Sequence record: OR352941.1
Reading direction: 5' to 3' (one strand)
DNA: 64,000 bases
Source: Escherichia phage AV111
This document shows positions 1 to 64,000 of this stretch, one piece after another. Made by a program: the position numbers and the translations under genes. The notes below the pieces were generated by a model that saw only the letters and a list, made by a program, of their open reading frames with translations, was not told the DNA's origin and did not search any database. How positions within the stretch are numbered: the first letter of the stretch is position 1; every line of letters begins with the position of its first letter.

Positions 1-274
1 GATGTGGAACTTCATAAACCTTAGGGTTAGGACATTCAATAAAATGCTCATCTAAATCGGTCGAGAATATTAAAGTAAAACAATTACTGAATTTACCAAC
101 ACCGGCCTGATAAATTTTACCTTCAGAAGTTCTAATTTCACAAACTGAGCCGGCATCAGTAACTTCTAAAACTTCAAAAGGCTCAATAAGGTCATATGAG
201 AACATGTTTTTAAGGCGTGGAGTAATATCCCCATTTTTAAAATTCATTTTATAAAAAGTATTAACTTTAAACAT
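1..274 (-). CDS. hypothetical protein; N-terminus in window (ATG at 274), remainder runs off the window start
   Basis: Open minus-strand frame from ATG 272-274 preceded by GAGGAAATT; translation begins MFKVNTFYKMNFKNGDITPRLK and has no stop before position 1. Confidence 0.4.
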   Translation of the reverse strand, partial: MFKVNTFYKMNFKNGDITPRLKNMFSYDLIEPFEVLEVTDAGSVCEIRTSEGKIYQAGVGKFSNCFTLIFSTDLDEHFIECPNPKVYEVPH

Positions 275-279
275 AATTT

Positions 280-298
280 CCTCAGTGGGGGCCGAAGC
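280..298 (-). terminator. imperfect GC stem-loop with CCGAAG core (UUCG-type loop on minus transcript)
   Basis: gtgggggccgaagctccca; one mismatch in stem; lies between the stop of 310..675 and the start at 274. Confidence 0.25.
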
Positions 299-309
299 TC
301 CCAATTAAT

Positions 310-675
310 TTAGATATCAAATTCGTTAAGAACTACATCAAAGATTGCTTCGAGATGTTCAGGTTTAGCTCGGTTACTCAGGATATGACGAATCCAAGTT
401 TTAACCAGAAGTTTACGATTAACACCATTCCAGCAAGGATGAGTACCTAAATCACGCTGACGGAAATCATCATCTAATGCAATTTTAAAATTTGAACCTT
501 CCATCGTGATTGAAACCGTGATACCATTTTCAAATCGCATATAAACGTAATTAGGAGTCATGCACTGTTCGATTTCACAAACTGTACCGTTTTCGTGTTT
601 CCATAAGCAAATAACTTCAGAAGAACCAGCAATACCGTTAGAAACATATTTACGTTCGAAGTTGGTGTAGTTCAT
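310..675 (-). CDS. hypothetical early protein, 121 aa
   Basis: ORF track; shares a CMTP-containing core with the next ORF (paralogue). Confidence 0.55.
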   Translation of the reverse strand: MNYTNFERKYVSNGIAGSSEVICLWKHENGTVCEIEQCMTPNYVYMRFENGITVSITMEGSNFKIALDDDFRQRDLGTHPCWNGVNRKLLVKTWIRHILSNRAKPEHLEAIFDVVLNEFDI

Positions 676-710
676 TTTATTCTCCAGATGTTTAAGTTGT
701 TTGTTGGTAC

Positions 711-745
711 AGGTCTATAATAACATAACCTGTACCAAAGTAAAC
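711..745 (-). promoter_or_regulatory. T4-type early promoter (GTTTAC -35, about 17 nt spacer, TAnnAT -10 on minus strand)
   Basis: plus-strand gtaaac at 740-745 and tctataataac at 713-723; -10 flanked by inverted repeat ttggtacagg / cctgtaccaa. Confidence 0.45.
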
Positions 746-749
746 TGTT

Positions 750-1118
750 TTATGCAACTTTAATCCAATTGTCTAAATTTAAAACACCTTTGGCTTTCAT
801 TTTTTCTATCAGGTTATCTGCTGTAATGCGTCCATTTTGATACCATGTAACATCTTCAGAGTAACCAGTTTCTTCGTCAACATATGTTTCTGAGCGAATT
901 TTACCGGTAATAATAGTTTTTAATTCGTATGTGTCACCCGTGAAAAAGTTTGCTAACACAATTTTCCAAGAGAAATCATCAGAAGGACCTTCAGGGGTCA
1001 TACAACTTACGATCTCAAATTGCTCTTTGTATAACATCCACTGGAATTCTTTAATTTCGATAGCTTTATAACCATCGTGGTCTTTACATTTGATGTATGA
1101 GTTCAGATTGATTTTCAT
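750..1118 (-). CDS. hypothetical early protein, 122 aa (paralogue of 310..675)
   Basis: ORF track; shared VSCMTP / EQCMTP motif. Confidence 0.55.
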   Translation of the reverse strand: MKINLNSYIKCKDHDGYKAIEIKEFQWMLYKEQFEIVSCMTPEGPSDDFSWKIVLANFFTGDTYELKTIITGKIRSETYVDEETGYSEDVTWYQNGRITADNLIEKMKAKGVLNLDNWIKVA

Positions 1119-1154
1119 TTTGTTCTCCAGGTTGTTTTATTGATTAGATGGTAC

Positions 1155-1189
1155 AAGTCTATAGTAACACATCCTACAGGAGAGTAAAC
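1155..1189 (-). promoter_or_regulatory. T4-type early promoter
   Basis: plus-strand gtaaac 1184-1189, agtctatagtaac 1155-1167. Confidence 0.45.
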
Positions 1190-1221
1190 ATCTTTTTAAA
1201 CTTTTTCTGCCCTAAACGCAC

Positions 1222-1246
1222 AAAAGGGAGACCGAAGTCTCCCTAA
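1222..1246 (-). terminator. intrinsic terminator-like hairpin GGGAGAC-UUCG-GUCUCCC followed by U-rich tract
   Basis: gggagaccgaagtctccc at 1226-1243 immediately 3' of the stop of the 1249..1425 ORF. Confidence 0.5.
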
Positions 1247-1248
1247 AA

Positions 1249-1425
1249 TTATGCAACAACCTTTCCAAAACGAGAAGCATCATCTCGAAGAACTGCACGT
1301 GCTCTGCGCATGATCTTCTCAACAGTTTGATTGATACGAGAGTTCGACCCACGCTTGTAGCCAGCGCGTTTAGAATCACCAACTTTCTTTTCAACTGCTT
1401 TCTTTGCTTTAACTTGTTTTGCCAT
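1249..1425 (-). CDS. small basic protein, 58 aa (MAKQVKAKKAVEKKVGDSKRAGYKRGSNSRINQTVEKIMRRARAVLRDDASRFGKVVA)
   Basis: Hand-translated; ATG at 1423-1425 with AAAGAG upstream; Lys/Arg-rich; followed directly by the terminator hairpin; preferred over the overlapping track ORF 1212..1394 in another frame. Confidence 0.4.
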   Translation of the reverse strand: MAKQVKAKKAVEKKVGDSKRAGYKRGSNSRINQTVEKIMRRARAVLRDDASRFGKVVA

Positions 1426-1722
1426 TATAAATTCTCTTTAAATTAAAATGCAGGACTTATTGACATTGCCTGCGCAAGCCCTCAAGGGGAACATAGGTTT
1501 TTGGATATTTAACGACCAGGATAACCATAAACCCGTCATCATACCAACCACGACTTAGACAGATAACCTTTTTCTGACGCGTGATAGTACAAAATACATT
1601 CAAGAGGTACACCGTAAAACTGCCGTGGTCTTAAAACTATAATGATTCGCAAATCATTAATCAGACAGTTCGACGGCTCCTCGATTTTCTAGCCGCACTT
1701 AAGGTAGCGAATCACCTAAAAC

Positions 1723-1971
1723 TTATTTAAGGGTAATAACAAAATGACGTACTGCTTTACGAGCTGCAGAAGCCAAAGGCTTAGCATATTTCAGTTCATC
1801 TTTTGCTTCCAGTTCAGAGGCCAAAGCTGCCTGTACCGGGTTCAGATGTTTGAAATAATGCAGGATTTCCAGTGCTTCGGCTTCAACATCAATAGATGCG
1901 CCATAGTTTTCATGACCATTATTCCATGCGTTTCGTTGCAGTTCAAGAGCGTGTTGTAATTGTTTAATCAT
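1723..1971 (-). CDS. rIII: rIII lysis-inhibition accessory protein, 82 aa
   Basis: Length and sequence recognised as T4 rIII-like; position next to gene 31. Confidence 0.8.
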   Translation of the reverse strand: MIKQLQHALELQRNAWNNGHENYGASIDVEAEALEILHYFKHLNPVQAALASELEAKDELKYAKPLASAARKAVRHFVITLK

Positions 1972-2087
1972 TTTAAATTCTCAATTCGAGATAATATTTA
2001 GTAGCCACGTTCGTCTGAATTTCACCTTCTTTCGACAAGTCTCTCAGTTGTAGGCTACCGCTTAGAAGAGTGTTCTCTTCATATAGT

Positions 2088-2095
2088 TATTTATA
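2088..2095 (-). promoter_or_regulatory. possible late promoter TATAAATA (minus strand) upstream of rIII
   Basis: plus-strand tatttata at 2088-2095 in the 31-rIII gap. Confidence 0.3.
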
Positions 2096-2428
2096 TCACT
2101 TATAAAGACACGGAATAGCTTTATAGTGGCATGTTACGAATTTCTGTTTAATTTCTTTAGGTTGTTTAAGTCCCAAAGCCACAAATGGATGTGGAACATT
2201 TCGAATTTGTCCAACTGGTAGTGGAGTCAAATCACCGACTTCAACAAAACCTTCAGGAACATCAGGACCTACAGAATGAACTACACATAGTTCAGGAACT
2301 TCACCTTGAACACGTTTACCAATCACAAGTCCTGATTCGGTAACTTCTTCATCACCCGCTTGAGCGGGTTCAGAAACCAGAATGACATATTCACCAACAG
2401 CACGAATTGGGAGTTGTACTTCAGACAT
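2096..2428 (-). CDS. 31: gp31 co-chaperonin (GroES-like), 110 aa
   Basis: [34 protein letters not shown]... recognised as T4 gp31. Confidence 0.9.
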
Positions 2429-2485
2429 CTTATTTCCTTGTTGTTTGACGATAGATTAATAATACCATACTATTCGTAAAGCATA

Positions 2486-2794
2486 TTACATAAGAAGCAA
2501 ACGTTCTACCGGAGTACCATCAACCGAAATTACTTTATCAAGGCGGAAAGAACGCCACTGGCCTAACTTGGTATCGAATGCTCGAACTGATTCACGAGGT
2601 TCATAACGAACTTCTGTTGCCGGATTGTTATTTTCATATTTGACTTCAAGTTCATCGCGGGAGGCAAACATCGTACGAACATCACCGTTAGCCTTTTCAA
2701 ATACAACACAATGAACGCCTACAGACAGAATAGTTTTAATACGTTCACGAAGAACCATAGTTTCTTGTTCAGTTAAAATCATATTATTCACCAC
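2486..2794 (-). CDS. hypothetical protein, 102 aa (31.1 position)
   Basis: ORF track; synteny. Confidence 0.55.
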   Translation of the reverse strand: MVNNMILTEQETMVLRERIKTILSVGVHCVVFEKANGDVRTMFASRDELEVKYENNNPATEVRYEPRESVRAFDTKLGQWRSFRLDKVISVDGTPVERLLLM

Positions 2795-3365
2795 AAAAGT
2801 TTCGGATTTGTTCCCAATTCAGAGAACGAAGATTATTACGAGAGTACTGAATTACTTCAATACCGGCTTGTTTTAGAATGTCTGCCCAATTTTCAGGAGA
2901 TCTGTCATATAATTCTGCGTATACAACCTTTTTAATACCTGACTGTGTAATAGCTTTAGTGCAATCAGGACATGGAGAAAGCGTCGTATACAACGTAGCA
3001 CCTTCAATAGAATTACCTTTACGAGCTGCAAACAAAATTGCATTCAGTTCCGCATGGATTTCATTATTAGCAGACCATGCACTATGAGCGGCCCGATGTT
3101 CTTTAGCCAAAACAAAATTATCTGCCCGTCCAAATGCTGTAGTGCCTTCTTTATGCCCAGCAACGATGACCGGGCTTGGTTTATTCTTCAACCAACCGTT
3201 TTCGGATGCATGTTCACAACAGTTAACACCACCGGCCGGGCTACCGTTATACCCAGTAGAAATAATGCGCCCATCTTTTTCAATGACTGCGCCAACTTTC
3301 CATGAACAACATTTTGATTCTTGAGAAATCAGATATGCAATCTGAAGGTATGTGCTAGCTTTCAT
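2784..3365 (-). CDS. cd: dCMP deaminase, 193 aa
   Basis: Zinc-binding deaminase motifs CEHASE (HAE) and SPCPDC (PCxxC); length matches T4 Cd. Confidence 0.9.
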   Translation of the reverse strand: MKASTYLQIAYLISQESKCCSWKVGAVIEKDGRIISTGYNGSPAGGVNCCEHASENGWLKNKPSPVIVAGHKEGTTAFGRADNFVLAKEHRAAHSAWSANNEIHAELNAILFAARKGNSIEGATLYTTLSPCPDCTKAITQSGIKKVVYAELYDRSPENWADILKQAGIEVIQYSRNNLRSLNWEQIRNFCGE

Positions 3366-4357
3366 TATTGAACCTTATTAATATAAGTTAACAGCTCTTT
3401 AGTTTGTTCCCAACTGATGCACGCATCGGTAACGGAAACGCCATAGGACATATTATCAGAAATTTTTTGATTTCCTTCATGTAGGAATGATTCTATCATA
3501 ATTCCTTTGACCAAATCATTAGCTGCTAAATTTTTACCAATACCAATTTGATTGCTATAATGCCCAGCAGCGTTTGCATGGCTACAGTCAACCATTACAT
3601 AATGATTCAGACCTACTGCACTTGCTTTGTTAGAAGCTTCTTGAATATCAGAAGAATGATAGTTCGGGCCGTTGGTCCCGCCACGCAATACGATATGCGT
3701 ATTCTGATTACCTTCAGCTTCAACAATGCCTACAGTACCATCGACGTCCATACCCATATACCGATGTGGCCAGGCGGCACTATACATCGCGTCTGTAGCT
3801 ACTTTAATAGAACCATTGGTTGCGTTCTTAAAGCCTACGCACATCGGTAGACCTGAAGCAATTTCACGATGTGTCTGACTTTCAGTCGTACGGGCTCCAA
3901 TAGCAACCCATGAGAAAATACCAGAAAGATACTTAATCGTGAATGGGTCTAATACTTCAGTTGCTAATGGAAGTCCCATACGTAGAAGTTTACGACACAA
4001 TGTTCGTGCAACTATAAGACCGTGGTTCATATCAAAACTTCCGTCAAGATATGGATCATTTACAAGACCTTTCCAACCTACGGTAGTTCGAGGCTTTTCA
4101 AAATAAACGCGCATCACTAACAGAACATTAGGAAGACGAGTTTGAAGTTCAGCCAGACGTTTGCCGTATTCAACAGCAGCAATAGGGTCATGAATTGAAC
4201 AAGGACCTACAACAATAAGTTTGCGTGGGTCTTCACCGTTCATAATCGAATTAACTTGTTCGCGATGAGAAGCCACTTGTGATGCGTAAGCTTCCGACAA
4301 AGGAATAATCTCAGCCAGTTCTTTTGGAGAAATAAGTTTTCTGACGACAGGTAACAT
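3365..4357 (-). CDS. 3-deoxy-D-arabino-heptulosonate-7-phosphate (DAHP) synthase, class I (AroG/F/H-like), 330 aa
   Basis: Hallmark motifs LIVVGPCSIHDP and RVYFEKPRTTVGWKGL; not part of the T4 reference gene set as I recall it. Confidence 0.8.
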   Translation of the reverse strand: MLPVVRKLISPKELAEIIPLSEAYASQVASHREQVNSIMNGEDPRKLIVVGPCSIHDPIAAVEYGKRLAELQTRLPNVLLVMRVYFEKPRTTVGWKGLVNDPYLDGSFDMNHGLIVARTLCRKLLRMGLPLATEVLDPFTIKYLSGIFSWVAIGARTTESQTHREIASGLPMCVGFKNATNGSIKVATDAMYSAAWPHRYMGMDVDGTVGIVEAEGNQNTHIVLRGGTNGPNYHSSDIQEASNKASAVGLNHYVMVDCSHANAAGHYSNQIGIGKNLAANDLVKGIMIESFLHEGNQKISDNMSYGVSVTDACISWEQTKELLTYINKVQ

Positions 4358-4477
4358 AACAATCCTTAGGAGATATAAACAGATTCTGATTCAACAATAC
4401 CTTTAACCGGATTAGACAGGCTAAGTTGGTAGTGCTCAGATTTATGACCATTCTCGATAGTAATGAGATAGCTCTCA

Positions 4478-4714
4478 TTATAGTGTTCCATATACTCGAG
4501 TTGCTTCAACAAGACCATCACTGCCTAATTTAAGATTAGTAATTTGGTCACCATCTTTAGGATTAACGATTATGAGAAAAGAACGTGGAGATTCTTGAAT
4601 AACTCGTAATGTTGCATCTTGGAAACGTTCAGACACTTTATTGATGAGTGCTTGAGCAAATTCTTTTACTTTAATCTGAAATTCGTGTACTGTAATTGGG
4701 TTTTCACTTAACAT
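4478..4714 (-). CDS. hypothetical protein, 78 aa
   Basis: ORF track; early promoter upstream. Confidence 0.5.
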   Translation of the reverse strand: MLSENPITVHEFQIKVKEFAQALINKVSERFQDATLRVIQESPRSFLIIVNPKDGDQITNLKLGSDGLVEATRVYGTL

Positions 4715-4737
4715 TCTGTTTTCCTCATTTTGGTAGA

Positions 4738-4770
4738 GTTATAGTATCACAACTCCACCGCGTTGTAAAC
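4738..4770 (-). promoter_or_regulatory. T4-type early promoter
   Basis: plus-strand gtaaac 4765-4770; ttatagtatcac 4739-4750. Confidence 0.45.
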
Positions 4771-4772
4771 CA

Positions 4773-5048
4773 TTAAATTGCTTTGCATTCAATTTTTTGT
4801 GTACCGAAATTGATATCACATTGGATAACTAAATCGCCGTCAAGATCAAATACCACGATGGCGTGTGCAGACCCAGGGAGAAGAGTAATAGCAATAGAAT
4901 CTACTTGGTCTGGGAGCAAAGCATTGAGTACATGAGTTAGTTGAGCATGAACTCTGAGTTCGGCCGCATTATCAAGCACTTCAAACATATTATTAGCAAT
5001 AATCTGACTGAAGACTACCTTTACAATTTCAGAATAAGTTGGGAACAT
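4773..5048 (-). CDS. hypothetical protein, 91 aa
   Basis: ORF track. Confidence 0.5.
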   Translation of the reverse strand: MFPTYSEIVKVVFSQIIANNMFEVLDNAAELRVHAQLTHVLNALLPDQVDSIAITLLPGSAHAIVVFDLDGDLVIQCDINFGTQKIECKAI

Positions 5049-5055
5049 AATTACC

Positions 5056-5280
5056 TCAGTGCACAGTATTTACTTTAACTCGAACAACAAATCGCTCGGT
5101 TGGTTCACCTACAGGAACAAACTCTACATGATATTCACCTTTGTAACGAGTATTCAGATCATTACGAATTCCTGCGAGTTTGTTGATTAATGTAGGACTC
5201 ATATTAAGTCCCACTAGTTCACGAAGCATTTTGTATGCTTCATCTTCGATTTCATGATGTTTATCGTACATAGTTTTCAT
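5056..5280 (-). CDS. hypothetical protein, 74 aa
   Basis: ORF track. Confidence 0.5.
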   Translation of the reverse strand: MKTMYDKHHEIEDEAYKMLRELVGLNMSPTLINKLAGIRNDLNTRYKGEYHVEFVPVGEPTERFVVRVKVNTVH

Positions 5281-5451
5281 TTAACCATTCAATTGCCTGG
5301 TCGACGTTATCAAATATACCGCCGACCAAACGTTCTTCATGCTCATAGTCCAGCACATCAATACCGAACTGTCCATTTACTAAAGGCCAGGCTACAAACA
5401 AATATTCTTTATGCTGTTCGATGGCCTCAATCACTTCATATAATCGTTTCA

Positions 5452-5452
<1 letters not shown>
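5261..5452 (-). CDS. hypothetical protein, 63 aa
   Basis: ORF track; tight packing against pseT. Confidence 0.45.
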
Positions 5453-6538
<1,086 letters not shown>

Positions 6539-6539
<1 letters not shown>

Positions 6540-6838
6540 TATTTGATTCCTAAGAAAGCTTCAAGAATACGAATGTTGAGTTCGCGCCGGTCTTTATTAA
6601 TTTCAGCAACGTTTTTATTAATTGACGTACTTCTAACGTTTGAAGAAATAAATTTAATCATATGACTTTTGAGTTGTTGCAAATCCAACCCTTTTTCTTT
6701 AGCAGCTTTACGAAGAGCTTTACCTGCTTCATCTAGTGCCTTTGCTGCATCTTTGTCATAATTGCCAGGTGACATTCCACGACAGATATCAACATACTCA
6801 TCAGACCGTTTGATGTAATTCTCTAGTAATGTTTTCAT
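6539..6838 (-). CDS. hypothetical protein, 99 aa
   Basis: ORF track; GAGGAA SD; early promoter upstream. Confidence 0.5.
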
Positions 6839-6866
6839 TTAGATTTCCTCAATTATCCATAGGAGC

Positions 6867-6896
6867 ATTATACTCTGCTCCTGAGAGTTTGTAAAC
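6867..6896 (-). promoter_or_regulatory. T4-type early promoter, -10 TATAAT flanked by inverted repeat AGGAGCA / TGCTCCT
   Basis: plus-strand attata 6867-6872, gtaaac 6891-6896; inverted repeat arms 6861-6867 and 6876-6882. Confidence 0.5.
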
Positions 6897-7120
6897 TATT
6901 TTACTAAAGATTCAATATACTCGTGAAGAGTTTTAGTCGCTACTGCCCACTTATTCTGATATTCATTTTTCAGATTAGCACGAGACTGAACTAACAATCG
7001 GTCATTAGTCGGAGGCAAAGATTCTAATCGTTGAATCTGGCGCCCATAAATCATAGCCGCCATTTCAGATTCATAGATAAGCCCTTTAATGTATTCATGC
7101 TGTTCTTTAGTCATTGGCAT
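6896..7120 (-). CDS. hypothetical protein, 74 aa
   Basis: ORF track. Confidence 0.45.
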   Translation of the reverse strand: MPMTKEQHEYIKGLIYESEMAAMIYGRQIQRLESLPPTNDRLLVQSRANLKNEYQNKWAVATKTLHEYIESLVK

Positions 7121-7401
7121 TTTTCCTCTTTTAAACCACTACGATAATAACATAACATAGTCTTCTGGTCATGTATATATCTTTTTACGTCGTTTAACCA
7201 GATACGAAATTCTTGAGAGTCTTCAAATGGCATTCCAACCCACGGATTACCATCAATAACCTTTACTTGCCATTTCTGGTTATATTCGGAAATAGGCGTA
7301 GGCCATGAAGGATGTAAAGTTTCTTTAGGGCTTACTGGCACATCCTGAGTACATCCAACTAGGAGACCAATAGATAATACAGCCACAGTTAATTTAATCA
7401 T
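7111..7401 (-). CDS. putative lipoprotein, 96 aa
   Basis: N-terminal signal peptide with lipobox-like LLVGC. Confidence 0.5.
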   Translation of the reverse strand: MIKLTVAVLSIGLLVGCTQDVPVSPKETLHPSWPTPISEYNQKWQVKVIDGNPWVGMPFEDSQEFRIWLNDVKRYIHDQKTMLCYYRSGLKEEKCQ

Positions 7402-7754
7402 TCTGAGAGCTTCCTGAGGTCTTCTGCAAAGGAATCGAAGGACCTGTTGATTTGTTTTTCGACCAATCCTGGCTTACTTGCCACCACGTTCTTCTTCTTC
7501 GAATCCTTACGGAGCTTTTCATTTTCAGCCTTAAGTTGGTCAACTAAAACACGGTTCTTATAAGTCATTTCTTCGATTGACTGATATTGAATCTTGAAGT
7601 CGTCTAATACTTTAGCATTGTTTTTAGCAGTCTCTTTAACAGAAGCCAATTCAGTATTCAGCGAATCAACTTTGTTGTTTAAGACAACTATTGTTATAGT
7701 AGAAACTAGAGCAAAAGCTGTTACTATAGCATAAATCGGATTTACTTTAAGCAT
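7398..7754 (-). CDS. putative membrane-anchored coiled-coil protein, 118 aa
   Basis: Hydrophobic N-terminal segment AIVTAFALVSTITIVVL followed by a charged helical region. Confidence 0.5.
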   Translation of the reverse strand: MLKVNPIYAIVTAFALVSTITIVVLNNKVDSLNTELASVKETAKNNAKVLDDFKIQYQSIEEMTYKNRVLVDQLKAENEKLRKDSKKKNVVASKPGLVEKQINRSFDSFAEDLRKLSE

Positions 7755-8242
7755 GTTTTAATAATCTCAATGATTTCATCTCGGGATAATCCATTGATAA
7801 GAACGGTTTTCAAACCATCACACTGGATTTTGTATGATTCAAACAATACACACAACTCTTCTGCTGTATGATATGGACTTGAAATTCCGAGGCGGTTGAA
7901 TTTGTCGGTAAGAGGGTCGCAAATAATATAGAATTTGATACCTGCGATATGTACGTTTGGTTGACTAATATTAATGAACACATTAGCGTCATATTTAGTC
8001 AAATTGTTTTGAAGAAATTCTACCATAGCATTAACTGCTTCTGGCATCGCTTCGCGTTTCTCTTCAGCGTATCGGGTTGAATACTCTTTTTGTTTTACTT
8101 TCTTTTTAAGATTTTTGGCCAGTGTAACACGTAGGTCAGTAAGATAACCAACTGGACGTCCTTTCTTAAAGACCCGGATTCCGTCAGTTGTGTCTCCAAA
8201 AGCGTTTACGACCATATCGTTAGTAATCAATTGCATATTCAT
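7742..8242 (-). CDS. alc: probable Alc (host transcription unfolding/termination protein), about 166 aa
   Basis: Position between pseT cluster and rnlA; start moved to ATG 8240-8242 (MNMQLI...) which has GAGGAGA 6 nt upstream; the longer track ORF start lies inside the promoter. Confidence 0.5.
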   Translation of the reverse strand: MNMQLITNDMVVNAFGDTTDGIRVFKKGRPVGYLTDLRVTLAKNLKKKVKQKEYSTRYAEEKREAMPEAVNAMVEFLQNNLTKYDANVFINISQPNVHIAGIKFYIICDPLTDKFNRLGISSPYHTAEELCVLFESYKIQCDGLKTVLINGLSRDEIIEIIKTCLK

Positions 8243-8270
8243 AATTTTCTCCTCGTGTTGTTGATAAACC

Positions 8271-8301
8271 CATAGTATCACCATCCTTGGTGTTTGTAAA
8301 C
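8271..8301 (-). promoter_or_regulatory. T4-type early promoter with CCAAGGATGG spacer motif
   Basis: plus-strand gtaaac 8296-8301; catagtatca 8271-8280; spacer contains ccatccttgg. Confidence 0.45.
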
Positions 8302-8303
8302 CG

Positions 8304-9437
<1,134 letters not shown>

Positions 9438-9451
9438 TCAGTTAGTTTTTT

Positions 9452-9484
9452 TAAATTGTACCACAATCCTTGTGGTATGTAAAC
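9452..9484 (-). promoter_or_regulatory. T4-type early promoter
   Basis: plus-strand gtaaac 9479-9484; spacer inverted repeat taccacaa / ttgtggta. Confidence 0.4.
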
Positions 9485-9894
9485 TACTTTTTCTTATGTT
9501 GGATATTCCAAGGCGGGTTGAACTTTTTGATAAAAAGTGGTTCTTCAAGGTCCATTGTTGCGATGGTCATTGAACCAAGTTCGTTGGTGACTGAAAGGTC
9601 AAAACATTGGCGGGCCCAGAATTCAACCTTTTTGCCTTGCATTAAGGCATCCAAAATCATAAGTGATTTTCTTGAATCTGAAGTCTGGTCTTTTCGATTT
9701 ATGGCTGTTCGATAATAGTTAATGCGTTTCTTTAAATTCTTGGTTTTACCAATATACACGAGTTCGTCATCTATAGCAATAGCATATATGACATTTTTCT
9801 TATTAGGGACATCAACTGTTTTAATTGTTGCATCTTCTAATAGCTCCAATTCTGTATATTTAATAAAGGAATATTCGGCGGCGATATCTTTCAT
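9484..9894 (-). CDS. denA: endonuclease II (GIY-YIG family), 136 aa
   Basis: GIY-YIG-like VYIGKT ... RINYY; length matches T4 DenA; position between rnlA and nrdB. Confidence 0.8.
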   Translation of the reverse strand: MKDIAAEYSFIKYTELELLEDATIKTVDVPNKKNVIYAIAIDDELVYIGKTKNLKKRINYYRTAINRKDQTSDSRKSLMILDALMQGKKVEFWARQCFDLSVTNELGSMTIATMDLEEPLFIKKFNPPWNIQHKKK

Positions 9895-9898
9895 AATA

Positions 9899-9917
9899 AA
9901 GTGGGACCGAAGTCCCG
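9899..9917 (-). other. stem-loop GGGAC-UUCG-GUCCC between nrdB and denA
   Basis: gggaccgaagtccc at 9902-9915. Confidence 0.35.
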
Positions 9918-9920
9918 TCC

Positions 9921-10423
9921 TTAGAAATATTTTTTGTATGAATTGATTACATTTTGGTCTACATCATTATCAATTTGTGCGACAAGATAAGAACTGATTT
10001 CAACTTCTTGTGGGGCTGCTTGAACCAAATCAGAGTTCAAATACTCACGAATCCATGGAATAGGATGACGAGTTGATACGTCTTTAAGAGGACATGGCAG
10101 ACCACAACTACGCATACGAGACACGGTAAGATAATCCACAAATTCACTTAGGATTTTAACATTTAGACCTGGAAGAGCACCATCTTTAAACAAGTGTTCA
10201 GCCCATTCTTTTTCTTGAGCGTTAACTTCCATGAAAATATCAACTGCTTCTTGTTCACACTCTTGAGCAATTTTGACCCATTCATCACCGTCTTCGCCAT
10301 CTTGTAAAGCACGAATAATATATTGAGTGCCCTTGAGGTGAAGCTGTTCATCACGAGCAATGAACTTCATAATCTTGGCATTACCTTCCATGATTTCCAT
10401 GTTCTTATGGAAGTTAAAGGTAC
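9921..10423 (-). CDS. nrdB: ribonucleotide reductase small subunit NrdB, exon 2
   Basis: Frame continues CTFNFHKNMEIMEGNAKIMKFIARDEQLH... when joined to exon 1 at the GCG-T / GT-ACC junction; ends ...SYKKYF. Confidence 0.8.
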
Positions 10424-11514
10424 CGTTATGTTCGATTGAGCTCGCTAATTCTCAACCCGTTCTCTTATGAACTGCTACATATTACTATGCAGACCAGACT
10501 ATATCACAATCCCGGAGGGATTCTCCCCATTTCGAGTCGCTTGACCCTACGTCCGAAGACTAGTCGTTGAACCTTGCTTTGCAATTGTCGCCGTGCCATC
10601 GTTTATATGTTGATGGTGATAAATCTTTCTTATCACAATATGGACAATTCAATTGAATTCTATTTGGATTTAATTTACATCTGTCATTATGTTTTAGATA
10701 AAATCCAGGACCTTTACCAATGTGACCACAGAAATCACATGTGATTTCTTTTTGTGCAGGATGGGTCCCGTTCTTAACCATTTCTAATGTTTTTGCTGAT
10801 GTTCTTTTCTTATGGTCTTCTGATAAGAAATGATGTGAACCGTCATTTACCCGTTTTGATTGAGTTTCTGACTGCATTTTACCACCGCAAAATACATGAG
10901 TACCTTCTTTTATAGCTGCAATATTACGTTCTTTGACTTTTGCAACATGCTCAGCTTGTTGAAAATTATGTATACCTAATGCAACTCTATTTAAATTAGA
11001 TTTACGTTGTATTTCACCACCTAAAAGATGAAATGTACCATTTTCTATCTTAGATTTAATAGAGGCAATATTTTTAGCTCGTACTTCAGGGATATTAAAA
11101 ATCTGGATTTCTCTAGATTTTGCGGCTTTAGAAGCTAATTCAGAAATTTCTTCAGGAGAATATTTCATTCTAAGCTTTATAGCATGACAAGCCTGGTAAT
11201 CTTTTTGAGCTAAATGTATATCATAATGTTCCTGTATAGAAAGGCACATCAAATTATCTAAATCATTATTTTCACGGTTACCGTCTTTATGATGGATTTC
11301 GTATGTTCTTCCATCAGAATCTTTAGGTATAGGTCCGTTAGCATCTATCCAAATTTTTCTATAGTTCAATTGTGCATCCTCTTAAAAGTATAATCATATT
11401 TATATTATACTAATTAAAGGTGCAAGCAAAACCTTGGCTGCTAGTTTTCCTATAAAGGACTTTCCAGCAATTAAAGGAGTTTTCGATAAACGTTACCGTT
11501 TAAAGGCGCATTTT
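10424..11514 (-). mobile_element. group I intron in nrdB (about 1.09 kb) carrying an I-TevIII-like homing endonuclease ORF
   Basis: Exon 1 ends with U (…UUU GCG U), intron ends with G (…CAUAACG); splicing restores codon UGU and the NrdB reading frame. Confidence 0.7.
10560..11369 (-). CDS. intron-encoded HNH homing endonuclease, I-TevIII-like, 269 aa
   Basis: HNH motif region (YEIHHKDGNRENNDLDNLMCLSIQEHYDIH) plus C-terminal Cys-rich zinc finger (CDFCGH ... CPYCDKK); inside the nrdB intron. Confidence 0.8.
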   Translation of the reverse strand: MNYRKIWIDANGPIPKDSDGRTYEIHHKDGNRENNDLDNLMCLSIQEHYDIHLAQKDYQACHAIKLRMKYSPEEISELASKAAKSREIQIFNIPEVRAKNIASIKSKIENGTFHLLGGEIQRKSNLNRVALGIHNFQQAEHVAKVKERNIAAIKEGTHVFCGGKMQSETQSKRVNDGSHHFLSEDHKKRTSAKTLEMVKNGTHPAQKEITCDFCGHIGKGPGFYLKHNDRCKLNPNRIQLNCPYCDKKDLSPSTYKRWHGDNCKARFND

Positions 11515-12190
11515 ACGCAAAAGATACATAAAAACGAATTGCTTCTAAGGCATTAATAACGTGCAAACAGAGGTAAAGAGATTTCATTAGCTCACGCTTC
11601 CAATATGTCTCATGCTCAATAGCATCTTCAATAACGTCTTCGTCTGCATTAATTTCTTTTTGGTATTCGATATCAGCTTTAGCGTTTTCCCAATAACGAG
11701 CTTTAACCAGAACATCATCATAATATCGTCCGATAGATTCGGCACGCTTCATAATAGCTTCATCTAATACAATCTCATCAAACACCTTCGATGGATCTGT
11801 ATAAAGATTTCGCATAATATGAGTATATGAACGAGAGTGAATAGTTTCACTGAAAGTCCATGTAGCAACCCATGTATCTAATGAAGGGTCTGAAAGCAAT
11901 GACATAAGTACCGCAGATGGTGCTCTACCTTGGATAGAATCTAATAATGATTGATACTTAAGGTTGTTGGTAAAGATGTCCTGTTGGAACTGTGGAAGCT
12001 TATTAAACTGGGCCGAATCCAACATCAAGTTTACTTCCTCGGGACGCCAAAAGAACGAGAGCTGCTTTTCGATAAGCTCTTCAAAAACTTTATGACGCTG
12101 AATATCATACCGTGCGAGGCCAAGACCAGAACCAAAGAACATCGGTTCATTCAAAACATCGACTTGTTGTGTGTTAAAAACTGTACTCAT
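11515..12190 (-). CDS. nrdB: ribonucleotide reductase small subunit NrdB, exon 1
   Basis: Class Ia R2 sequence ... ALEAIRFYVSFA; the in-frame stop immediately after is intronic. Confidence 0.8.
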
Positions 12191-12245
12191 TATATTTTCT
12201 CACCTAGTTATTAACTCATCCATGAGTAAATTATAATAAAAAGTC

Positions 12246-13235
12246 TTAAAGCTTACAAGCAGAACAATCTTCTGCTTTAGGTGTTTCTAATTCATAGTCG
12301 TCTGTACCAGACCCATCACGAGTGTTATGATAGTAGAGGTTTTTTCCGCCAAAGTACCAGAAGTAAAGCAGATCGTCAAGCATTACTGACATTGGCACTT
12401 TACCTTTCTCAAATACTGCAGGGTCATAGTAAGTATTAGCAGAAGCAGATTGGCACACCCATTTCAACATGATAGCAACTTGGGTCAAATAAGGTTTATT
12501 ACCTTTCTTAGCAAGTTTCCACGCGTAGTCGTAAAGACTCATGTTATGTTCTATATTAGGAACAACCTGACGGAAGTTGCCTTCTTTAGATTCTTTAATA
12601 CTTACTGGACCACGTGGTGGCTCAATCCCGTTTGTAGAGTTTGATACTTGACTGCTTGACTCACAAGGCATGAGTGCAGACAACGTTGAGTTACGAATTC
12701 CATGTTCTTTGAGTTCAGCTCGAAGTTCTTCCCAGTCACAGACGTAGTTCGGGGCTGCGATTTGGTCAATCTTTTTATTGTACCAGTCGATAGGTAATTC
12801 GCCTCTAGACCATTTAGTGTCTGAATAATACTCGCAACATCCTTTTTCTTTGGCGAGTTTGATTGATGCTTTGATAAGGCCATATTGCAATCTCTCAAAC
12901 AATTCATGAGTCAAATCGTTAGCGTCTTCATATGAAGCAAAGTTAGAAGCTAACCATGCGGCATAGTTCGTCACACCAACACCGAGGTTTCGACGCTTTT
13001 TAGCTTTTAAAGCTTCTGGAACCGGATAATCTTGATAGTCTAACAGGTTATCAAGTGCACGTACTTGTACTTCAGCAAGTTCATTAATTTTATCTTGGTC
13101 TTGCCAATCAAATTTATCTAATACAAAAGCAGATAATGTGCAAAGGCCCACTTCACCTTTGTTTTCAATAACTTGTATTGTTGTATACTCATCATCTTCG
13201 TAAAATTCATCTACAAATTCATAATCAATATTCAT
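12246..13235 (-). CDS. nrdA: ribonucleotide reductase large subunit, C-terminal piece (nrdA-b), 329 aa with about 26 aa novel N-terminal leader
   Basis: From GEVGLCTLSAF onward aligns to the C-terminal third of class Ia NrdA (…NSTLSALMPCESSSQVSNSTNGIEPP…, C-terminal CSACKL). Confidence 0.8.
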   Translation of the reverse strand: MNIDYEFVDEFYEDDEYTTIQVIENKGEVGLCTLSAFVLDKFDWQDQDKINELAEVQVRALDNLLDYQDYPVPEALKAKKRRNLGVGVTNYAAWLASNFASYEDANDLTHELFERLQYGLIKASIKLAKEKGCCEYYSDTKWSRGELPIDWYNKKIDQIAAPNYVCDWEELRAELKEHGIRNSTLSALMPCESSSQVSNSTNGIEPPRGPVSIKESKEGNFRQVVPNIEHNMSLYDYAWKLAKKGNKPYLTQVAIMLKWVCQSASANTYYDPAVFEKGKVPMSVMLDDLLYFWYFGGKNLYYHNTRDGSGTDDYELETPKAEDCSACKL

Positions 13236-13935
13236 TTAATTCTTCTACCTTTTTTCGAGATATTCCTAGAGCTTTAGATGCTCGATGTATTGATTGATAT
13301 TCTATACCGTTTATTTTTACAGCAATTAAGTTATGGGGTTTTAATCCCTTTGGATGAGGTTTACTGACGTATTCTTGATTATCGTTTTCAGAGATATTAT
13401 CAAGCTTTCGACACTTAAAGCCTTTATGTTGAGACCTTTTGCCTTTGCATACGGCCGACATTGCCGAAGCATTGAGTGAATGTAGTTCGCAAAATTCTCT
13501 TAGGCCTTTATGGATTTCTTCATGACCGTCCGGGAAAGTAAATACCCAAGTTGTTTGAAGTTTTTCTCTATGCTCGTCAGTTACCGGAATACCTTTGTTC
13601 CAAGCTGGTTTGCCTTTATTATTTTCAGATACAGAAATAGCCAATTTTCTTCTAAGCCACCCATGGCGTTTATTGGTGTTCTTTCGTTCAATATTATCTT
13701 CAGAATAAACACACATCATATTAGCGGCAAATACCAATTTATGATTATCTGGATATATCTTTACTAATAATTGATGAGCTATGTAATGCTCTTCGGGTGT
13801 CAAATCTACCAGGTTTTCCTTTGTATCAGAACCACCAATACACAGAGGTATAATATGGTGTGATTCGGTATAGCAATCTAATTTTCTGTTCTTAGCTTTA
13901 GAAATAAGGTTATTGTAAATTTTAGAATAATCCAT
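13225..13935 (-). CDS. HNH homing endonuclease (Mob-like), 236 aa, inserted inside nrdA
   Basis: N-terminal Mob-family signature MDYSKIYNNLISKAKNRKL...HHIIPLCIGGSDTKENLVDLTPEEHYIAHQLL; own start, overlaps the nrdA-b start by 11 nt. Confidence 0.8.
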   Translation of the reverse strand: MDYSKIYNNLISKAKNRKLDCYTESHHIIPLCIGGSDTKENLVDLTPEEHYIAHQLLVKIYPDNHKLVFAANMMCVYSEDNIERKNTNKRHGWLRRKLAISVSENNKGKPAWNKGIPVTDEHREKLQTTWVFTFPDGHEEIHKGLREFCELHSLNASAMSAVCKGKRSQHKGFKCRKLDNISENDNQEYVSKPHPKGLKPHNLIAVKINGIEYQSIHRASKALGISRKKVEELNEY

Positions 13936-13980
13936 AACTTTTCCTCTTGTTATGGATTATTTATTAACGGCCTGTGTACT

Positions 13981-15405
13981 TTATTTGCTTTGAATTATAC
14001 CGCCAGGATTAGCTTCATAAAACTTAGCTACATCCGACTTCTTAATTTTGATTAAACGGGTTTGTTGGCTATTCACATCATTAGTTGGAATAGCGATTTC
14101 ACAACATAAGTTACTTTGACGAATTGGAGCTTTTTCACGAATAAATGGAGTGTAGTTATTCGTGTTATCAACAAACTGCGGATAAATTCGAGCAGTGCCA
14201 GAACGTTCAGTCATGAACAATTCAAAGAGTTCTAGTGCTTTGATTCTTTTCTTTCTGATTGTTGGGTCTTTTTCAGCTTTCTCATAAAGCTCATGGAATT
14301 TATCTTGATCTTCAAAGAACGAGTAGTATAGTTCGCCTGACATTTCGTGAGGGCTAAATAAAGTAATATAATCATTTTTACCAAGGCGTTCCATCATAAG
14401 GTCATTAATCTGAATTCCGTAGTCCATATGTCGAATACGGTTTTCATCTACGCCTTTGTTATTTTTCAGAACTAATAGGTTCTCTACTTCTAAGTGCCAC
14501 ATTGGATAATACGCTGTAGCAGCACCACCACGAATACCACCTTGAGAACAAGATTTTACTGCAGTTTGGAAATGTTTCCAGAATGGAATAACACCCGTAT
14601 GTCGAACTTCACCCATACCGATCTTAGAACCTTCTGCACGAAGCATACCAACGTTGATACCGATACCAGCTCGTTTAGAAATATATTCAATAATTGATGC
14701 TGAAGTTTTGTTAATAGATTTTAACGAATCACCGGCTTCAATAACTACACAACTAGAGAACTGGCGAGTCGGAGTACGAGCACCTGCCATAATTGGAGTA
14801 GGCAATGAAACTTGATGAGTAGAAACGGCATCATAAAAACGAATAATATGTTTCAAACGGTTATGAGTTTCGTCTTGGTGTAAGGCCATACCAATAGCCA
14901 TGATAGCAAACTGGGGAGTTTCATAAATCTTCCCAGTTGTTTTATCTTTAACTAGATATTTTTCTTTAAGCTGCATAGCACCAGCATAAGTCAGGTCAAA
15001 GTCTCGGTCATGTTTAATCTGTGAATCGAGATAAATGATTTCTTCTGCTGAATATTGAGACAACAGCTCAGGGTCATATTTGCCTTCATTAACACAGTAA
15101 GAAATATGGTCGATAAAAGCAGGCGGTTCAAACTGCCCGTATACATCTTTACGAAGTGCAAACATTAGCCCTTTGGCGGCGACATACTGATAATCAGGTT
15201 CTTCGACAGAAATCAAGTTAGCTGCAACTTTAATACAAATCTTCTGAATATCTTTGGTGCTCATCCCATCGACAAGATGGGTCTTAATTTCTTCGTACAA
15301 TTCATATGGGTCAATTTGTGTTCCTTCACATTGCCAAGTTAAGACTTTAATAATTTTCTGTGCATCAAAATTTTGGGATACACCACTGCTCTTATTTACT
15401 TGCAT
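13981..15405 (-). CDS. nrdA: ribonucleotide reductase large subunit, N-terminal piece (nrdA-a), 474 aa with about 29 aa novel C-terminal tail
   Basis: ATP-cone/R1 N-terminus through the active-site strand NLCCEIAIPTNDVN, then diverges and stops. Confidence 0.8.
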   Translation of the reverse strand: MQVNKSSGVSQNFDAQKIIKVLTWQCEGTQIDPYELYEEIKTHLVDGMSTKDIQKICIKVAANLISVEEPDYQYVAAKGLMFALRKDVYGQFEPPAFIDHISYCVNEGKYDPELLSQYSAEEIIYLDSQIKHDRDFDLTYAGAMQLKEKYLVKDKTTGKIYETPQFAIMAIGMALHQDETHNRLKHIIRFYDAVSTHQVSLPTPIMAGARTPTRQFSSCVVIEAGDSLKSINKTSASIIEYISKRAGIGINVGMLRAEGSKIGMGEVRHTGVIPFWKHFQTAVKSCSQGGIRGGAATAYYPMWHLEVENLLVLKNNKGVDENRIRHMDYGIQINDLMMERLGKNDYITLFSPHEMSGELYYSFFEDQDKFHELYEKAEKDPTIRKKRIKALELFELFMTERSGTARIYPQFVDNTNNYTPFIREKAPIRQSNLCCEIAIPTNDVNSQQTRLIKIKKSDVAKFYEANPGGIIQSK

Positions 15406-15492
15406 ATATTCCTCAGTATAGGTTGATAGACATTACTCCAAACGGGATAGTATTTATCCCGTTAATTTATTATACACTTTTAAACTGAAGCG

Positions 15493-15747
15493 TTAATTAT
15501 CCTCAGCAATAATTTCTTCGTATTCTTTAGGTGTCAAGACTGTGATATCGAAATAAACCAACGGTTCTTTTTCCATACCGTAACCACCACAGAATTCACG
15601 ATATTCATAAATTCGTTCATGTGAATAACAAATGAATCGTTCACCTTTAACTGTGATTTCACTATTCGGTGAAGGGATATCCAGTTCGGTAGGATTTTTC
15701 ATTTCAAAAATTGTGGTGCCATATGAATTAATAAAACGTAAAATCAT
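15493..15747 (-). CDS. hypothetical protein, 84 aa (nrdA.1 position)
   Basis: ORF track. Confidence 0.5.
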   Translation of the reverse strand: MILRFINSYGTTIFEMKNPTELDIPSPNSEITVKGERFICYSHERIYEYREFCGGYGMEKEPLVYFDITVLTPKEYEEIIAEDN

Positions 15748-15748
15748 T

Positions 15749-16609
15749 TTATACCGCCATTTTAGCTTTGATAGCTGGATGAGATTCGTAATTTTTAAGA
15801 ACGAAATCAGAATGTGTCATCGTTCCAGTAACCCAGTCCATTTGGATTTTTGTAGGCCAATTCTCAAAATTACTAGGCCAATTAATTTCAAGAGAACATA
15901 ACTCTTTAGGTTCACGACGAAGAACTTCTTTGCATTGTTCTACATGATTGCTGTAGATATGCGTGTTGCCGCCTGAGAACACTAAATCACCTGGAATAAG
16001 GTTACACATCTTCGCTACAATATGCGTTAAGGCAGCGTACGAGGCGATGTTGAACGGCAGGCCCAAGAAAACATCTACACTGCGTTGATACCATTGTAAA
16101 TCAAGATGTCCATTACGCACATTAAATTGATAGAACATATGACAAGGAGGAAGAGCCATTTGGTCAATTTCGGCTGGGTTCCATGCAGAAACTATTTGAC
16201 GACGATCATTAGGAAGAGCTTTAATACGGTCGATAGTTTTGACCAATTGGTCTACACCACCAAAATCACGCCATTGCTTACCATAAATAGGACCAAGTTC
16301 GCCGCTATGATATCCAAGGTCTTTTGCCTGATTTTCATAGTTGTCGTCCCAAATAGTTTTACCTTCAATTAGACTGCCATGAGTACGAATACGCAAATCA
16401 TTAACATTGGTAGAACCAGACATGAACCACAGTAACTCGGCAATACAAGCTTTCCATGCTAATTTCTTAGTTGTTACTGCAGGGAATCCTTTAGTCAGAT
16501 CCCATCGTAATTTAGTTCCGAACAGAGCAATAGTGCCGGTACCTGTACGGTCGTCTGTTTCGTAGCCATTTTCTAAGATATCTTTAATCAGGTATTGGTA
16601 TTGTTTCAT
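15749..16609 (-). CDS. td: thymidylate synthase, 286 aa, uninterrupted
   Basis: Canonical TS sequence as one continuous ORF. Confidence 0.9.
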   Translation of the reverse strand: MKQYQYLIKDILENGYETDDRTGTGTIALFGTKLRWDLTKGFPAVTTKKLAWKACIAELLWFMSGSTNVNDLRIRTHGSLIEGKTIWDDNYENQAKDLGYHSGELGPIYGKQWRDFGGVDQLVKTIDRIKALPNDRRQIVSAWNPAEIDQMALPPCHMFYQFNVRNGHLDLQWYQRSVDVFLGLPFNIASYAALTHIVAKMCNLIPGDLVFSGGNTHIYSNHVEQCKEVLRREPKELCSLEINWPSNFENWPTKIQMDWVTGTMTHSDFVLKNYESHPAIKAKMAV

Positions 16610-17193
16610 TTATAAACGCTCTCAGTAATTTCGGTGAGTTCATCGATTCTGTAGTAATGAGATTCTACCATAGAACGTTGAAGCATAATATCTTGGACGA
16701 AATCTTTATCAAGTTGAACATCAGAATTAACACGACATTTCTTAATGATTTTAGTCATCACGATTTCATCGGCATAAGGCAGTGCTTGTTTTAATAGAGC
16801 AGGGCCACCAATAACAGATACATCAACATGTTCAGTAGAAAGTTTAAACGGTACGTCAGTTGCAGGGCTAAACAGGTTAATTTCACCACCCATTACCAAG
16901 GTAATAAATTCAGATTGGGCGATATAGAACCGTGCAAGTTCGTTGGTTTTGGTCCTAGGCAGTTTTCTGGCCATATCAGTGACAACCACATGAGTACGAT
17001 CTGGGAGTAGACGAGGTAATGATGCAAAAGTCTTAGCACCCATAACCATTACAGTGTTTTTAGTGCGAGCAACAAAGTTACTCATATCTTGTTTGATATG
17101 CTTCCATGGAAGTCCATCACCTAATCCAAAAGCATATTCCAGTTTATCATCAACTGTTTTAGTCGGAGCACATGCGAATACTAATTTAAGCAT
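16606..17193 (-). CDS. frd: dihydrofolate reductase, 195 aa
   Basis: DHFR motifs (GLGDGLPW, VIGGPALL, C-terminal ESVYK) matching T4 Frd. Confidence 0.85.
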   Translation of the reverse strand: MLKLVFACAPTKTVDDKLEYAFGLGDGLPWKHIKQDMSNFVARTKNTVMVMGAKTFASLPRLLPDRTHVVVTDMARKLPRTKTNELARFYIAQSEFITLVMGGEINLFSPATDVPFKLSTEHVDVSVIGGPALLKQALPYADEIVMTKIIKKCRVNSDVQLDKDFVQDIMLQRSMVESHYYRIDELTEITESVYK

Positions 17194-17195
17194 TT

Positions 17196-17459
17196 TTATT
17201 TCCTCAGATTTTTCTTAACAACTTTCCAATCAGCTTTAAACGATTCAACATCAGAGTGGTGAATCCAGAATCCTGCACTTTCACCATCTTCGTAGAGTGG
17301 ACATCCATCACATTCTTCGTTCCAACCCATTTCACGTAAAGCTTCTTCAGCTTGTTCAAGGAGTTCAGCGTCTTTACCAACGATGTTGAAGTACCATTTA
17401 CCTCTAACTTCAGAATCTTTGATGCTCTGGCGTTGCAATCTCATTTTATTCTCCTTCAC
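17196..17459 (-). CDS. hypothetical protein, 87 aa (frd.1 position)
   Basis: ORF track. Confidence 0.5.
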   Translation of the reverse strand: MKENKMRLQRQSIKDSEVRGKWYFNIVGKDAELLEQAEEALREMGWNEECDGCPLYEDGESAGFWIHHSDVESFKADWKVVKKNLRK

Positions 17460-17473
17460 TTTTATTTGATAGG

Positions 17474-17505
17474 GCTACTATAACATAACCCTATCTGATT
17501 GTACA
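17474..17505 (-). promoter_or_regulatory. T4-type early promoter (variant -35 TGTACA), -10 flanked by GATAGGG / CCCTATC inverted repeat
   Basis: plus-strand ctactataac 17474-17483, tgtaca 17500-17505. Confidence 0.4.
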
Positions 17506-17898
17506 CTACTTTTTAAAGGTTTTTTGCAAAAGTTCGATGATTTCGTCGACGTTGGTTTCATCTACGATACAATGGATTTTTGTTACACCTAAAGCTATAC
17601 CTTCGTTAGTAGGTTGAGGCTTTACTAAATCTACCTCAGTAAAGTATTTGAACTCGTCAGGATAAATCTCAAAATAAGTTTCAATTCCACCAGAGTCAGA
17701 ACATACAGTACCATCTTCCATAGTTACACTTACTACGTTTGGCGTATCGCTATCATAATCAGGTTCCATTCTGTTTACAACAAAACTAGGCCCGTGGAGT
17801 TCAATCAATTTTAACATCTTAGCATTATTGTGTGGTGCTTCTTGAACAAAGTCGTCTTTAAATAAAGGGTTAATGATATAAGATTTTCCGATTTCCAT
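17506..17898 (-). CDS. hypothetical protein, 130 aa
   Basis: ORF track. Confidence 0.5.
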   Translation of the reverse strand: MEIGKSYIINPLFKDDFVQEAPHNNAKMLKLIELHGPSFVVNRMEPDYDSDTPNVVSVTMEDGTVCSDSGGIETYFEIYPDEFKYFTEVDLVKPQPTNEGIALGVTKIHCIVDETNVDEIIELLQKTFKK

Positions 17899-17928
17899 TT
17901 TGATTTCCTCATGTTGTTGATAGGTCTA

Positions 17929-17966
17929 TACTAACACATCCAGGGAAGAAGTAAACAACCTTTTCA
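17929..17966 (-). promoter_or_regulatory. T4-type early promoter
   Basis: plus-strand gtaaac 17961-17966; taggtctatactaacac 17930-17946. Confidence 0.45.
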
Positions 17967-17985
17967 GTAATTTACAGATACTCAA

Positions 17986-18008
17986 AAGGGAGACCGAAGT
18001 CTCCCGAT
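17986..18008 (-). terminator. intrinsic terminator 3' of gene 32 (GGGAGAC-UUCG-GUCUCCC + U-rich)
   Basis: gggagaccgaagtctccc at 17988-18005, directly after the gene 32 stop. Confidence 0.55.
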
Positions 18009-18011
18009 TTA

Positions 18012-18914
18012 TTATAGACCGGCTAACAGATCATCGAGGTCGCCATCATCAGAGGATGAGGTAGAGCTCATGAAGTCATCTTCAGTTTTTGCAGAACTAA
18101 AGGCTTCCATGTCTTTATCAAAATCGTCGAGGTCAGAAGCAACTTTATCTGCAACAGAAGCTGCGGCAGCTGCTGCACCACCAAGAGCGGCAGTACCAAG
18201 AACCTTAGCGAAAGATTCATTTAATTTTTCAAAGGATTTGAACTGGTCTTTAGCTGTCAAAGTAGTAAGGTCTACCATCTGGTCATATAGTTCTTTCTGG
18301 AATGCTTCGTCATTAATACGAGGAATTTCAGATTGACCCAAGAATTTAGATTCGTCATAGTTGCTAAAACCAGAAACCTGCTTAGCTTTCAGAACGAAGT
18401 TAGCACCTTCAAACGGACAAGTAACATCAACTGGAGTTTCACCCATTTCGGTATCAACTGCAATCATTGCATTGATTTTGTCCCAAATCTTTTTACCGAA
18501 ACGATATTTAAATACTTTACCTTCGTTATCTGGAGCTTGAGGGTCTTTAACAACCAGAATATTAGCCCAATAAGAAGTTTTACGTTTCAGTTGAGAATAT
18601 TCATTTTTGTTGGTATTGTACAGGTCATTTTTACTAATGTACTGACATACAGGACAAGAGTCGTAATCACCGTGTGTAGAAGAGCAATTTTCAATATACC
18701 ATTTACCATTTTTCTTGAAACCGTGGTTAACAAGAATTGCAAATGGAAGTGCGTCATCTGTTTTTGCCGGCAGGAAACGAATTACCGCTTGACCATTACC
18801 GGATGCATCGAGTTTCAGCTTCCATTCACCTTTCTCTTCTGAAGAGAAACCTTTGTTACCATTCAGTTTAGCCATTTGAGCAGCGAGGTCAGCAGTAGAT
18901 TTACGTTTAAACAT
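18012..18914 (-). CDS. 32: single-stranded DNA-binding protein gp32, 300 aa
   Basis: [26 protein letters not shown]... near-identical to T4 gp32 as recalled; acidic C-terminus. Confidence 0.95.
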
Positions 18915-18993
18915 TATATTTACCTTTATTTAGATTATTTAATTTATTTACAGTTGGTTGCTACGACACTTATACCTCGTAGCTGGTATGTTT

Positions 18994-19001
18994 TATTTAT
19001 A
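18994..19001 (-). promoter_or_regulatory. possible late promoter TATAAATA (minus strand) upstream of gene 32
   Basis: plus-strand tatttata at 18994-19001 in the 59-32 intergenic gap. Confidence 0.3.
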
Positions 19002-19030
19002 AAGTAATTTTAACACACAAGAAATAAAGC

Positions 19031-19684
19031 TTAATACTTACATGATTTGATTGTTTCTATGAACAATTTCTTAGCAGCATTTCCATCGATTTGAAGTATT
19101 TTTCGATATGCCTTTAATTTGGTAGAATAATTTTGCCAGACTAAATTGTCGGTAAGTTCGTCATGCTTATCTATAATATTCAAGAATGAATCTAACAACA
19201 AAAAGGTTTCAAATGAAATTATATTGCTTTGTAGCAATTTAAATATGTAGCTCGACTGAACTTTATTATTATAATCAAATATCTCTTGAAGCGCACTAAC
19301 TTCCACTTTCTTACTGAAATAGTAGATGTTACGTACGTCTTCAGCAAACGTCTCCTTGGCTTGTTTGAGACGTCCAATATATTCCCTATAGAAAACTAAT
19401 GCATCAGCGTCTGATATCTCACCAATCCATGCGTCTTGGTTAGCAACTAAGTTGCTTATGAATATCAAGGTGAGTTCCTTCAATTTATATTTCTCTGCTA
19501 GTTTTTCAAAGAAATATTTATCTCGGCGTTTTTGATACGCGTTATCCGAAACACGCATGCACCAGTTATATTTGATTACGTCATACCGACCACCAAAATG
19601 GTTTTTGCACATCAAGTATAGTTTATATACCGATTTTCCATTAATATAACGTTCTCCATCAGGAGGCATGCGTATTTTAATCAT
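19031..19684 (-). CDS. 59: helicase loader gp59, 217 aa
   Basis: Length and position (between 33 and 32) as in T4. Confidence 0.8.
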   Translation of the reverse strand: MIKIRMPPDGERYINGKSVYKLYLMCKNHFGGRYDVIKYNWCMRVSDNAYQKRRDKYFFEKLAEKYKLKELTLIFISNLVANQDAWIGEISDADALVFYREYIGRLKQAKETFAEDVRNIYYFSKKVEVSALQEIFDYNNKVQSSYIFKLLQSNIISFETFLLLDSFLNIIDKHDELTDNLVWQNYSTKLKAYRKILQIDGNAAKKLFIETIKSCKY

Positions 19685-20019
19685 AATAAGAAATCTAACG
19701 TATTAGTTTTTTCGCCACGAGCAACTGATGGGCGAAGCATGTTTTCGTCAATTGCTTCGCTTGTAATTTTTTCAACAATTCCTGTAGGAATAAATTTAGC
19801 AAATTGTGTTTCTGGAATAGAATTTTCTTCCAAGAAAGCAGTTGTTGCTTCTAAATAAGACATACCAAATTGTTCAACCATGGATTCGATAATGAATCCG
19901 TTTTCTTGTCGGTCAAGCAATTTAGCGATATCATCTTTATCGTGTTTTACTGCTAATTCTTGTTCAGATAAACCGGCCTCATCAACCGGTTTAATATCAC
20001 TTAGTGAAAACTGTGTCAT
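19681..20019 (-). CDS. 33: late transcription co-activator gp33, 112 aa
   Basis: Length and position as in T4. Confidence 0.75.
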   Translation of the reverse strand: MTQFSLSDIKPVDEAGLSEQELAVKHDKDDIAKLLDRQENGFIIESMVEQFGMSYLEATTAFLEENSIPETQFAKFIPTGIVEKITSEAIDENMLRPSVARGEKTNTLDFLL

Positions 20020-20266
20020 AAAGCTCGACTACCTCTTCGTTTTCAGCTTCAAATTGGTCACGAGCGTCTTTATGATAAAGAGCTAACAAACGATTAAACA
20101 TTTTTCCATCGACGCCAAGCTCTTCTTTAGCACGAGTACGAATGTCTTTAATCAGTTCATTATAACCAGAAATTTTAAGTTTGTTATCAGAAGCTTCCTT
20201 GACTAGTTTAGCCAGTTCTTCACCATGCACATCTTGATTAAATTCAACTGCTTCTTTCTTAGCCAT
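19997..20266 (-). CDS. dsbA: dsDNA-binding late transcription protein DsbA, about 89 aa
   Basis: Start placed at MAKKEAVEF...; track start 20284 would overlap rnh. Confidence 0.7.
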   Translation of the reverse strand: MAKKEAVEFNQDVHGEELAKLVKEASDNKLKISGYNELIKDIRTRAKEELGVDGKMFNRLLALYHKDARDQFEAENEEVVELYDTVFTK

Positions 20267-20273
20267 GTTTACC

Positions 20274-21191
20274 TCAGAATTCATTAATTACACTTGTTAA
20301 TTTAGAAAGACCAGATTTTACAAAGTATGAATAAATCTTGCCTTTAGGTTGTTGTTTATATGAGTTATAATACTCTATAATGGTTGAAGCAATATTATCA
20401 GGGATATAATCAAAATCAATGAGAACCAAATTTTCTTGATACCGTTTATATTCTTCTGCACTTAATAATACTTCAGCTTGAGAACGGTCATTGGCAATTG
20501 CTTCAATAATCGATGTTTTCATACTCGGAGTTCGTTCACCATCAACTCTGGTAAACCAGAAGTCGCCACGAACTCGAACAGATGCAACACCATCCTTACG
20601 GTCACCTTTAAGAATTTTAGTCATGCAATCAATTTCAGCAGAACCATTCTTAATTTTAACCCATTTTTTCTGTGGTGGCGACCACTGTTTAACGTTAGGA
20701 TATTTGTGTAATTGTGTAAAGTCACCATCTGATGCAACAATACATACTTTATGTCCAGCTAATGACAAATATTTAGTTAATACACCGATATGGTCATCCG
20801 CTTCATACTTGTCAATATCCATTACAACGTATGGCATGTATTTCTTAATCTCATCAACAACTTGATGGAGTGCAGTAAAATATCCTTCCCAATCCCACTT
20901 TGAAGCTTCACGATCGGTTTTACGATTTTTCTTGTAATAGTAAGCAAAATCACGTCGCCAATAACCTGAAGTAGCATTATCCATACACAATACAAATTTT
21001 GTATAGCCTTGCTTACGGAACATCACTACGTTTTTACGAATTGAATTCAAGATTACATGGCGAACCATCGGAACAGTAATTTTATCGCCGTCTTCAAAGT
21101 TGTTTAATGCGGCTGCCAACGCAATGTTACTAAAGTCGGCAAGTGCAATACCTTCTTTGTAATCTTCATCCAACATCATTTCTAAATCCAT
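20274..21191 (-). CDS. rnh: RNase H (5'-3' exonuclease / flap endonuclease), 305 aa
   Basis: MDLEMMLDEDYKEGIALADFSNIALA... matches T4 Rnh; same length. Confidence 0.9.
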   Translation of the reverse strand: MDLEMMLDEDYKEGIALADFSNIALAAALNNFEDGDKITVPMVRHVILNSIRKNVVMFRKQGYTKFVLCMDNATSGYWRRDFAYYYKKNRKTDREASKWDWEGYFTALHQVVDEIKKYMPYVVMDIDKYEADDHIGVLTKYLSLAGHKVCIVASDGDFTQLHKYPNVKQWSPPQKKWVKIKNGSAEIDCMTKILKGDRKDGVASVRVRGDFWFTRVDGERTPSMKTSIIEAIANDRSQAEVLLSAEEYKRYQENLVLIDFDYIPDNIASTIIEYYNSYKQQPKGKIYSYFVKSGLSKLTSVINEF

Positions 21192-21220
21192 ATGAACCTC
21201 TTGTTCAGTTAGTCAACTTG

Positions 21221-21253
21221 TCTATAGTAACACACTCATTTGAAAGCGTAAAC
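21221..21253 (-). promoter_or_regulatory. T4-type early promoter for rnh
   Basis: plus-strand gtaaac 21248-21253; tctatagtaac 21221-21231. Confidence 0.45.
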
Positions 21254-21256
21254 TGG

Positions 21257-21264
21257 TATAAATA
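21257..21264 (+). promoter_or_regulatory. late promoter TATAAATA for gene 34
   Basis: Exact TATAAATA 31 nt upstream of the gene 34 ATG. Confidence 0.65.
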
Positions 21265-21294
21265 AGTATTATTGAAACAATAAAGGAAAAACGA

Positions 21295-24200
21295 ATGGCC
21301 GACATCAAACGTAAGTTCAGAGCCGAAGACGGTCTGGACGCCGGTGGCGACAAGATTGTTAACGTAGCATTAGCCGACCGTACAGTAGGTACTGATGGCG
21401 TAAACGTTGACTTCCTGGTACAAGAAAACACCGTTCAAGTATATGATTCTACGCGTGGATATAACAAAGGATTTGTTGTTCTTTATGACAACCTTTTATA
21501 TCAAGCAATAAATGATATCGTGTCTCCTTCCGGGGCATTTAACCTTTTACAATGGCGTGCAGTTCGTACTGATGCACAATGGATAACTGTCGCTTCTGGG
21601 ACTTATCAACTTTCTTCAGGTGAATCGATTTCGGTTAACACTGGGGCCGGCAATGATATGGTTTTCACGTTGCCGAATACGCCGGTTGATGGCGATACTG
21701 TTGTTTTGGCTGATATTGGCGGAAGAACCGGGACAGTTAAAGTACAGATTAACGCGTCTGTGCAGAGTATTTTAAACTTTAGAGGTGAACAAGTTCGTAC
21801 AGTTTTAATGACGCGCCCACGTTCACAACTATTGTTTGTGTTTAGTAATCGTTTGTGGCAGATGTATATTACCGATTATGGTAAAGAATCAATCACTGTT
21901 ACACCAGCGTCACCATATCAAGCACAAGCAAATGATTTTATCGTTCGTCGTTTTACTAGTGCAGCACCAATCAACATTACACTTCCACGTAATGCTAACA
22001 ATGGTGATATAATCAGCCTAGTCGATTTAGATAAATTAAACCCACTGTATCATACAATTGTTAAAACATTTGATGATACAACGTCTATTGGTGAAGTCGG
22101 GACTCATATTGCCGAAGGCAGAAATGACTCTGACGCGTTTTTTGTTTTTGATGCTGCAAGTAGTTTATGGCGTATATGGGAAGGCGACCAGAAATCGCGT
22201 CTTCGTATTATCCGTGCGGATTCAAATATTCGTCCAAATGAAGAAGTTCTTATTTTTGGCACAAATAACGCTACAGCCGGAACTATTAATCTTACACTGC
22301 CTACCGGAATTTTGAGTGGTGACACTGTTAAAATTTCAATGAACTACATGCGTAAAGGCCAAACAGTAAAAATTAAAGCTGCCGAAGGTGATACAATTGC
22401 TTCTTCTGTTGCATTGCTTCAGTTCCCTAAACGTTCTGAATATCCACCTGATGCTCAATGGGTCTCTGTTACTGAACTAGAATTCAATGGCACTACTTCA
22501 TATGTTCCTGTATTAGAATTAGCGTATATCGAAGACACCGTTGCTGGTACAAGTTATTGGGTTGTTCAACAAAACGTCCCAACTGTAGAACGTGTCGATG
22601 CATCGAGCAATACAACTCGAGCTCGTTTAGGTGTTATTGCTCTTGCTTCTCAAGCGCAAGCAAATGTTGATTTAGAGAATACTCCAGCTAAAGAAGTGGC
22701 TATTACTCCTGAAACGTTGGCAAATCGTACAGCAACTGAATCTCGACGTGGTATCGCTAAAATTGCTACAACAGCACAAGTTAACCAGAATTCCACAGCA
22801 TCATTTGTGGACGATACTATTGTTACGCCTAAAAAACTAAATGAGCGTACAGCAACTGAAACTCGTCGCGGTCTTGCTGAAATTGCTACTCAGGCCGAAA
22901 CCGATGCTGGTCTTGATGACACAACGATTATTACACCTAAGAAATTGCAGGCACGTCAGGGCTCTGAAACACTATCTGGTATAGTTAAATATGTATCAAC
23001 TACTTCTGCTACTCCTGCTGAAACTCGTGGGGCCGCAGGCACTAACGTTTATAATAAAACCGTAAATAATTTAACTATTTCTCCTAAAGCCCTTGACCAA
23101 TATAAAGCAACTTATGCTCAACAAGGTGCAGTAATTTTAGCTGTTGATAGTGAAGTAATTGCTGGTCAATCCCAAGCAGGTTATTCTCACGCTGTAGTAA
23201 CTCCTGAAACACTACATAAGAAAACTTCTACTGATGGACGTATTGGTTTAATTGAAATTGCTACGCAAGCAGAAACTAATGCTGGGACTGATTATACACG
23301 TGCAGTAACGCCTAAGACGTTAAATGATAGGAAAGCTACGGAAGGATTATCCGGCATAGCCGAACTTGCTACGCAAGTTGAATTTGATACTGGAACTGAT
23401 GATACTCGTATCTCGACTCCACTGAAAATTAAAACTCATTTTGATTCTTCTGACCGTACCAGTGTTAATTCTGATTCCGGACTTATTGAAGAAGGAACCT
23501 TGTGGAACCATTATACTCTTGATATTTCTAAAGCAAATGAAACACAACGCGGTACACTTCGCGTAGCGACCCAGGCAGAATCTAATGCAGGAACTTTAGA
23601 TGATGTTCTTATTACTCCTAAAAAGCTTTTAGGGACTAAGTCCACTGAAACGTCTGAAGGTGTAATTAAGGTTGCTACTCAAGATGAAACTGTAACGGGA
23701 ACTTCCACTAATACTGCTGTATCTCCTAAGAATTTAAAATGGATTGTCCAGTCTGAACCAACATGGGCTGCTACTACAGCAATTCGCGGATTCGTTAAAA
23801 CTTCATCCGGTTCTATTACATTTGTTGGTAATGATACAGTTGGTTCAACACAACCTTTAGAATCATATGAAAAAAATAGCTATGCTATATCTCCATATGA
23901 ATTAAACCGTGTACTTGCTAACTATTTGCCATTAAAAGCAAAAGCTGCTGATAGTAATTTGTTAGATGGTCTAGATTCTCTTCAGTTCATCCGTAGAGAC
24001 ATCGACCAGACGGTTAATGGTTCTTTAAGTCTTACTAAACAGACCAACCTGAGTGCTCCTTTAGTATCTACAAGCACTGCTTCTTTTGGTTCCGAAGCAT
24101 CTGTTACTCGTAGATTAACTCTTAATGACTCTAGCGGTTCCGAAATAATTTTCACTAAAGGAACCCAATCTCTTAGTAATAAAGAGAATTTCGTTGTTAG

Positions 24201-25128
24201 AGCATGGGGTAATAGCGCTACAGATGGTGCCCGTGATACAGTATTTGAAGCGGGTGACGAAACCGGATACCATTTCTATTCTCAGCGCGCTGCTGATAAT
24301 AAAGTATCATTTAATATTAATGGAACACTTTATTCAACAGGTATTGTTTCTACAAATGGATTAAATGTTACGGGTGTTTCTACCTTTACCGGGCCTATTA
24401 GTGCTACAGGCGAAATTGTTTCTAGTTCTCCTATTGCATTCAGAGCTATTAACGGTAACTATGGTGTTATGCTTTATAACGCTGGTAACAGTTCTTATAT
24501 TGCATTAACTAACTCAGGTGACCAGACCGGGACGTTTAATAACTTACGCCCGATCACGATTAACAACGCCACAGGCTTAGTTCGTCTTGACAATGGTGTT
24601 CAAATCACAAGTGGTGCAACAATAACTACCGGCGGGTTAACTGTAAATAACAGAATTATTTCTAACGGCGTTAAAACTGCCACGGTTTATACCGATAAAC
24701 CAACAGCTTCTACTGTAGGTTTTTGGTCTATTGACATTAACGATTCTGCTGTATATAGCCAATTCCCTGGATACTGGACGCGTGATAACAAAGGTAACCG
24801 TGACCAAGAAATTAAATATCCTGGTACTTTGACTCAATTCGGCAATAGCTTAGATTCGCTTTATCAGGATTGGATTTGTTATCCTACGGGTGCAAATGGT
24901 GGTAGTATTCGTTATACTCGTACCTGGCAGAAAAATAAAGATGCTTGGACTTCATTTGCAATGGTATTTGATAGTGGCAACCCACCTTCACCTAGCGATG
25001 TCGGTGCTATCCCATCTGATAATGCTGTTATTGGAAACCTTACTATTCGAGACTTCTTACAATTAGGAAATGTGAGAATTGTTCCGGACCCGGTTAACAA
25101 AACAGTTAAATTTATATGGGTTGAATAA
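21295..25128 (+). CDS. 34: long tail fibre proximal subunit gp34, 1277 aa
   Basis: Size, position after rnh, repetitive tail-fibre-type sequence. Confidence 0.9.
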   Translation: MADIKRKFRAEDGLDAGGDKIVNVALADRTVGTDGVNVDFLVQENTVQVYDSTRGYNKGFVVLYDNLLYQAINDIVSPSGAFNLLQWRAVRTDAQWITVASGTYQLSSGESISVNTGAGNDMVFTLPNTPVDGDTVVLADIGGRTGTVKVQINASVQSILNFRGEQVRTVLMTRPRSQLLFVFSNRLWQMYITDYGKESITVTPASPYQAQANDFIVRRFTSAAPINITLPRNANNGDIISLVDLDKLNPLYHTIVKTFDDTTSIGEVGTHIAEGRNDSDAFFVFDAASSLWRIWEGDQKSRLRIIRADSNIRPNEEVLIFGTNNATAGTINLTLPTGILSGDTVKISMNYMRKGQTVKIKAAEGDTIASSVALLQFPKRSEYPPDAQWVSVTELEFNGTTSYVPVLELAYIEDTVAGTSYWVVQQNVPTVERVDASSNTTRARLGVIALASQAQANVDLENTPAKEVAITPETLANRTATESRRGIAKIATTAQVNQNSTASFVDDTIVTPKKLNERTATETRRGLAEIATQAETDAGLDDTTIITPKKLQARQGSETLSGIVKYVSTTSATPAETRGAAGTNVYNKTVNNLTISPKALDQYKATYAQQGAVILAVDSEVIAGQSQAGYSHAVVTPETLHKKTSTDGRIGLIEIATQAETNAGTDYTRAVTPKTLNDRKATEGLSGIAELATQVEFDTGTDDTRISTPLKIKTHFDSSDRTSVNSDSGLIEEGTLWNHYTLDISKANETQRGTLRVATQAESNAGTLDDVLITPKKLLGTKSTETSEGVIKVATQDETVTGTSTNTAVSPKNLKWIVQSEPTWAATTAIRGFVKTSSGSITFVGNDTVGSTQPLESYEKNSYAISPYELNRVLANYLPLKAKAADSNLLDGLDSLQFIRRDIDQTVNGSLSLTKQTNLSAPLVSTSTASFGSEASVTRRLTLNDSSGSEIIFTKGTQSLSNKENFVVRAWGNSATDGARDTVFEAGDETGYHFYSQRAADNKVSFNINGTLYSTGIVSTNGLNVTGVSTFTGPISATGEIVSSSPIAFRAINGNYGVMLYNAGNSSYIALTNSGDQTGTFNNLRPITINNATGLVRLDNGVQITSGATITTGGLTVNNRIISNGVKTATVYTDKPTASTVGFWSIDINDSAVYSQFPGYWTRDNKGNRDQEIKYPGTLTQFGNSLDSLYQDWICYPTGANGGSIRYTRTWQKNKDAWTSFAMVFDSGNPPSPSDVGAIPSDNAVIGNLTIRDFLQLGNVRIVPDPVNKTVKFIWVE

Positions 25129-25136
25129 GAGGTTAT

Positions 25137-26261
25137 ATGGAAAAATTTATGGCAAGGTTTGGACAGGGATACGTCCAAACGCCGTTTTTATCGGAAAGCA
25201 ATTCAGTTAGATTTAAGCTAAGTATAGCGGGTTCATGCCCGCTTTCAACAACTAATCCGTATATTTTGTTCCAAAACGAGCCTTTAGGGTTGCAGTCTTT
25301 TGGTATTGGACTAAATGTTAGGGTGATAAATCCGGAAAATGGAACTATAGTTGATAGTAAATTATACAATTTTGCGCCTACAAATAATGCAACTTCGGCC
25401 GCGTTTATTTCGTTTGTTAATACATACGCGGATAATTTCATTTTCGCATTTATTTCTAATAACAAATTTAATTTGCCGCCAGAAATAATTGAATGGTTTA
25501 AAGCTGCTGGGAGTTCAGTTATACCGTCAATTGAAGTTGCTAGTCTTGTTGATATTTCATATTCAGCGTTTTATGTTTCAGGTAAAAATACTATTGCATT
25601 AGAACACATAAAATACAGTAATAAGAAAACAATTTCTGATTACGCAACTCCATTAGATATTGTATATGACTCTATTGCTGATATAGGTGCTACCGGCTAT
25701 CCTAGACGTACATATGAAGCTCTAGAAACGTTTTTATCTCCTGTTGAAGGAACTAACAATGAAATAAAAAGGATGCCTACATCATCCCTTGTTACTCCTA
25801 TCGCAAACTATGGATTAAAGCCTACAGATTTTCTTTATTTGAAATTTCAATTAATGGCTGATGAAGAATTATTAGAGGAAGGAACCACAAGACTTTCAAT
25901 TCGTTTCTTTAAGTCTCCATCTAGCTCTCCTATATCATCTAAAGATATAAACTTTGATGGAACTGCCGGGGAGTGGAAGCTATATGAAGAATACGTTGAA
26001 ATACCAGCTGAAGCTGATGGCTTTACAGTATATTGTTACCGTACGGCCCCAGTCGGTCAAGGTGGACTAAGAAATGTTATTTTCACTGAAGTATCATGTA
26101 ACGGAAGTATAGCAAAACCAGCCGAGTTTGGTATAAACGGTATTCGTGCTAATTACATCGATGAATCATTAACCGGTAATGATATAATGGACTTGCCTAC
26201 TCAGTTATCTAACGACACAGGTAAGGTATTTGGGCAGGAATTTAAAGAGTACACAGAATAA
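25137..26261 (+). CDS. 35: long tail fibre hinge connector gp35, 374 aa
   Basis: Size and synteny. Confidence 0.8.
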   Translation: MEKFMARFGQGYVQTPFLSESNSVRFKLSIAGSCPLSTTNPYILFQNEPLGLQSFGIGLNVRVINPENGTIVDSKLYNFAPTNNATSAAFISFVNTYADNFIFAFISNNKFNLPPEIIEWFKAAGSSVIPSIEVASLVDISYSAFYVSGKNTIALEHIKYSNKKTISDYATPLDIVYDSIADIGATGYPRRTYEALETFLSPVEGTNNEIKRMPTSSLVTPIANYGLKPTDFLYLKFQLMADEELLEEGTTRLSIRFFKSPSSSPISSKDINFDGTAGEWKLYEEYVEIPAEADGFTVYCYRTAPVGQGGLRNVIFTEVSCNGSIAKPAEFGINGIRANYIDESLTGNDIMDLPTQLSNDTGKVFGQEFKEYTE

Positions 26262-26263
26262 AG

Positions 26264-26286
26264 GAGACTTCGGTCTCCTTTTCGCG
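26264..26286 (+). terminator. hairpin GGAGAC-UUCG-GUCUCC + UUUUCG 3' of gene 35
   Basis: aggagacttcggtctccttttcg immediately after the gene 35 stop. Confidence 0.5.
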
Positions 26287-26294
26287 TATAAATA
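26287..26294 (+). promoter_or_regulatory. late promoter TATAAATA for gene 36
   Basis: Exact TATAAATA 26 nt upstream of the gene 36 ATG. Confidence 0.6.
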
Positions 26295-26320
26295 CTTTAA
26301 TATTAATAAGGAGACACGAA

Positions 26321-26977
26321 ATGGCCGATTTAAAAGCCGGAAGTACAGTTGGTGGTTCCGTCATATGGCATCAAGGCAATTTTCCTTTAATGCCAGCTGG
26401 CGATGACATCCTATATAAAACATTTAAATTATACACCGAATATAACAAGCCAAAAGCGGCTGATAACGATTTCGTATCTAAAGCAAATGGTGGGACATAT
26501 CTCAAAAAGGTAATCTTTAACGAAGGTGTTGCAGTCAAAACAGCAGATGACCAAACGAATGGTATTTTTTCTGGTGGTGGTGACGCCGCGACATTTGACC
26601 AAACAAACATGGATATTGTTTCATGGTATGGTATTGGGTTTAAATCATCTCAAGGTACAGGTGAAAGAACTGTTGTAATTGATACTCGCACCGGTAATAT
26701 AAGTTCTAAAGGCGTTATTGAAGCATCTCAATTCAGAGCCACAACGTTAGCACCTTTAAATAATTACGACCTTACTCGCAAAGATTATGTTGATAGTCAA
26801 ATAAATACAGTTAATGCTAATGCAAACAGTCGTGTACTCCGTTCAGGAGATACGATGACCGGCGCGCTAACCGCCCCAAACTTTTTCTCACAGAATCCTG
26901 CATCTCAACCCTCGCATGTTCCACGATTTGACCAAATTGTTATTAAGGATTCTGTTCAAGATTTCGGCTATTATTAA
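26321..26977 (+). CDS. 36: long tail fibre distal connector gp36, 218 aa
   Basis: Size and synteny. Confidence 0.8.
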   Translation: MADLKAGSTVGGSVIWHQGNFPLMPAGDDILYKTFKLYTEYNKPKAADNDFVSKANGGTYLKKVIFNEGVAVKTADDQTNGIFSGGGDAATFDQTNMDIVSWYGIGFKSSQGTGERTVVIDTRTGNISSKGVIEASQFRATTLAPLNNYDLTRKDYVDSQINTVNANANSRVLRSGDTMTGALTAPNFFSQNPASQPSHVPRFDQIVIKDSVQDFGYY

Positions 26978-26985
26978 GAGGACTT

Positions 26986-29900
26986 ATGGCTACTTTAAAA
27001 CAAATACAATTTAAAAGAAGCAAAACTGCAGGAGCACGTCCTGCCGCTTCAGTATTAGCCGAAGGTGAATTGGCTATAAACTTAAAAGACCGTGTACTTT
27101 TTACTAAAGATGACCAAGGAAATATTATTGATCTGAGTTTTGCTAAAGGCGGTAGTATTGACGGGAATGTTATTCATACAGGTAATTATAACCAAACCGG
27201 CGATTATACTTTAAATGGCACCTTCACTCAGACAGGTAATTTTAATTTAACTGGTATTGCTCGAGTAACTCGTGATATTATTGCCGCTGGGCAGATTATG
27301 ACTGAAGGCGGTGAACTTATTACAAAAAGTTCAGGTACAGCACATGTTCGTTTTCATGATTCAGCTGACCGTGAACGTGGAATCATTTTTTCTCCTGCTA
27401 ATGACGGATTAACTACACAAGTTCTTAATATTAGAGTTCAAGATTACAAAGCCGGTTCAGAAAGCACTTTCGCTTTTAATGGAAATGGTTTGTTTTCTTC
27501 ACCAGAAGTTTTTGGGTGGAAATCTGTATCAACTCCGGTAATTTATACCAATAAAGTTATTACTAATAAAAAGGTTAAAGGTGATTATGACATCTATTCG
27601 TTGGCTGACAACACTCCTTTAACCGAAAGCGAAACAGCAATTAATCATCTTCGTGTCATGCGTAATGCAGTTGGTTCGGGTATTTTCCATGAAGTTAAAG
27701 ATAATGACGGTATCTCATGGTACGCTGGTGATGGGCTTGACGCATATCTTTGGTCGTTTACCTGGTCCGGTGGATTGAAAGCAGGCCATTCTATTTCTGT
27801 TGGTACTCCTGGTGGCAATAAAGGATACTCTGAATTAGGGACTGCTTCAATTTCTCTTGGTGATAATGATACTGGATTTAAATGGCATCAGGATGGATAT
27901 TTCCATACAGTAAACAACGGAACAAGAACTTTCATTTACGGTCCTGCGGAAACACAAAGCCTTAGAAAAATGGTTATGGGTTATTCTCCGGATGGTGTTC
28001 TTATGACAACGCCACCGACAGAAAACTATGCCCTGGCAACTGTAGTTACTTACCACGATAATAACGCGGTTGGAGATGGTCAAACTCTTTTAGGATATTA
28101 TCAAGGTGGAGCATACCACCACTATTTTCGTGGTAAAGGCACTACAAACATTAACACCGCGGGTGGTTTGTTAGTTACTCCAGCCAATATCGACGTGATT
28201 GGCGGTTTAATTAATATCGACGGTCGCAGTAATGCTTCAACCTTACTGTTTAGTAGCTATACGTCCGGTCAAAGCTCTGTCGATAATATGAATATACGCG
28301 TTTGGGGCGATACTTTTACTACTGTAGGTGGTACTCGCAAAAACGTAATGGAAATATCTGATGCCACTAGCTGGATGCAATATATTCAACGAACAACTGC
28401 AGGTAAAGTCGAATCGGTTCTAAACGGCACCCAGATTGTTAATGAAAACTTGACCGTAGTAAAAAATGCTACATTTGATGGTACAATCAGCGCAGCAGGT
28501 GAAATCGCAACAAATGCAGTAAATGGTCTTCGTATTTGGAACAACGATTACGCCGCTATTTTCCGTCGTTCAGAAGGAAGTCTTCATATTATTCCAACTG
28601 CCTTTGGCGAAGGCAAAAATGGTGATATCGGCCCACTTCGTCCATTTAGTTTGGCTTTAGATACTGGTAAAGTTACTATTCCAGATTTACAATCAAGTTA
28701 CAATACGTTCGCAGCAAACGGATATATTAAATTTACCGGTCACGGCGCTGGTGCAGGTGGTTATGCTATTCAGTATTCGCAAGCAGCTCCTATTTTCCAG
28801 GAAATTGATGATGACGCAGTAAGTAAATATTATCCTATTGTTAAACAAAAATTCTTACAAGGAAAGGCTGTTTGGTCTTTAGGTACTGAAATTAATTCTG
28901 GTACTTTTGTTTTGCATCATTTAAAAGAAGATGGAACTCAAGCTCATACCTCAAGATTTAATGCCGATGGTACAGTTAACTTCCCGGATAACGTCCAAGT
29001 TGGTGGTGGTGAAGCTACTATTGCTAAAAATGGCAATATTTTCTCTGATATTTGGAAAACATTTACTTCAGCTGGCGATGTAACTAATATTCGAGACGCT
29101 ATTGCTACCCGTGTTGCCAAAGAAGGTGATACGATGACCGGCCGCTTAACCCTTAAAACCAACTCAGATGCTGTTGTTATCGATTATCCGGCAGATGAAG
29201 CGGGTTATGTTAAGGGTAAAAAAGGTGGTGTTGATAACTGGTATGTAGGTAATGGTGGTGCTGATAACGGTTTAGCTTTCTGGAGCTTCCAATCCCAAGG
29301 TGGTATTAATATCAACCCGAACGGTGAAGTTATTCTGGCGCCGCAAGGTGTTGCAATAGTCAATATAAACCGCGACCGTATTCATATGAATGGTTCCAAC
29401 TGGATTGCACATAAATCTGGTGCATGGGGTGACCAATGGGGCTTAGAAGCACCTTATTTCCTTGATTTTGGTAGCGTTGGTGAAGATAGTTATTATCCTA
29501 TTATTAAAGGCCGTTCTGTAATTACCGGTCAAGGATATACTACTTCTGTTGACCTTGGTATTAGACGTACACCCCAACAATGGGGACAAGCTATAATTCG
29601 AGTAGGTAATGCTGAACGAGCTGACGGCCCTGTAGGTATTTTTGAATTCCATTCGTCTGGACTATTCTATAGCCCTACTATGGTTCAAACTCCGGCAATT
29701 GGTGTTGGTACTGTTAACGGATTAGGTGCTCCGAGTATTGCAATCGGTGATAATGACACTGGCTTATCACATGGCGGTGATGGTCGAGTTAATATGGTTG
29801 CTAACGGGATGCATATTGCATCTTGGTCTAGCTCTTACCATATCCATGAAGGTCTTTGGGATACCACTGGTGCTTTGTGGACCGAAACAGGAAGAGCTAT

Positions 29901-30306
29901 TATTTCTTTTGGTCATTTAGTCCAACAGAGTGATGCCTATTCCACATTTGTTCGAGATGTTTATGTCCGTTCTGATATTCGTGTTAAAAAAGACCTTGTT
30001 AAATTTGAAAATGCTTCTGAGAAGCTTTCTAAAATTAACGGTTACACTTATATGCAGAAACGTGGAACTGACGAAGAAGGTAATCAGAAATGGGAACCTA
30101 ACGCTGGTTTGATAGCTCAAGAAGTTCAAGCTATTTTACCGGAATTAGTTGAAGGCGACCCTGATGGTGAAGCTTTACTTCGTTTGAACTATAACGGTGT
30201 AATTGGTTTAAATACAGCTGCAATCAATGAACATACTGCAGAAATTGCAGAACTTAAGTCAGAGATTGAAGAGCTTAAAAAATTAGTTAAATCATTGTTA
30301 AAATAA
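26986..30306 (+). CDS. 37: long tail fibre distal subunit gp37, 1106 aa, with C-terminal S74-type intramolecular chaperone domain
   Basis: Synteny; C-terminal about 110 aa beginning SDIRVKKDL...[15 protein letters not shown]... resembles auto-cleaving chaperone domains. Confidence 0.85.
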
Positions 30307-30310
30307 TAAG

Positions 30311-30326
30311 AGGGGCTTAGGCCCCT
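30311..30326 (+). other. stem-loop GGGGC-UUAG-GCCCC between genes 37 and 38
   Basis: aggggcttaggcccct followed by the gene 38 SD GGAGG. Confidence 0.4.
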
Positions 30327-30337
30327 TGGAGGTTTAT

Positions 30338-31132
30338 ATGGCAGTTGAAGGACCGTGGGTTGGATGGTCTGCGAGGGTACAAACTGGAGATCCTTGGATG
30401 GGTGGTGCTGCGCAGAGATTGAGAATGGGAATTCCGTTTTGGATGAGTAATATGATAGGTCGATCTGTTGAAATAATTCACACGCTTGGAGCAGACCATA
30501 ACTTCAATGGTCAATGGTTCCGAGATAGATGTTTTGAGGCAGGTAGTGCGCCTATAGTGTTTAATATTACAGGTGATTTAGTGTCTTATAACAGGGACGT
30601 CCCGTTATTCTTTATGAATGGAGATACGCCTAATGAATACGTTACTTTGAATATTCACGGCGGAGTTCACATGTGGGGCCGCGGTGGCCAAGGTGGTTGG
30701 ACACACTCAGGCGGTGACGGTAACGGGCAATGGGGCGGTGATTGTATTGTTAACCATATAGGCACCCGTTTACGTATATGGAACTACGGTGTTATCTGTG
30801 GCGGCGGTGGCGGCGGCGGTGGTATCGCTTATCGTCCTCACTCTGGTGCTAACTGGCAGGATATTGGCGGTGGCGGCGGAAGACCATTTGGCCCAGGAGG
30901 TGGAGGTGGCTATTCTGGTGGTGGAGCTTCTTATGAAGGCCCGGGTGGTGGATATAACTACGGTAACGCTCACTCTGGGCATGGTGGCGATGCAGGCGGC
31001 GCAGGTCAAAACGCCTGGCAAGATGGCGGGAAAGCGCTTAAAGTAGGAGCAGGTGGCGGTTCTGGTGCAGCTGTTGCAGTGTCATCCCCGATGTGGGGAG
31101 CAACAGGTACTATCTATGGCCCATGGCTATAA
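30338..31132 (+). CDS. 38: T2-type tail fibre adhesin gp38 with glycine-rich motifs, about 264 aa
   Basis: Conserved N-terminus (…[39 protein letters not shown]…) and poly-Gly segments (GGGGGGGG, GGGGG); ATG at 30338 with GGAGG 5 nt upstream. Confidence 0.8.
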
Positions 31133-31148
31133 TACGAAAGTATTAAAT

Positions 31149-31156
31149 TATAAATA
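31149..31156 (+). promoter_or_regulatory. late promoter TATAAATA for holin gene t
   Basis: Exact TATAAATA 19 nt upstream of the t ATG. Confidence 0.6.
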
Positions 31157-31174
31157 TCTTTAAAGGAGAAAAGT

Positions 31175-31828
31175 ATGGAACCAAAAGTAGGATTTTCATT
31201 AACAGACCTACTTTTTGGACTTCTTGATAGAATTTTTAAAGATACTACTTCCGGGAAAGTAGTTTTTTCCCGGGTCCTAGTCGTAATATTATTGTTCTTT
31301 ATGACATTGATTTGGTATAAAGGCGAGTATATTCTAAACTTTTATAAAGAGACTACTTATGCCTCTTATACTGAAATGATTAGACAAGACCAGGACAATA
31401 GATTTAAAATTGCGGCTATCGAGCAGCTCCGAATAGTGCATTCTTCTTCAGGCGCAGACTTCACAGCGGTATATTCTTTTAGACCTACCAACATGAATTA
31501 TTTTGTGGATATGGTGGCTTATGAGGGTAAATTACCGGAAACGGTAGACGCAAAAAATACGGGAGGGTTTCCGATTGACAAAACGTCAGTAGAGTATATG
31601 GCAGGTGTTAACGGGAACTATTTTGAATCCACTACAGAAACTGTGTTCCTTCCTACAAAGAAGAAAACACAATTCACGTATATGTTTTCATGCCCGTTTT
31701 TTAATTTGGATAACGTCTACGCCGGCTCGATATCATTATACTGGTATGATATCAAACCGGATTTAGGATTTCCTAGACTTTCGTCTATGTGTGGTCAGGC
31801 CGGGAGGACATTAGGTCGAACTCGTTAA
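31175..31828 (+). CDS. t: holin T, 217 aa
   Basis: N-terminal TM segment then large periplasmic domain; …FVDMVAYEGKLPE… and …SCPFFNLDNVYAGSISLYWY… match T4 T as recalled. Confidence 0.9.
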   Translation: MEPKVGFSLTDLLFGLLDRIFKDTTSGKVVFSRVLVVILLFFMTLIWYKGEYILNFYKETTYASYTEMIRQDQDNRFKIAAIEQLRIVHSSSGADFTAVYSFRPTNMNYFVDMVAYEGKLPETVDAKNTGGFPIDKTSVEYMAGVNGNYFESTTETVFLPTKKKTQFTYMFSCPFFNLDNVYAGSISLYWYDIKPDLGFPRLSSMCGQAGRTLGRTR

Positions 31829-32100
31829 AAATTGGAGGTATACATCATTAAGTAACGGTGTATATCTTCATACCCTTCATTAAATTGCTCAATAAGAGTA
31901 TCACGTTCATCTTCAGTTAAAGACTTAAAGAGTTTATTAAAAGATAGACCATTAAGTTCCTTTCCATGTTCATTACGAATACCTAGCTCGTTCAAAAAGG
32001 CAATAAACTCATCACGACGTTGCATGATGTCTTCACAATCCGTTTTAATTAAAATAGAAACAATAGTGGCAATTTCAGAAACGATTTCAATTTTAGTCAT
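31825..32100 (-). CDS. asiA: anti-sigma-70 factor AsiA, 91 aa
   Basis: …ATIVSILIK…FIAFLNELG… and …LIEQFNEGYEDIHRYLMMYT… match T4 AsiA as recalled. Confidence 0.85.
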   Translation of the reverse strand: MTKIEIVSEIATIVSILIKTDCEDIMQRRDEFIAFLNELGIRNEHGKELNGLSFNKLFKSLTEDERDTLIEQFNEGYEDIHRYLMMYTSNF

Positions 32101-32411
32101 TTTAATTTACTCAAGTATTCAATAGGACGTTCATTATTCAATAAGAATATTGTAACACTATTCTTCTAGGTTGTACATATGATTTTTCATCCGTACAACA
32201 TATTCCTGATATATCTCTTCTACTGGTTCCTGGAACTTAAAATCAGCTCCCAGGAATTCCTCAAAGCACTCCTGCTCACGTGTACGCATACCTGATATAG
32301 TATTCTCTAAGTTATGACTAATAGCCTTTACCCTTATGTTTCTGTTTACGCTTAGACTCTTTAAAGTTTTTCTTCTTGTCCTTATGGACAGACGCCTTAT
32401 TGAAATCGTGC

Positions 32412-32693
32412 TTAGCTACCAGATTGTTCATGCAATCTCCTTAATTGATATTCGAGAGAACTAATAATTTCTTTATTAGTTGCGATATACATATCACGCA
32501 GGAAAGGCTTCAATCCTACCATGCTTTCATAAAATGTCTTAGAACTAATATCCTTTATATATTCATGGTCTAAAGCGTCCCATGCCGGTTGGTTAACATA
32601 AGTACCCCAGTTATCTTCCATCATAGCATTCAGGCGTTTGATATGATTAATGTGGGCTTCGATTGCGTCAATTTGGAGTTGTTTAAGATTCAT
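32412..32693 (-). CDS. hypothetical protein, 93 aa (arn position)
   Basis: ORF track; sits where T4 has arn but sequence identity not confirmed. Confidence 0.45.
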   Translation of the reverse strand: MNLKQLQIDAIEAHINHIKRLNAMMEDNWGTYVNQPAWDALDHEYIKDISSKTFYESMVGLKPFLRDMYIATNKEIISSLEYQLRRLHEQSGS

Positions 32694-33154
32694 TAGTAAA
32701 GGTCCTCAGAGTAAAGTTCTTTTTCACTACCACCACGTTCAATACGAACTTGATTAGCATATGTTGCAATAATCATTGCTTCTTCACGCGTCCAGTAATT
32801 AGAGTATTGGTCAATAAAACCTTGGTCGTCACCACAAACTTGTTGCGAGACTAATTGAGGACCAACTATATCAAGTACTTCAGCCATATCTTTAGAGTAA
32901 TGACGAACTCCAGGAATAATCAGAGTTCCGCCGCTCTTCAATTTAAACCTATTAGCTGCACATACTATAACACGTTGAACTTTTTGGTCATTGTTCCAAT
33001 AGCACGTTTGCCAACAGATTTCAGGAACTTCATTCATTATATCATCAGCAGAATAATTATAACCGTAGGACTGGAATTTTTCTGCTAGACTTTCAGGAGT
33101 CTCACGAGACAAGGCCAAATCTAATAGCTCTAAACGTTCTTTAAATGATTTCAT
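32693..33154 (-). CDS. hypothetical protein, 153 aa
   Basis: ORF track. Confidence 0.5.
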
Positions 33155-33480
33155 TTAAACCATTCCTTAATACGTTGCCAAATAGATTTTTGTGCTTGTT
33201 TATTTACACCAATCGAACGAATAACCGGTTGTGACTGCTGATATTCTTTATAATCTTCTTTATAGATTTCGTAAGCCGCATCAACAAATGAACTGATCGC
33301 TGCCATGTAGTTTTTACGAAGGCCAAATGGCGCATCATTATTTTCACGAATAACCATATATTGGCCTGCTTTAATCTTTACAATTGTCCCTAAATAAGCC
33401 CCGTGGTACCAAATATCCCATCCTTCCTGAGTAGGTTCTGCACATTTACGAAGTTCGTTAATAATATTCAGCTTATTCAT
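33151..33480 (-). CDS. hypothetical protein, 109 aa
   Basis: ORF track. Confidence 0.5.
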
Positions 33481-33490
33481 TATGTATTCC

Positions 33491-34123
33491 TCACAGTACG
33501 TTAGTTACAAGGGTAATGATTTCTTTGGACACATTAGGGAAGTCAATGTAAGTATATTTACCACCGATCTTAATCTTAACATCATTTTCAAGAGAAGTAA
33601 ACAGCTTTGATTCAGTTTCTGACATGTTGTATGCAAAGATTCTAAGAGCACCATCTCGACGAATTTCGATCTGACGAATACCTAGAACTCGTTTTGCAAA
33701 TCGAACTTCTAAGTTACTACGGTTTTCACCAATTTCTTTAACTTCAACTTTATCTTTAATATTTTCAAAAACAAAGTTTGCTAATTCATGCATTTCAGGA
33801 GTAACTCCACGTGCTTTTCTGGTGTTACGTTTCTGAAGAAGTTCTGGAGCATTTTCTTGGGCAAATAGGTCTGCAGCTTTTTGGATAATATCCATTGCTT
33901 CGCCTGTTGCTATAAGTCCATCACCAGATTTTTCGACTAAACCTTTCTTAATCAATACACCAATGTTAGAGTTAACAACTGATGCATTGTATTCTGCTTC
34001 CAGAGCTTCACGGACATTGGCAGCAGTGGTGAAGTTGTTCTTAATGATATAAACCATTATTGCAGCAGTTTTTTCATTCAGAACGTTTTCAGAAGCTTTG
34101 ATGATGTAAGTAACTTTAGACAT
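33491..34123 (-). CDS. motA: middle-promoter transcription activator MotA, 210 aa
   Basis: MSKVTYIIKAS...NSNIGVLIKKGLVEKSGDGLI... matches T4 MotA. Confidence 0.85.
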   Translation of the reverse strand: MSKVTYIIKASENVLNEKTAAIMVYIIKNNFTTAANVREALEAEYNASVVNSNIGVLIKKGLVEKSGDGLIATGEAMDIIQKAADLFAQENAPELLQKRNTRKARGVTPEMHELANFVFENIKDKVEVKEIGENRSNLEVRFAKRVLGIRQIEIRRDGALRIFAYNMSETESKLFTSLENDVKIKIGGKYTYIDFPNVSKEIITLVTNVL

Positions 34124-34153
34124 TTTATTTCTCCAATTTGGTTGTTTTGTTTT

Positions 34154-34191
34154 GATAGGTCTATAATATCATGTTTGAAGCACATGTAAAC
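34154..34191 (-). promoter_or_regulatory. T4-type early promoter for motA
   Basis: plus-strand gtaaac 34186-34191; ataggtctataatatcat 34154-34171. Confidence 0.45.
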
Positions 34192-34214
34192 TGTTTTGTG
34201 AGGAAAAAAATGCA

Positions 34215-34236
34215 CAAAAGGGAGCCGAAGCTCCCT
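34215..34236 (-). terminator. hairpin GGGAGC-UUCG-GCUCCC 3' of gene 52
   Basis: gggagccgaagctccc at 34218-34233. Confidence 0.45.
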
Positions 34237-34311
34237 AATCATGCATGTCCAACCAATACAGCCAAATCACTAGTGCAGCTATTGCACCGAGAAATCCTAA
34301 GGCTAGGGCAC

Positions 34312-35637
34312 TCAAAGTGCCTCCAAGTCTTTAGTGTACTCTGTCACAACATCAGTAGACTTCCAATACTCATTTTCTTCTTTCTTAGCTTTAGCTTCTT
34401 CTGCTAGTTTACGTGCTTCATCGGAAGTGATATGGAAGATGTTAAGACCTACCAGTTTATCGACATGTTCTTTATACATTTCGATTTGTGCTAGCTCTTC
34501 AGTCAAAGCTTTACGAGTCTTGCCCTGAATCACAATTTCGCCGCTGATAACTTTTTTGATGAAGTGTGCCTTAGCAAAAGCAAGTTTAAATGCTTTTTCA
34601 GATTCAATGATTTTGTTATCAATACGTTTCTGAACGTAAGTCTTACGGACTTCAACAAAATCTTTGATTAAGTCCACTACGTTATCATAGACCGCTAATT
34701 TACCCTTTTCATTAATCACTGTGATGTTTTGTGAACGACGTTCTATGAGACTAAAATCTTTCATGATTTTTTCATGACGTAGCTCTTCATCATCAGGAAG
34801 CGAGTACTCTTTACGGAACTTCACCTTAAACCCAAAGCCGTGTTCACCGCAATCATCTTCCCATGAGATTAGACCTTTGTCTTCCAACGGGTCAAGAACC
34901 TTACTCACATACGTTTCACGGTCGAATTTATATGGGATTTCAGTTATCTGCATTTGAGTGCGAGATGTGAACTTATATGTTCCGTGAATCTCATAACGCC
35001 CATCAACTTCATGTACTTCACCACGGAATTCCGGGAATTCAACTTTTGGCTTAGTGACATTTTTACCTTGAAGAGCTTGTAATACAGCCTTTTTTACCGA
35101 TTTAAAACTATGAGGCAGAATATTTGTTGCGTAACCGGTTGCAATACCAGAGACGCCATTCAAAAGAACTGTCGGAATAATAGGAAGATAGAATTTTGGT
35201 GGAATGTGTTCTTTATCTTCATGAGCTGGAGCATATTCAGTATCTTTATATACGTTATAGAAATTTTTACTTACACGAGCAAAAATATAACGAGATGCTG
35301 CAGCTTTTTGGACTGTTCGAGAACCAAAGTTGCCTTGGCCATCTAACAGTGGATAGTTGTTGTTCCATGTGTTAGCCATCAATGCACCTGCATCTTGTGC
35401 AGAAGATTCACCATGGTGATAACCTAAATCTGCAACACCGCCTGCAATTGACGCAAGTTTATGAAATTTTTCTTTATTGCCACGAGCCAAATCTAACGCA
35501 CGATGAACCACAAAACGTTGAACCGGCTTAAATCCATCAATCATGTTTGGGATTGCACGGTTTTCAACGGTGTACATCGCATATGCTAAGGCTTCGTTAT
35601 CAATAATACTTTTTAGATTACGAGAATTCAATTGCAT
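34312..35637 (-). CDS. 52: DNA topoisomerase II medium subunit gp52 (GyrA-like cleavage-religation subunit), 441 aa
   Basis: …AIPNMIDGFKPVQRFV… GyrA-type active-site region; size and position as in T4. Confidence 0.9.
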   Translation of the reverse strand: MQLNSRNLKSIIDNEALAYAMYTVENRAIPNMIDGFKPVQRFVVHRALDLARGNKEKFHKLASIAGGVADLGYHHGESSAQDAGALMANTWNNNYPLLDGQGNFGSRTVQKAAASRYIFARVSKNFYNVYKDTEYAPAHEDKEHIPPKFYLPIIPTVLLNGVSGIATGYATNILPHSFKSVKKAVLQALQGKNVTKPKVEFPEFRGEVHEVDGRYEIHGTYKFTSRTQMQITEIPYKFDRETYVSKVLDPLEDKGLISWEDDCGEHGFGFKVKFRKEYSLPDDEELRHEKIMKDFSLIERRSQNITVINEKGKLAVYDNVVDLIKDFVEVRKTYVQKRIDNKIIESEKAFKLAFAKAHFIKKVISGEIVIQGKTRKALTEELAQIEMYKEHVDKLVGLNIFHITSDEARKLAEEAKAKKEENEYWKSTDVVTEYTKDLEAL

Positions 35638-35641
35638 ATTT

Positions 35642-35782
35642 TCACCATATTAATGAACGAATAACCATTATAACATCCGAAATGAAAAGCACTACTTGGA
35701 TTAGTCCAAACATCACACCGTAGTACAGAACCGTAAGCAACAACAAGAGCCCGAAGGCTCCTGCTAAGATTTTCTTAATCAT
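35642..35782 (-). CDS. small hydrophobic protein, 46 aa
   Basis: Hand-translated MIKKILAGAFGLLLLLTVLYYGVMFGLIQVVLFISDVIMVIRSLIW; ATG overlaps upstream stop (TAATG). Confidence 0.35.
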   Translation of the reverse strand: MIKKILAGAFGLLLLLTVLYYGVMFGLIQVVLFISDVIMVIRSLIW

Positions 35783-35928
35783 TACTCGCCTTTTAACACG
35801 TTAAAAAGAGCTAAGACCGCTAAGGTGCCTTGTGATACGGCCTGTTGAAATACCGTTGTTTCGCCTGTAACTAAAGTGTTAACGAATAAAAACGACCAAC
35901 ACAACAATGCAATAATCCATGATACCAT
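35782..35928 (-). CDS. small hydrophobic protein, 48 aa
   Basis: Hand-translated MVSWIIALLCWSFLFVNTLVTGETTVFQQAVSQGTLAVLALFNVLKGE; GAGGTAATTAAAATG start context. Confidence 0.35.
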   Translation of the reverse strand: MVSWIIALLCWSFLFVNTLVTGETTVFQQAVSQGTLAVLALFNVLKGE

Positions 35929-35980
35929 TTTAATTACCTCAAAAATAAATTAAAGGCCCAACTTAATAGGCCTGTATAAA

Positions 35981-36427
35981 TTAGTAACTCTGCAGAATGA
36001 ATTTGAAATTATCTGCCAGAAGACGGTTCATTTCAGTGAGTGTTTGATATTCTGATGTATGGTTGCGAGTGAATGCCAGAGCCAATTGACCTTTACCATA
36101 ACCAGTGGTCAGTGGTTTCATGTTCTTAGCTGCAACAAAGATTACATCATATTCAATATTGTTAGTGCCCATGGTACGGGCTAGTTGTGAACGGCCTTGA
36201 CGAATGTGAGAAAGAATTGCATCCAACCCTTGTTTAGAACGTTGACGTCCTACAAAGAATCGTGCTGCTACTTGTCGCCAATCAGATGAACCTTTAACAA
36301 AGAAGTAAAAACCTTCACGAGAACGAAACTCTTTAGAAACTTCAGAACCGTATTCGCCATTACGAACTACTGCAACAACTTCACCACCAACTGCCAGAAG
36401 GTCTTTACGAGTTAAATATTTGGACAT
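35981..36427 (-). CDS. ndd: nucleoid disruption protein Ndd, 148 aa
   Basis: …[28 protein letters not shown]… and …[40 protein letters not shown]… match T4 Ndd as recalled. Confidence 0.85.
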
Positions 36428-36472
36428 GCTAATTTCCTCAATTGATTAATGTTTTTGTAATCCATGAGAGCA

Positions 36473-36500
36473 TTATACTCTGCTCTCAAGAGTTTGTACA
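36473..36500 (-). promoter_or_regulatory. T4-type early promoter for ndd; -10 TATAAT flanked by GAGAGCA / TGCTCTC inverted repeat
   Basis: plus-strand attata 36473-36478, tttgtaca 36493-36500; arms covary with the 6867 promoter. Confidence 0.5.
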
Positions 36501-36503
36501 ATT

Positions 36504-36704
36504 TTATTCGGCTATATCAGAACGTTCAAAAAGCTCTTCAACAGTTAAACATTCAGTGTCATCTTCAATAAAGAATCGAGTCCAACACGTTGGGGCGATA
36601 CAGTTATGAGTTTGTCCGGCTATAGAAGCTACACGAATAAGCTGCTGGCCATTATTCAGGACAAATTTTTCACCAATTTCAACATCTTTAAAAAGCTTAG
36701 CCAT
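36504..36704 (-). CDS. hypothetical protein, 66 aa
   Basis: ORF track. Confidence 0.45.
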   Translation of the reverse strand: MAKLFKDVEIGEKFVLNNGQQLIRVASIAGQTHNCIAPTCWTRFFIEDDTECLTVEELFERSDIAE

Positions 36705-36730
36705 TTTGTTTTCCTCTTGATTTGATGTGA

Positions 36731-36762
36731 TTACTATACCATAATCCTATCGTGATGTAAAC
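36731..36762 (-). promoter_or_regulatory. T4-type early promoter
   Basis: plus-strand gtaaac 36757-36762; ttactatacc 36731-36740. Confidence 0.4.
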
Positions 36763-36954
36763 AATTAAATTACATTAAAATATGTTAAAGCCAACCATGT
36801 TCCAGTGAACGAACATGCAATGTAAAAACCAGTATCACAAATTGTTCTTAGTACAATAAGAAGTGCATTTTTCATAAGTACCTCAATGCAATTGAAAATA
36901 TTATACAAATCATAGGGATACTAAGCAACCATATTCCAATCCACATTTTAGAGC

Positions 36955-37218
36955 TCATATCTCAACTTCCGCGAGTTCCATATATCCTTTGTTGATAACC
37001 TCTTTAAGGTCTTTAGAAAGAATGACATTAAAATGGTCGTTCATATGTCCATTAACTAAACGAGTTATTTCGGCTTCAGATGACATATAAGGCACGTCCG
37101 AGTCCCAATGAGATAGACCCAAATGGGTATAAATCATCCCTTCGTCGTCTGCAGTGTTGTACATTGAAACAAATTCGCCTGTTACTTTATGTTTTGCGTA
37201 GAAAAATTTAAATTTCAT
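36955..37218 (-). CDS. hypothetical protein, 87 aa
   Basis: ORF track. Confidence 0.5.
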   Translation of the reverse strand: MKFKFFYAKHKVTGEFVSMYNTADDEGMIYTHLGLSHWDSDVPYMSSEAEITRLVNGHMNDHFNVILSKDLKEVINKGYMELAEVEI

Positions 37219-37242
37219 GATGTTATCCTCTTTTAGATAGGA

Positions 37243-37274
37243 CTACTATATCATAGTCCTACTTAGTTGTAAAC
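37243..37274 (-). promoter_or_regulatory. T4-type early promoter, -10 flanked by TAGGACT / AGTCCTA inverted repeat
   Basis: plus-strand gtaaac 37269-37274; actactatatcat 37243-37255. Confidence 0.4.
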
Positions 37275-37286
37275 ACTTTTATGAAA

Positions 37287-37844
37287 TTAAAGATGAAGAT
37301 ACCACCCGTTGTAGTTGCTCTTGCGGACGATTTTCTTTAGGTCTTCATGGTCTCCCACGAACTTTATAGAATAGGAGAAGACGTCAGGTGAGGTTTCTTT
37401 GACATCTAATATAATAATGCAATCTGCGACTCGATGGTTCAAGAAGGGCCCTATATTGATTCCATTACCACCAGGATAATCACCACTGTATCCTGTGGTA
37501 ACCGAAATCCATTTAGAATCTATCTGGTGCGTCTTGACTTCGACACGCAACCCGCAATATTTAGGATGAGCTAACACGTCCCATGCATACGTGTACGGGT
37601 CTTCTACGTCTTCAATACCTTTATTAACATATCCATCTAGCCAATTTGCTACTACATACTCTGCAAAGACCGCAACCTTACAACGTCGAACAACGTCTTC
37701 TTTTATTTGACCTGGATCTTGTTTCAACGAGTACCGAGCAGTATCAGCGATCTTAACCTTCATTTCGCTAGTCAAAAACTCATTCGACAGGATAAATGTC
37801 GGAAGACTCTTCAGCCTCAACAGCCCCAAGTTCGTCTTTACCAT
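37287..37844 (-). CDS. denB: probable endonuclease IV (DenB), about 185 aa
   Basis: Position immediately downstream of rIIB as in T4; start chosen at MVKTNLG... to give the T4 DenB length; no motif confirmed. Confidence 0.45.
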   Translation of the reverse strand: MVKTNLGLLRLKSLPTFILSNEFLTSEMKVKIADTARYSLKQDPGQIKEDVVRRCKVAVFAEYVVANWLDGYVNKGIEDVEDPYTYAWDVLAHPKYCGLRVEVKTHQIDSKWISVTTGYSGDYPGGNGINIGPFLNHRVADCIIILDVKETSPDVFSYSIKFVGDHEDLKKIVRKSNYNGWYLHL

Positions 37845-38067
37845 AGATACCTCTGATGTGTAGTTCGCCAAAATAAATGCGGTCACCTTCTTCAAGATAT
37901 TCTGCATCTACAGGCGGAATTTCAATAACAACTTCGTCGCATTCTAACCAGCCGTAGTGTGCATCACCAGGATGTTTTACCAATTTAGCGCAATAAACTG
38001 ATTTACACTTATGATGACCACGAAGATTAGCAATTTTGGATTCTGATACGTCAAATGGATGAATCAT
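37780..38067 (-). CDS. hypothetical protein, 95 aa
   Basis: ORF track; overlaps the 5' end of the denB-like ORF. Confidence 0.4.
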   Translation of the reverse strand: MIHPFDVSESKIANLRGHHKCKSVYCAKLVKHPGDAHYGWLECDEVVIEIPPVDAEYLEEGDRIYFGELHIRGIYGKDELGAVEAEESSDIYPVE

Positions 38068-38077
38068 AATTACCCCT

Positions 38078-38103
38078 AAAGAAAAAAGGGGACCGAAGTC
38101 CCC
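38078..38103 (-). terminator. intrinsic terminator 3' of rIIB (GGGGAC-UUCG-GUCCCC + U6)
   Basis: ggggaccgaagtcccc at 38087-38102 preceded on plus strand by aaaaaa. Confidence 0.55.
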
Positions 38104-38108
38104 AATTA

Positions 38109-39044
38109 TTATTCTGCAAATAATTCAGTAACGTCTGAAATTACTTCATAACGACAAGTACGCATCTTAGCATCACCATAGTCAACTGGGATAGATACAA
38201 CATCACGTGGATGAACTTTAACCTTAACAACTTTATCTGAGCTAGAACCAAAGTAACGAATATATGATTTAGCACAAACATGTAGACCACGGGAGCAGGT
38301 TTGAGTATCATCATCGTTAACACGAGTACGAGGCATTGAAACAACTTTACCAGGCGAGTTATCAAATGTGCCGCTATAGCAATCTAAATAGTCTTTACGA
38401 ACTACTTTCCACGCATAGAAATGCCCATCTTCAGTGATTTCAATATCGTTTGCAACCAAGAAGTCGAATAAACGTTGTACAGCTTTTTCGCTTGGGTTTT
38501 CTAACAGGTTTTCAAGGAACGGCAGATAGAATTTAAAGTCTTCGCCTTTTTCCATGGAATCAATAATACGATTAACCAGTCCTGAACGAATCTCTATACC
38601 TTGATAAAATAAACTACCACCTTCAATAGTAACATTACCATCAACAAACTTAGTAATAGCTTTCTTGATGTTAATAAGTTCGACAGCTTTACTAAGGTTT
38701 CCTGCGACCAGATTAGCTTTAATTTCTTCAAAATTTGCATGACTTGATGGGGTCGCATTGTATGCTACGCGTCCTTCAATAATTGAAATAAATTTAGATG
38801 ACGCGTTCCATACGATTTCAGGACGATGTCCGCCGATAATAGGTTCATCATTTTCTGGGACCTGTTCTTCGTCTTCAAATTCAGCTGCTTTCTCTTCAGC
38901 TTTAAAATTCTTAACAATCTTACGAAGAGTATCTGTTGAAATGTCAAAGTAATCGGCAATTTCTTTACGGGTCCATTTGCCTGATTTAACCAGGCCATAA
39001 GCTTCTAACTGTTCTTCTTGGGACAAGCATTTGATATTGTACAT
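38109..39044 (-). CDS. rIIB: rIIB membrane-associated protein, 311 aa
   Basis: MYNIKCL... and long C-terminal identity blocks with T4 rIIB (…EGGSLFYQ…, …RLFDFLVANDIEITEDG…FYAWKVVR…). Confidence 0.9.
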   Translation of the reverse strand: MYNIKCLSQEEQLEAYGLVKSGKWTRKEIADYFDISTDTLRKIVKNFKAEEKAAEFEDEEQVPENDEPIIGGHRPEIVWNASSKFISIIEGRVAYNATPSSHANFEEIKANLVAGNLSKAVELINIKKAITKFVDGNVTIEGGSLFYQGIEIRSGLVNRIIDSMEKGEDFKFYLPFLENLLENPSEKAVQRLFDFLVANDIEITEDGHFYAWKVVRKDYLDCYSGTFDNSPGKVVSMPRTRVNDDDTQTCSRGLHVCAKSYIRYFGSSSDKVVKVKVHPRDVVSIPVDYGDAKMRTCRYEVISDVTELFAE

Positions 39045-39053
39045 AATGTTTCC

Positions 39054-41267
39054 TTATTTGGCCGCTTCCACGGCCTTCATGAATTTAACGATTTGAGCGA
39101 CCTGTTCTTTGGAAAGAGTACCACGTCGTCCCATGTATTCTGACACAATATGATAATTGGTTTCGAATTCAATAACCATTTTATCATCATTATCGTAAGC
39201 ATTATCTTTAAGCTTATCGAAAATTTTAGCACACAATTCTAACTTCCTGTTCAGGTCTCTGTTATCAGCGCCTGCGAATCGATTCCATCCCCAGCGATTA
39301 TTTACTGTTGAGAGTTTTGCAAAGTCTTTACTGATTTCTTTGTTCTTAGAGCTAAAATACTTACTAAGGAAGTTAAGCTCTTCATTACGAGTAATATGAT
39401 TCAAATAAGGCTGTGCTCTACGACTTGGTGATACATACTCATCATAATCTACTTTATCGATTAGCATAATATAGTCATTAATTGATTTTTCAAACAAGCA
39501 TTCTACTTCACCAAGTTTACGAACTTTCTTAGCAATCTGTGGGCGAACTACAGTGAACTCTTTAATACCTGACAAATCGGCAATACGAGTCAAGAAACTA
39601 GAATCATAGTTCAACCAACCTTTATCTGCGTCAAGACATTCGGCGTTAGAACGATTACGAATTACAACATAACCTTGAATCTCATCAGCTTTACCGGCCG
39701 GAATAAAGAGATCTTCTGATACCCAAACATCGTTTTCATTCTTAAAGAACCGATGAGCACTTGGGGATTTAGGACGAGGTTGCGATGAACGTTCTTTAAC
39801 TTCAATCCACGGTTTAACTAATGCAAGAATTTCAGAGGTCTTATAAAATTTAAGGCTATCACCAGCGAAAATAACCTTTAATCGTTCCAGAAGTTTCATT
39901 GCAACTTCATCTTCCGGGTTAATGAATAATACGCTACTACCCCGTCCGGAAGGAACCTTATCAACGAGTGTTGATGCATCTGTGGAAGTCAAAGCATCGT
40001 TCAGAGCACGCATCATGGGTACGCGGCCTTTCACATCGTCAATAACAATATCAATATGCTTACGACTAATACCTAGCAGGCTATTAATTGAAATAGTTGC
40101 AGACGAGCTTCCGCTTTCACGAATACGACGAAGTCGTGGGTCTGAAACGATATCGTATACAACACCAAGGTTGCACCATTCAGGTCCCATTTTAAAACGT
40201 TTGTACAACTCGGAATAAGTTAGTTGTTCTTTAGAGTATTTCAGTGATTCAATATTAGACCCGGCTTTTTCCATGTATTTACGAGCAGAGTAACCAAGAG
40301 AATCGATTTCACGGAATACATGACGTGGATATTCACAATCAATCCATTTCTTAGAATCTTCAGCAAATAATTTTGCATCGATTTCTGCAACGCGTTTATG
40401 GATATTTGCTACTGTACGTTTATCAAATGACAATGCTTCACGAGACGGGGCTACATCTAGTTCACCCATAGGGAATTTAATATAAGCTGTAGTGCATCGC
40501 GTCATCATCCATGTTTGTTCTTTAATAACACTTCCAATTGGATATACAATACCACCGTAAACAGCCATGATATTACCACGTTCACCCCATGGAGCTTCCT
40601 TGGCCAAATATACATCGTCAAATTCAGGGAAGTATTTAATATCTTTAACACCACGAACTTCTGCAATATCACCTAGAGGACGCATAACATATGCAATTTC
40701 GGATGCGAACTTTTCAAAATCTTCTGGGTTAACAGGCACAACTACTTCAACGCCGGTCCGGTCATCAGGACCCATCTTATCTACAAAGGTCGGCTTAATT
40801 TGTGGACCCGTGTCATCTTGGTAGATTACGTAACCACGAACTTCGCCGTTGTGATAAGACGTAAGGTTAAACGTATCGGTATATGCTAGCGGAGCTTTAG
40901 AGCCGAGTCCGAATCCACCAATGAAATCGTTACTCGATGTTTTAGTTGAAGCAAAATATGAGTTATAGATTCCTGGCTCTTCGTCATTACCTCGAATGGT
41001 GAAATCACTCATACCAGGACCAAAGTCTCGAACTACAAAACGTGGGTCTAAACGACCTGGAGCCTGAACAATAAACTTATCAGTGCAACCATTAAGAATT
41101 TGTCCATCAATACAGTTTGTGATTAATTCACGTACACAAGCCAATTCTTTGTTTGTATAAAGGTCGTTAGACAAAATCTTATAAACTTTGCTATTGCCTT
41201 GAATAGTGAATGCTGTGCTCTTACCGCCTGAACCAATAATCGTTTCTTTAGCCGTTTCAATAATCAT
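39054..41267 (-). CDS. rIIA: rIIA protein (GHKL ATPase-like), 737 aa
   Basis: Size, position adjacent to rIIB, N-terminal ATPase-like region. Confidence 0.9.
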   Translation of the reverse strand: MIIETAKETIIGSGGKSTAFTIQGNSKVYKILSNDLYTNKELACVRELITNCIDGQILNGCTDKFIVQAPGRLDPRFVVRDFGPGMSDFTIRGNDEEPGIYNSYFASTKTSSNDFIGGFGLGSKAPLAYTDTFNLTSYHNGEVRGYVIYQDDTGPQIKPTFVDKMGPDDRTGVEVVVPVNPEDFEKFASEIAYVMRPLGDIAEVRGVKDIKYFPEFDDVYLAKEAPWGERGNIMAVYGGIVYPIGSVIKEQTWMMTRCTTAYIKFPMGELDVAPSREALSFDKRTVANIHKRVAEIDAKLFAEDSKKWIDCEYPRHVFREIDSLGYSARKYMEKAGSNIESLKYSKEQLTYSELYKRFKMGPEWCNLGVVYDIVSDPRLRRIRESGSSSATISINSLLGISRKHIDIVIDDVKGRVPMMRALNDALTSTDASTLVDKVPSGRGSSVLFINPEDEVAMKLLERLKVIFAGDSLKFYKTSEILALVKPWIEVKERSSQPRPKSPSAHRFFKNENDVWVSEDLFIPAGKADEIQGYVVIRNRSNAECLDADKGWLNYDSSFLTRIADLSGIKEFTVVRPQIAKKVRKLGEVECLFEKSINDYIMLIDKVDYDEYVSPSRRAQPYLNHITRNEELNFLSKYFSSKNKEISKDFAKLSTVNNRWGWNRFAGADNRDLNRKLELCAKIFDKLKDNAYDNDDKMVIEFETNYHIVSEYMGRRGTLSKEQVAQIVKFMKAVEAAK

Positions 41268-41279
41268 ATTTTTCTCTCA

Positions 41280-41480
41280 TCACAAGTTACGTTTAAAAAT
41301 TTCTGCTACTTCAAGAAGTTCTTCTTTAGTAGCTGTATCGGTTTGTATTTTATATCGAATTTCCTTAAAGCGTTCTTTAAAGGCTTCAGCTGATTCGATA
41401 TCAAAAAATCTTTGGATAAGCCGGAATTCCCGGAGCACTGCTTTATCAAAAAGTTCCAAGTCCACGTTATACGTTCTCAT
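41280..41480 (-). CDS. hypothetical protein, 66 aa (rIIA.1 position)
   Basis: ORF track. Confidence 0.5.
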   Translation of the reverse strand: MRTYNVDLELFDKAVLREFRLIQRFFDIESAEAFKERFKEIRYKIQTDTATKEELLEVAEIFKRNL

Positions 41481-41504
41481 AATATTCTCTTCAGTAGATT
41501 CCTA

Positions 41505-41557
41505 GGGCACTATTACTAAAGACCATATAATTTATCATCTTATGTGTAATAGTGCCT
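41505..41557 (-). other. 12-bp inverted repeat (GGGCACTATTAC / GTAATAGTGCCT) around a 29-nt AT-rich loop containing a TATAAT-like hexamer
   Basis: arms at 41505-41516 and 41546-41557, 11 of 12 complementary. Confidence 0.4.
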
Positions 41558-41572
41558 CAGGCGATTCAGGAT

Positions 41573-42673
41573 TTACGCTGTGAAGATTTTATCCCACATC
41601 GCAACAACTGCATCTCGATTATACTTCTTCCATACTGCTTCAGCACGTTTAACTCGAGCTTCGTATGTGTCAGTGAATTCTAATACAGCTTTTGTGTAAA
41701 GCGCAACTACTTCTTTCTTAGGAGTAGAGGAATCAATTTCTACACGCACAGTATCTGGGTCGTATTCGAATGTCGCATGAGGATAATCCTTAAAAACTAA
41801 CTGGATTACAGGGACACCTTTAGAAATGGCTTCAATAGAACTATTCTCTACCGTACCTGTGTCAGGACACGTATTAATAAGTGCTTTAGCTGTTTTAAGA
41901 CGTTCCATGATTTCACTGTGTGGAGCATCAATAATAACAGGATATTTAGCTGGTGGTGCCCATTTGCTTGGACAATAACCAATACCATTTTCGCCTAGTG
42001 CTTTAATTGCTTCAAGAGCAACATCAGTGCGACGCATCTTAGTGTCATAACGTTGAGCACTAATAATCAAATCAGTTGCCGGGAGAACTTCTGGCTTTTC
42101 AGACAAACAAATAACCGGGTAGTCATCAGGTTCAAATAATGGATTTTCGCGCCAGTAGTCATAATCAATTTTGTCAGTCAGACCTGAAGTCATATAACAA
42201 TATTTGCGTTCAAATTCACGGAAGGCTTTAGTAGGAGCATAGCTCTTCCCGCCGTTCTTGTGAATCTGGATAGTCTGATCCCAAATTTGAACAATACCAC
42301 GAGACACCGGTTCAAACGGCGTAGCCATAAAATTCTTATGAACTTTAGAGAGTCCAGCATCTTTAATTGCCTGAACGGTTAGTTTAGTCGGTTCCATAGT
42401 AACAACAAAATCGTATTCATGGATGCCGGCTAGTTCAACAATCTTACGAGCCATAGTATAACTCATACCTAGACTGAATTTAGTCAGATGACCAACAGGA
42501 TGATGATTAACCTTCCAATCACCAAACGTGTCATTATCAAAGCCGATATAATCAATATCAGCACCGATGGACACAAGATATTTCAACACATTTAAATGTA
42601 CTGCTTCAAGACCACCTTGTACACGGTCAGGATTAAATGGGACTGCACGAGATGGGATAAACATAACTTTCAT
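41573..42673 (-). CDS. putative glycosyltransferase (GT-B fold, GT4-like C-terminal motif), 366 aa
   Basis: C-terminal ETGTVENSSIEAISKGVPVI resembles the E-x7-E / EAxxxGxPVI sugar-donor motif of retaining GT4 enzymes; no counterpart in the T4 rIIA-39 interval as I recall it. Confidence 0.45.
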   Translation of the reverse strand: MKVMFIPSRAVPFNPDRVQGGLEAVHLNVLKYLVSIGADIDYIGFDNDTFGDWKVNHHPVGHLTKFSLGMSYTMARKIVELAGIHEYDFVVTMEPTKLTVQAIKDAGLSKVHKNFMATPFEPVSRGIVQIWDQTIQIHKNGGKSYAPTKAFREFERKYCYMTSGLTDKIDYDYWRENPLFEPDDYPVICLSEKPEVLPATDLIISAQRYDTKMRRTDVALEAIKALGENGIGYCPSKWAPPAKYPVIIDAPHSEIMERLKTAKALINTCPDTGTVENSSIEAISKGVPVIQLVFKDYPHATFEYDPDTVRVEIDSSTPKKEVVALYTKAVLEFTDTYEARVKRAEAVWKKYNRDAVVAMWDKIFTA

Positions 42674-42698
42674 AATTAAGCCTTATTAAAATTAAAAT

Positions 42699-42718
42699 GA
42701 AGCTCCCGAAGGAGCTTA
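42699..42718 (-). terminator. hairpin AAGCUCC-UUCG-GGAGCUU 3' of the HNH gene
   Basis: aagctcccgaaggagctt at 42700-42717. Confidence 0.4.
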
Positions 42719-43528
42719 GGACATCCAACACATTTTATAACCTTTGCAGGTTCTGTTAGGATTATTTAATGCTTTCAATATATTAGAAGACCCTATATCT
42801 AAATACTCTCTTAATTCATAAAGATAGTTAAAATCAATAGTTTCACCTGTTTTTACACTTGTGATTCTTATAGGCCTTCTTTCATATTTAGATTTATACA
42901 ACTCTCTAGTCTTAGCTTTAGTTTCTTCTGACCTAGGAGTGTATGGTTTAAATCCTTTTGTTTTAAATGTTTCCATTCTTGATTTAGTTATTTTATCCCG
43001 GTGTTCTTTTGTTTTTACAGGTGCTTTTCGCCCATTCTCCCGAGATAACTTGTTGGCCTGTATTATTTTATCTATTGCTTCTTGCGTATGAGTTTTACCA
43101 TAAAATGGATTTAATTCGCCTATACGTTGTGAAGCAATATGTGACATTAATTCTCTTGTTGCTTTAGTATGTTTTTTACCTTTAAATGGGTTGCCATTTT
43201 TAGCAATCCATTCTTTCATAAATCTAGAGTGCTCTTTAGAGAATTCTTGTTTAAGCCAATCATAATCTCTAGAATTTCTAGCTCCCATGTAAAAAGCTCT
43301 AATAGCCATAAGCATAGAACGGTTCTTATGAATTTTATAAAGCAATAAATGGGCGATAAAATGCTCTCTAGGGGTCATTTTAACTAGATTTGATTTAGCA
43401 TTACTCCCGCCCATAGATTTAGGCAAAATATGGTGAGTTTCAGTATAATTAGGAATAGTGCTGCGGTTTTTAGCCGCAGCGATAAGTTTATCATAAATTT
43501 TACGATAATTCATTATCCTAGCATCCAA
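42716..43528 (-). CDS. HNH homing endonuclease (MobA-like), 270 aa
   Basis: Mob-family N-terminus MNYRKIYDKLIAAAKNR...HHILPKSMGGSNAKSNLVKMTPREHFIAHLLL plus NUMOD-like repeats (NPFKGKKHT, NPFYGKTHT). Confidence 0.8.
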   Translation of the reverse strand: MDARIMNYRKIYDKLIAAAKNRSTIPNYTETHHILPKSMGGSNAKSNLVKMTPREHFIAHLLLYKIHKNRSMLMAIRAFYMGARNSRDYDWLKQEFSKEHSRFMKEWIAKNGNPFKGKKHTKATRELMSHIASQRIGELNPFYGKTHTQEAIDKIIQANKLSRENGRKAPVKTKEHRDKITKSRMETFKTKGFKPYTPRSEETKAKTRELYKSKYERRPIRITSVKTGETIDFNYLYELREYLDIGSSNILKALNNPNRTCKGYKMCWMS

Positions 43529-45333
43529 TCTTTACGGAGTTCAGGGTCGTTACCCATGAGCATTTCAAATAGTTCTTTCCAATTTTCAGGAAGTTTAACT
43601 ACGTCGTACACAGGGTTTTGAATCATTTCTTTATATTCATCTCGCTGAAGTGAGCCCAATCCCTTGATGTATCGAATACTATGCTTAGGCAGTGTATCTT
43701 TAACTTCTTCATACTCAGCTACAGTATAAAACCATTTTTGAGTTTTGCCAATTTGTGCAATAATTACAGGCGTTTTAACAAAGCGAATACGTCCTTGTTC
43801 AAACAATTCAGGCCAATTACTAAAGAAAGCAAGCAAAGCCGGATAAATGCTTCCAAGACCGTCATGATCGGCATCGGTCATAATTGCAATATTACGATAG
43901 TTCGTATTCTCTGCCTTTTCACCAAGAATAAGACCTGTGATAGCACAGATATCAAAGAGCTCTTTGTTCTTCATCATATCAGCATATGACATACCCCAGC
44001 TATTCATCACCTTACCACGTAATGGGAATCCGCCGTGTAGTTCACGGTCACGAACATCAATGAGATAACCAATTGCCGAATCACCTTCTGTTAAGAACAA
44101 TGTTGTATCTGCATCTTTACCACATTGGTTAGCTTTAATATGCTTATGAACCTTAGCTTTAGTTGCCTTTTTAGCTGCTTTAGTTTCTGCAGCCTTTTCT
44201 GCTGCCAATTTACGAGCTAATGCTGCTTCAACAATAGGCATAATCAAGGCTTCGTTTTTAAGAAGTGCCTGAGCAATTTTCTTAGCATCTAATTGGATAT
44301 GATTACGAATATCACCATACGTTGACGTTAAACGTTCTTTAGTCTGAGAATCAAAACGCATGTTGCTCATGTCTCTAATAAACATCAACATTGTGAGACA
44401 TTCTTTAACACGAGCTTTAGTGACTTCAATACCCTTATATTTCTTTTTAATACCTGGCAAAAGATGTTCGCAGATATCATCCATTACGCATTCAACATGA
44501 TGACCGCCGTTTTTAGTATGGATGTTATTCACATAAGTTAAATGACGGAAGCCATCTGGTGATGTTGTGAATGCTATAGAGACTTTATCATTTTCTTGAA
44601 TGATGTTATCTTCACCAAATTGTTTAGCAAATCGTTTAAAATTACCATCAACCTTTTTACCATTAAATGTGAACTTGATATCAGGATAAACGACTGCCAA
44701 TGTTTGAAGTCGATCTAAAGTAATATCTAAATAAATTTGAGATAAATTATGCTCTTCAAATGAAGAGAAATCAGGAGTGAAGATTACTTTAGTGCCTTTA
44801 CATTTAGATTTCTTAGAAGACCATGATTTGTTTTCCATTCCGTTTGAACAGTTAACAGTGATTTCATTTTCGCCATCTGACGTGATGCCTGTAAACAACG
44901 TAGAGAAGATATTAGTTAAACTACTCCCGACGCCGTTCATACCACCAGTCTTGCGTTCAGAATCATCACCAAAGTTACCACCAGCCTTTGGAATAGTCCA
45001 GGCTGCTACAGGCCCAGGAATTTGTTCACCTGTTTGGTCGGTAACTAAACCTTGAGGAATACCACGTCCGTTATCTTCCACCGAAACTTGATTATTTTTA
45101 ATTTGCACGTCAATTTTATTTGCAAACTTAAATGATGTACGAATAGCTTCATCAACCGAGTTGTCAATAATCTCATCGATTAATTTAACCAGACCAGGAA
45201 CATATTCAACTTGTTGATATTTACCAAACAAAAAACGCTCGTGGGCTTCTTTGGCCGAAGAACCAATATACATGCCACTACGTTTCTTAATATGTTCTAC
45301 ATCTGACAGTACCTTAATTTCATTTTTAATCAT
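43513..45333 (-). CDS. 39: DNA topoisomerase II large subunit gp39 (GyrB-like ATPase), 606 aa, single uninterrupted ORF
   Basis: GHKL ATPase N-terminus and TOPRIM region; corresponds to T4 39 plus 60 combined. Confidence 0.9.
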   Translation of the reverse strand: MIKNEIKVLSDVEHIKKRSGMYIGSSAKEAHERFLFGKYQQVEYVPGLVKLIDEIIDNSVDEAIRTSFKFANKIDVQIKNNQVSVEDNGRGIPQGLVTDQTGEQIPGPVAAWTIPKAGGNFGDDSERKTGGMNGVGSSLTNIFSTLFTGITSDGENEITVNCSNGMENKSWSSKKSKCKGTKVIFTPDFSSFEEHNLSQIYLDITLDRLQTLAVVYPDIKFTFNGKKVDGNFKRFAKQFGEDNIIQENDKVSIAFTTSPDGFRHLTYVNNIHTKNGGHHVECVMDDICEHLLPGIKKKYKGIEVTKARVKECLTMLMFIRDMSNMRFDSQTKERLTSTYGDIRNHIQLDAKKIAQALLKNEALIMPIVEAALARKLAAEKAAETKAAKKATKAKVHKHIKANQCGKDADTTLFLTEGDSAIGYLIDVRDRELHGGFPLRGKVMNSWGMSYADMMKNKELFDICAITGLILGEKAENTNYRNIAIMTDADHDGLGSIYPALLAFFSNWPELFEQGRIRFVKTPVIIAQIGKTQKWFYTVAEYEEVKDTLPKHSIRYIKGLGSLQRDEYKEMIQNPVYDVVKLPENWKELFEMLMGNDPELRKDWMLG

Positions 45334-45396
45334 GTTGTCTCCTCGTTATGAAGGTATTCTATCATCCGAAATCTAAAGCAAAAAGGGCCGAAGCCA

Positions 45397-45822
45397 TTAT
45401 TTAAATTTAATTTTCTGAAGTGCATCAATTGCAGCCAGGCGCCCTTGTTCACTTTTAACTGTAATGACCACATCGCCTGATACGATCACCGAACCATCAA
45501 CAAATTCTATAGAGCCTTTTTTGAAATCGACAGCTGTATCTGGTTCCTGAACTTCTTCAAAGAATTTAAATTCTGCACCATAAAGCATAATATCACCTTG
45601 CATACTATGAATAGTTCGGCCATAATCGCCTACGGCTTCTACAGCAATAACCGAAACACCGTAACCAATCATCTCTTCCACAATAAAATCTTTGGACAAT
45701 AAAGTAGTATGCAGATTAGTATTAAGACGTTTACCAGTTGTATTAAGAATTCTCAAGAAATTATCTTCCTGCCCTTTGATAATACGATATTTCTTACCAA
45801 CTTCAAAACCTTTAAAAGCCAT
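45397..45822 (-). CDS. hypothetical protein, 141 aa
   Basis: ORF track. Confidence 0.5.
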   Translation of the reverse strand: MAFKGFEVGKKYRIIKGQEDNFLRILNTTGKRLNTNLHTTLLSKDFIVEEMIGYGVSVIAVEAVGDYGRTIHSMQGDIMLYGAEFKFFEEVQEPDTAVDFKKGSIEFVDGSVIVSGDVVITVKSEQGRLAAIDALQKIKFK

Positions 45823-45824
45823 AA

Positions 45825-46004
45825 TTAACCCTTCTTAAGTAAGTCGTAAAAACCACCGTTCACATGTTTAGGAGCAGAAACCCGACGAGTAGACAGACGA
45901 TGACATTCAGGGCAAACATCGTTTTCTCGTTCAGAAATCCTTTTAATTTTTTCATATTCATGTCCGCAATCTTCAGATTGGCATTTATAGTCGTATAACG
46001 GCAT
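45825..46004 (-). CDS. FmdB-like zinc-ribbon protein, 59 aa
   Basis: Hand-translated [37 protein letters not shown]...; CxxC...CPEC spacing typical of FmdB-family zinc ribbons; ATG overlaps upstream stop. Confidence 0.45.
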   Translation of the reverse strand: MPLYDYKCQSEDCGHEYEKIKRISERENDVCPECHRLSTRRVSAPKHVNGGFYDLLKKG

Positions 46005-46435
46005 TATTGTTCCTTAAAGTGAGCTTTCAACATTTGATACAAAGACCATGCCTGGTCGCTATTTTCGATAGTAATCGACATCACAGGAAATTCAGACAAT
46101 TCATCAAGTTCTCCAGAGTCTTGCTCTTCAGACGCTTGATATGGATTTCCTACTTCATCGAAGAACTCAGCTTCGCATGTAGAAAGCCAGATAAAGTTTT
46201 CATCAAGGATATCACCACCTGTAGCGTATCCGACCATGCCAGTAGATGTCACAATTTTAGTAGGACGTCCAAGATGGTCAACATCTAATACTTTAAACGG
46301 TTCCATGCCAAGACGTCGTGCATAAATCCCATTATCAGTGTGGTCTTTAATAAACTCTTCTTGGGCACGTTTATCTATAAATTGATACCATGAGTTAACG
46401 CGGAATTTATTAGCCATTAGTAAGTTTCCTTCCAA
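46004..46435 (-). CDS. hypothetical protein, 143 aa
   Basis: ORF track. Confidence 0.5.
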
Positions 46436-46644
46436 TAAGTTGTACCGTTTTCAGTGATTTCACGGAAGATACCATAGATAGGCATTTCATCGCCGAGTTT
46501 TTCGTAAACGTAAACCACTTCTGTGTAGCATAAAAATTCGGTCCAGTTTTTCTGTACAACAACTAAATCAGGATTAAACAGAACATCTTCAAACTCATCG
46601 ATGTTTGAATCAGTAGTTACGTTTTTAATGATTTGACGTTTCAT
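46417..46644 (-). CDS. hypothetical protein, about 75 aa
   Basis: Start moved to ATG 46642-46644 (MKRQII...) with GAGGAG SD; track start lies inside the promoter. Confidence 0.45.
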
Positions 46645-46666
46645 AATATTCTCCTCTTGTTTTGAT

Positions 46667-46700
46667 AGGTCTATAGTATCATAGACCATAGTTGTTGTAC
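46667..46700 (-). promoter_or_regulatory. T4-type early promoter (variant -35), -10 flanked by GGTCTAT / ATAGACC inverted repeat
   Basis: plus-strand ataggtctatagtatcat 46665-46682; tgtaca 46695-46700. Confidence 0.4.
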
Positions 46701-46701
46701 A

Positions 46702-47226
46702 TCATTTTAGCAAAATAAAATCAACTTGTTCTGCCAATGAACGTCTAAACATTAATTGACATCTTCCGAGGATGAAATCAGGTGCTTCATAGACCGCTAT
46801 GTAGTATCCTTTGGCTTTCAGGAGTTCAACATCCACCTGGTCATCAAACCATGCATAAACCGCGACAACACTTTCAAATCCAAAATAGAACTCTTGAGCC
46901 CAATCTTCGTTCAATTCAAATGTGTGCTCAACTCTATAGTATCTTAAGATATTTTGTTCAAGGAGTTTGTCTTCATTTACTGTAGGACGATTAGGGACAT
47001 TATAGTTGTCGCCGTGATGGTAGAAGTTACCTGAGAGTATTCCATGCTTATCAAGGAACTCCCATGTTTCTTCAGAGTTGTCGGTGCCTGACCAACCGTA
47101 CGGCGAGCGAGGTTCTTTATTCCAAGAGGTTTCCCAAATTCTGACGGCTTTACCATCTTCGATAGCAATTCCTGGTAATGATTCACGTTGAGTACAAAAA
47201 CTACGTTCTACGCGGTAAACTAACAT
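46702..47226 (-). CDS. hypothetical protein, 174 aa
   Basis: ORF track; ATG with GAGGAG SD. Confidence 0.5.
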   Translation of the reverse strand: MLVYRVERSFCTQRESLPGIAIEDGKAVRIWETSWNKEPRSPYGWSGTDNSEETWEFLDKHGILSGNFYHHGDNYNVPNRPTVNEDKLLEQNILRYYRVEHTFELNEDWAQEFYFGFESVVAVYAWFDDQVDVELLKAKGYYIAVYEAPDFILGRCQLMFRRSLAEQVDFILLK

Positions 47227-47232
47227 ATTATT

Positions 47233-47281
47233 CTCCTCTGGTTGATGTGGTTATAATATCAAAACCAGAGGAGAAGTAAAC
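47233..47281 (-). promoter_or_regulatory. T4-type early promoter with 11-bp perfect inverted repeat flanking the -10; downstream arm overlaps the SD of the 46702..47226 gene
   Basis: arms ctcctctggtt 47233-47243 and aaccagaggag 47263-47273; ggttataatatc 47249-47260; gtaaac 47276-47281. Confidence 0.5.
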
Positions 47282-47285
47282 AACT

Positions 47286-47705
47286 TTATGCAAAAGATGC
47301 TGGACAATATTTTTTGATTTGGAACTCAGGAACTACCATGAACTGTCCAGCGAAAACGATGTTATAAAGCTTAACACCATCTTCTACCCATTGGTCCGAA
47401 ATAAAACCAGCAACTTGATTCGTTGTCCACGGTGTTCCATCTGTTGCCGCAGCAATGGTGAACTCGTGGTCTTTTACAACTAAAACCGATCTGCACAGTT
47501 TCCATTTGAACGCGCGTTCTTCTGGCTCGATGAATTGGCTTTTAACGTAACCAATGTTACCATCAGCGTCACGAACTTTAACTTCGTTACGTCCAAAAAC
47601 CGGATCACTCACAGAAAGAACTTCGACCAACTTACCAGCAACTTTAGAGCGAGAAGCATCTGATACGTGTACATAATCACCAATAGAGAGATTTGCAATA
47701 TTCAT
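47286..47705 (-). CDS. hypothetical protein, 139 aa; member of a tandem paralogue triplet
   Basis: C-terminal motif GFISDQWVEDGVKLYNIVFAGQF shared with the next two ORFs. Confidence 0.55.
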   Translation of the reverse strand: MNIANLSIGDYVHVSDASRSKVAGKLVEVLSVSDPVFGRNEVKVRDADGNIGYVKSQFIEPEERAFKWKLCRSVLVVKDHEFTIAAATDGTPWTTNQVAGFISDQWVEDGVKLYNIVFAGQFMVVPEFQIKKYCPASFA

Positions 47706-47714
47706 AATAATTCC

Positions 47715-48210
47715 TTAAGCTTTACGAGGAGACACATAGCGAGTGATTTCAGATTCTTCAACAACTCGGAAGTCACCTAAGAATACAATATTGTATAACT
47801 TTTTACCATCTTCAACCCATTGGTCACTAATGAAGCCGCACATAGTATCAGTTTTGCTTGGATAACCGTATTCGTCGATGTAATCAAATTCTTTATCGGT
47901 TATAAATTCAACGCCTTTGCAAAGGGCCCATTTGAACTGTGTAGTAGGCTCAACGATATCGTTTGAAGCAAAGTGTGCAGGTGCAACTTCTTCGCTTGAA
48001 GCAAATTGGACTCGTATATGTTTTTCCAGGAATTTAGGACTTACGTAAGCATACTGGGCATCTTGTCCGCCAAAACTCGGGATGATTCGAACTTTAACTT
48101 CTTTAACACGTCCCATGCCATTAGTACGAAGCCCTGCTACTTCAACCAGACGACCTGCAGCTTTAGAACGAGAAGCAGGAGATACACGAAGGATTTCACC
48201 AATAGTAATC
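47715..48210 (-). CDS. hypothetical protein, about 165 aa; paralogue
   Basis: Start moved to ATG 48208-48210 (MITIGEI...); C-terminal GFISDQWVEDGKKLYNIVFLGDF. Confidence 0.5.
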
Positions 48211-48241
48211 ATAATTTCTCTCTCTTTGTTTAAATTGAATT

Positions 48242-48283
48242 CACTATACTCCATCCATCCTTGGATGTACAACATTAATTAAG
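48242..48283 (-). promoter_or_regulatory. T4-type early promoter (variant -35 GTTGTAC) with CCAAGGATGG spacer motif
   Basis: plus-strand cactatact 48242-48250; ccatccatccttggatg spacer; gtacaac 48277-48283. Confidence 0.4.
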
Positions 48284-48769
48284 GATATTAACCACAGCAC
48301 TACGTGGAACTACACTAAAATCACCTGCATGAACAACGTTCAGAAGTTCAACGCCGTCTTCAATCCATTGGTCAGTTACCCATCCACTCACTGGTCCTGC
48401 GAACGGACGTCGAATTGAAACAGCTTTACACAACAAATCAGTAGGCTCAATAGGCTTAATCAGAGTACCGTACATACAAGCGATATCCATATCAAAGTGG
48501 AGACCATCTTTAACAGGTGCTTCTTCAATCAACAGTTCAAAGTCTGTGCTTGGAAGGGCGGTAGTAGAAATTGTACCGTATGAATTTTTAATTTCTAAGA
48601 ATAACCAAGGGCCTTCCGTTTGTTTGATGAAGTTAACAATAGTGAAACTATTACCTTGAGTGGCACCTAAAATTTCACAAAACTTTTCATAAGCTCGCAC
48701 TGAAGCACCATACCAGTTAATTTGTTTTTCGTCTTTCAGGATGTAAGTAGCCGTAGTATTGATATTCAT
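48275..48769 (-). CDS. hypothetical protein, 164 aa; paralogue
   Basis: C-terminal GWVTDQWIEDGVELLNVVHAGDF. Confidence 0.55.
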   Translation of the reverse strand: MNINTTATYILKDEKQINWYGASVRAYEKFCEILGATQGNSFTIVNFIKQTEGPWLFLEIKNSYGTISTTALPSTDFELLIEEAPVKDGLHFDMDIACMYGTLIKPIEPTDLLCKAVSIRRPFAGPVSGWVTDQWIEDGVELLNVVHAGDFSVVPRSAVVNILN

Positions 48770-48800
48770 AATGTTTTTCCTGTTTAGTTAAGATAAAAAG

Positions 48801-48830
48801 ATTATACTACAACCAAGGATGGTTGTAAAC
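48801..48830 (-). promoter_or_regulatory. T4-type early promoter with CCATCCTTGG spacer motif (opposite orientation to the 8271 copy)
   Basis: plus-strand attatact 48801-48808; caaccaaggatggttg spacer; gtaaac 48825-48830. Confidence 0.45.
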
Positions 48831-48835
48831 TGGTT

Positions 48836-49513
48836 TTATCGCTGTTTTACACTTAACGGGTCAGGATTCTCAGGGACATCTTCAAGGCCAAGCGCATAAC
48901 GCTGAGCATATTTTAACATCAAAATATCTTTAGCACAATCATGAATACTATCATGGGCAACGAATCCTTTTAGCGTACCCATCGGTAATGGACACATACT
49001 TAATCCTCGTGTCAACGAGTAAGCTTCGATTGCCGTACGAATATCACGTTGAGCCCAGAATTTAACCGGTTCTAATTTATCAGTATCAATATCTGGTTCA
49101 AGAACACCTTCATCACGATAGAGGTCACGAATCAAATCGACCAAGATCGGGAAGTCAAAGCTCATACCACGGCACCACATCTGTGATTTCCATTGGTCAA
49201 CTTTATTAGCTCGACAATAATCTAAAAAGATTTTAATGCCTTCAAGCGTAGTGACATCGTCTTCAGACGGGGCCAAGTTTTTACGTGCTTCTGCTGATTG
49301 TTCTTTCCACCATTTCATAGTGGATTTAGCGAAAACTCGCTTCCCTTTCTGAGAAGCTAAATTAAATTTAATTCGCTTACCTCGTTGAACAAGTTCTTCA
49401 AATGATTCAACAACTTCAGGGTCGGAATTATATGCAATAACCGCAAGGTCAATAACAGCCGCTTTTGATGTATTGCCGAATGTTTCAAAATCTATAATAA
49501 CATCAGTGCTCAT
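48836..49513 (-). CDS. dexA: exonuclease A (DEDDh 3'-5' exonuclease), 225 aa
   Basis: DFETFG exo I motif at the N-terminus; HD motif near the C-terminus; position next to dda. Confidence 0.8.
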   Translation of the reverse strand: MSTDVIIDFETFGNTSKAAVIDLAVIAYNSDPEVVESFEELVQRGKRIKFNLASQKGKRVFAKSTMKWWKEQSAEARKNLAPSEDDVTTLEGIKIFLDYCRANKVDQWKSQMWCRGMSFDFPILVDLIRDLYRDEGVLEPDIDTDKLEPVKFWAQRDIRTAIEAYSLTRGLSMCPLPMGTLKGFVAHDSIHDCAKDILMLKYAQRYALGLEDVPENPDPLSVKQR

Positions 49514-49522
49514 AATTTTCTC

Positions 49523-50836
49523 TCAAATAAAATGGACGTCAAAACGACCACGAGTCGTGCCGACATATAGTAATTGTTTGGCTAATTCTGAATCGGCATA
49601 ATGGATACACGGTGTATAAACAAAGGCCGTGTCAACAGATATACCCTGGGCCTTATGGAAGGTTGATACAGGTAGTGCCTTCACCTTAGTGAACATGCGT
49701 TTAGCATCCCAGAATTCGCTCCATGGAGCTTTACCGCCTTTATTCCAGAATTTGTATGTTTCTGCGGTCTTAGCCAAAAACAAATTGAATTTATAAAGCT
49801 CTTCTTCAGAAGAAATAACCTTTATATCCTCTCGGACGTATTCCTCATCATCACCATATGTTTCTACTGTAAGATTCCAGTATCGTATCATATATTCGCC
49901 TGAAACACCACGTGCTTTAACGAATGTAGACGTTTCTACAGCATCTCGAATACGAACGAATTGCCCATTATTGAAAAGCATTTCGGTCATATTTTTACCG
50001 TCTAGCTTATATGTCTTAGTAAATGGCTCTTGTAGAACAATGACTTCGTCTTTAATAAATGGTTTTTCTGTTTCAAGAAGTTTTCGGCGAATAATTGAAT
50101 TTAACTTGTCCACCGACTTATTTGTGAATGCCATCATTCGATTTTCGAAAAGGTCTTCAGGAGTTTTAACGACGTTAAAATAGTTCATCATATACGATTT
50201 AAGGTCTGTATATCCATGAACGCCGTGCCCATCAACTACTTTATCGTAAATCCATTTGCCATTACGAATATCAGTCGCAACATCAATAATTGGTGCATTG
50301 CTACGTTTAACTTCTGTAAGGTTGCATTGCACGAAGTCTTTGTGAGTGAAGAAAGGACTTAGATACGCAGTTGATTCGCCTGGGTCTACCGGACGAATCT
50401 GGCATCGGTCGCCGATTCCAATTACTGTACACCATTTAGGGATACTAGCTAACATTATTTTAAACAGAGAACGGTCGCACATTGACGCTTCATCAAATAA
50501 CAGTACACGACACAAGGCTAAGTCGGGAACCTTTTTCTGTTCAAACAATACGTTTTCTTCGTATGTAGTTGGGTTGATTTTAAGAATGCTATGAATAGTC
50601 GATGCTTCTTGACCCGCAAGTTTGCTTAGAACCTTTTTAGCGGCATGTGTAGGGGCTGCTAAAATAATACCTGATTCTCCTGAAGAAATAAGAGCTTCAA
50701 CAATAAATCTAGTAAGGGTTGTTTTACCTGTACCAGCCGGTCCATTAATAGTTACATGATGTTTCTTTTCTTTAATAGCTTCCATAACAACGTTGAAGGC
50801 GTTTTTCTGGCCTTCAGTCAAATCATCAAATGTCAT
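49523..50836 (-). CDS. dda: Dda DNA helicase (SF1B), 437 aa
   Basis: MTFDDLTEGQKNAFN...INGPAGTGKTTLT... matches T4 Dda; Walker A present. Confidence 0.9.
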   Translation of the reverse strand: MTFDDLTEGQKNAFNVVMEAIKEKKHHVTINGPAGTGKTTLTRFIVEALISSGESGIILAAPTHAAKKVLSKLAGQEASTIHSILKINPTTYEENVLFEQKKVPDLALCRVLLFDEASMCDRSLFKIMLASIPKWCTVIGIGDRCQIRPVDPGESTAYLSPFFTHKDFVQCNLTEVKRSNAPIIDVATDIRNGKWIYDKVVDGHGVHGYTDLKSYMMNYFNVVKTPEDLFENRMMAFTNKSVDKLNSIIRRKLLETEKPFIKDEVIVLQEPFTKTYKLDGKNMTEMLFNNGQFVRIRDAVETSTFVKARGVSGEYMIRYWNLTVETYGDDEEYVREDIKVISSEEELYKFNLFLAKTAETYKFWNKGGKAPWSEFWDAKRMFTKVKALPVSTFHKAQGISVDTAFVYTPCIHYADSELAKQLLYVGTTRGRFDVHFI

Positions 50837-51144
50837 CGTAAAGTCCCTGCAATTGGAATACTAACAATACGGCCAGTGTCCAGGATTCGTTGATACAATC
50901 TTTGCGTCTCCGCATCTAGTTTAATGTGTTTCATTTCAAGCTTATTAAACCAGAACTTACGCGGAGTTTCGACCATTCTTAGAACTCCCATTTTTAAATC
51001 TGTTTTATACTGTGTTTTCAAAGTATCGAAAACTTTATCTGCAATATCCTTTCTAAAAAATACTGCAGGACGATGCTCATCAAGTGGAACCGGGACAGTA
51101 AATCCTTCCATATCTCGATAAACTATTGCATATACATAAACCAT
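50833..51144 (-). CDS. hypothetical protein, 103 aa (dda.1 position)
   Basis: ORF track. Confidence 0.5.
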   Translation of the reverse strand: MVYVYAIVYRDMEGFTVPVPLDEHRPAVFFRKDIADKVFDTLKTQYKTDLKMGVLRMVETPRKFWFNKLEMKHIKLDAETQRLYQRILDTGRIVSIPIAGTLR

Positions 51145-51146
51145 AA

Positions 51147-51893
51147 TTAACCTTTAATCAGTTGGAATAATGATGCGCTAAGTGGTAAGCCACGTTTCAA
51201 TTTTAATTTACCAATGAAACCAATCTTTTCAAAACGTTGCAGACCTTGGATAACTTTATCATATGTATCGAAAAGCGATTCAGCGTCAGTTAATTTAGTT
51301 TTAGTTTTCCAGTCAGAGCCTTTAAGAAGAACGTTGAGTTTAGTAAGTTCATGGCCTTCTGCTTGATGTGAGCCATTAATGCGTGCTTTCAAAGCAACAA
51401 TTCTAAGTTTAGATTCGTTAGATAAAGGTTGATTTTTCATCATGTTCGCCATATGCTTAACACGATTTTCACGTTTTGCTCGGATTTTTAAAATAGTATC
51501 ATAAACCTTTTTAATTTGGGCCCATTTCTTCTCGTCGAGATTAAGTTTCTCTACTTTACGGGCAGAAGGATTAGCAATACGTCTTGCAACAGCGTCACGT
51601 TTCTCAATAAGTTCTTCTAATGTTAAATCAGAACGAGCCGTGTTATATTTTTTCTTAACTGGGATAACATTACCTTTAATGTAGCCGATATCGTTATTAA
51701 AACGTTCTAAGGATAATTTCTCACCTTCAACAGAGTTATTAAAGGATTCGCCTGAGTAAGCGCAGACCTTTTGATCAAGAATGTTTTTAAGGTAATTAAA
51801 GTCTAAGTTAAAATCCTTAGAGCGTCTCTTCGCAGAAGCTCTGGTGTGGTCAAGACGACGATTGATTTTGTTAATTTTATTATTTGATAACAT
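51147..51893 (-). CDS. hypothetical protein, 248 aa (srd position); N-terminal region has an HNH-like ERFNNDIGYIKGNVIPV signature
   Basis: Synteny with T4 srd; motif seen by eye only. Confidence 0.4.
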   Translation of the reverse strand: MLSNNKINKINRRLDHTRASAKRRSKDFNLDFNYLKNILDQKVCAYSGESFNNSVEGEKLSLERFNNDIGYIKGNVIPVKKKYNTARSDLTLEELIEKRDAVARRIANPSARKVEKLNLDEKKWAQIKKVYDTILKIRAKRENRVKHMANMMKNQPLSNESKLRIVALKARINGSHQAEGHELTKLNVLLKGSDWKTKTKLTDAESLFDTYDKVIQGLQRFEKIGFIGKLKLKRGLPLSASLFQLIKG

Positions 51894-51934
51894 AATATTT
51901 TCCTCTGTCTTACGGACGTTAAGGTCATTTAGCT

Positions 51935-51972
51935 GATAAGTCTATAATATCATGCCCTCAGGTAGTGTACAC
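51935..51972 (-). promoter_or_regulatory. T4-type early promoter (variant -35)
   Basis: plus-strand ctgataagtctataatatcat 51931-51951; gtgtacac 51966-51973. Confidence 0.35.
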
Positions 51973-52046
51973 TCTTTTTTCGTAAAATGCTTTAATTTTT
52001 TATGTGTTATAATGGTTCTGAGTTCCATCCGGTTATTCCAATTCAG

Positions 52047-52655
52047 TCAGTAACTGACAATAGACAGATTCCAGATTGTATAACGTCCATCTTGAATAAT
52101 AGAATCTACACGCAGTGTAGTCCCTATAGGGAGCATAAATTCACATTCGTCAGATATAAGTCTAGCATTAGACCGTCTTGTCGCTTCAGGGAAAGCTCCA
52201 TTGAACTCACAAGATGGCGCAGCCAGAATCATGTTAAGCATATGTTCACGGAAGTTGAAAGCAAATGGTGCATCTTTGATGCAGAACATATTAAATGTTC
52301 CGTAAAAATTATACGAAGCAAAGTTACGTGCTACACCGAACACTGGGCTGAAGCTCATTACTCTGTCAAATTTAATAATACTACCAATGCCTTTATCATC
52401 AAGTGTGGCCATAGTTTTCTTAGAGATTCCACGATACATTGTCTCAGGAACAGAAGACGTCCAATTTCTACGAACGATTGAACTTAACTCCTGTTGAATA
52501 CAGTCTGGCTTGTTTTCCATACACTGCCAAAGGATGCTTTGTTCATTATCGTTGAATTGACTATCAATTTCGTACTGCAATACATCTTGATATTCGGGGG
52601 TTTGAGCACGACGAACCATTTCTTCAATTTCACACTCGTTATACGGCATAAACAT
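52047..52655 (-). CDS. modA: ADP-ribosyltransferase (ModA-like), 202 aa
   Basis: ART R-S-E signature: YRGIS, SFSP, ECEFMLP; paralogue of next ORF; modA versus modB assigned by order only. Confidence 0.6.
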   Translation of the reverse strand: MFMPYNECEIEEMVRRAQTPEYQDVLQYEIDSQFNDNEQSILWQCMENKPDCIQQELSSIVRRNWTSSVPETMYRGISKKTMATLDDKGIGSIIKFDRVMSFSPVFGVARNFASYNFYGTFNMFCIKDAPFAFNFREHMLNMILAAPSCEFNGAFPEATRRSNARLISDECEFMLPIGTTLRVDSIIQDGRYTIWNLSIVSY

Positions 52656-52674
52656 TTAGGTTTCTCCTGTGGTT

Positions 52675-52712
52675 GATAGAGGTATAGTATCATCATCGGA
52701 AGAGTTTGTACA
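52675..52712 (-). promoter_or_regulatory. T4-type early promoter (variant -35)
   Basis: plus-strand tgatagaggtatagtatcat 52675-52694; tttgtacac 52707-52715. Confidence 0.35.
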
Positions 52713-53294
52713 CTAAAAATTCAACATTTTCAAATGAATGATTTTGTATAATCGAGATAAAGGGTCATATTCTAAGTCTTCAATTTCCACAATCTCAAAT
52801 CTAGAGATACCTGAGACCATGTACTCTTGTTCAGATTCAATCATATCTAGGACGTCAACACGCTTTTCTTCCATAATATGCTTAGGGTTCTTTCCGGCGA
52901 GTACAATGTTAACCATGTTTTGGTAGTAATCAAAAATGAATGGAGCATTCCTGAGACTAAGAATAGTGTACGTCTGATACTCCCAACTCCCAGAGAATTG
53001 ACGAGCTGTACTGAAATCAGTTGTGAACGATGTTACTCGTCCAGGAGACCAATGACATCCAACAGAAAGAAGTGAAAGACGTTCTACTTCTTCTGGAGTT
53101 ACACCACGGTAGAGTTCTACTGGTACTGTAGAAGTCATATGCTTACGAACAAGATGGTCTAATTCATAGTGGAAATCCGGGTCTTCCTTAGAATCGGTGC
53201 AAGCCCAGAGAATGTTTTGTTCTTGTTTAGTGAATTTGCTATCAATCAGATTTGTTAGGTATTCACGTTCTTGAAGTTCAGATTGACATGTCAT
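52713..53294 (-). CDS. modB: ADP-ribosyltransferase (ModB-like), 193 aa
   Basis: ART signature YRGVT, SFTT, EQEYMVSG. Confidence 0.6.
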   Translation of the reverse strand: MTCQSELQEREYLTNLIDSKFTKQEQNILWACTDSKEDPDFHYELDHLVRKHMTSTVPVELYRGVTPEEVERLSLLSVGCHWSPGRVTSFTTDFSTARQFSGSWEYQTYTILSLRNAPFIFDYYQNMVNIVLAGKNPKHIMEEKRVDVLDMIESEQEYMVSGISRFEIVEIEDLEYDPLSRLYKIIHLKMLNF

Positions 53295-53309
53295 GATAGA
53301 CCTCCATTT

Positions 53310-53349
53310 AAAGATAAGCCTATCATAACACGAGAGGAGGGAATGTAAA
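53310..53349 (-). promoter_or_regulatory. T4-type early promoter
   Basis: plus-strand gtaaac 53344-53349; ataagcctatcataacac 53323-53340. Confidence 0.35.
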
Positions 53350-53510
53350 CTACTTTTTAAGCTTTCCTACTAAAGGTCCATCAGGGCCAGGTTGTTCTAA
53401 CATGAATAACGATGCTTTAAAAAGCAATGTTAACCCTTTCACCATTCGATACCATGTCTCAAAGTCTTTTTCCTTGATTTCTAGTAAAAATTTCTCTTTC
53501 AATTTATCTT

Positions 53511-53699
53511 TCATTTCCAAGGACTCCATGGTGGAGGGTCGTCATAATAAGAGGCAAGGTCTTTCAGGGCTTCAACAGGTAAACTAAAGCCGTGTCGTTG
53601 TATAATACTATCTAGTTCATCAACAAGTTCACTACGATGCACTTTAGGAGCCTCAACTTCAGGCTCGTCAAACATACTCATAAGGTCCATATTATTCAC
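53511..53699 (-). CDS. hypothetical acidic protein, 62 aa
   Basis: ORF track. Confidence 0.4.
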   Translation of the reverse strand: MNNMDLMSMFDEPEVEAPKVHRSELVDELDSIIQRHGFSLPVEALKDLASYYDDPPPWSPWK

Positions 53700-54156
53700 C
53701 TAAATAAAAACTAGGCTGCTCGGAGAATGTTTCTAGCGCTACACCTTTTGTCTTAAAAAATTTCCAAATAGCTCGTTGCAAATGGATTAAATCTGCTAAT
53801 GATGTAATAAAGTATTTTTTGGCAAAATACTTATGGTCTCGATTTTCAAACAAGTCTAAACGCTTTTCAGGATTCACATAAACGGCATTTTCCGTAGATT
53901 CATAACCTAAGTCCTTTATGCCTTCTTCAAGACTAAACGGAGAATTTTTAGAATGAGTAATAGCTCCAACTCGCTCTACACGAATTTTGTAACCTTTAGG
54001 AATCTGCAATTTGCAGAATTCTTCTACGATATATTGCGGATTATTTAGACTTTTGTTAATGAGAATAGCTATTTCTAGTGGAGTCTTATCTTCTACTGGT
54101 ATATGTTTAAATGACTTGGCTTCAAGCAAATACATTTTAAATAACATAGCATCCAT
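53692..54156 (-). CDS. hypothetical protein, 154 aa
   Basis: ORF track; GAGGAAATTATAATG start context. Confidence 0.5.
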   Translation of the reverse strand: MDAMLFKMYLLEAKSFKHIPVEDKTPLEIAILINKSLNNPQYIVEEFCKLQIPKGYKIRVERVGAITHSKNSPFSLEEGIKDLGYESTENAVYVNPEKRLDLFENRDHKYFAKKYFITSLADLIHLQRAIWKFFKTKGVALETFSEQPSFYLGE

Positions 54157-54161
54157 TATAA

Positions 54162-54335
54162 TTTCCTCGATGGTTCACCCATATAAAGTTTTACAATACG
54201 TTCGCCTTCATCTTCGACGAGCTTTTCTTCATGTTTCTGGAATTCTTTAGCCATATTCTCTTCAAGAACATCCAGCCAATCTTCTGGTCCGACACCATCA
54301 TTCCAGCTTTTAAACCATTTTACTATTCTGTTCAT
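54162..54335 (-). CDS. hypothetical protein, 57 aa
   Basis: Hand-translated MNRIVKWFKSWNDGVGPEDWLDVLEENMAKEFQKHEEKLVEDEGERIVKLYMGEPSRKL; GGGAG SD. Confidence 0.35.
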
Positions 54336-54533
54336 TCGCAGCTCCCTGAGTCCGAACTACAATCGGAATAACTTGAACCAGAATCTCCAGACCAGGATGA
54401 TACGTAAGAATGATTATAACTTGAAGAGTTTGAAGCAGACTTAGGACGAATAACTTCTTCCATCATGCCGTCACCAATGTATTCCCAACTTTTTTCATGT
54501 GTATCAGGAATAGGCATCATACCTTCGCCTGGT

Positions 54534-54761
54534 TTAGCAGCAAACAACTTCTTCAGCATCGTAAGCATTAATTGTTCCTCGAACAAAACGAACACCACCA
54601 TCATCCCAACGGATTTCGGCATTAAATTTGACGTCTTCACCATCCATCATGAATGAGTGTACGACTACGTCATCATAATATCCAAGACCGTATTTCAACG
54701 AAACTTCTTGTGCAATCAAAGCGCCTAATGTGTTATTAGGTTTAATCCAACGATTTAACAT
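54534..54761 (-). CDS. hypothetical protein, 75 aa
   Basis: ORF track; early promoter upstream. Confidence 0.45.
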   Translation of the reverse strand: MLNRWIKPNNTLGALIAQEVSLKYGLGYYDDVVVHSFMMDGEDVKFNAEIRWDDGGVRFVRGTINAYDAEEVVCC

Positions 54762-54789
54762 ATTGTTTTCCTCTTGAGTAAGTAAGAAT

Positions 54790-54822
54790 ATCTTAACACA
54801 GTTTTTAGTGGATGTAAACTCT
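54790..54822 (-). promoter_or_regulatory. T4-type early promoter
   Basis: plus-strand gtaaac about 54817-54822; agtaagaatatcttaacac 54781-54799. Confidence 0.35.
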
Positions 54823-54824
54823 AG

Positions 54825-54856
54825 AAACGAAAAAAGGAATCCCGAAGGATTCCTTA
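54825..54856 (-). terminator. terminator 3' of soc (AGGAAUCC-UUCG-GGAUUCCU + U-rich)
   Basis: aggaatcccgaaggattcct at 54835-54854. Confidence 0.5.
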
Positions 54857-54862
54857 AATTAT

Positions 54863-55099
54863 TTAACCACCTACTTCCGTGGGTGTGAACATTGCTTTGT
54901 TCTTAGTACGCCAATCTGCTGCGTCAGTCACCACAGTAGTGTAAGCAGCTTTTTCAGACGGGAAAGTCTGATAATGAGCATCAGCAATTCGGTGCTCATT
55001 TGAGTAAATCTCAAACGGTACAGAAACTTCCATACCTTTAACTTCTTTACCTTCACCAGCAGGATGCGTAAAGGTTTTGATGTTTACATAACCACCCAT
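54863..55099 (-). CDS. soc: small outer capsid protein Soc, 78 aa
   Basis: GYVNIKTF and AHYQTFPSEKAAY match T4 Soc. Confidence 0.85.
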   Translation of the reverse strand: MGGYVNIKTFTHPAGEGKEVKGMEVSVPFEIYSNEHRIADAHYQTFPSEKAAYTTVVTDAADWRTKNKAMFTPTEVGG

Positions 55100-55130
55100 A
55101 ATTAACTCCTTTGTTGTTTAATTACAGGTG

Positions 55131-55138
55131 TATTTATA
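55131..55138 (-). promoter_or_regulatory. late promoter TATAAATA (minus strand) for soc
   Basis: plus-strand tatttata in the 45-nt gap between gene 56 stop and soc start. Confidence 0.6.
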
Positions 55139-55144
55139 ACTTAA

Positions 55145-55666
55145 TTAGTAACCATTATCCTGACGTTCAAAGTTGTGTTGGTTTTTCAAGTAGTAAAGTT
55201 TAAAGATTTCTTCTGCTGTAAGACCAAGACCCTGGAACATATTCAGAACGAAATGAAGAATATCAATCATCTCAAATTTAATTTCAAGCTGGTCTTCAGG
55301 AGACAGTTCATCGATACGACGATTTCGATATTCAGCATGTTGTGCTTTCCATGGCTTCCATACAGAGCTAGCGGCTTTTTCACCATTGCTCATACCGCCA
55401 AGTGAAGTCAGCAGTTCACGGAATTCGTCATCAATATAATCTTTCTGATTACGCAGCCAATCAACAACATCGCCTGCAGTGGCCAATTCATCAGGATGTT
55501 TGTTATGTTCAGGCTTGTCATTTGCCAGACGAACCTGTAAAGATTTCTGCATATCAAGCATTACCTGCAGTGGGTCTTTATCTTCGTGAATCAGAGCATT
55601 AAAATAAGCTTCTTCTGCTTTATCAACGCCTTCGATCAGTTGACTACATTCGTTGAAATGTGGCAT
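55145..55666 (-). CDS. 56: dCTPase / dUTPase gp56 (dCTP pyrophosphatase), about 173 aa
   Basis: MPHFNECSQLIEGVDKAEEAYF...DPLQVMLDMQ...ELATAGDVVDW... near-identical in outline to T4 gp56; own SD AAGGAAA upstream of ATG 55664-55666. Confidence 0.85.
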   Translation of the reverse strand: MPHFNECSQLIEGVDKAEEAYFNALIHEDKDPLQVMLDMQKSLQVRLANDKPEHNKHPDELATAGDVVDWLRNQKDYIDDEFRELLTSLGGMSNGEKAASSVWKPWKAQHAEYRNRRIDELSPEDQLEIKFEMIDILHFVLNMFQGLGLTAEEIFKLYYLKNQHNFERQDNGY

Positions 55667-56317
55667 GTTATTTTCCTTTCTTATGAAGTTTTCTATCATA
55701 TGTCTATAGCAGATATTAGGATAACCTGCCTTGACAGCTATTTTATTAAATTTTGTGCGCTTAGGTCTATTATTATAAACCCATAATTCATAAAGCGCAT
55801 CATAACTATTCCATATTTCTCCTCGCCTAGGATTTGGTAAACCATATCGAGGCGAATTTTTACCGCTAAATCTTCCTTTTCGGGCTTTACTCATATTAGC
55901 CTTGGCTTCATCGGATATAATTTTACCTTTATGAGCTAGACGCATTTTAGCTTTAGTTTCTTCTGGAGTCTTTTTACCTTTAATCCATGACGGCTTGCCA
56001 TATCTAGGATTATTTTCACCCGAGAAAAGAACAGAGTTTTGGATTTTAAGGGTTTCTATTAATCTACTTGTTAATTTAACACCTTTATTATATCGCATTA
56101 AATTTACAGCATAATGCAATCCTCTCACATCTGGATATATTTTAGTTAATAATCTATGAGCTATAAAATGCTCACGCGCAGTTAACTCAACAAGATTGTT
56201 TTTGCCATCTGCTCCTCCCATACATCTAGGAATTATATGATGGCGTTCTTTATATCCGCAAAGCCGCCGGCATTTAGCTTTTGTAATTAAAGCAGAGTAA
56301 ATTTTTTGGTAATTCAC
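55145..56317 (-). CDS. Mob-like HNH endonuclease ORF (N-terminal about 217 aa) reading in frame, with no stop codon, into gene 56
   Basis: ORF track gives one 390-aa frame; N-terminus MNYQKIYSALITKAKCRRL...HHIIPRCMGGADGKNNLVELTAREHFIAHRLL is the same family as the nrdA-internal and 39-adjacent HNH ORFs. Confidence 0.6.
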   Translation of the reverse strand: MNYQKIYSALITKAKCRRLCGYKERHHIIPRCMGGADGKNNLVELTAREHFIAHRLLTKIYPDVRGLHYAVNLMRYNKGVKLTSRLIETLKIQNSVLFSGENNPRYGKPSWIKGKKTPEETKAKMRLAHKGKIISDEAKANMSKARKGRFSGKNSPRYGLPNPRRGEIWNSYDALYELWVYNNRPKRTKFNKIAVKAGYPNICYRHMIENFIRKENNMPHFNECSQLIEGVDKAEEAYFNALIHEDKDPLQVMLDMQKSLQVRLANDKPEHNKHPDELATAGDVVDWLRNQKDYIDDEFRELLTSLGGMSNGEKAASSVWKPWKAQHAEYRNRRIDELSPEDQLEIKFEMIDILHFVLNMFQGLGLTAEEIFKLYYLKNQHNFERQDNGY

Positions 56318-56405
56318 ATATATCCTTTCAATTCAGTATAAAAGAGTTTAATTCTAACATTAATTTTATAAAGCGTAATAAATAATAGGTAACTAAGGAG
56401 ATATT

Positions 56406-56603
56406 ATGTTTAAACTTCCGTCGTTAATCAACGCTATTAAAGGCAATAAAAAGAAAACTGCTATCGCTGCAATAGTTGTAGGTGGCATTATTTCATGGAA
56501 CTTCGGGATTGCACCATTGTTAGTTGCCCATGGTATTATAGTTCCTTCCGTTCCATTGGATACTGTAGTTGATTTGGCCTTTGCTATTATAGGGCTTGTT
56601 TAA
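56406..56603 (+). CDS. small hydrophobic protein, 65 aa, on the strand opposite to the surrounding early genes
   Basis: Strong SD AAGGAGA 7 nt upstream of ATG; two predicted hydrophobic segments; convergent with gene 61. Confidence 0.45.
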   Translation: MFKLPSLINAIKGNKKKTAIAAIVVGGIISWNFGIAPLLVAHGIIVPSVPLDTVVDLAFAIIGLV

Positions 56604-57622
56604 ATCTTCGAATAACGAGATAATCTCATTTTAGCATGCAACCCACTTGAAATATTCTGTTTCATATATTCTAAAATTTCTTGTGGTGTTGCATTTTCTT
56701 TCATTACCATATCATTCACATCCTTTGATCTCCATGGAGCTAGGTCCCAGAACATGACACGTTCGCCTGCATCAACTAATCGCTTCATGCGAGCTATAGT
56801 ATCCGGATGCCTAGGTTCATTATCCATTACCCATACCCGACGTTCTTTAAATGGTACCACATCTAAATCTATTGAGCCGCCTGTAATAGCGATTGCATTG
56901 GGTATGAATAAACTATCAATAGGGCCTTCCATTACCCAGACGTCTCCTTCCTTAACACGTTCAACACCATAAATTTTTGTTGCAGACTCAAACGCTTTAA
57001 TAGTGATATATTTCTGAGGAGCATCTTTGCGAAGTGCACGTCCTTGAAATGACTCGGCCTTCCCATCTTTATTAAAAATAGGAATCACTAAACGTGGTTC
57101 AGGAATCTCTTTCTTATACGTACCCGGTTGAATCTTGTTGACCAATTTGGGCCATTCTAATGTGAACCATAATCTGTTCCATGATTCTTTAGGAATACAC
57201 CGAGACTTAACATATTTCACAATAGGATGCTCTTCAGGCAACTTGTCTAGACGAGAACAAGACGGCAAAGAATTTATAGTCTTTTTCTCTGGCTCCGGTT
57301 TAGCTTCAGGAACCTTTTCAATCTTTGGTTCCATTCTAGCTTTTTCTTTACGAACTTCCATTAGATATTCGCGATAAAGCTCTTCATCATACTCTTTTAA
57401 GTATCCGGAAATTGTATTGTGGTATTGACAGTTATAGCAATGCACATTACCAGGAGTACCGCCATAATACCATCCGCGAGCTTTCATTGCATCTGTCTGG
57501 GAGTCGCCACAAACTGGACATCGAAATGTTAATTTAAATGTGCTTGAATTATTGATTTGTCTAAAACGAGGTAGGTGAGAAAACGCACGATAAGCAAATT
57601 CATTATCTATCCATTCAGCCAT
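56600..57622 (-). CDS. 61: DNA primase gp61, 340 aa
   Basis: N-terminal zinc ribbon (CPVCGDS ... CYNCQYH) and TOPRIM region matching T4 gp61. Confidence 0.9.
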   Translation of the reverse strand: MAEWIDNEFAYRAFSHLPRFRQINNSSTFKLTFRCPVCGDSQTDAMKARGWYYGGTPGNVHCYNCQYHNTISGYLKEYDEELYREYLMEVRKEKARMEPKIEKVPEAKPEPEKKTINSLPSCSRLDKLPEEHPIVKYVKSRCIPKESWNRLWFTLEWPKLVNKIQPGTYKKEIPEPRLVIPIFNKDGKAESFQGRALRKDAPQKYITIKAFESATKIYGVERVKEGDVWVMEGPIDSLFIPNAIAITGGSIDLDVVPFKERRVWVMDNEPRHPDTIARMKRLVDAGERVMFWDLAPWRSKDVNDMVMKENATPQEILEYMKQNISSGLHAKMRLSRYSKI

Positions 57623-57661
57623 AGTATTCTCCAGAGGCCTTAAATTAATAAGGCCATCTTA

Positions 57662-58156
57662 TCACAACTTATTAATATTTACTTTAATTCGCTTTCTTTT
57701 CTTGGAAGGAATTTGTTCGGGACCTTTATTTACGACTGCACCTGTAGTTGTTCCTGATGCAATAGCTTGAGGGCTGCCACCTGAATCGCCAGCAACCATA
57801 TCCTCAAATAAAGGGAGCTCTTTAAATATTTCTTTCTGTTGTTCTTCCGTAATGTTATAGCGTGAAGCTACAGCACTCCAGGCAGACATCATTGAGGCCA
57901 TTCCATTAAGACCTGGAACAGTGCTCATCATTCGCTTCATTGAACGAACTGAAGCATGAAAAGGTGTATACGCCGCTTTTTCTTCGGGAGTAGAAGGACG
58001 TTTAAGAACACTTCCACGTTCATCGATGATTTTGGCTTCGTATGCTTTCCATTCGGTAAAAGGTTTTTGCATTAGTCGAATAAACTTATATGCGTAAACA
58101 GAATCTATTGCAGTGTTAATAATACCCATAGGTACCTCCTGAGTATATTTAATCAA
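57662..58156 (-). CDS. hypothetical protein, 164 aa (61.1 position); basic C-terminal tail
   Basis: ORF track; start codon appears to be TTG or an internal ATG. Confidence 0.45.
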   Translation of the reverse strand: MIKYTQEVPMGIINTAIDSVYAYKFIRLMQKPFTEWKAYEAKIIDERGSVLKRPSTPEEKAAYTPFHASVRSMKRMMSTVPGLNGMASMMSAWSAVASRYNITEEQQKEIFKELPLFEDMVAGDSGGSPQAIASGTTTGAVVNKGPEQIPSKKRKRIKVNINKL

Positions 58157-58346
58157 TTACAAAGATTGCTTTGTCACCATTTATATCTGTGACTTCATAT
58201 GTAGTGCCTTCATACTGTGGAATATTCCAAATTACACCGTCATTAGCTTTTACGCTAATATGGCATTAGTGTTTTGAAACAACTTCATAATCTTCAAAAC
58301 TTGTAAAAACACTAATTTTAGAACCAGTGCAAATTGCAGTAGTCAT
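58149..58346 (-). pseudogene. small ORF interrupted by an in-frame TAA (26 codons, stop, 37 codons)
   Basis: Hand-translated MTTAICTGSKISVFTSFEDYEVVSKH*CHISVKANDGVIWNIPQYEGTTYEVTDINGDKAIFVID*; stop is plus-strand tta at 58266-58268. Confidence 0.3.
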
Positions 58347-58347
58347 T

Positions 58348-59007
58348 TTAACCTCGATTCATAAATGCATTAAATATTTGGTCATCAACAGAAATTTCTA
58401 ATTCAACTTCAATTGCTTCAGCCTTTTCTTCAGGTGGTAATTCGTATCCACACACTACAATTTTTTCATCGATATCAAAATATACAGAAGCAATACGATT
58501 AATGTTACTTTCAGTTAAGTCTAAATCAACATCAACATCTTTTTGACCTACGCTTAAAGGATAACTAATACGAGTTATTTTATTATCTTTAACAAAGAGT
58601 CCACCAACATACTCTGTGCTACGTTTGAAGTTTACACGTTTCCGAATTGAAAGATATGATACATCTTTACCGTGAGCTCGGCTCATAGGACATAATGAAT
58701 AGCTAGAATAAGAGATGTCAAATCCTACACCTTCAATATGAGCCAACGTGTCATGATTAAACCAATTATAATCATATGCCAAATCCATTATATTGTAATA
58801 TGTGAAAGGCACAGGATTAACATCATATGTTGTACCTTTAAAATCTGCCCAGGCAACGATTTCGTTATCTTTAACAATTACAAAAATTACACCAATATGG
58901 TATCCGTTATTATTTTCATTCGGCGTTATATTATAACATTGTGCATTAGGAAATTTACCATATTTAAATGGCGCGTTTTTGTGCATATAATAAATCATAT
59001 TATTCAC
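58348..59007 (-). CDS. hypothetical protein, 219 aa (61.2 position)
   Basis: ORF track. Confidence 0.5.
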   Translation of the reverse strand: MNNMIYYMHKNAPFKYGKFPNAQCYNITPNENNNGYHIGVIFVIVKDNEIVAWADFKGTTYDVNPVPFTYYNIMDLAYDYNWFNHDTLAHIEGVGFDISYSSYSLCPMSRAHGKDVSYLSIRKRVNFKRSTEYVGGLFVKDNKITRISYPLSVGQKDVDVDLDLTESNINRIASVYFDIDEKIVVCGYELPPEEKAEAIEVELEISVDDQIFNAFMNRG

Positions 59008-59293
59008 CTGTGATTTCGGTTACGATATCTTTGTTATCGAAATTAGGGTCACAATACAAAACATAGTTGTACTGCATGATACCGCCAGACTTAAGTTGTT
59101 CAACAACTTTATTAACCATATTAGGACGGTCTCGTTTAGTGATGTTCATGATATCAGAGAAGATTTGTTGTTCAACATCTTCTTGATTTGCAGTCATTGA
59201 CCACTCACAGAGGTCTTTATCATAACCTGCCGTAACTGGAGCCGGTGCACATGATACTGCAAGTAAGATTGCTGCCAATGATAACTTTTTCAT
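59000..59293 (-). CDS. sp: probable Spackle (periplasmic lysozyme inhibitor / superinfection exclusion), 97 aa
   Basis: Cleavable signal peptide MKKLSLAAILLAVSCAPA; length and position match T4 sp (61.3). Confidence 0.55.
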   Translation of the reverse strand: MKKLSLAAILLAVSCAPAPVTAGYDKDLCEWSMTANQEDVEQQIFSDIMNITKRDRPNMVNKVVEQLKSGGIMQYNYVLYCDPNFDNKDIVTEITGE

Positions 59294-59314
59294 TTTAACT
59301 CCTTAGTTGATTTG

Positions 59315-59352
59315 ATAGGACTACTATACCATAGTCCATCTATAATGTAAAC
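59315..59352 (-). promoter_or_regulatory. T4-type early promoter, -10 flanked by GGACTA / TAGTCC inverted repeat
   Basis: plus-strand gtaaac 59347-59352; tgataggactactatacc 59312-59329. Confidence 0.4.
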
Positions 59353-59356
59353 AAGT

Positions 59357-59605
59357 TTATTCTTTTTCGCGAATAATAATTACTTGTTGAGGCTGCTGAG
59401 CAGATTTCTTTTCGGCGACGATAGACCAAATTAAAGTTCCAATCCAACCAATCATCGTCCAGTTAAAGAGTAAAGATACAAAGAAGATTGCTGTTGTGCT
59501 TTTTGTGCCACGAATAAGTGCGATTACCCAAGGCAACATGTAAATGATGATTGAACCAATACCTGCGATTAAAACTGCTACTGAACTAGCTACGAATAAT
59601 TCCAT
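59357..59605 (-). CDS. small two-TM membrane protein, 82 aa; resembles the superinfection-immunity (Imm) family
   Basis: Two hydrophobic helices; FNWTMIGWIGTLIW resembles the N..GW...W signature I associate with Imm-type proteins. Confidence 0.4.
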   Translation of the reverse strand: MELFVASSVAVLIAGIGSIIIYMLPWVIALIRGTKSTTAIFFVSLLFNWTMIGWIGTLIWSIVAEKKSAQQPQQVIIIREKE

Positions 59606-59630
59606 GTTAATTTCCTCTTGATTTGTTATG

Positions 59631-59663
59631 TTTATAGTATCTTGTTTTAACTTTGGTGTAAAC
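59631..59663 (-). promoter_or_regulatory. T4-type early promoter
   Basis: plus-strand gtaaac 59658-59663; tttatagtatc 59631-59641. Confidence 0.4.
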
Positions 59664-59666
59664 CAA

Positions 59667-60035
59667 TTAATTAAATTTGTTTAAACGTTCAATACACTGG
59701 ACGTAGTTATTCGCGATTTGTTTCTGGGTAGGCTCTTTACCAGTTGTTTCAACATAGCGAATGAATGCGATTTCAGTAGCCTGTAGACAATGTTCTTTAA
59801 CGCGTTGTTCTTTTGACAATGCTACGGTATCAGAGTCACGATAACGTTGAGCATGGGCATCAGCTTGAATCATTCGATTACCTACAGTAACCGGGTCTTC
59901 CACTTCAACTTTAGGTTGGTCGTACTGTTTAACATTCGGATTGTAAATCAATTGGCCGACGTTATTAGGGATAAAGCCATGGGCACCACATCCGGTTAAT
60001 CCAAATACCATTGCTAAAGCGATTAATTTTTTCAT
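59667..60035 (-). CDS. putative lipoprotein, 122 aa
   Basis: Signal peptide with lipobox LTGC. Confidence 0.5.
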   Translation of the reverse strand: MKKLIALAMVFGLTGCGAHGFIPNNVGQLIYNPNVKQYDQPKVEVEDPVTVGNRMIQADAHAQRYRDSDTVALSKEQRVKEHCLQATEIAFIRYVETTGKEPTQKQIANNYVQCIERLNKFN

Positions 60036-60062
60036 TTCAATTTCCTCTGTAGTTGATAGAAA

Positions 60063-60093
60063 GATAGTAACACAGTATGTGGTGCTTGTAAAC
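60063..60093 (-). promoter_or_regulatory. T4-type early promoter
   Basis: plus-strand gtaaac 60088-60093; agatagtaacac 60063-60074. Confidence 0.4.
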
Positions 60094-60095
60094 AG

Positions 60096-60347
60096 CTATT
60101 TTAAACTTTTTCGAAATTTGCGTTTTTCTTGACGAATCTGTCGTTTAGTCGGACGTACAGCAAATTTAACGAAGTCTACTTTGCCGTGTGGAAACTTTTC
60201 AGATGCTTCGCAGTCCATCATTAGTTCCCATCCTTCCAGAATAAGAGCTTTCCATTGTGTAGTTGATGCAAATTCGTATGTTGATGGTTTAAACACAGTT
60301 GAATACATATTATCCTCTGAAATCAGCTTCAAAAACTTTCTCGTCAT
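60096..60347 (-). CDS. hypothetical protein, 83 aa (61.4 position)
   Basis: ORF track. Confidence 0.45.
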   Translation of the reverse strand: MTRKFLKLISEDNMYSTVFKPSTYEFASTTQWKALILEGWELMMDCEASEKFPHGKVDFVKFAVRPTKRQIRQEKRKFRKSLK

Positions 60348-60501
60348 TAATAAATGCTTTAACTAATGCATTGTTCACTTCAGCAAGTTGTACCGTAACC
60401 CACTCGATTTCTTCGCGATCACCTGATAACATGATATCTTTAGTGAACATCTCACCGCTTTTAAACCAACCGATAAAAGTAACTTTAGTTAATTTGCTCA
60501 T
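60310..60501 (-). CDS. small protein, about 63 aa; size and position fit the T4 dmd (61.5) antitoxin slot
   Basis: Start at ATG 60499-60501 overlapping the upstream stop (ATGA); identity to Dmd not verified. Confidence 0.4.
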   Translation of the reverse strand: MSKLTKVTFIGWFKSGEMFTKDIMLSGDREEIEWVTVQLAEVNNALVKAFINDEKVFEADFRG

Positions 60502-60815
60502 ATTTCCTCGCAAAAGGCCCATTCAGCGTGATAAACTGTAGCACCTTTAGTATTATTCATTTGAACTACGTCTACCGGAGAAATTACTCGATAGAGACGT
60601 GGTTCACCTCCATAAGAGCGTGCTGCTCGTCCTGCATAAATCTTTGCTAAACCGATATCTTCAGTAAAGAATACACGATCCAAGTTTTTCTTACGTCCAG
60701 TTTCAGACAGAACTCCTGTTTCTTCAGGAGGACAAAGCATGTTTTCGATGTTAGCTGAACTACTTGAACCGTGATAAAAAATCTTAAATTCTGCTTTACA
60801 ATCGATGGTTTTCAT
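60498..60815 (-). CDS. hypothetical protein, 105 aa
   Basis: ORF track. Confidence 0.5.
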   Translation of the reverse strand: MKTIDCKAEFKIFYHGSSSSANIENMLCPPEETGVLSETGRKKNLDRVFFTEDIGLAKIYAGRAARSYGGEPRLYRVISPVDVVQMNNTKGATVYHAEWAFCEEI

Positions 60816-60822
60816 TTTGTTC

Positions 60823-60870
60823 TCCAGTAGTTGATAGGTCTATAATAACACAACTACTGGAGAAGTAAAC
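60823..60870 (-). promoter_or_regulatory. T4-type early promoter with 10-bp perfect inverted repeat (TCTCCAGTAG / CTACTGGAGA) flanking the -10
   Basis: arms 60822-60831 and 60853-60862; ggtctataataac 60838-60850; gtaaac 60865-60870. Confidence 0.5.
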
Positions 60871-61245
60871 TTAAAAACGTAATTTAGATATATCCGCGTT
60901 GATTTCGTTTTGGTTTGCGTCGTATGCAATTAAACGAACCGCTTTAGATGGGTCATTCAATGCATAGAAATGATGGAACATTGCTCGAACGATATCACCA
61001 TTTACGAGTTCTACCTGGATAGGAGAACCTTTTTCGAGTTGGAAATGTTCATAAGCTTTGATGGTTCGTAGATAATCAAGTTTTTGATTTCCAGCTCCAA
61101 CTATTTGTACGATACGTTTGCCTGTGTTTTCCATATGAGATACAATAGTTTTAGGAGCAAGAATAACGTAGGTTGCCAGCGGAGAAACTACTTCAACAGT
61201 TGTGTTTTCGGTGATTGCAGTAAAAATTGCTTGAGACATATTCAT
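60871..61245 (-). CDS. hypothetical protein, 124 aa
   Basis: ORF track. Confidence 0.5.
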   Translation of the reverse strand: MNMSQAIFTAITENTTVEVVSPLATYVILAPKTIVSHMENTGKRIVQIVGAGNQKLDYLRTIKAYEHFQLEKGSPIQVELVNGDIVRAMFHHFYALNDPSKAVRLIAYDANQNEINADISKLRF

Positions 61246-61271
61246 AATGTTTTCCTCTTGGTTTGTGTAAG

Positions 61272-61304
61272 TACATCATATCATGCCTAGAGGAAGATGT
61301 AAAC
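61272..61304 (-). promoter_or_regulatory. T4-type early promoter
   Basis: plus-strand gtaaac 61299-61304; near-inverted repeat cctcttgg / cctagagg flanking the -10. Confidence 0.35.
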
Positions 61305-61305
61305 C

Positions 61306-61330
61306 CCGAAAGGAGACCGAAGTCTCCTTT
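61306..61330 (-). terminator. hairpin GGAGAC-UUCG-GUCUCC 3' of gene 41
   Basis: aggagaccgaagtctcct at 61311-61328 directly after the gene 41 stop. Confidence 0.5.
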
Positions 61331-61333
61331 TTA

Positions 61334-62776
61334 TTAAAATTTTAACTCATTGGCTAAGCTATCTAGGTCAGCACGTGTTGCTTTGGCTTTACCTACGCGT
61401 TCCGTACGATTCACCTCTGCCTGACGCATCTGAGCACCTGCGTTTTCATTTACTGTGTTAGGTGTGTTCATGCCTTCTTGCTCAATCTCAACCCATTTCT
61501 GATTGCCTTTACGTACACCCATCAGGAATTTATTCCACTTATTCTTATCGCCGTATCGTGATTTGATTTGTTTGATAAGTTGTTGTTCAGCTTGTGCAAG
61601 TTCTTCGGTTTCAATTACAGCCAACATGAAATCTGCCGTTGCTGGTAAACCTGCTGATTCTGCGATATCACTCATGTTCATGTCTGAAGCATCCCATGCT
61701 GCACGTCCTACTTGAGCTGCAGTCCATAGAACTGTTTCAGATTCTACTGCTAATGCACGAAGTTCTTCTGCGATAGCTTTAACTAATGTGTAGCTATTTT
61801 CAGTGTAAACTCTGATACGACAAGACCCACAAATACCTAAGTAATCAACCATGATTACAGACGGCACAAAGTTCTTCTTAAGTTTTAACTCATTAAGCAA
61901 TGCACGAAATGTATTAGCATTAGCTCCACCAGTAGGATACTGTTTAACTACTAAACGTCCTAATGTGGATTTTGAACGCCATTTTTCCATCTTGGCTTTA
62001 TATTCAGCATAAGATACGTTACCATCATCGATATCATCGAGTGATACGTCAAGCATGTTTGCATCTATACGCTTAGCACAAACTTCTTCAGCCATTTCCA
62101 TGGAAATATAAAGAACATTATGACCTGTTTGAAGATAATCTGCAGCAAGTGAACAAAGGCCTAAAGATTTACCGACGTTAACACCAGCCATTAAAACGTT
62201 TAGTGTACCTGTTTCAGCACCACCTTTGGTGATTTTATTCAAAATGTTTAATTTGAACGGGACCTTACGTGCTTTATTTAGATAAGAAAGCCAGCGTGCT
62301 TCGTAGTCTTCCATCCAGTCGTGTCCAACATAACTATCGAACGAAATTGAAAGTGCTTGACGCATAATATCAGGAATAGCTCCTACGTCAGGCATTTTCT
62401 TGTTACGTTGTTCTGGAGGTAGTTCAGCATTAGACTGAATCTCAATGATTTTGGATGTAGCATTATACATCGCTTTTTGCTGGACATATTTCTCAGTTTC
62501 TTTAACCAACCATTCGTGGTCTTCAGGAGTATCAGCCAATTTTTCAATTAGGTCTGAAGTTCCTTTATATTCGGCTTCAGTTAAAGAACTGTTATCTAAA
62601 GCCACCTTTAACGCATTGATAGATGGCATTGCATTATATTCGTTAACGTGGCTCTTTATAATTTTAAAGACATTTTTTGCCGGTCCACGCTCAAAATACT
62701 CAGAATCCATATAAGGCCAGACCTTAGAAAAATAAGCCTGGTCATATACGAGATGAGACAAAATAATTTCTACCAC
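61334..62776 (-). CDS. 41: replicative DNA helicase gp41 (DnaB-like), 480 aa
   Basis: Walker A GVNVGKS, DnaB-family C-terminal RecA-like fold; position next to 61. Confidence 0.9.
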   Translation of the reverse strand: MVEIILSHLVYDQAYFSKVWPYMDSEYFERGPAKNVFKIIKSHVNEYNAMPSINALKVALDNSSLTEAEYKGTSDLIEKLADTPEDHEWLVKETEKYVQQKAMYNATSKIIEIQSNAELPPEQRNKKMPDVGAIPDIMRQALSISFDSYVGHDWMEDYEARWLSYLNKARKVPFKLNILNKITKGGAETGTLNVLMAGVNVGKSLGLCSLAADYLQTGHNVLYISMEMAEEVCAKRIDANMLDVSLDDIDDGNVSYAEYKAKMEKWRSKSTLGRLVVKQYPTGGANANTFRALLNELKLKKNFVPSVIMVDYLGICGSCRIRVYTENSYTLVKAIAEELRALAVESETVLWTAAQVGRAAWDASDMNMSDIAESAGLPATADFMLAVIETEELAQAEQQLIKQIKSRYGDKNKWNKFLMGVRKGNQKWVEIEQEGMNTPNTVNENAGAQMRQAEVNRTERVGKAKATRADLDSLANELKF

Positions 62777-62785
62777 GATAACTCC

Positions 62786-63127
62786 TTAAAAGAATTTAAA
62801 TTTTTTCTTGGTTCGTTCATTAAAAGCTTGTTGTACTTGCATTGTAACACATTTTTCAACATGTGGTGCAAGTTCTGCTTTTCTGTCCTGGTCAAGAACT
62901 GCAAAGTCCATTACGATTTTACCACCAACCCAGTCTAGTTTTGTAATATAGACTATATGATGGGAACCGTCTTCAAGTGTAATCAGAATCTCTTGAATGA
63001 CATTTTCCATTGCTGAACGGATAATTTTAAGAGATTCATTAAACACTCGTTCTTTGCGAATGTCCTCCCCTTCCGAAGAAGGGGATTCATCAACGATTTC
63101 TAGATTTAAATCATCGAGATTATTCAT
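62786..63127 (-). CDS. hypothetical protein, about 113 aa (gene 40 position)
   Basis: Start placed at ATG 63125-63127 (MNNLDDL...) just after the uvsX stop; the longer track ORF would overlap uvsX. Confidence 0.45.
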   Translation of the reverse strand: MNNLDDLNLEIVDESPSSEGEDIRKERVFNESLKIIRSAMENVIQEILITLEDGSHHIVYITKLDWVGGKIVMDFAVLDQDRKAELAPHVEKCVTMQVQQAFNERTKKKFKFF

Positions 63128-64000
63128 CGAAATCTTCCATTTCGTCAAGGTCGTTTTCAATATCTGCTGCAGACGGAGCATCAGAAGTTTTAACCGGAAC
63201 TTTAGTTGTTGCTTTGCAATTAATAAGGTCATTAACAGCGTCATCAACTTCTTTAATAGAAGAGATAGCACCTAGTTTATATTTAGTTTCAATTGCATCT
63301 CGGAAAGGCTTATGTTTAAACAACGGCCCCCAGAATTCTACACAATCAGTAGCTTTAGCACGCCATGATTTCTCTTCACGAATCATTTCGCCTGTTTCTT
63401 CGTCAAGGAATTCGCGAGCATACCAACCGGCTTTAGGCTTAACCACAAAACCGATTTCAGTTGCCATTTCTAGCAAGCCGCTGAATGGGTCGATACCACC
63501 ATCAAAATTAACCGTGATCGGGAAAGTAGATTTCTCTTTAACTGTACGAGATTTTTCTGCTTTCAACGTGAAGTCATAACCGGTCAATTCTGTACCTTCT
63601 TTAACCTGACGTTTAGAGATAAAAAATACCGTGTTGGCAGAATAAAGAATACCTGTACCACCACCCATAATCTCTTTAGGATATAGTCCGCCGATTTCCA
63701 TTGCTGTATGGTTGATTGCAACACATGGAATATCTTTAATAGTCAGATAAGGAGTCACAATGCGGAACAGAGATTTAAGTGCCTTAGCACGAGACATATC
63801 ACCTACAACTTTCTCGTTCAACGCATCTTCGGTTTCTTTCTTAGATGCAGTATTACCGATTGAATCGATAAAGATAATAACTTTATCACCGCGTTCAATC
63901 GCGTCAAGCTGATTAGTCATATCAACTTTAAGTTGTTCGACAGATTGAATCGGAGTATGAACTACACGGTCTAAATCAACACCCATTGAACGAAAATAAG
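63120..64000 (-). CDS. uvsX: UvsX recombinase (RecA-like), C-terminal part; N-terminus lies beyond the window end
   Basis: …VVHTPIQSVEQLK… and …VIIFIDSIGN… RecA-core strands, acidic C-terminal tail; frame remains open to position 64000. Confidence 0.85.
   Translation of the reverse strand, partial: YFRSMGVDLDRVVHTPIQSVEQLKVDMTNQLDAIERGDKVIIFIDSIGNTASKKETEDALNEKVVGDMSRAKALKSLFRIVTPYLTIKDIPCVAINHTAMEIGGLYPKEIMGGGTGILYSANTVFFISKRQVKEGTELTGYDFTLKAEKSRTVKEKSTFPITVNFDGGIDPFSGLLEMATEIGFVVKPKAGWYAREFLDEETGEMIREEKSWRAKATDCVEFWGPLFKHKPFRDAIETKYKLGAISSIKEVDDAVNDLINCKATTKVPVKTSDAPSAADIENDLDEMEDFDE

Follow-up and report, generated by a model that had tools for sequence, protein, structure and literature searches.

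Why should a T4-like coliphage encode the enzyme that opens the shikimate pathway, and keep its gene among those of nucleotide metabolism? The question arises from Escherichia phage AV111 (OR352941.1), a Mosigvirus, of which we analysed a stretch of 64,000 nucleotides (the window, to which all coordinates refer). The enzyme concerned, DAHP synthase (DAHPS), controls flux through the pathway and is the step regulated by feedback (PMC9529685). Its phage gene is already known: it is annotated in more than 100 T4-like genomes, forms a PHROG family and is named in print, so that finding it again, as ordinary database content, adds nothing. The literature searched gave no biochemical or genetic data on any phage DAHPS; it offered just a note on the domain, in the genome paper of phiC120, and a listing by Olsen et al. 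(2020 preprint) as a Mosigvirus AMG of unknown function. What is new here is a conserved, rebuilt feedback pocket beside an intact catalytic core, in one old T4-like clade; we found neither the remodelled regulatory site, nor the structure of the clade, nor the indel in phage RB69 described in Mosigvirus records or in the papers on the gene.

Gene identity, catalytic core and neighbourhood

The gene occupies 3365..4357 on the minus strand and encodes 330 residues from an ATG start, the longest reading possible after the preceding in-frame stop. The first-pass annotation had called its product a class I DAHP synthase from AroG/AroF/AroH motifs, which stand at residues 46–58 (KLIVVGPCSIHDP) and 83–98 (RVYFEKPRTTVGWKGL), and curated HMMs uphold that call, as do the mapped residues and a confidently modelled structure. 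The protein belongs to Pfam PF00793 (E = 7e-75; 251.8 bits, cut-off 25.5), exceeds the curated thresholds of NCBIfam TIGR00034 aroFGH (427.4 bits, cut-off 173.2) and NF009395 (455.7 bits, cut-off 343), and matches the PHROG profile phrog_5045 over its full length (E = 4.9e-182; residues 1–330 on profile positions 8–337 of 341). It is of the I-alpha (AroF/G/H) type and AroF-like: the top solved-structure match by sequence was E. coli AroF (6agm, E = 1e-104), and identity is 51% to E. coli AroF over the full length and about 52% to enterobacterial AroF. Scores against the isozyme-specific NCBIfam models fell below their cut-offs for AroH (NF009396, 385 bits against 463) and for the AroG equivalog (NF006723, 364.9 against 568), and no AroF-specific equivalog was among the matches. 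KDO8P synthase (KdsA) shares the PF00793 superfamily and PEP-aldol chemistry with the phage protein; we rejected this identity, as the KPRT motif is of the DAHPS type and all NCBIfam matches at E ≤ 0.001 were DAHPS models.

The catalytic machinery is complete. The metal ligands C53, H260, E289 and D311 correspond to AroG Cys61, His268, Glu302 and Asp326, and PEP as well as erythrose-4-phosphate (E4P) are contacted by R83, K88, P89, R90, T91, E134, R156, K177 and R225; a check in AroG numbering (R92, K97, R99, T100, R165, K186, R234 and the KPRT(S) motif) found every residue present. Loss of metal- or PEP-binding residues, which the first-pass annotation had named as what would tell against its call, was looked for and seen nowhere: all 13 mapped positions are kept in the window protein and are invariant in 24/24 proteins of the phage clade, whose divergence reaches down to 57% identity (P = 4e-7, given how often columns are invariant in the background). 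The AF2 model (pLDDT 89.8, pTM 0.90) is a (β/α)8 barrel with I-alpha decorations, namely an N-terminal extension, though 8–9 residues shorter, and a β6a/6b hairpin (198–203 and 209–214). Foldseek matched it, at TM 0.94 and an rmsd of about 1.9 Å, with AroG of E. coli (1kfl, 8e0u) and with DAH7PS of N. meningitidis; the TM of 0.94 is that to 1kfl, 8e0u and 5dcb. Barrel, hairpin, Cys-His-Glu-Asp metal site and KPRT/PEP/E4P residues are all shared with the Tyr-sensitive E. coli AroF (PDB 6AGM/6AGL). The phage protein is thus predicted, with high confidence, to be an active, metal-dependent enzyme converting PEP and E4P to DAHP and Pi.

The gene sits directly upstream of cd (2784..3365, minus strand; dCMP deaminase, 193 residues), where it had first been placed: its stop TAA (3367–3365) shares one base with the cd start ATG (3365–3363) in a TAATG overlap (caaTAATGaaa; 3363..3367, minus strand), and translational coupling from DAHPS to cd is likely. 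A Shine-Dalgarno sequence, AAGGA, can be read at 4363..4367 (minus strand), 5 nt upstream of the start codon (ATG, 4357). Beyond it lie a 41-residue ORF (4366..4491, minus strand; annotated JS09_0231 in JS09), which overlaps the 3' end of cd.2, and the cd.2 homologue itself (4478..4714, minus strand; 78 residues, DUF7320, phrog_1504), transcribed in the same direction; pseT is at 5452..6351. The T4 interval between cd and pseT holds small ORFs only (cd.1 to cd.5), as the first-pass annotation had stated. The gap between cd.3 and cd.2 contains a promoter-like site (TTTACA-17-TACTAT with TG; 4741..4769, minus strand), whose hexamers and TG are identical in RB69, the spacer differing by 2 nt; the T4 record annotates early promoter Pe133295 in the same gap. 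Consensus match and positional homology point to a putative and likely early promoter of cd.2, the 41-residue ORF, DAHPS and cd, and DAHPS is probably expressed early together with cd. The early block that holds it also includes nrdA, nrdB, td and frd. A tRNA scan of the whole 64-kb window found none.

The rebuilt regulatory pocket

The E. coli isozymes are feedback-regulated, AroF by Tyr, AroG by Phe and AroH by Trp, and in AroG and AroF the first 8–9 residues extend into the inhibitor pocket of the adjacent subunit. In the phage enzyme these residues are missing (those equivalent to AroF 2–10 are absent, the first nine residues with the N8 equivalent included), and the allosteric positions I141, K142, G146, P171, S193 and Y200 are remodelled. 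Five of the replacements fall at inhibitor-contact or feedback-resistance positions (P150I, Q151K, D155G, S180P and F209Y in AroG numbering), so that the pocket residues of the feedback-regulated isozymes are replaced by I141, K142, G146, P171 and Y200; counted on AroF, the changes are P151I, Q152K, D156G, S181P, A203S and F210Y. The phage enzyme is also shorter than AroF (330 against 356 residues): its C-terminal tail is reduced and, close to the C-terminus, it has two short deletions inside the chain. The N-terminal allosteric region was where the first-pass annotation had proposed to look for feedback-site residues; with that segment gone and other residues at five positions of the inhibitor site, its idea of a bypass of host feedback gains sequence support.

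The affected positions are well characterized. Q151/Q152 and S180/S181 contact the inhibitor main chain, D155 makes a stabilising salt bridge, AroG P150L and D146N are fully feedback-resistant, and S180F, F209A/S and L175D are resistant variants (PMC9529685); AroF becomes Tyr-insensitive through replacement of P148 or Q152 or deletion of I11 (PMC5791370). Within the N-terminal segment, AroG D6, D7 and I10 and AroF N8 and I11 have a role in the inhibitor site (PMC9529685, PMC5791370). Single mutations at positions 150, 151, 180, 209 or in the N-terminal segment suffice in engineered or selected enzymes (AroG P150L, D146N, S180F, F209A, L175D; AroF P148L, Q152I, delta-I11, N8K), and the phage enzyme is altered at all four positions and in that segment. 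Its changes differ from theirs in being natural, multiple, to other residues (Ile, Lys, Pro, Tyr, Gly) and fixed clade-wide, and its resistance is a prediction. Since the N-terminal segment is missing and Gln151, Ser180, Pro150, Phe209 and Asp155 are replaced, shut-off by Phe, Tyr or Trp is predicted to be absent, and on balance we consider the enzyme probably insensitive to aromatic amino acids.

The remodelling is a property of the clade. The five sites read I/K/G/P/Y in 23–24 of the 24 phage proteins against P/Q/D/S/F in 87–93 of 95 bacterial ones, and 8–12 residues precede the conserved Pro in phage proteins compared with 16–53 in bacterial ones. Thirteen columns discriminate the clade; five of them fall within 14 predefined allosteric positions (P = 7e-5) and nine within AroG 144–160, 180, 209 and 223. 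Canonical regulatory residues are kept in about 95 bacterial relatives and in the homologues of giant viruses. The latter, class I enzymes from Nucleocytoviricota MAGs, are likewise virus-encoded with an intact active site; unlike the phage enzymes they form a separate lineage outside the T4-like clade (40–48% identity) and have P-Q-D-S-F regulatory residues and N-termini of normal length.

Could the site be re-tuned rather than disabled, leaving an active enzyme controlled by Tyr through a modified AroF-like pocket, or by another effector such as chorismate, prephenate or a nucleotide? Tyr or another ligand could still bind, because the pocket is strongly conserved among phages (8/14 positions invariant, 12/14 at ≥96%) and D137 (AroG D146), P138 (AroF P148, AroG 147), L170 (AroG L179), G202 (AroG 211) and the modelled hairpin are retained, the Pro at AroG position 147 being of the AroF type and the Gly at 211 a mark of Tyr-type enzymes. 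Among phages the remodelled positions are kept as strictly as bacteria keep the canonical ones, and drift would be expected of a decaying site; the positive charge gained by the Gln-to-Lys change could pair with a carboxylate or phosphate; and two sister lineages have nucleotide-metabolism neighbours, cd here and thymidylate kinase in L023. However, both residues that hold the main chain of Phe or Tyr are lost (Gln to Lys, Ser to Pro), P150 has given way to another residue, as it has in the fully resistant P150L, and the pocket is without its capping N-terminal segment. The conservation could instead come from structural demands at the dimer interface or from an active conformation that is locked, and no result of the analysis indicated a candidate ligand. 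We judge continued allosteric control unlikely, if worth weighing. Distinctly unlikely, too, is conversion of the pocket to a different conserved site (I-K-G-P-Y plus the clipped N-terminus), which would make the T4-like phage enzymes a naturally evolved, clade-wide variant of I-alpha regulation and would either lock the enzyme on or let a phage-relevant metabolite control shikimate entry instead of Phe, Tyr and Trp.

Possible benefits to the phage

The reading that we favour, with modest confidence in it as a whole, is an early-expressed, active DAHPS, probably free of aromatic feedback, that would sustain aromatic and chorismate-derived supply. An ancestor of several T4-like genera would have acquired the gene once, long ago, and kept it between pseT and cd; in this phage its transcription most likely starts early, at the promoter that precedes cd.2, and its translation comes just ahead of cd. 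With the catalytic machinery untouched and the regulatory site rebuilt, Phe, Tyr or Trp would not shut the enzyme off. Once the phage has blocked host transcription, its DAHPS may provide the only step that controls shikimate-pathway flux, and the remaining host downstream enzymes could then maintain the supply of aromatic amino acids and chorismate derivatives during phage production. Aromatic amino-acid supply may well be the selected benefit, though we stop short of calling it probable: a feedback-insensitive enzyme is useful only if the phage wants flux beyond homeostasis, and such a need is hypothetical. Some of the giant-virus enzymes are 650–680-residue fusions with PF00800 (prephenate dehydratase), a link between viral DAHPS genes and the synthesis of Phe.

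These fusions also weigh against a chorismate-derived cofactor, chiefly folate via p-aminobenzoate, as the selected benefit in place of amino acids. Folates are recycled cofactors and require little flux compared with aromatic amino acids, and none of the genes seen beside DAHPS was a pab or fol biosynthesis gene. Phage thymidylate synthase, dihydrofolate reductase and cytosine-modifying enzymes do need folate, and because phage enzymes of the nucleotide-metabolism region depend on it, a folate benefit would explain the place of the gene there, in the early block with cd, nrdA, nrdB, td and frd, as it would the copy beside thymidylate kinase in the sister lineage; a shared early region is, however, weak evidence of common function in T4-like genomes. 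Chorismate is a folate precursor (PMC9529685), and a feedback-insensitive entry enzyme would fit a non-amino-acid product better, since amino-acid pools would otherwise throttle the pathway. Taken together, we regard a folate benefit as improbable.

A rewiring of sugar phosphates, in which DAHPS drains E4P or PEP and thereby redirects the pentose-phosphate pathway, or uses arabinose-5-phosphate in some connection with the arabinosylated cytosine DNA of Mosigvirus and its relatives, seems very improbable. We considered it since Mosigvirus carries arabinosylated DNA and the DAHPS reaction resembles the chemistry of arabinose-5-phosphate and KDO8P, both synthases being in one Pfam family, PF00793; the published arabinosylation pathway diverts ribulose-5-phosphate to arabinose-5-phosphate (PMC13326640). 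The distribution of the arabinose-5-phosphate isomerase (RB69 gp55) was compared with that of DAHPS. Both occur in Mosigvirus, Winklervirus, Bragavirus, EcS1 and SdyM_006 phages, but RB69 has the isomerase and arabinosylated DNA yet no DAHPS, and Acinetobacter phages have 57 isomerase records compared with 4 DAHPS hits, of which the two listed are short contigs from a metagenome-derived record. Conversely, 25 Klebsiella phage records have DAHPS, at least 22 of them without the isomerase; Klebsiella phages can have at most 3 isomerase records since Klebsiella is not one of the ten genera richest in the isomerase. Nothing is lost from the E4P-type KPRT motif or from the E4P/PEP residues, the NCBIfam search gave DAHPS models and no KdsA, and the arabinosylation papers do not mention DAHPS. 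With co-occurrence partial and RB69 lacking the gene, we rejected a strict link to the arabinosyl-cytosine DNA module (RB69 gp51–55 type); distribution largely refutes the sugar-phosphate reading.

Distribution and origin of the gene

The first-pass annotation had suggested a survey of T4-like genomes; ours found a DAHPS homologue in 212 deposited phage records, many annotated aroF or DAHP synthase. At least 95% identity was seen in 139 records and 57–77% in further genera, the T4-like copies always lying between pseT and cd. The phrog_5045 genes of Mosigvirus (JS09, HX01, O157 typing phages 3/6/13, moskry, F2 and others) are the same gene, 98–99.7% identical in amino acids and located between cd.2 and cd. 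Neighbour-joining trees with bootstrap (numpy implementation) gathered the T4-like copies into one monophyletic clade (200/200), with internal divergence as deep as the distance to bacteria. The composition of the gene is phage-like (GC3 0.287 against 0.278 for cd), and together with the monophyletic clade and a synteny conserved in four genera this identifies a long-maintained phage gene. Recent capture from a host was rejected on the same grounds and on the identity of only about 52% to enterobacterial AroF, with no closer bacterial relative among 8000 scored homologues. Near-identical Mosigvirus copies gave dN/dS values of 0.24–1.2, uninformative because each pair has too few differences (6–9), and deep conservation served as evidence in their place.

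RB69 is without DAHPS through a precise indel of 1113 bp, and the 41-residue ORF (4366..4491) falls inside the missing segment. In the alignment the segment is bounded by an imperfect direct repeat of the cd start, with its left copy, TAATGAGAGCTATCTCAT, at 4463..4480 and its right copy, TAATGAAAGCTAGCACAT, the true cd start, at 3350..3367 (both minus strand). RB69 and T4 grow without the gene, which is therefore dispensable, at least in the laboratory. That it is a passenger without function, playing no part in infection and stemming from recent capture of a host gene or from contamination of the assembly, is hardly credible, since its absence from T4 and RB69, the flanking short repeat typical of indel-prone sites and the dN/dS of close copies, not clearly below 1, are outweighed by a conservation pattern that refutes it: many records in a constant position, a deep monophyletic clade with invariant catalytic residues, a composition like that of the neighbouring phage genes and the distance to host AroF.

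Outside the clade, a related copy in a 262-kb phage contig has three of the changes in common (P180, S202, Y209), and the distant enzyme of Aeromonas phage HJ05 also has Pro at the Ser180 position, which, on the reading of a converted pocket, would suggest that phages may repeatedly uncouple the DAHPS step from host feedback. If the favoured reading is true, production strains for aromatic compounds would have in this enzyme a natural, stable, feedback-resistant DAHP synthase. For the phages themselves, it would be a clear case of a lytic virus seizing the single point of flux control in a host biosynthetic pathway and removing the host brake, and it would raise a so far unaddressed question: why a T4-like phage wants unregulated shikimate flux.

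The DAHP synthase gene and its neighborhood

The 330-aa DAHP synthase (DAHPS) is encoded on the minus strand at 3365..4357, with an ATG start that gives the longest reading from the preceding in-frame stop and a Shine-Dalgarno AAGGA 5 nt upstream. Its TAA overlaps by one base (caaTAATGaaa) the ATG of the next gene, cd (dCMP deaminase; 2784..3365, PF00383, phrog_174). The first-pass annotation, which had described such an ORF meeting the cd start and quoted two motifs (KLIVVGPCSIHDP and RVYFEKPRTTVGWKGL), was borne out in every detail, and the T4 interval between cd and pseT indeed holds only small ORFs, cd.1 to cd.5, as it had stated. Upstream of DAHPS lie homologues of cd.2 and cd.3, two small ORFs (phrog_3609; phrog_2360, at the position annotated as cd.4 in phage JS09) and, beyond these, pseT (polynucleotide kinase, 5452..6351). 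DAHPS is probably expressed early along with cd, since a promoter-like site (TTTACA-17-TACTAT with TG), whose hexamers and TG are identical in RB69, occupies the cd.3/cd.2 gap, the same gap to which early promoter Pe133295 is assigned in the T4 record.

Between cd.2 and DAHPS is a 41-aa ORF (MEHYNESYLITIENGHKSEHYQLSLSNPVKGIVESESVYIS; 4366..4491, minus strand) that shares 14 nt with the 3' end of cd.2. RB69 lacks the segment containing this ORF, which JS09 lists as hypothetical protein JS09_0231. On the other side of cd, also on the minus strand, are homologues of gp31.1 (2486..2794; match to the WYL_2 Sm-like SH3 barrel family, PF10902), overlapping the cd end by 11 nt, and of the co-chaperonin gp31 (2096..2428; Cpn10 match). 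T4 gene 31.2, located between 31.1 and cd in T4, has no counterpart in the window.

The protein matched Pfam PF00793 (E=7e-75) and passed the curated NCBIfam cut-offs for TIGR00034 (aroFGH; 427 bits, cut-off 173) and NF009395 (456 bits, cut-off 343), falling under those of the AroG- and AroH-specific models. KDO8P synthase was rejected because only DAHPS models were matched in NCBIfam. The best solved relative by sequence was E. coli AroF (6agm, E=1e-104), and identity was 51% to AroF, 47% to AroG and 44% to AroH. An AlphaFold2 model built from 41 sequences (pLDDT 89.8, pTM 0.90) was confident, being weak solely in the KPRTT substrate loop; it retained the β6a/6b hairpin typical of I-alpha enzymes and superimposed in Foldseek on E. 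coli AroG and N. meningitidis DAH7PS (TM 0.94, rmsd about 1.9 Å). Loss of metal- or PEP-binding residues had been named as evidence against the assignment; the assignment was not refuted, since all four metal ligands (C53, H260, E289, and D311) and all nine PEP/E4P residues, including KPRT, are conserved. The gene is real and correctly identified.

Nor is it new: the gene has been annotated before. Many Mosigvirus genomes, among them JS09 and those of O157 typing phages 3, 6, and 13, match the region with 98% DNA identity. Homologues were found by tblastn in 212 phage records (139 at ≥95% identity), many labelled aroF, DAHP synthase or phospho-2-dehydro-3-deoxyheptonate aldolase, and the PHROGs family (phrog_5045, E=5e-182) is categorized as "moron, auxiliary metabolic gene and host takeover". 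Olsen et al. list the gene among Mosigvirus auxiliary metabolic genes of unknown function, and the phiC120 genome paper mentions a DAHPS domain. A literature search for functional work on any phage DAHPS found none.

Distribution and history

RB69, the type Mosigvirus, lacks DAHPS, and its cd directly follows cd.2. Alignment of the window with the RB69 genome revealed a precise 1113-bp difference containing the 41-aa ORF and DAHPS, bounded by an imperfect 18-nt direct repeat of the cd start (TAATGA[G/A]AGCTA...; left copy TAATGAGAGCTATCTCAT, 4480-4463; right copy TAATGAAAGCTAGCACAT, 3367-3350; both minus strand). This repeat bounds the cassette exactly where RB69 keeps a single copy, which suggests gain or loss by short-repeat recombination. 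An out-of-frame ORF of 55 aa starts at the left copy with MRAIS, mimicking the cd start MKAST. The RB69 cd (L005 6743..7252) is annotated as 510 nt (169 aa) versus 582 nt (193 aa) in the window and T4, with an unannotated 76-nt gap before gene 31.1; the shorter form may stem from truncation at the 3' end, from a frameshift or from differing annotation.

Judged by record counts at ≥95% identity (139 for DAHPS, about 151 for the RB69-type arabinose-5-P isomerase), the majority of Mosigvirus-like genomes carry DAHPS and RB69 belongs to a minority. Copies with 57–77% identity occur beyond Mosigvirus in T4-like phages of Enterobacter, Edwardsiella, Erwinia, Serratia, Klebsiella, Proteus, Providencia, and Shigella. 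In Klebsiella phage P545, Serratia phage X20, and Proteus phage phiP4-3, DAHPS again occupies the pseT–cd interval, oriented as in the window, and is separated from cd by one or two small ORFs, one of them a cd.1 homologue. A neighbor-joining (NJ) tree of 123 sequences placed the 25 phage proteins in one clade (bootstrap 200/200) that is about as deep internally (maximum Kimura distance 0.73) as it is distant from its closest bacterial sequences (0.75). No donor bacterial group stands out. GC and GC3 of DAHPS match those of neighboring cd. These patterns are most simply explained by one ancient acquisition followed by vertical inheritance at a single locus, with occasional losses.

A link between DAHPS and the arabinosylated cytosine of Mosigvirus DNA is suggested by the chemistry and by the presence of both systems in several genera, but the distributions of DAHPS and the isomerase overlap only partly: the isomerase is present in DAHPS-less RB69 and in 57 Acinetobacter phage records, at least 22 Klebsiella phage records hold DAHPS without it, and the papers on the arabinosylation pathway do not involve DAHPS. 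Recent host capture, contamination, and a pseudoenzyme are excluded by the conservation pattern.

A remodelled regulatory site

The first-pass annotation had proposed checking the N-terminal allosteric region, where the phage protein proved to differ. Because it starts 8–9 residues after the AroG/AroF start, with residue 2 aligning with AroF I11, the segment bearing AroG D6/D7 and AroF N8 is missing. In the inhibitor pocket, the canonical residues at AroG positions 150 (P), 151 (Q), 155 (D), 180 (S), 202 (A), and 209 (F) are replaced by I141, K142, G146, P171, S193, and Y200, respectively; several AroF-type residues and the hairpin are retained. Q151/Q152 and S180/S181, which all E. coli isozymes conserve, bind the Phe/Tyr main chain, and D155/D156 forms a stabilizing salt bridge; P150L and D146N confer complete feedback resistance, and S180F, F209A/S, L175D, and L179A are resistant variants (Jayaraman et al., PMC9529685). 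Replacement of P148 or Q152, or deletion of I11, renders AroF Tyr-insensitive (PMC5791370).

Across 24 phage-clade proteins, positions 150/151/155/180/209 read I (23/24), K (23/24), G (23/24), P (24/24), and Y (24/24); the corresponding tallies for 95 bacterial relatives are P (87), Q (93), D (92), S (92), and F (92). The conserved Pro is preceded by 8–12 residues in the phage proteins, compared with 16–53 in bacteria. Thirteen alignment columns distinguish the phage clade from bacteria, of which five fall among 14 allosteric positions fixed before the comparison (P=7e-5) and nine within AroG 144–160, 180, 209, and 223. The signature recurs in all ten T4-like IMG/VR contigs (L010-L019), a set that includes copies of deposited isolate genomes. 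About sixty other viral homologues, giant-virus ones included, lack it. On these alignments, the remodelled pocket is not peculiar to one sequence.

A 262-kb phage-like contig (L023/L024; IMG/VR 3300028829_003504) encodes a 349-aa DAHPS (L023 5971..7020) sister to the T4-like clade (NJ bootstrap 79/100), with pocket residues N151, H155, P180, S202, and Y209, the last three common to that clade. It is flanked by genes for a NUDIX protein and a eukaryotic-type topoisomerase IB, for a thymidylate kinase whose gene overlaps the DAHPS 3' end, and for a Dam methylase and a 1003-aa protein carrying a Tad6 anti-Thoeris domain. The non-T4-like Aeromonas phage HJ05 (79-kb genome, every gene annotated as hypothetical) has a divergent 387-aa DAHPS (L091 4899..6062, 39% identity) with a long N-terminal extension and Pro at the inhibitor-binding Ser180 position. 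About 60 IMG/VR giant-virus contigs carry class I DAHPS. In giant-virus MAG contigs L076, L051, L056, L060, L069, L070, L073, L077, L078, L080, L085, L087, and L089, ORFs of 630–680 aa join such a DAHPS, bearing a KPRS motif and canonical feedback-site residues, to a C-terminal extension; in L076, the only one of the 13 long ORFs scanned, the extension is a prephenate dehydratase domain (PF00800). Two bacterial or metagenomic proteins (P0109 and P0110, 360–374 aa) have a different unusual pocket (QPMAG...P...H, with Pro at the Ser180 position) and fell adjacent to the phage clade in a first NJ tree, possibly through long-branch attraction.

Implications for infection

From these sequence comparisons, we infer that the enzyme is active as a DAHP synthase and that its canonical feedback by aromatic amino acids has been disabled or re-tuned. 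The rebuilt pocket is tightly conserved in the phage clade (12/14 positions at ≥96%) and retains several residues of AroF type as well as the hairpin, so it may have kept a ligand or may owe its conservation to structure. DAHPS controls flux through the shikimate pathway and is its feedback-regulated step (PMC9529685). T4-like phages shut off host transcription, and an alc homologue (7742..8284; Alc in JS09) lies about 3 kb upstream of DAHPS. By supplying one brake-free enzyme, the phage could sustain this pathway with whatever downstream enzymes the host still has. The benefit might be a supply of aromatic amino acids for a burst in phage protein synthesis, or of a chorismate-derived cofactor such as folate; T4 and RB69 do without the gene. 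For this already annotated gene, the analysis adds a specific, testable prediction of deregulated activity.

Follow-up and report, generated by a model that had tools for sequence, protein, structure and literature searches.

The nrdB gene of AV111, a Mosigvirus-like member of the T4-type phages, is split on the minus strand by a 1091-nt insertion (11514..10424), which is almost certainly a subgroup IA group I intron of the RB3 type, with an intact I-TevIII gene in the loop of P6a. The element, an RB3-type nrdB intron with I-TevIII, is already known, and its intact form is not new; this nrdB intron and its mechanism have been textbook material for decades. By that mechanism, as described for T4 and RB3, the nrdB pre-mRNA would fold and exogenous guanosine would attack just 3′ of U11515, the exon base in the U.G pair of P1. 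The freed 3′ OH of exon 1 would then attack after the terminal G10424, giving ligated exons and a functional NrdB mRNA. Positions are given throughout in the window, the whole 64-kb stretch of DNA that was analysed.

Exons and splice junction of nrdB

The interrupted gene is laid out as follows:

11515..12190, minus strand: nrdB exon 1, 676 nt, made up of 225 codons and the U of a split Cys codon
10424..11514, minus strand: group I intron, subgroup IA, 1091 nt, colinear and gap-free with the RB3 nrdB intron
9921..10423, minus strand: nrdB exon 2, 503 nt, starting GU ACC UUU

Read without splicing, exon 1 runs immediately into a stop codon, U|AA, across the 5′ splice site. The corresponding 225-codon open reading frame (ORF; 12190..11513, minus strand) encodes the N-terminal part of NrdB and terminates at this UAA, which straddles 11515/11514. 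T11515 is the last base of exon 1 and G10423 the first base of exon 2, and the intron between them starts AAAAUGCGCC and finishes ...CAUAACG. Joining 12190..11515 to 10423..9921 yields an in-frame coding sequence of 1179 nt for an NrdB of 392 aa. The spliced product reads ...RFYVSFA-C-TFNFHKNMEIMEG, with UGU (Cys) restored across the junction; an earlier first-pass annotation of the sequence had claimed both this codon and the restored frame, and both hold in the joined coding sequence and in its ungapped match to E. coli R2. In that match (7ai8), residues 3–388 of the joined NrdB align with an E-value of 3.6e-128 and no gap at the junction, where FYVSFACTFNF of AV111 NrdB faces FYVSFACSFAF of the E. 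coli protein. The ligated mRNA is predicted to read ...UUUGCGU|GUACCUUU at the junction.

The nrdB gene of Mosigvirus vB_EcoM_NBG1 is intron-less: it is missing precisely the 1091 nt of 11514..10424 and reads ...TATCTTTCGCATGCACCTTTAAC... at the junction. The insertion junction cannot be slid along the sequence, because the boundary bases differ between its two ends, T|A on the 5′ side and G|G on the 3′ side. Furthermore, a 182-nt probe of the spliced junction finds single uninterrupted matches, at about 96% identity, in many intron-less phages. The comparison with NBG1, the unslidable boundaries and the probe matches together establish that the splice coordinates proposed in the first pass, 11515/10423, are exact to the base, in agreement with the exon join. 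The bases that had been named for the two ends, U as the last of exon 1 and G as the last of the intron, are seen as T11515 and G10424.

The locus is correctly annotated as one spliced nrdB gene, join 12190..11515 + 10423..9921 (minus strand), whose intron encodes I-TevIII. In many GenBank records it appears instead as a hypothetical protein and two 'nrdB' fragments.

The group I ribozyme core

The intron can be laid out as a complete group I core whose two halves are separated by the endonuclease gene:

11506..11518, minus strand: P1, exon GCGU and intron A1 paired with intron U5-G6-C7-G8-C9 (GCGUA/UGCGC)
11422..11505, minus strand: 5′ half of the ribozyme core, with P2, the 5′ strand of P3, P4, P5 and the 5′ strands of P6 and P6a
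11501-11497/11492-11488, minus strand: P2, with a GUAA loop
11479-11474 (CUCCUU) with 10528-10523 (GGGGAG), minus strand: P3, long-range, spanning the ORF
11469-11464/11444-11439, minus strand: P4, UGCUGG/CUAGCA, 6 bp
11459-11456/11451-11448, minus strand: P5, UCCU/AGGA, 4 bp
11438-11436 with 10573-10571, minus strand: P6, GCC/GGU, 3 bp
11429-11422 with 10582-10574, minus strand: P6a, UUGCUUGC/GCAAAGCAA, with the ORF enclosed in its loop
10424..10582, minus strand: 3′ half of the ribozyme core, with P6a′, P6′, P7, P7.1, P7.2, P3′, P8, P9, P9.1, P9.2 and the terminal G10424
10565-10561 (GACUA) with 10501-10497 (UAGUC), minus strand: P7, direct complementarity
Between P7 and P3′, minus strand: P7.1 (GUC-UUCG-GAC) and P7.2 (GGGUC-AAGC-GACUC)
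10521-10517/10513-10509, minus strand: P8, direct complementarity
10492-10486/10481-10475, minus strand: P9, with a GUAA loop

Direct inspection of the intron locates every helix from P1 to P9.2 with full complementarity, including the U.G wobble at the 5′ splice site, in which the last exon base, U11515, lies opposite intron G6 (11509). When a mini-intron in which GAAA stands in for the ORF is folded without constraints, P1, P4, P5, P6, P6a, P7.1, P7.2, P9, P9.1 and P9.2 are recovered; P10 looks weak by eye, at about 2 bp. The joining segments J6/7 and J8/7 are conserved between the AV111 intron and other phage subgroup IA introns, and P7.1 and P7.2, the signature of subgroup IA, place the AV111 nrdB intron in this subgroup.

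At gathering thresholds, a scan of the whole 64-kb window against Rfam found no family. With E-values up to 0.1, RF00028 was the sole family in the window (33.8 bits, E = 7e-5), and the same scan gave no second group I signal. On the whole intron, RF00028 again scores 33.8 bits (E = 1.5e-6 locally), below its gathering score of 50 bits, so that this curated threshold does not by itself certify the intron; it is an operational cut-off and not a biological feature. The full score is low because the model is unable to bridge the approximately 840 nt between the strands of P6a, and the full-length alignment wrongly puts the 5′ half inside the ORF; the halves were hence searched separately. The 5′ 140 nt align to RF00028 positions 1–135 (P1, P2, P3 5′, P4, P5, P6 5′) with 13.5 bits, and the 3′ 116 nt to positions 112–253 (P6′, J6/7, P7, P3′, P8, P7′, P9) with 29.3 bits and an E-value of 4.7e-6.

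Comparison with other phage introns gives evidence for these helices from covariation. The 3′ core has matches of 70–85% identity to introns in Staphylococcus, Bacillus, Pectobacterium, Pseudomonas, Citrobacter and Lak phages. Across ten aligned 3′ domains, 99.6% of the proposed pairs are standard and 12 pairs are changed on both sides, whereas controls in which the 3′ partner was slid by 1–3 columns are only 32–41% paired; P7.1 and P7.2 both co-vary in this alignment. For P2 to P9, eight ORF-less mini-introns built from phage IA introns have 96.7% of cells paired versus 38–44% in slid controls, with changes on both sides in 29 of 50 pairs. Among these eight, P3 is 100% paired (4 pairs changed on both sides), P4 91% (4 pairs), P5 100% (3 pairs) and P6 87.5% (1 pair); P8 is 100% paired, and P7, GACUA/UAGUC, is invariant in all compared introns. 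The count omits P1, as the exon boundaries of the distant introns are not established. When the AV111 5′ core was used as a single-sequence query in nhmmer, it matched the 5′ cores of just some distant introns; for T4 td and Ursula, the annotated limits of exon and ORF served to define the 5′ core.

The first-pass annotation had placed a group I intron in nrdB and singled out P3, P4, P6 and P7 as the helices whose absence would speak against it. All core helices are present, and P2 to P9 are backed by compensatory changes; of the four that were named, P3, P4 and P6 are present and co-vary, and P7 is present and invariant. From the near-identity of the core to those of RB3 and T4, we infer that the AV111 nrdB intron would self-splice in a GTP-dependent manner. 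The T4 self-splicing experiments reportedly belong to the literature of 1986–1988.

Related group I cores are also present, without annotation, in Staphylococcus phage V1SA20 (ON814135.1), Prevotella Lak-B8 megaphage (MK250027.1) and Bacillus phage BSP18 (MH707433.1). The copies in BSP18 and V1SA20 are compact, with their two halves close together, and the BSP18 copy lies directly after a truncated coding sequence for an RNR alpha subunit. In both V1SA20 and Lak-B8, the conserved P7 motifs occur a second time nearby.

The I-TevIII gene and its probable homing footprint

The P6a loop holds one complete gene, preceded by two sequence elements that may bear on its expression:

10560..11369, minus strand: I-TevIII ORF, 269 aa, initiating at the TTG that the RB3 annotation also uses
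11373..11424, minus strand: hairpin over the ribosome-binding site, a predicted fold with dG −14.9 kcal/mol and z −3.4
11414..11431, minus strand: operator-like copy of the homing site, a 16/18 sequence match to the exon junction

The Pfam HNH_3 profile matches residues 4–48 of the ORF (6e-13), and the protein is identical to RB3 I-TevIII at 266 of 269 residues, and the two agree in length, in start codon and in where they lie within the intron. The first-pass description of a full-length H-N-H endonuclease, unlike the deletion form of T4, is borne out on these grounds. The three substitutions are Y23 for D23 of RB3, G117 for D117 and V142 for I142; Y23 lies near the H-N-H motif, three residues before the catalytic H26, and is shared with the copy in phage G2469. 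Alanine mutants of RB3 I-TevIII showed H26, H27, N39 and H48 to be required for catalysis (Robbins et al. 2007, PMC1865063), and all four are kept in AV111. The zinc fingers, at residues 211–231 and 242–263, retain C211, C214, C242 and C245, which are needed for zinc and DNA binding in the CX2CX12-13HX3C fingers of the RB3 enzyme (PMC1865063). These fingers had been called Cys4 in the first pass, a label that does not hold: the actual pattern in both is C-x2-C-x12/13-H-x3-C, which is Cys3His, of CCHC type. The AV111 ORF is I-TevIII, an orthologue of the RB3 enzyme whose biochemistry was characterized in 2007 together with the mobility of the RB3 intron (PMC1865063), with putative cleavage and homing activities. 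Its 3′ end (…CKARFND-stop) overlaps P6a′, P6′, J6/7 and the 5′ strand of P7; the ORF end and the core overlap likewise in T4 and RB3, in sequence nearly identical to that of AV111.

The predicted hairpin, 11424-11373, pairs the Shine–Dalgarno sequence AAGAGGA (11383-11377), which lies 7 nt ahead of the TTG of I-TevIII, and a match to the T4 late-promoter consensus, TATAAATA, runs from the top of its 5′ arm into the loop (11404-11397). For the intron endonucleases of T4, the ribosome-binding site is described as masked in long early or middle transcripts and as exposed in late ones, which are initiated within the hairpin (PMC2988022). In AV111, the ribosome-binding site of the endonuclease would likewise be locked in the hairpin of early and middle transcripts; late transcripts would start at TATAAATA within the hairpin and free the site, and I-TevIII would be made late. 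A second element concerns the homing site itself. The intron 18-mer TTTTGCTTGCACCTTTAA and the exon junction TTTTGCGT|GTACCTTTAA agree in 16 of their 18 bases. A putative I-TevIII operator, a site of autorepression, is mentioned in a review (PMC2988022), and the intron segment 11431-11414 fits such a proposed operator as a candidate site. This 18-nt copy overlaps the 5′ strand of P6a and lies just upstream of the late-promoter motif.

The exons on either side of the intron are a mosaic, with the following limits and identities:

10357..11588, minus strand: RB3/T4-like tract within a Mosigvirus-like nrdB, comprising the intron and the adjoining 74 nt (exon 1) and 67 nt (exon 2)
Distal exons, identity to AV111: RB3/T4 71–80%, NBG1 99–100%, G2469 100%
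Exon next to the intron, identity to AV111: RB3/T4 94–97%, NBG1 96–97%, G2469 97–99%

Within 11588..10357, the exons have no base that distinguishes AV111 from RB3, except for a private SNP at 11540. At the insertion site, the intron-less allele has three synonymous differences, TTC GCA TGC versus TTT GCG T|GT, which means that the GCGU needed for P1 travels with the intron. Repair from an intron-bearing allele would copy in the intron together with nearby exon sequence, and an RB3-like intron with about 70 nt of each flank inside a Mosigvirus-like gene is, as judged from these comparisons, the probable footprint of such homing and co-conversion. As a clear mosaic, it would illustrate neatly how an intron homes between genera of T4-like phages. 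Apart from correct annotation, the nrdB intron of AV111 is of little further consequence.

Over 10341..10407, positions 10407 and 10401 carry RB3-type bases in AV111 and intron-less-type bases in G2469; the exon-2 co-conversion tracts of the two phages therefore have different ends. The difference suggests separate homing or later, possibly ongoing, recombination events. As the AV111 tract in exon 2 is longer than that of the near-identical G2469, an independent and fairly recent event may have occurred. AV111 also has both RNR subunit genes interrupted by different H-N-H elements, the intron in nrdB and a mobE-like gene that splits nrdA, and the three I-TevIII substitutions could in principle alter activity or specificity. 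A reading of the copy as new in these respects, with independent and fairly recent homing or recombination into a Mosigvirus lineage, is conceivable but rather doubtful.

One alternative accepts the ribozyme and questions the enzyme: the intron would splice, but the I-TevIII variant would be inactive and the intron no longer self-mobile, as in T4. Homing endonuclease genes often decay after fixation, T4 I-TevIII being an example (PMC2988022), and of the three residues that set AV111 apart from RB3, Y23 is the one close to the catalytic H26. However, the ORF is full length with all mapped catalytic and zinc/DNA-binding residues conserved, Y23 also occurs in G2469, the 9 nucleotide differences from the RB3 ORF change just 3 codons, and the differing tract ends of AV111 and G2469 suggest separate or ongoing homing or recombination. 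An inactive enzyme thus seems unlikely, and whether the three-substitution variant would be active is the sole live uncertainty about the RB3-type intron that we favour.

Explanations without a group I intron fare worse. In one, the insertion would not splice and NrdB would be made as two assembling polypeptides of 225 aa and 159 aa, the latter from an in-frame ATG at 10400. Exon 1 does meet a stop at the splice site, exon 2 does have an in-frame ATG 8 codons downstream, many GenBank annotations give two separate 'nrdB' coding sequences, and the adjacent nrdA is a genuine case of a gene split by an endonuclease gene that lacks any intron core. Yet a complete ribozyme core with covariation-supported helices flanks the ORF in nrdB, its 5′ part the same as in RB3 and its 3′ part one P8-loop base off, where AV111 has the T4 base. 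A two-piece NrdB would also lose CTFNFHKN, 8 residues of a conserved helix that is ungapped against E. coli R2, and the NrdB pieces are without added tails of the kind needed in the split NrdA of phage Aeh1 (PMC3045599). This arrangement is very improbable, and a free-standing endonuclease gene, an intein or a group II intron in place of a group I intron is more improbable still. Free-standing H-N-H genes of the mobE type are common in the nrd region, but the ORF is bordered by about 145 nt (5′) and 136 nt (3′) of non-coding sequence that aligns with the group I model and with group I introns of other phages, and this conserved non-coding core excludes all three. An intein is also ruled out by the ORF being out of frame with nrdB, and for a group II intron, the Rfam scan of the whole window at E-values up to 0.1 gave no family besides group I.

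Neighbouring genes and known relatives

The nrdB stop codon is followed directly, at 9895..9920 (minus strand), by a hairpin, GGGAC-UUCG-GUCCC, and then a run rich in T; G2469 has an annotated terminator at the corresponding position. The next gene after the hairpin, 9484..9894, has a GIY-YIG match, and denA (endonuclease II) is annotated there in RB3, T4 and NBG1.

On the other side, AV111 nrdA (12246..15405, minus strand) is split into two genes by a mobE-like H-N-H gene (13225..13935, 236 aa) with a Pfam match that is I-HmuI NUMOD-like; in the N-terminal approximately 100–125 aa, its product shares 46–49% identity with MobE of T4 and RB3. NrdA-a (13981..15405, 474 aa) covers T4 NrdA 4–449, ends about 10 residues past the active-site NLCCE and carries a 28-aa non-homologous tail after its NrdA-homologous part, and NrdA-b (12246..13235) covers T4 NrdA 452–754 behind a 26-aa leader. 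The split site leaves too little space for an intron core. Some 32 phage records share this arrangement, ZQ3 at 98.3% among them; it resembles the genes-in-pieces nrdA of Aeh1, in which the tails of the split NrdA are essential for assembly (PMC3045599). The spacer between nrdA and nrdB (12191..12245) is 55 nt long and is free of mobE and nrdB.1; in T4 and RB3 a free-standing mobE (and nrdB.1) lies between the two genes, whereas the mobE-like gene of AV111 is inside nrdA.

The td gene (15749..16609, minus strand) is an uninterrupted ORF of 286 aa that covers positions 1–266 of the 266 in the Thymidylat_synt profile. It had been described as intron-less in the first pass, and this is correct: the T4 td intron and its I-TevI are absent from this single ORF with its full thymidylate synthase profile. 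The finding rests on ORF and Pfam coverage, as a global MAFFT alignment of the intron-bearing T4 td with AV111 td misplaced the gap. An intron-less td together with a full-length element in nrdB is ordinary variation among T4-like phages.

A 1351-nt region around the nrdB intron matches 729 phage records, 83 of them with a single place spanning 80% or more of the query. Mosigvirus G2469 and 348Ecol098PP match best, at 99.0%; RB3, RB5–RB10, Bp7 and others match at 97–99%, and several matching records (for example, RB3, RB5–RB10 and Bp7) are annotated 'I-TevIII' or 'intron-associated endonuclease 3'. G2469 (vB_EcoM_G2469, MK327934), 348Ecol098PP and PaulHMueller are Mosigvirus genomes that carry the same intron. 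The 99.0% identity of G2469 over 1351 nt includes exon sequence, and this phage has the same genus-level background as AV111; its nrdA is unsplit, unlike that of AV111.

The defining relative is RB3 (GenBank KM606994), which shares the host gene, the insertion site and the 1091-nt length, with the whole nrdB locus colinear and gap-free; its intact nrdB intron and I-TevIII are attributed to Eddy and Gold 1991 (PMC2988022). Identity to RB3 in the intron is as follows:

5′ core: 100%
ORF: 98.9%
3′ core: 99.3%

Ten base differences separate the two introns, 9 in the ORF and 1 in the P8 loop, the latter being the single core difference, at which AV111 carries the T4 base. The distal nrdB exons of RB3 are 72–78% identical to those of AV111, whose background is Mosigvirus-like. 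The T4 nrdB intron has the same insertion site and ribozyme, with a 5′ core identical except for one 1-nt gap and a 3′ core 97% identical; in P9, T4 has G-C where AV111 has A-U, with both bases of the pair changed, or G.U. A deletion of 491 nt of the ORF (AV111 11305..10815), with two 1-nt gaps, brings the T4 intron to 598 nt and removes the H-N-H domain of I-TevIII, which is intact in AV111, and the T4 intron relies on MobE for its spread (PMC2790892). Beyond nrdB, the T4 td intron (with I-TevI) and the Twort-like, SPO1-like, Pectobacterium, Pseudomonas and Lak IA introns share the core architecture of the AV111 intron, including P7.1 and P7.2. The host genes of T4 td and these other phage IA introns differ, and their endonuclease genes differ or are absent; I-TevI of the T4 td intron is a GIY-YIG enzyme, unlike the H-N-H I-TevIII of AV111.

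Follow-up and report, generated by a model that had tools for sequence, protein, structure and literature searches.

The DNA analyzed here is a 64-kb window (64,000 nucleotides) from Escherichia phage AV111, a Mosigvirus and thus a T4-related coliphage. It contains four ORFs with the HNH motif, at 10560–11369, 13225–13935, 42716–43528 and 55145–56317, all of which had been put forward in the original prediction. They lie on the minus strand, as do all of the features described below. A six-frame regular-expression scan of the window for HH..N..EH returned exactly four matches, i.e. these four genes, and the only GIY-YIG gene found in the same window is denA. The four genes are already annotated as homing endonucleases. 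The copies in nrdA, at gene 39 and at gene 56 match the PHROGs family phrog_655 ('homing endonuclease') at 1e-55 to 1e-60, and NUMOD3 or I-HmuI NUMOD-like modules were also matched in these three copies in the Pfam/PHROGs searches. The GC content of the endonuclease ORFs is 32–34%, compared to 37–40% in the host genes. Scans for consensus promoters and terminators gave matches at chance level only.

The first gene resides in a group I intron of nrdB (1091 nt, 10424–11514). Compared with phage ZQ3, whose nrdB is intron-less, it forms an exact insertion, and these junctions bear out the predicted intronic location of the ORF. Exon 1 (11515–12190) ends with T, the intron ends with G, and exon 2 spans 9921–10423. 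The Rfam Intron_gpI match at 10475–10715 is sub-threshold (33.8 bits, E 1.6e-6, gathering score 50). The ORF (10560–11369) encodes a full-length, 269-aa HNH endonuclease of the I-TevIII type with a TTG start, matching HNH_3 (6e-13) and phrog_12324 over residues 1–269 of 269 (E 1.7e-192); the truncated 97-aa T4-type I-TevIII corresponds to its residues 173–269. Its ribosome-binding site is paired in a predicted hairpin (11350–11440; ΔG −17.9 kcal/mol, z −2.3), which includes an exact late-promoter box, TATAAATA (11397–11404). This hairpin and late-promoter arrangement is known for the T4 intron endonucleases (PMC2988022). The I-TevIII genes of RB3 (full-length and active) and T4 (truncated) likewise reside in an nrdB group I intron, and the AV111 ORF, like theirs, follows a late promoter and a hairpin. 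No difference was found at the level of the phrog_12324 match, and the AV111 gene appears to be an ordinary member of the RB3/T4 type.

The second gene belongs to a 913-nt mobile cassette (13158–14070), which stands in place of the four codons GPDA of an intact nrdA and is composed of a basic tail, a 45-nt spacer with a hairpin, the HNH gene and an acidic head. Its GC content is 33.8%, compared to 38–40% in the flanks. The HNH ORF was confirmed at the predicted position, but it had been overlooked that this ORF splits nrdA into two tailed genes. The 474-aa N piece (13981–15405) consists of NrdA residues 1–445, with Cys219 and Cys434/435, followed by the 29-aa basic tail SQQTRLIKIKKSDVAKFYEANPGGIIQSK (13984–14070; pI 10.0). 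The 329-aa C piece (12246–13235) starts with the 26-aa acidic head MNIDYEFVDEFYEDDEYTTIQVIENK (13158–13235; pI 4.1) and then resumes NrdA, starting at the loop that precedes Cys32, the equivalent of Cys462. Between them, the MobE-type HNH endonuclease gene (236 aa, 13225–13935; phrog_655) overlaps the start of the C piece by 11 nt at its stop, and the identical 236-aa protein is present in phage HY01 and in 26 contigs. A 13-bp hairpin (13926–13961; ΔG −13.8 kcal/mol, z −3.4) carries the Shine-Dalgarno sequence in its loop and the HNH start codon in its 3′ arm; only 2 of 200 shuffled sequences fold equally well. A near-consensus late-promoter box, AATAAATA, with one mismatch to that of the nrdB intron, overlaps its 5′ arm. 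The hairpin probably restrains translation of the endonuclease from early transcripts. A 217-nt central segment of the gene (13369–13585; residues ~117–190), encoding a NUMOD-like DNA-binding module, exists as two alleles, and that of AV111 is 68% identical to the allele of e11/2 and JM17.

Gene 39 (43513–45333) encodes an unsplit, T2-type topoisomerase II large subunit of 606 aa, and a free-standing Mob-type HNH gene (265 aa, 42716–43513; phrog_655) lies in its last codons. The gene proposed at this site is indeed present, but its start had been placed at a TTG at 43528, which is probably not used; the ATG at 43513, giving 265 aa as in the annotated relatives, is the most likely start. This ATG overlaps the new stop codon of gene 39 (TAATG), while the HNH gene finishes with the codons W-M-S-stop, with which gene 39 originally ended. 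The insert rewrites the last codons of gene 39, brings in a ribosome-binding site and the TAATG stop–start overlap, and borrows the old gene 39 stop. A patch of ~21 substitutions covers the last 130 nt of gene 39 (43521–43651) in the genomes carrying the HNH gene and is absent from those lacking it, and the 650 nt upstream of the patch are at least 99% identical. The HNH gene occurs at 95% identity or more in 27 phage records, and is missing from all of the 80%-coverage records among the close relatives listed. The mobA/gene 60 cassette of T4 (Bonocora et al. 2011; bioRxiv 10.1101/2022.08.31.505936) also places a Mob-type HNH gene at the topoisomerase II large-subunit gene, and both are promoter-less cassettes read off the transcript of the host gene. 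However, the T4 gene is split, whereas AV111 gene 39 is whole, with the insert in its last codons and with neither the bypass element nor tails. The encoded protein is distant from the Mob proteins compared (MobD, 36%; MobE, 44% over the N-terminus).

The fourth gene is a Mob-type HNH gene of 217 codons with a GTG start (55667–56317; phrog_655). Its insertion point lies precisely between gene 56's Shine-Dalgarno sequence and ATG, and the insert has a second copy of this Shine-Dalgarno sequence, GAAAGGA, at its 3′ end. The insert takes over the ribosome-binding site of gene 56 and supplies the duplicate for gene 56 itself. The latter (dCTPase, 173 aa, 55145–55666; dUTPase_2) retains its own Shine-Dalgarno sequence and ATG within a 390-aa ORF. 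The junction (55664–55680) reads GAAAGGAAAATAACATG, with one A fewer than the Tequatrovirus copy, GAAAGGAAAAATAACATG; the TAA stop is therefore gone, and the HNH ORF is in frame with gene 56. The in-frame fusion agrees with the original prediction, which had missed the loss of a single nucleotide as its origin. Since the stop codon is lost, ribosomes starting at the HNH GTG must yield an HNH–dCTPase fusion, and the normal dCTPase could still be initiated at the gene 56 ATG. The AF2 model of the HNH protein is confident for residues 1–70 only, and its best Foldseek matches are HNH domains, although weak at E 0.47.

The 5′ end of gene 56 (first ~45 nt) bears a patch of 15 substitutions (55628–55670) that equals the flank of the same HNH gene in Tequatrovirus G50, and changes the protein only at A2P and S12E. 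The ~140 nt after the patch are identical to those of Mosigvirus G2469, which is devoid of the HNH gene. Over the endonuclease gene and the first ~45 nt of gene 56, AV111 and G50 show ~5 differences in ~650 nt, while the flanks diverge. T4 SegF, a GIY-YIG/HNH hybrid (Belle et al. 2002), also targets the neighborhood of gene 56, causing localized marker exclusion with co-conversion, which matches the AV111 patch at the start of gene 56. However, SegF is from another enzyme family, and its gene flanks gene 56 on the opposite side, between 56 and soc.

Based on these sequence features, we consider that the window probably (at about 0.85) harbors four independent selfish HNH homing endonuclease genes, one intron-encoded of the I-TevIII type and three free-standing of the Mob type. 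Each gene is present in some and absent from others of otherwise 95–98% identical Mosigvirus genomes, with exact junctions, which supports the original proposal of homing endonucleases at homing hotspots. The T4 counterparts of these sites carry mobE and I-TevIII at nrdA/nrdB, mobA in the topoisomerase gene and segF beside gene 56 (PMC2988022). All three free-standing copies are accompanied by a short, dense patch of substitutions in the neighboring host gene, that of nrdA comprising 5 changes in 18 nt. The nrdA and gene 56 cassettes are 97–99% identical across genera, while the flanking DNA is far more diverged; for nrdA, the comparison with Tequatrovirus e11/2 gives 78% in the flanking nrdA, and the 217-nt segment, at 68%, is the only exception within the cassette. 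In a mixed infection, the enzyme would cut the allele lacking the endonuclease gene, and the T4-type recombination machinery would then repair the break from the genome carrying it, thereby copying in the endonuclease gene together with short flanking DNA. The co-copied flank would also make the new site resistant to further cutting. The intact ORFs, the conserved catalytic residues and the population patterns point to four active endonucleases. The sites are empty in related phages, and a load of four such genes is ordinary biology for T-even phages; T4 carries 15 (PMC2988022).

Alternatively, some or all of the four genes may be immobile, either as decaying relics or co-opted, e.g. as regulators, and kept by linkage to essential genes. 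The I-TevIII and mobA genes of T4 itself are defective (PMC2988022), truncated 116–143-aa versions of the gene 39 HNH protein occur in phage AV118, and the gene 56 copy has no stop codon, the loss of which may be the onset of its decay. Nevertheless, we regard this explanation as unlikely, given that all four AV111 ORFs are full length with intact catalytic residues. Furthermore, the near-identity across genera indicates recent transfer, and the recombination end points differ between AV111 and JM17, suggesting repeated events.

Another possibility would be that a sequencing error in a homopolymer, or an assembly error, created the HNH–gene 56 fusion, and that the true endonuclease stops as in Tequatrovirus. 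A single-A difference in an A-run (A4 versus A5) is a classic error type, but a run of 4–5 is short for systematic errors, and three records that were deposited separately show the same 390-aa ORF, namely those of AV111, SSE1 and a 170,875-bp contig labelled E. coli. AV111 and SSE1 show ~5 differences in the HNH ORF and 96.2% identity across the surrounding 3.4 kb. Moreover, SSE1, the sole copy from a Mosigvirus in the phage collection, and two other records with the AV111 gene 56 flank are all fused, whereas G50, the copy examined at the nucleotide level, carries its own stop. An artifact is thus very improbable. The Tequatrovirus and Klebsiella-phage copies match the AV111 HNH protein only through residue 215 of 217.

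The three Mob-type copies had also been described as sharing near-identical 60-aa N-termini, encoded by repeated DNA that might recombine within the genome. The protein identities are in fact 59, 62 and 57% over the first ~61 aligned residues, and the proposed consensus is roughly right, except that the nrdA copy reads IGG instead of MGG. The residues common to the three copies (E24, H26, H27, P30, G35, N41, E49, H50 and H54) are the invariant catalytic residues of the whole family, as judged from 61 diverse homologues. Nucleotide alignment revealed conservation only at the level of the protein family: the pairwise DNA identities are 63, 61 and 60%, and the longest exact runs are 9, 12 and 11 nt. 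A whole-window repeat search (seed 12, minimum 30 nt) did not link the three N-terminal coding regions, and the sole repeat family touching these genes, D7, is weak (70–73% to its reference) and lies in the NUMOD-coding region at the C-terminal end of two of the genes. In addition, each copy has orthologues of 98–100% identity at the corresponding locus of other phages, as opposed to ~60% between the copies within AV111. T4 recombination reportedly drops steeply below ~50 bp of homology (Singer et al. 1982, Cell 31:25). Therefore, despite the recognizable motif and the single PHROG family, it is highly improbable that the copies are recent intragenomic duplicates whose 5′ DNA drives ectopic recombination, and recombination between these segments is implausible. 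From the sequence comparisons, the shared ~60 residues are the catalytic domain of one family, phrog_655, presumably with a beta-beta-alpha-metal fold. The differing C-terminal DNA-binding modules would give each Mob-type enzyme its own target.

The nrdA cassette closely resembles the mobE/nrdA-a/nrdA-b 'genes-in-pieces' of Aeromonas phage Aeh1 (Friedrich et al. 2007; Crona et al. 2011, PMC3045599). In both phages, nrdA is broken at the same point between the Cys439 and Cys462 equivalents (Cys219, 434/435 and 32 in AV111; 219, 431 and 31 in Aeh1), and the layout is shared, with a 45/46-nt spacer and an HNH gene overlapping the second piece. The two HNH proteins are collinear over their full length, with 48% identity. 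The tails are also homologous, sharing L[IF]K[IV]KKS[DE]V.KF and YED[DE]EYTT[IV]: the N tails align with a score of 42 (reached by 5 of 20000 shuffles) and the C heads with a score of 64 (reached by 0 of 20000). Their charges are opposite in both phages, and pI values of 10.4 and 3.8 were reported for Aeh1. A hairpin covers the HNH translation start in both, but that of AV111 hides the AUG and that of Aeh1 the Shine-Dalgarno sequence, and their sequences are unrelated. By homology with Aeh1, where the tails are essential for reductase activity (PMC3045599), the two tailed pieces of AV111 nrdA are probably translated separately. The halves would reassemble non-covalently, and the tails would be required for an active enzyme.

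It is hardly credible that the nrdA interruption is instead a self-splicing element restoring a continuous NrdA, whether a group I intron or an intein (perhaps a split intein in a degenerate state). In favor of such an element, RNR genes are common hosts of introns and inteins, and among the 150 representative relatives closest to the C piece, 12 start with a canonical split-intein C fragment (HN|C at the Cys439 equivalent); an intein-remnant origin of the tails was also raised by Crona et al. (PMC3045599). However, the N piece terminates with a stop codon, no Rfam match was found in the nrdA region, and the tails sum to 55 aa, below the size of a HINT fold, with Cys/Ser/Thr absent after the head. 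An HMM of nine split-intein C fragments gave −0.2 bits for the acidic head (equaled or bettered by 1585 of 2000 shuffles). There is also no room for an intron core, because the gap between the N piece and the HNH gene is 45 nt and the C piece begins before the HNH stop. In the split-intein 'fractured' nrdA (Dassa et al. 2009, PMC2677866), for which electrostatically complementary fragments were proposed, the break likewise lies near the active site, and an endonuclease gene separates the pieces. However, this break is located at the Cys439 equivalent and has canonical intein motifs (..HN|C), whereas the AV111 split is 11 residues further on, with tails devoid of an intein signal.

T4 MobE (Wilson & Edgell 2009, PMC2790892) shares its catalytic family and gene neighborhood with the AV111 nrdA endonuclease, and the MobE proteins of T6, LZ7 and RB3 are 44–45% identical to it over the N-terminal ~125 residues. 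However, T4 mobE lies in the nrdA–nrdB intergenic region and targets nrdB, whereas the AV111 gene is inside nrdA and the intergenic spacer is 55 nt and empty. The hosts also differ from that of the Aeh1 system: the AV111-type cassette occurs in coliphages (Mosigvirus and Tequatrovirus). Its occurrence in two genera at such high identity, apart from the 217-nt segment, directly demonstrates that the endonuclease gene and the tails move together, a point that had been no more than a hypothesis for Aeh1.

The window derives from the 172,602-bp genome of the Mosigvirus AV111. The 390-, 474-, 329-, 236- and 265-aa products exactly match AV111 entries, including WPK34241.1, WPK34183.1 and WPK34181.1, and in the phage collection its close relatives, with 94–98% identity, also belong to Mosigvirus. 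Four HNH open reading frames lie on the minus strand where the original prediction had placed them: in the nrdB intron (10560–11369), in nrdA (13225–13935), at gene 39 (42716–43528, with the most likely start at the ATG at 43513) and at gene 56 (55667–56317). A six-frame motif scan of the window found exactly four HH..N..EH motifs and no GIY-YIG gene besides denA, and the GenBank annotation already calls all four genes homing endonucleases. Four such genes per 64 kb is not unusual, since T4 has 15 homing endonuclease genes in 169 kb (PMC2988022). Such genes are plentiful in T-even phages, and the four described here represent biology that is ordinary for this group. Among them, the cassette in nrdA and the fusion created by stop loss at gene 56 are worthwhile details of known kinds.

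The nrdA, gene-39 and gene-56 copies are of the Mob type and carry the common pattern ExHHI[IL]P..GG.....NLV..T..EH.IAH. In the PHROG search, they were assigned to phrog_655, "homing endonuclease", with E-values of 1e-55 to 1e-60, and the Pfam HNH models scored below threshold on all three. Their C-terminal DNA-binding modules are NUMOD3 in the gene-39 (1.1e-9) and gene-56 (7.2e-6) copies, while the nrdA copy has an I-HmuI NUMOD-like domain (8.1e-8). For the gene-56 copy, the AF2 model, with a pLDDT above 93 at residues 1–70, shows two strands followed by a helix, and its best Foldseek matches in the PDB are HNH domains, albeit weak ones (E 0.47, probability 0.91). The GC content is 32–34% in the endonuclease ORFs, as compared with 37–40% in the host genes. 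Scans for sigma-70 promoters and terminators around the loci gave results at chance level, and the RNA folds 5' of the gene-39 and gene-56 HNH genes were no better than those of shuffled sequences.

The N-termini of the Mob-type copies had been described as near-identical, and their 5' DNA as a potential substrate for intragenomic recombination. There is a true resemblance behind this description, but it was overstated: the approximately 61 aligned residues are 57–62% identical in protein and 60–63% identical in DNA, and the longest exact nucleotide runs between the copies are 9–12 nt. When the whole window was searched for repeats, the three N-terminal coding regions were not linked; the sole repeat family touching these genes, D7, matches at 70–73% and falls within the NUMOD-coding, C-terminal portions of two copies. 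By the criterion stated with the original prediction itself, similarity of the protein and not of the DNA, the recombination concern is refuted, and the worry about genome stability is removed. Each copy has orthologs with 98–100% identity at the same locus in other phages. The resemblance among the Mob-type copies reflects the catalytic domain of the family rather than a recent duplication, because the common residues, including the catalytic HNH residues, are invariant across 61 diverse homologues. The homing interpretation, on the other hand, gains support: exact insertion polymorphisms, linked substitution patches and near-identity across genera all argue for it, and the presence or absence of the Mob-type genes, with flanking co-conversion, is polymorphic among close relatives. 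During mixed infection, the endonucleases would cleave alleles lacking their genes, recombinational repair would then copy in the gene together with its flanks, and occupied sites would resist further cleavage.

The intact Mosigvirus NrdA is 751 aa long, while in the window it is divided into two separate ORFs of 474 aa (13981–15405) and 329 aa (12246–13235), with the split point between the equivalents of Cys439 and Cys462. The homology to intact NrdA ends after Asn445 (..SNLCCEIAIPTNDVN) and restarts at GEVGLC, so that 913 nt (13158–14070) stand in place of four codons (GPDA). The N piece adds a 29-aa basic tail and the C piece a 26-aa acidic head. The spacer between the N-piece stop and the HNH start is 45 nt, and the HNH stop overlaps the C-piece start by 11 nt; there is therefore no space for an intron core in the insert. 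A 13-bp stem holding the AUG covers the HNH start (dG −13.8, z −3.4). An intein or split intein was rejected, as the N piece stops, the head reads ..IENK followed by G, and the tails, with a total of 55 aa, are too short and lack the motifs; likewise, an HMM built from nine split-intein C fragments scored the acidic head at −0.2, no better than shuffles, and so gave no signal of an intein remnant.

In the Aeromonas phage Aeh1, mobE interrupts nrdA at a point that leaves Cys431 in the first piece and Cys31 in the second, and the basic (pI 10.4) and acidic (pI 3.8) tails are essential for reductase activity (PMC3045599). We compared the Aeh1 nrdA locus, located at 41.5–44.6 kb, directly with the window (the 175–215 kb stretch of Aeh1 is without nrdA). 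The endonuclease of the window (236 aa) and MobE (237 aa) share 48% identity in a collinear alignment that spans both from end to end, and the split point is the same. The N tails have L[IF]K[IV]KKS[DE]V.KF in common, and the C heads YED[DE]EYTT[IV]. When only the tails were aligned, the observed score was reached by 5 of 20000 composition-preserving shuffles for the N tail and by 0 of 20000 for the C head. The tails of the window are also oppositely charged, with pI values of 10.0 and 4.1, and in each phage a hairpin covers the site where translation of the endonuclease starts, although the hairpin sequences are unrelated. The architecture of nrdA in the window is that described for Aeh1 and, judged by these alignments, both tails are homologous. 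Reassembly into an active reductase that needs the tails has been shown in Aeh1 only (PMC3045599); in AV111, the pieces of the split reductase would likewise reassemble non-covalently through their tails.

A 2022 preprint mentions "several other Myoviridae" with such MobE insertions and conserved tails, given as unpublished, and the nrdA cassette is thus a well-documented further case of a known type. Our search of 1.84 billion representative proteins revealed that nrdA has been fragmented repeatedly near the split site. Among the 150 nearest representative C-piece relatives, 12 start, at the Cys439 equivalent, with a canonical C fragment of a split intein (..ILVHN|C), and three others (P0254, P0256 and P0265) carry heads that are not of intein type, shortly ahead of the Cys462 equivalent. 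The active-site region of nrdA is a recurrent fission point. A tblastn search found no cultured phage with the split variant of P0254, a metagenomic fragment.

The comparison with other coliphages points to mobility of the whole insert. In the Tequatrovirus e11/2, the cassette, including the tails, is 97–99% identical to that of the window, whereas the flanking nrdA sequence is only 78% identical. The exception within the cassette is a central segment of 217 nt (13369–13585, minus strand), which encodes the NUMOD-like module and exists as two alleles with 68% identity; the window has the same allele as HY01, and the other is found in JM17, another Mosigvirus, and in e11/2, a distribution that suggests module exchange within the endonuclease. 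Downstream of the cassette (13100–13160), the donor-type tract of JM17 is about 30 nt longer than that of the window, and the different end points would therefore reflect separate recombination events. The nrdA HNH protein has 34 records at 80% identity or more in the phage collection.

We consider it slightly more likely than not (probability of about 0.55) that the 913-nt insert works as a self-neutralising module that splits its host gene and is actively homing, and that it belongs to an element family that spans Aeh1 and two coliphage genera. The endonuclease gene would travel with its own antidote, the two conserved and oppositely charged assembly tails, and with a translation-blocking hairpin, which may delay synthesis of the endonuclease. 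The comparison with e11/2 provides direct sequence evidence that the reductase assembly tails and the gene responsible for the split are transferred horizontally as a single unit. The conservation of the tails from Aeh1 to coliphages, along with this joint movement, supports the idea that a mobile element carries its antidote along. Natural Mosigvirus pairs in which one member has the cassette and the other lacks it are 97–98% identical, which makes the origin and function of the tails, a question dating from 2011, directly testable in E. coli phage genetics; the coliphages offer a system for this idea that is easy to manipulate.

The gene-56 copy is a clean example of intergeneric homing. Relative to G2469, which lacks the endonuclease gene, 651 nt are inserted exactly between the GAAAGGA Shine-Dalgarno sequence and the gene-56 ATG. 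The original Shine-Dalgarno sequence now serves the HNH gene, which starts with GTG, and a second GAAAGGA, for gene 56, is present at the 3' end of the HNH gene. The gene-56 HNH protein occurs at the same site with 98% identity in many Tequatrovirus genomes and with 92% identity in Klebsiella T4-like phages. The first ~45 nt of gene 56 differ from G2469 at 15 positions, causing two amino-acid changes, and are identical to the HNH-adjoining sequence in the Tequatrovirus G50, while the next ~140 nt are identical to G2469. This patch maps a co-conversion tract of ~45 nt, left by an intergeneric transfer.

In G50, the HNH gene ends with ..GAAAGGAAAAATAAC-ATG, and its TAA lies one base ahead of gene 56. 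One A is absent in the window and in the Mosigvirus SSE1; the stop is lost and the frame enters gene 56, creating a 390-aa ORF. The loss of a single base has fused a selfish gene, in frame, to an essential host gene. Among the 40 cluster members inspected, three records have the 390-aa protein: AV111, SSE1 and a contig of phage size that is labelled E. coli. In a search of 5.8 billion protein clusters for other HNH–dCTPase fusions, none of the matches listed, the best 120 of 475, exceeded 59% query coverage, and none of them spans both halves. The normal gp56 can still start at its own ATG. Instead of being a neutral accident, the chimera may itself be functional, for example by tethering the endonuclease to the dNTP-synthesis or replication complex, a possibility that we rank below the mobile-module reading of nrdA. 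A 65-aa hydrophobic ORF (56406–56603, plus strand) is located between the gene-56 HNH gene and the primase gene; it is conserved in SSE1, G2469 and G50, where its annotation is hypothetical.

At gene 39, the insertion leaves the host gene whole. Gene 39 is a single, unsplit ORF of 606 aa in the window, and the comparison with KMB38, which lacks the endonuclease gene, places the insert in the last codons, with TGGATG at both junctions; a cassette of the mobA/gene 60 type, which splits the topoisomerase large-subunit gene into two ORFs with a bypass element, is thereby ruled out. The new end of gene 39 reads ..WMLG-stop, and its TAA overlaps the HNH ATG (TAATG) with AGGA ahead, while the original W-M-S-stop now closes the HNH ORF. 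Translation of the two genes may be coupled. The endonuclease-bearing genomes have in common about 21 substitutions within the final 130 nt of gene 39, and the 650 nt before this patch are at least 99% identical to genomes lacking the gene. The gene-39 HNH protein has 27 phage records at 95% identity or more, with the next-best matches below 80%; the T-even MobD and MobE proteins are 36–44% identical to it over parts. In the sister phage AV118, the annotation divides the gene into fragments of 143 and 116 aa, apparently a decaying copy. In the window, directly downstream of the gene-39 HNH gene, lies a 366-aa ORF (41573–42673, minus strand), labelled in relatives as a glycosyltransferase or 'putative hmC-arabinosyltransferase', which bears on the DNA modification type of AV111.

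The nrdB copy is an ordinary member of the I-TevIII family. Alignment with the intron-less nrdB of ZQ3 exactly delimited a 1091-nt insert (10424–11514), with a U just before it and a G at its 3' end, which fits the expectation for a group I intron. Rfam gave no matches in the whole window at gathering thresholds, and a permissive search placed the group I model on the 3' core at 33.8 bits against a threshold of 50 (E 1.6e-6); the catalytic core is weakly supported because this covariance-model match is below threshold. The ORF matches phrog_12324 (the I-TevIII family) over residues 1–269 of 269 (E 1.7e-192) and Pfam HNH_3 at 6e-13. Its 269 aa represent the full-length form, of which the T4 protein is the last 97 residues. 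An exact late-promoter box, TATAAATA, is located within a hairpin that pairs the I-TevIII ribosome-binding site, an arrangement known from the T4 intron endonucleases. This box occurs seven times in the window against 6.8 expected, that is, at chance level, and only the copy inside the I-TevIII hairpin is meaningful, given its context. A mini-ORF of three codons (ATG CAC AAT TGA, 11366–11377, minus strand) begins immediately after the Shine-Dalgarno sequence, overlaps the I-TevIII TTG start and might affect initiation there.

The repeat search also revealed five families of dispersed 36–58-nt repeats, D1–D5, between 711 and 61283 (for example 36717–36771, 59307–59361 and 60836–60871). On the minus strand they resemble GTTTAC, a gap of ~17 nt and TATAAT, and look like T4-type early promoters before minus-strand genes. 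Two further families, D6 and D11, are direct repeats with 73–86% identity (22726–23409, plus strand) inside a 1277-aa plus-strand ORF (21295–25128) that probably encodes the proximal long tail fibre protein.

Follow-up and report, generated by a model that had tools for sequence, protein, structure and literature searches.

The window analysed here, a 64,000-nt stretch of Escherichia phage AV111 (OR352941.1), encodes the large subunit of its class Ia ribonucleotide reductase (RNR) in two separate pieces, with an HNH endonuclease gene between them. This three-ORF layout had been proposed in an earlier note, and the ORF list reproduces its coordinates exactly. The features of the locus are the following:

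13981..15405, minus strand: nrdA-a, N-terminal piece, 474 aa (ORF list, Pfam).
13225..13935, minus strand: HNH gene, 236 aa (ORF list, Pfam).
12246..13235, minus strand: nrdA-b, C-terminal piece, 329 aa (ORF list, Pfam).
13984..14070, minus strand: C-terminal tail of NrdA-a (CTE), 29 aa, SQQTRLIKIKKSDVAKFYEANPGGIIQSK (comparison with the intact allele and with Aeh1).
13158..13235, minus strand: N-terminal tail of NrdA-b (NTE), 26 aa, MNIDYEFVDEFYEDDEYTTIQVIENK (comparison with the intact allele and with Aeh1).
13143..14070, no strand assigned: mobile cassette, 928 nt (bounds from comparison with the intact allele).
13958..13965, minus strand: late-promoter-like box, AATAAATA (7/8 matches to T4 TATAAATA).
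13926..13961, minus strand: RNA hairpin with a 13-bp stem (fold and covariation).

According to Pfam, nrdA-a encodes the ATP-cone, Ribonuc_red_lgN and barrel positions 1-221 of 523, giving it an all-alpha domain and the first barrel half next to the ATP-cone, while nrdA-b encodes barrel positions 219-523 of 523, the second half. Residues 3-447 of NrdA-a align to residues 7-455 of E. coli NrdA (E 1e-161) and residues 23-323 of NrdA-b to residues 453-751 (E 2.5e-93); in E. coli numbering, the N-terminal piece ends at about 455, the C-terminal piece begins at about 453, and the break falls in the loop that connects the strand of Cys439/Glu441 with that of Cys462. Each piece is complete, and all catalytic residues are intact: C219 (E. 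coli C225), N432, C434 (C439) and E436 (E441) in NrdA-a, and C32 (C462), Y301/Y302 (Y730/Y731) and the C-terminal Cys pair C324/C327 in NrdA-b. As described earlier, the N-terminal piece runs through SNLCCEIAIPTNDVN and then enters an unrelated 29-aa tail followed by a stop, and the C-terminal piece has its own ATG and a 26-aa leader before resuming at GEVGLCTLSAF. This leader is not foreign throughout: its end, ENKGEV, replaces the native six-residue loop (G/S)PDAEI of intact alleles, which leaves about 23 aa that are truly foreign.

From the nrdA-a stop to the HNH ATG there are 45 nt, and nrdA-b begins with an ATG within the 3' end of the HNH gene, which gives an overlap of 11 nt; the earlier figures of about 46 nt and essentially none are corrected accordingly. 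Although nrdA-a and the HNH gene share a frame, two TAA codons between them exclude in-frame read-through from the one into the other. The Shine-Dalgarno sequence of nrdA-b is weak (AAGGTAGAAGAATTAAATG), and a 55-nt spacer devoid of ORFs separates this gene from nrdB.

The limits of the inserted segment are apparent from the comparison with Mosigvirus APCEc01, a 99%-identical relative with an intact nrdA, in which 24 nt stand in place of the 928 nt; the flanks of the cassette are 97-100% identical to this phage. The segment contains the CTE, a regulatory spacer, the HNH gene, the NTE and donor-type loop codons. Outside the HNH ORF, the foreign sequence extends over 135 nt upstream and about 80 nt downstream.

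The middle ORF shows the HNH motif HH..P..GG.D..N..H..H and, in Pfam, an I-HmuI NUMOD-like domain; the HNH domain is N-terminal and a separate NUMOD-like DNA-binding half is C-terminal. It matches MobE of Aeromonas phage Aeh1 at 48% identity over its full length (229 aa, E 3e-62), with 49.6% identity over 93% of the C-terminal half, which is in line with the earlier proposal that a Mob-type HNH gene made the split. Among the best 60 of 87 records matching the C-terminal 136 aa, full-length matches are confined to split-nrdA phages and Aeh1, and no T4-type MobE is present. By homology, the protein is a free-standing homing endonuclease of the 'MobE-split' type. It shares with canonical T4 MobE the operon and a Mob-type HNH domain at the N-terminus, the identity to endonucleases downstream of nrdA being about 43-45% over the first ~125 aa. 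In contrast, T4 MobE is intergenic (nrdA-nrdB), leaves nrdA intact and targets nrdB, whereas the AV111 endonuclease lies inside nrdA. Since the C-terminal half is unrelated to that of T4 MobE, the cleavage target is presumably nrdA itself, not nrdB.

The two tails carry opposite charges. The CTE is basic (pI 10.0) and the NTE acidic (pI 4.05, net charge about -8.5), and neither is found in intact NrdA. Over 11 cassettes, the charge ranges from +2.8 to +6.4 for the CTE and from -7.5 to -14.5 for the NTE. The CTE motif L[IVF]K[IV][KR]K.[DE][IV]..F occurs in 11/11 cassettes, and the NTE motif ED[DE]EYTT is invariant in the same 11, while its codons vary; the cassette comparison yields 178 and 139 synonymous codon-pair differences at the conserved positions of the two motifs. 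Amino-acid conservation accompanied by so many synonymous changes argues that the tails are translated and are not intron RNA. As judged from these substitutions, the tails are under purifying selection and conserved as protein.

The order nrdA-a / mobE / nrdA-b was reportedly described for Aeh1 by Friedrich et al. in PNAS in 2007. Aeh1 had been cited as a precedent in the earlier note, and the AV111 element is indeed homologous to the Aeh1 mobE insertion in all its parts, tails included. The insertion loop is the same (Aeh1 Cys219, Cys431 and Cys31 vs AV111 C219, C434 and C32), the pieces measure 473/237/323 aa in Aeh1 and 474/236/329 aa in AV111, the gap 46 and 45 nt, and the overlap 14 and 11 nt, respectively. 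The basic CTE and the acidic NTE are both homologous to their Aeh1 counterparts (RLIKIKKSDVAKF vs MLFKVKKSEVDKF, and YEDDEYTTIQV vs YEDEEYTTVEI), for which pI values of 10.4 and 3.8 have been reported (PMC3045599). Furthermore, both phages have a late-promoter-like box and a hairpin that covers the start of endonuclease translation. The differences concern the lineage (Cinqassovirus vs the enterobacterial Mosigvirus/Tequatrovirus), the identity of NrdA (only 54-62%) and the hairpin, which is unlike in sequence and covers the AUG in AV111 but the Shine-Dalgarno in Aeh1. Moreover, Aeh1 is the biochemically studied system of the two. Aeh1 NrdA-a and NrdA-b have been purified with their tails from infected cells (Crona et al. 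2010 NAR, PMC3045599); mass spectrometry detected the tails on the mature proteins, without splicing, the split RNR was fully active, and tail deletion abolished both activity and (αa/αb)2 formation (PMC3045599). In 2010 these tails were thought unique, with no database match and their origin left open (PMC3045599). In the present comparison they recur as a conserved component of a family of cassettes spanning Aeromonas phages, two enterobacterial T-even genera and metagenomes.

Contrary to the rarity implied in the earlier note, the split layout is annotated in about 34 GenBank records of enterobacterial T-even phages and, at the DNA level, is present with both nrdA ORFs open in 32 phage records. 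Carriers of the same or a nearly identical cassette include vB_EcoM-ZQ3, F2, JM17, HY01, UFV-AREG1, PEC04, vB_EcoM_112, fPS-2, fPS-90 and IME537. The annotation of vB_EcoM_112 already lists MobE and two NrdA pieces, and the arrangement is mentioned in a 2022 preprint; the genome papers of vB_EcoM_112 and HY01 make no mention of an nrdA split. The layout is also found in seven metagenomic contigs and Aeh1 with HNH identities of 48-67%, the seven contigs (51-67%) all keeping the three-gene order. A scan of IMG/VR with the HNH alignment yielded no new MobE-split cassette, its matches being Aeh1, intergenic mobE loci of the canonical type and nrdA genes fractured by inteins; additional cassettes were recovered by protein search and contig look-ups. 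One locus with an HNH identity of 39%, P0041, sits outside nrdA. The HNH protein is 100% identical in HY01, UFV-AREG1, REP2/3, IME537 and SH-1, and the cassette as a whole matches that of Tequatrovirus HY01 at 99-100% identity, against only 66-88% in the nrdA sequence on either side. A near-identical cassette in diverged flanks indicates that it has moved recently between genera, probably by homing.

The hairpin is contained in a -14.2 kcal/mol fold of a 101-nt segment (z -2.4). The Shine-Dalgarno sequence of the HNH gene (AAGAGGAAAA) lies in its loop, and the HNH AUG and first codons in its 3' arm; in AV111, it is consequently the AUG only that is buried. Over seven cassettes, 96.6% of the cells are paired and three pairs show compensatory changes, a covariation score reached by 0/500 shuffles. 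The box AATAAATA, one mismatch from the consensus, overlaps the 5' arm of the hairpin. Exact TATAAATA is found at the same place in three other cassettes (L088, L089, L093) and a one-mismatch version in the others, hairpin and box being present in every cassette. This is consistent with the mechanism described for I-TevI and Aeh1 mobE (PMC2988022): the box may act as a late promoter, the hairpin burying the AUG probably silences the endonuclease on early and middle read-through transcripts, and late expression would proceed from the TATAAATA-like promoter, with transcripts beginning inside the 5' arm of the hairpin. An operator of the I-TevI style was also considered and rejected, as the conserved GTACA motif and the homing site share no consistent similarity.

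Taken together, these data make it highly probable that a 0.93-kb MobE-split cassette has been inserted in nrdA and that the two tailed halves, unspliced, form a split RNR. The insertion site would be a surface loop between the Cys439/Glu441 and Cys462 strands, into which the cassette would bring the HNH endonuclease, a 29-codon basic extension, an acidic extension of ~23-26 codons with its own ATG, and a short spacer. Each half is expected to be translated on its own, the two then joining NrdB in an (NrdA-a/NrdA-b)2-NrdB2 holoenzyme whose active site is built from both. With function transferred from the Aeh1 homologue, at an NrdA identity of only 54-62%, dimerisation of the heterodimers and their binding to NrdB would depend on the oppositely charged tails. 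Presumably, the endonuclease acts on co-infecting phages whose nrdA lacks the cassette, nicking or cutting the gene, and repair would copy the whole cassette into that allele; because the tails are copied with it, the gene would be invaded in a single step without a phenotype.

Under some laboratory conditions phages do not need their aerobic RNR, and the insertion could accordingly have killed nrdA, leaving the ORFs as decaying remnants in a phage that uses host NrdAB or its own anaerobic NrdD. This is improbable: the pieces are full length with every catalytic residue kept, both ORFs are open in 11 cassettes whose NrdA has diverged to 55-78% identity, the tails are themselves under purifying selection, and the Aeh1 enzyme is fully active.

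Less probable still is that the 928-nt insert represents an ORF-containing group I intron, the splicing of which restores nrdA, with the tails as merely open intron sequence; an mRNA joining ..AATGATGTGAAT to GGTGAAGTG.. or nearby would then be expected. T-even RNR genes do carry such introns, nrdB in the same window among them, and the junction nucleotides are compatible with group I (U at 5', G at 3'). The earlier reasoning that flanks of this size leave no room for an intron fails, as it counted the 45 nt only; the foreign 135 + ~80 nt outside the HNH ORF are not far below a minimal core, and therefore it is not size but other evidence that excludes an intron. No Intron_gpI or other Rfam match is obtained in 12100-15500 at E<=1. 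The E-value scan covered 9500-16000 and matched only the nrdB intron, 2 kb from the insert; this positive control scores 33.8 bits (E 7e-6), below the gathering threshold, so that a degenerate or atypical core split around the ORF could be missed. However, an RNA core would conserve nucleotides and pairings, whereas the tails are kept as peptides with synonymous variation around an HNH protein only 48-67% identical. Precise excision would moreover leave the loop three residues shorter than in any intact relative, and in Aeh1 the tails are found on the mature proteins, without splicing (PMC3045599).

A protein-level counterpart, in which the tails form, one half each, a (mini) split intein that trans-splices the polypeptides, or a still-active remnant of one, is even harder to sustain. 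Its main appeal lies in the 'fractured genes' of metagenomes, where nrdA likewise occurs as two ORFs with an endonuclease between them (Dassa et al. 2009, PMC2677866) and where related nrdA genes, the examples L026 and L029 being recovered here, are fractured by genuine split inteins (PMC2677866). In these, however, the insertion is at the catalytic Cys (NLC|C), full Hint-fold halves end in HN, and trans-splicing restores a single polypeptide, features of which the AV111 tails share none. A degenerate-intein origin was raised by Crona et al. (PMC3045599), the NTE segment EYTTIQV loosely resembles intein block F (VYDITV), and another nrdA that is HE-split in the same loop (L028) gives a weak Intein_splicing match (E 0.03); the tails might thus be the last remnant of a split intein. 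Nevertheless, 29 + about 26 aa are too short for both Hint-fold halves, a terminal HN and a conserved Cys/Ser/Thr nucleophile are absent, and the first CTE residue is S in AV111, K in Aeh1 and G/D/T elsewhere. The fused CTE+NTE of four cassettes matched no Pfam intein family at E<=10, the positive control, the true split intein L026, being detected at 9e-16, and the Aeh1 proteins retain their tails (PMC3045599). The earlier preference for a split over a spliced gene is therefore upheld by the lack of an intron core and of an intein and by the conservation of the tails as peptides. Finally, a sequencing or assembly artefact, such as a chimeric join or a frameshift, is refuted by junctions that agree nucleotide for nucleotide among phages of several countries and hosts, each sequenced independently, and the stop and tail of the N-terminal piece are genuine and no product of chance, the layout recurring in 32 phage records.

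The unspliced split RNR thus favoured finds a parallel in T4, where a Mob-type HNH insertion (mobA) splits the essential topoisomerase gene into gene 39 and gene 60, C- and N-terminal extensions are added, and the products assemble without splicing; the gene is a different one, the extensions are unrelated, and a translational bypass element is coupled to the insertion. Electrostatic complementarity of two added peptides has also been proposed for fractured genes (PMC2677866). Along these lines, there is about an even chance that the cassette is a self-contained 'split-and-rescue' module composed of an endonuclease, an opposite-charge tail pair and a late-expression switch, an idea sketched by Crona et al. 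2010 (PMC3045599) and touched on in an unpublished remark in the 2022 preprint. If so, it would need neither intron nor intein to enter the coding sequence of an essential enzyme in a single step, and the tails would constitute a portable protein-assembly domain, a third strategy beside RNA and protein splicing and no one-off Aeh1 accident. The split itself is already documented, first in Aeh1, and the new element would be the systematic demonstration. Transfer of the cassette between phage genera is demonstrable, as is, on a longer time scale, its transfer between Aeromonas and enterobacterial phages; conserved tails and inter-genus copies support a mobile element carrying its own 'antidote' to gene fragmentation.

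An AV111-type phage and the 99%-identical, cassette-free APCEc01 offer a tractable E. coli-based system, with possible uses in the study of homing into coding sequence and of the structural role of the tails, and in the development of the tails as portable heterodimerisation tags. In genome annotation, labelling both nrdA ORFs as pseudogenes, or presuming that an intron splits them, is to be avoided. Among the carriers, ZQ3 is 98.3% identical to AV111 over the whole 3.4 kb, yet the co-conversion tracts on the right flank differ between the two, and the nrdB intron present in the AV111 window is absent from ZQ3, F2 and HY01.

The large subunit of the class Ia ribonucleotide reductase (RNR) is encoded in the window as two pieces, with the gene of a MobE-type homing endonuclease between them. 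The ORF listing places all three genes on the minus strand, exactly at the coordinates claimed in the earlier note:

13981..15405, minus strand: nrdA-a, N-terminal piece of the RNR gene, 474 aa
13225..13935, minus strand: HNH gene, 236 aa
12246..13235, minus strand: nrdA-b, C-terminal piece of the RNR gene, 329 aa

The reading of the outer ORFs as one RNR large subunit is borne out by Pfam, which divides a single class Ia protein cleanly between them: nrdA-a carries the ATP-cone and all-alpha domains and positions 1-221 of the barrel model, and nrdA-b positions 219-523 of that model. The middle ORF contains an I-HmuI-type NUMOD-like domain, preceded by a readable HNH motif. Upon alignment to E. 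coli NrdA structures, NrdA-a residues 3-447 correspond to E. coli 7-455, and NrdA-b residues 23-323 to 453-751. All catalytic residues are found, with C219, N432, C434 and E436 of NrdA-a matching E. coli C225, N437, C439 and E441, and C32, Y301/Y302 and the C-terminal Cys pair of NrdA-b matching C462, Y730/Y731 and C754/C759. The spacing claimed earlier is correct upstream, where 45 nt (estimated at about 46) separate the nrdA-a stop from the HNH ATG, but not downstream, where instead of "essentially none" the HNH gene and nrdA-b overlap by 11 nt.

On both flanks of the insert, the window matches Mosigvirus phages with intact nrdA, such as APCEc01, at 97-100% identity, and in the alignment 928 nt (13143..14070) stand in place of 24 nt of the intact allele. 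The intact Mosigvirus-type allele reads ..IPTNDVN-GPDAEI-GLCTLSAF (..NDVN-SPDAEI-GLC in intact Tequatrovirus alleles); in the split allele, the N piece runs from ..IPTNDVN into SQQTRLIKIKKSDVAKFYEANPGGIIQSK and a stop, and the C piece reads MNIDYEFVDEFYEDDEYTTIQVI-ENKGEV-GLCTLSAF. In the split allele, six residues, ENKGEV, stand where the native loop would be; they are similar to DENGEI, the loop of the E. coli protein, and probably derive from the nrdA of the donor. The cassette boundaries are sharp, the left directly after ..AATGATGTGAAT and the right around 13143. The presumed homing site on intact nrdA is ..AATGATGTGAAT(G/A)GTCCTGATGCTGAAATTGG.., a sequence that the insertion destroys.

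The arrangement closely resembles that of Aeromonas phage Aeh1 (nrdA-A 473 aa, mobE 237 aa, nrdA-B 323 aa; gap 46 nt, overlap 14 nt). The HNH protein of the window and Aeh1 MobE share 48% identity across 229 residues (E 3e-62), and the likeness extends to the basic C-terminal tail of NrdA-a (CTE; RLIKIKKSDVAKF vs MLFKVKKSEVDKF in Aeh1) and the acidic N-terminal tail of NrdA-b (NTE; YEDDEYTTIQV vs YEDEEYTTVEI). The computed pI and charge are 10.0 and +3.5 for the window CTE and 4.05 and -8.5 for the NTE; the pI values reported for Aeh1 are 10.4 and 3.8, respectively (PMC3045599). Judged from these alignments, the window element is the Aeh1 element. Aeh1-infected cells contain both NrdA polypeptides, tails included, and the (αa/αb)2β2 enzyme has full activity; upon deletion of the tails, αa and αb still pair, but dATP-driven dimerisation of the heterodimer, tight NrdB binding and activity are lost (PMC3045599). 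It is very probable that the AV111 nrdA is likewise a split gene whose products assemble through their tails.

A BLAST-type comparison with other T4-like genomes, suggested in the earlier note, recovers the complete 3.4-kb arrangement in 32 phage-collection records. Among the matches listed, the C-terminal half of the endonuclease is full length only in Aeh1 and in at least 34 enterobacterial T-even records, the latter being about 4% of some 840 records in which the nrdA region has a match. Protein searches return full-length HNH relatives at 51-89% identity. Relatives at 51-67% identity come from seven retrieved contigs (L087-L093), all of which have the NrdA-a/HNH/NrdA-b layout, with gaps of 38-81 nt and overlaps of 1-20 nt. 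The motifs L[IVF]K[IV][KR]K.[DE][IV]..F (CTE) and ED[DE]EYTT[ILV][EQK][IV] (NTE) are kept in 11/11 cassettes compared, with tail charges between +2.8 and +6.4 (CTE) and between -7.5 and -14.5 (NTE). Codon choice at the conserved positions is free (L as CTT/TTA/CTA/CTG/TTG, T as ACA/ACT/ACC/ACG), with 178 and 139 synonymous differences, summed over all pairs, in the CTE and NTE motifs. Because the motifs are kept while codons vary freely, the tails are conserved as translated peptides; on this codon-level evidence, they are under protein-level selection across the cassette family. Cassettes of the vB_EcoM_112/fPS-2 type are mosaic, with tails and HNH N-terminal half 95-100% identical to the window and a C-terminal, DNA-binding half of 71-82% nucleotide identity (L005, vB_EcoM_112, 3260..3560 vs window 13325..13625), which suggests recombination or diversifying change inside the cassette.

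The earlier conclusion that the gene is split and not spliced is supported, with each alternative argued against. If the insert were a group I intron, the tails would be intron RNA; their conservation at the peptide level and the mass-spectrometry data from Aeh1 (PMC3045599) speak against this. An Rfam scan of 9500-16000 (by E-value) has a single hit, the intron of nrdB (10475..10715, 33.8 bits, E 7e-6), and no match in the nrdA insert. The earlier argument from size is weaker than it was made out to be, as the foreign sequence on the two sides of the HNH ORF amounts to about 135 + 80 nt, not 46 + 0. A reading of the tails as intein halves has precedent in related metagenomic nrdA genes that are broken at NLC|C by true split inteins, the two halves flanking an endonuclease ORF (IMG/VR contigs L026, 54..3001, and L029, 30..2957, both also carrying a canonical mobE after nrdA). 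However, the window tails are too short for an intein, lack the terminal HN and the conserved nucleophile, and give no Pfam intein match at E<=10, vs 9e-16 for the L026 halves. A pseudogene is excluded by the retention of both ORFs and all catalytic residues across diverged cassettes, and an artefact by recurrence in independently sequenced phages.

Two metagenomic contigs carry further arrangements. In L088 (607..2451), one of the seven contigs above, from a phage, one nrdA holds two mobile elements: the catalytic Cys is the site of a contiguous intein (..NLC|LSGDS...ILVHN|CLEIAIPT; Pfam PT-HINT/Intein_splicing), and about 14 residues downstream lies the MobE-split cassette with conserved tails. 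In L028 (257..2944; an IMG/VR phage contig), a GIY-YIG-like ORF splits nrdA in the same loop as in the window, with unrelated tails; the N-tail (KLSLDDGTEVLIPG..) matches Intein_splicing weakly (E 0.03), and this split is possibly a decayed split intein.

Comparison with the Tequatrovirus HY01 reveals 99-100% identity across 13225..14024 in 100-nt bins, against only 66-88% in the nrdA sequence to either side. HY01, UFV-AREG1, REP2/3, IME537 and SH-1 encode an HNH protein 100% identical to that of the window. Taken with the sharp boundaries, the lost target and the ZQ3 tract described next, these identities are strong evidence that the entire cassette, tails included, recently moved between genera, driven by the endonuclease. 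In phage vB_EcoM-ZQ3 (ZQ3), otherwise 98% identical to the window, donor-like sequence extends further on the right flank: across 13090..13143, several ZQ3 substitutions equal the HY01 sequence, whereas the window keeps the Mosigvirus bases. The lengths of the co-conversion tracts therefore differ, which implies that these close relatives underwent homing or repair separately; a difference of this kind is expected if co-conversion varies from one homing event to the next.

The spacer between nrdA-a and the HNH gene is predicted to fold into a hairpin (13926..13961) with a 13-bp stem; its loop contains the Shine-Dalgarno, and its 3' arm the AUG of the HNH gene. The Aeh1 hairpin lies at the equivalent position, but with its Shine-Dalgarno buried. 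A (T/A/C)ATAAATA box overlaps the 5' arm in every cassette (exact TATAAATA in three); in the window it is:

13958..13965, minus strand: late-promoter-like box AATAAATA

Across seven aligned cassettes, 96.6% of cells are paired and three pairs show compensatory changes (e.g., codon 2 GAC/AAC/GAT with 5' arm GTC/GTT/ATC); the covariation score is reached by 0/500 shuffles, and slid controls are only 30-47% paired. In the mechanism described for I-TevI, I-TevII, I-TevIII, segB and Aeh1 mobE, early/middle read-through transcripts fold the hairpin and are untranslated, while late transcripts begin inside it and are translated (PMC2988022). Regulation of the window spacer would fit this mechanism. 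The nrdA-b start lies within the end of the HNH gene, which is presumably untranslated early, and the Shine-Dalgarno-like sequence upstream (13236..13260, minus strand; AAGGTAGAAGAATTAAATG) is weak, so a level of NrdA-b that matches NrdA-a is not readily accounted for. In 11/11 cassettes, a GT(A/G)CA motif (window AAGTACACAG, 13975..13979, minus strand) lies between the nrdA-a stop, which it closely follows in the window, and the late-promoter-like box; in Aeh1 the loop of the hairpin contains it. The motif may mark a processing site; a role as an I-TevI-style operator is unsupported, as consistent similarity to the homing site is absent.

Friedrich reportedly gave an earlier description of MobE-split nrdA in 2007. 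The kind is described by Crona 2010 (PMC3045599) and in a review (PMC2988022), and in the available portion of a 2013 phage RNR survey Aeh1 is the sole endonuclease-split nrdA discussed. Sequence records of the coliphage copies already exist, with an annotation that lists two NrdA pieces and a homing endonuclease, the latter named MobE in vB_EcoM_112; the genome papers of vB_EcoM_112 and HY01 leave the split undiscussed. The AV111 arrangement is thus an uncharacterised example of a documented phenomenon and no surprise, albeit a tidy and tractable one. Added here are four points: the explicit tail homology across the cassette family, the protein-level selection on the tails, the near-identical cassettes in diverged nrdA backgrounds, and the comparative support for a regulatory hairpin.

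The neighbouring nrdB (9921..12190, minus strand) is also interrupted, here in the classical manner, by an insert of about 1.1 kb (about 10422..11519) relative to intact APCEc01 nrdB. The insert contains a group I intron match (RF00028, 10475..10715, E 7e-6) and a 269-aa, I-TevIII-like HNH_3 ORF (10560..11369) of the full-length RB3 type. The intron is present in vB_EcoM_112 and absent from ZQ3, F2, HY01 and APCEc01. With the nrdB insert and the nrdA cassette side by side, one operon thus combines two ways of coping with an insertion: splicing of an intron in nrdB and, very probably, assembly of the NrdA pieces through their tails.
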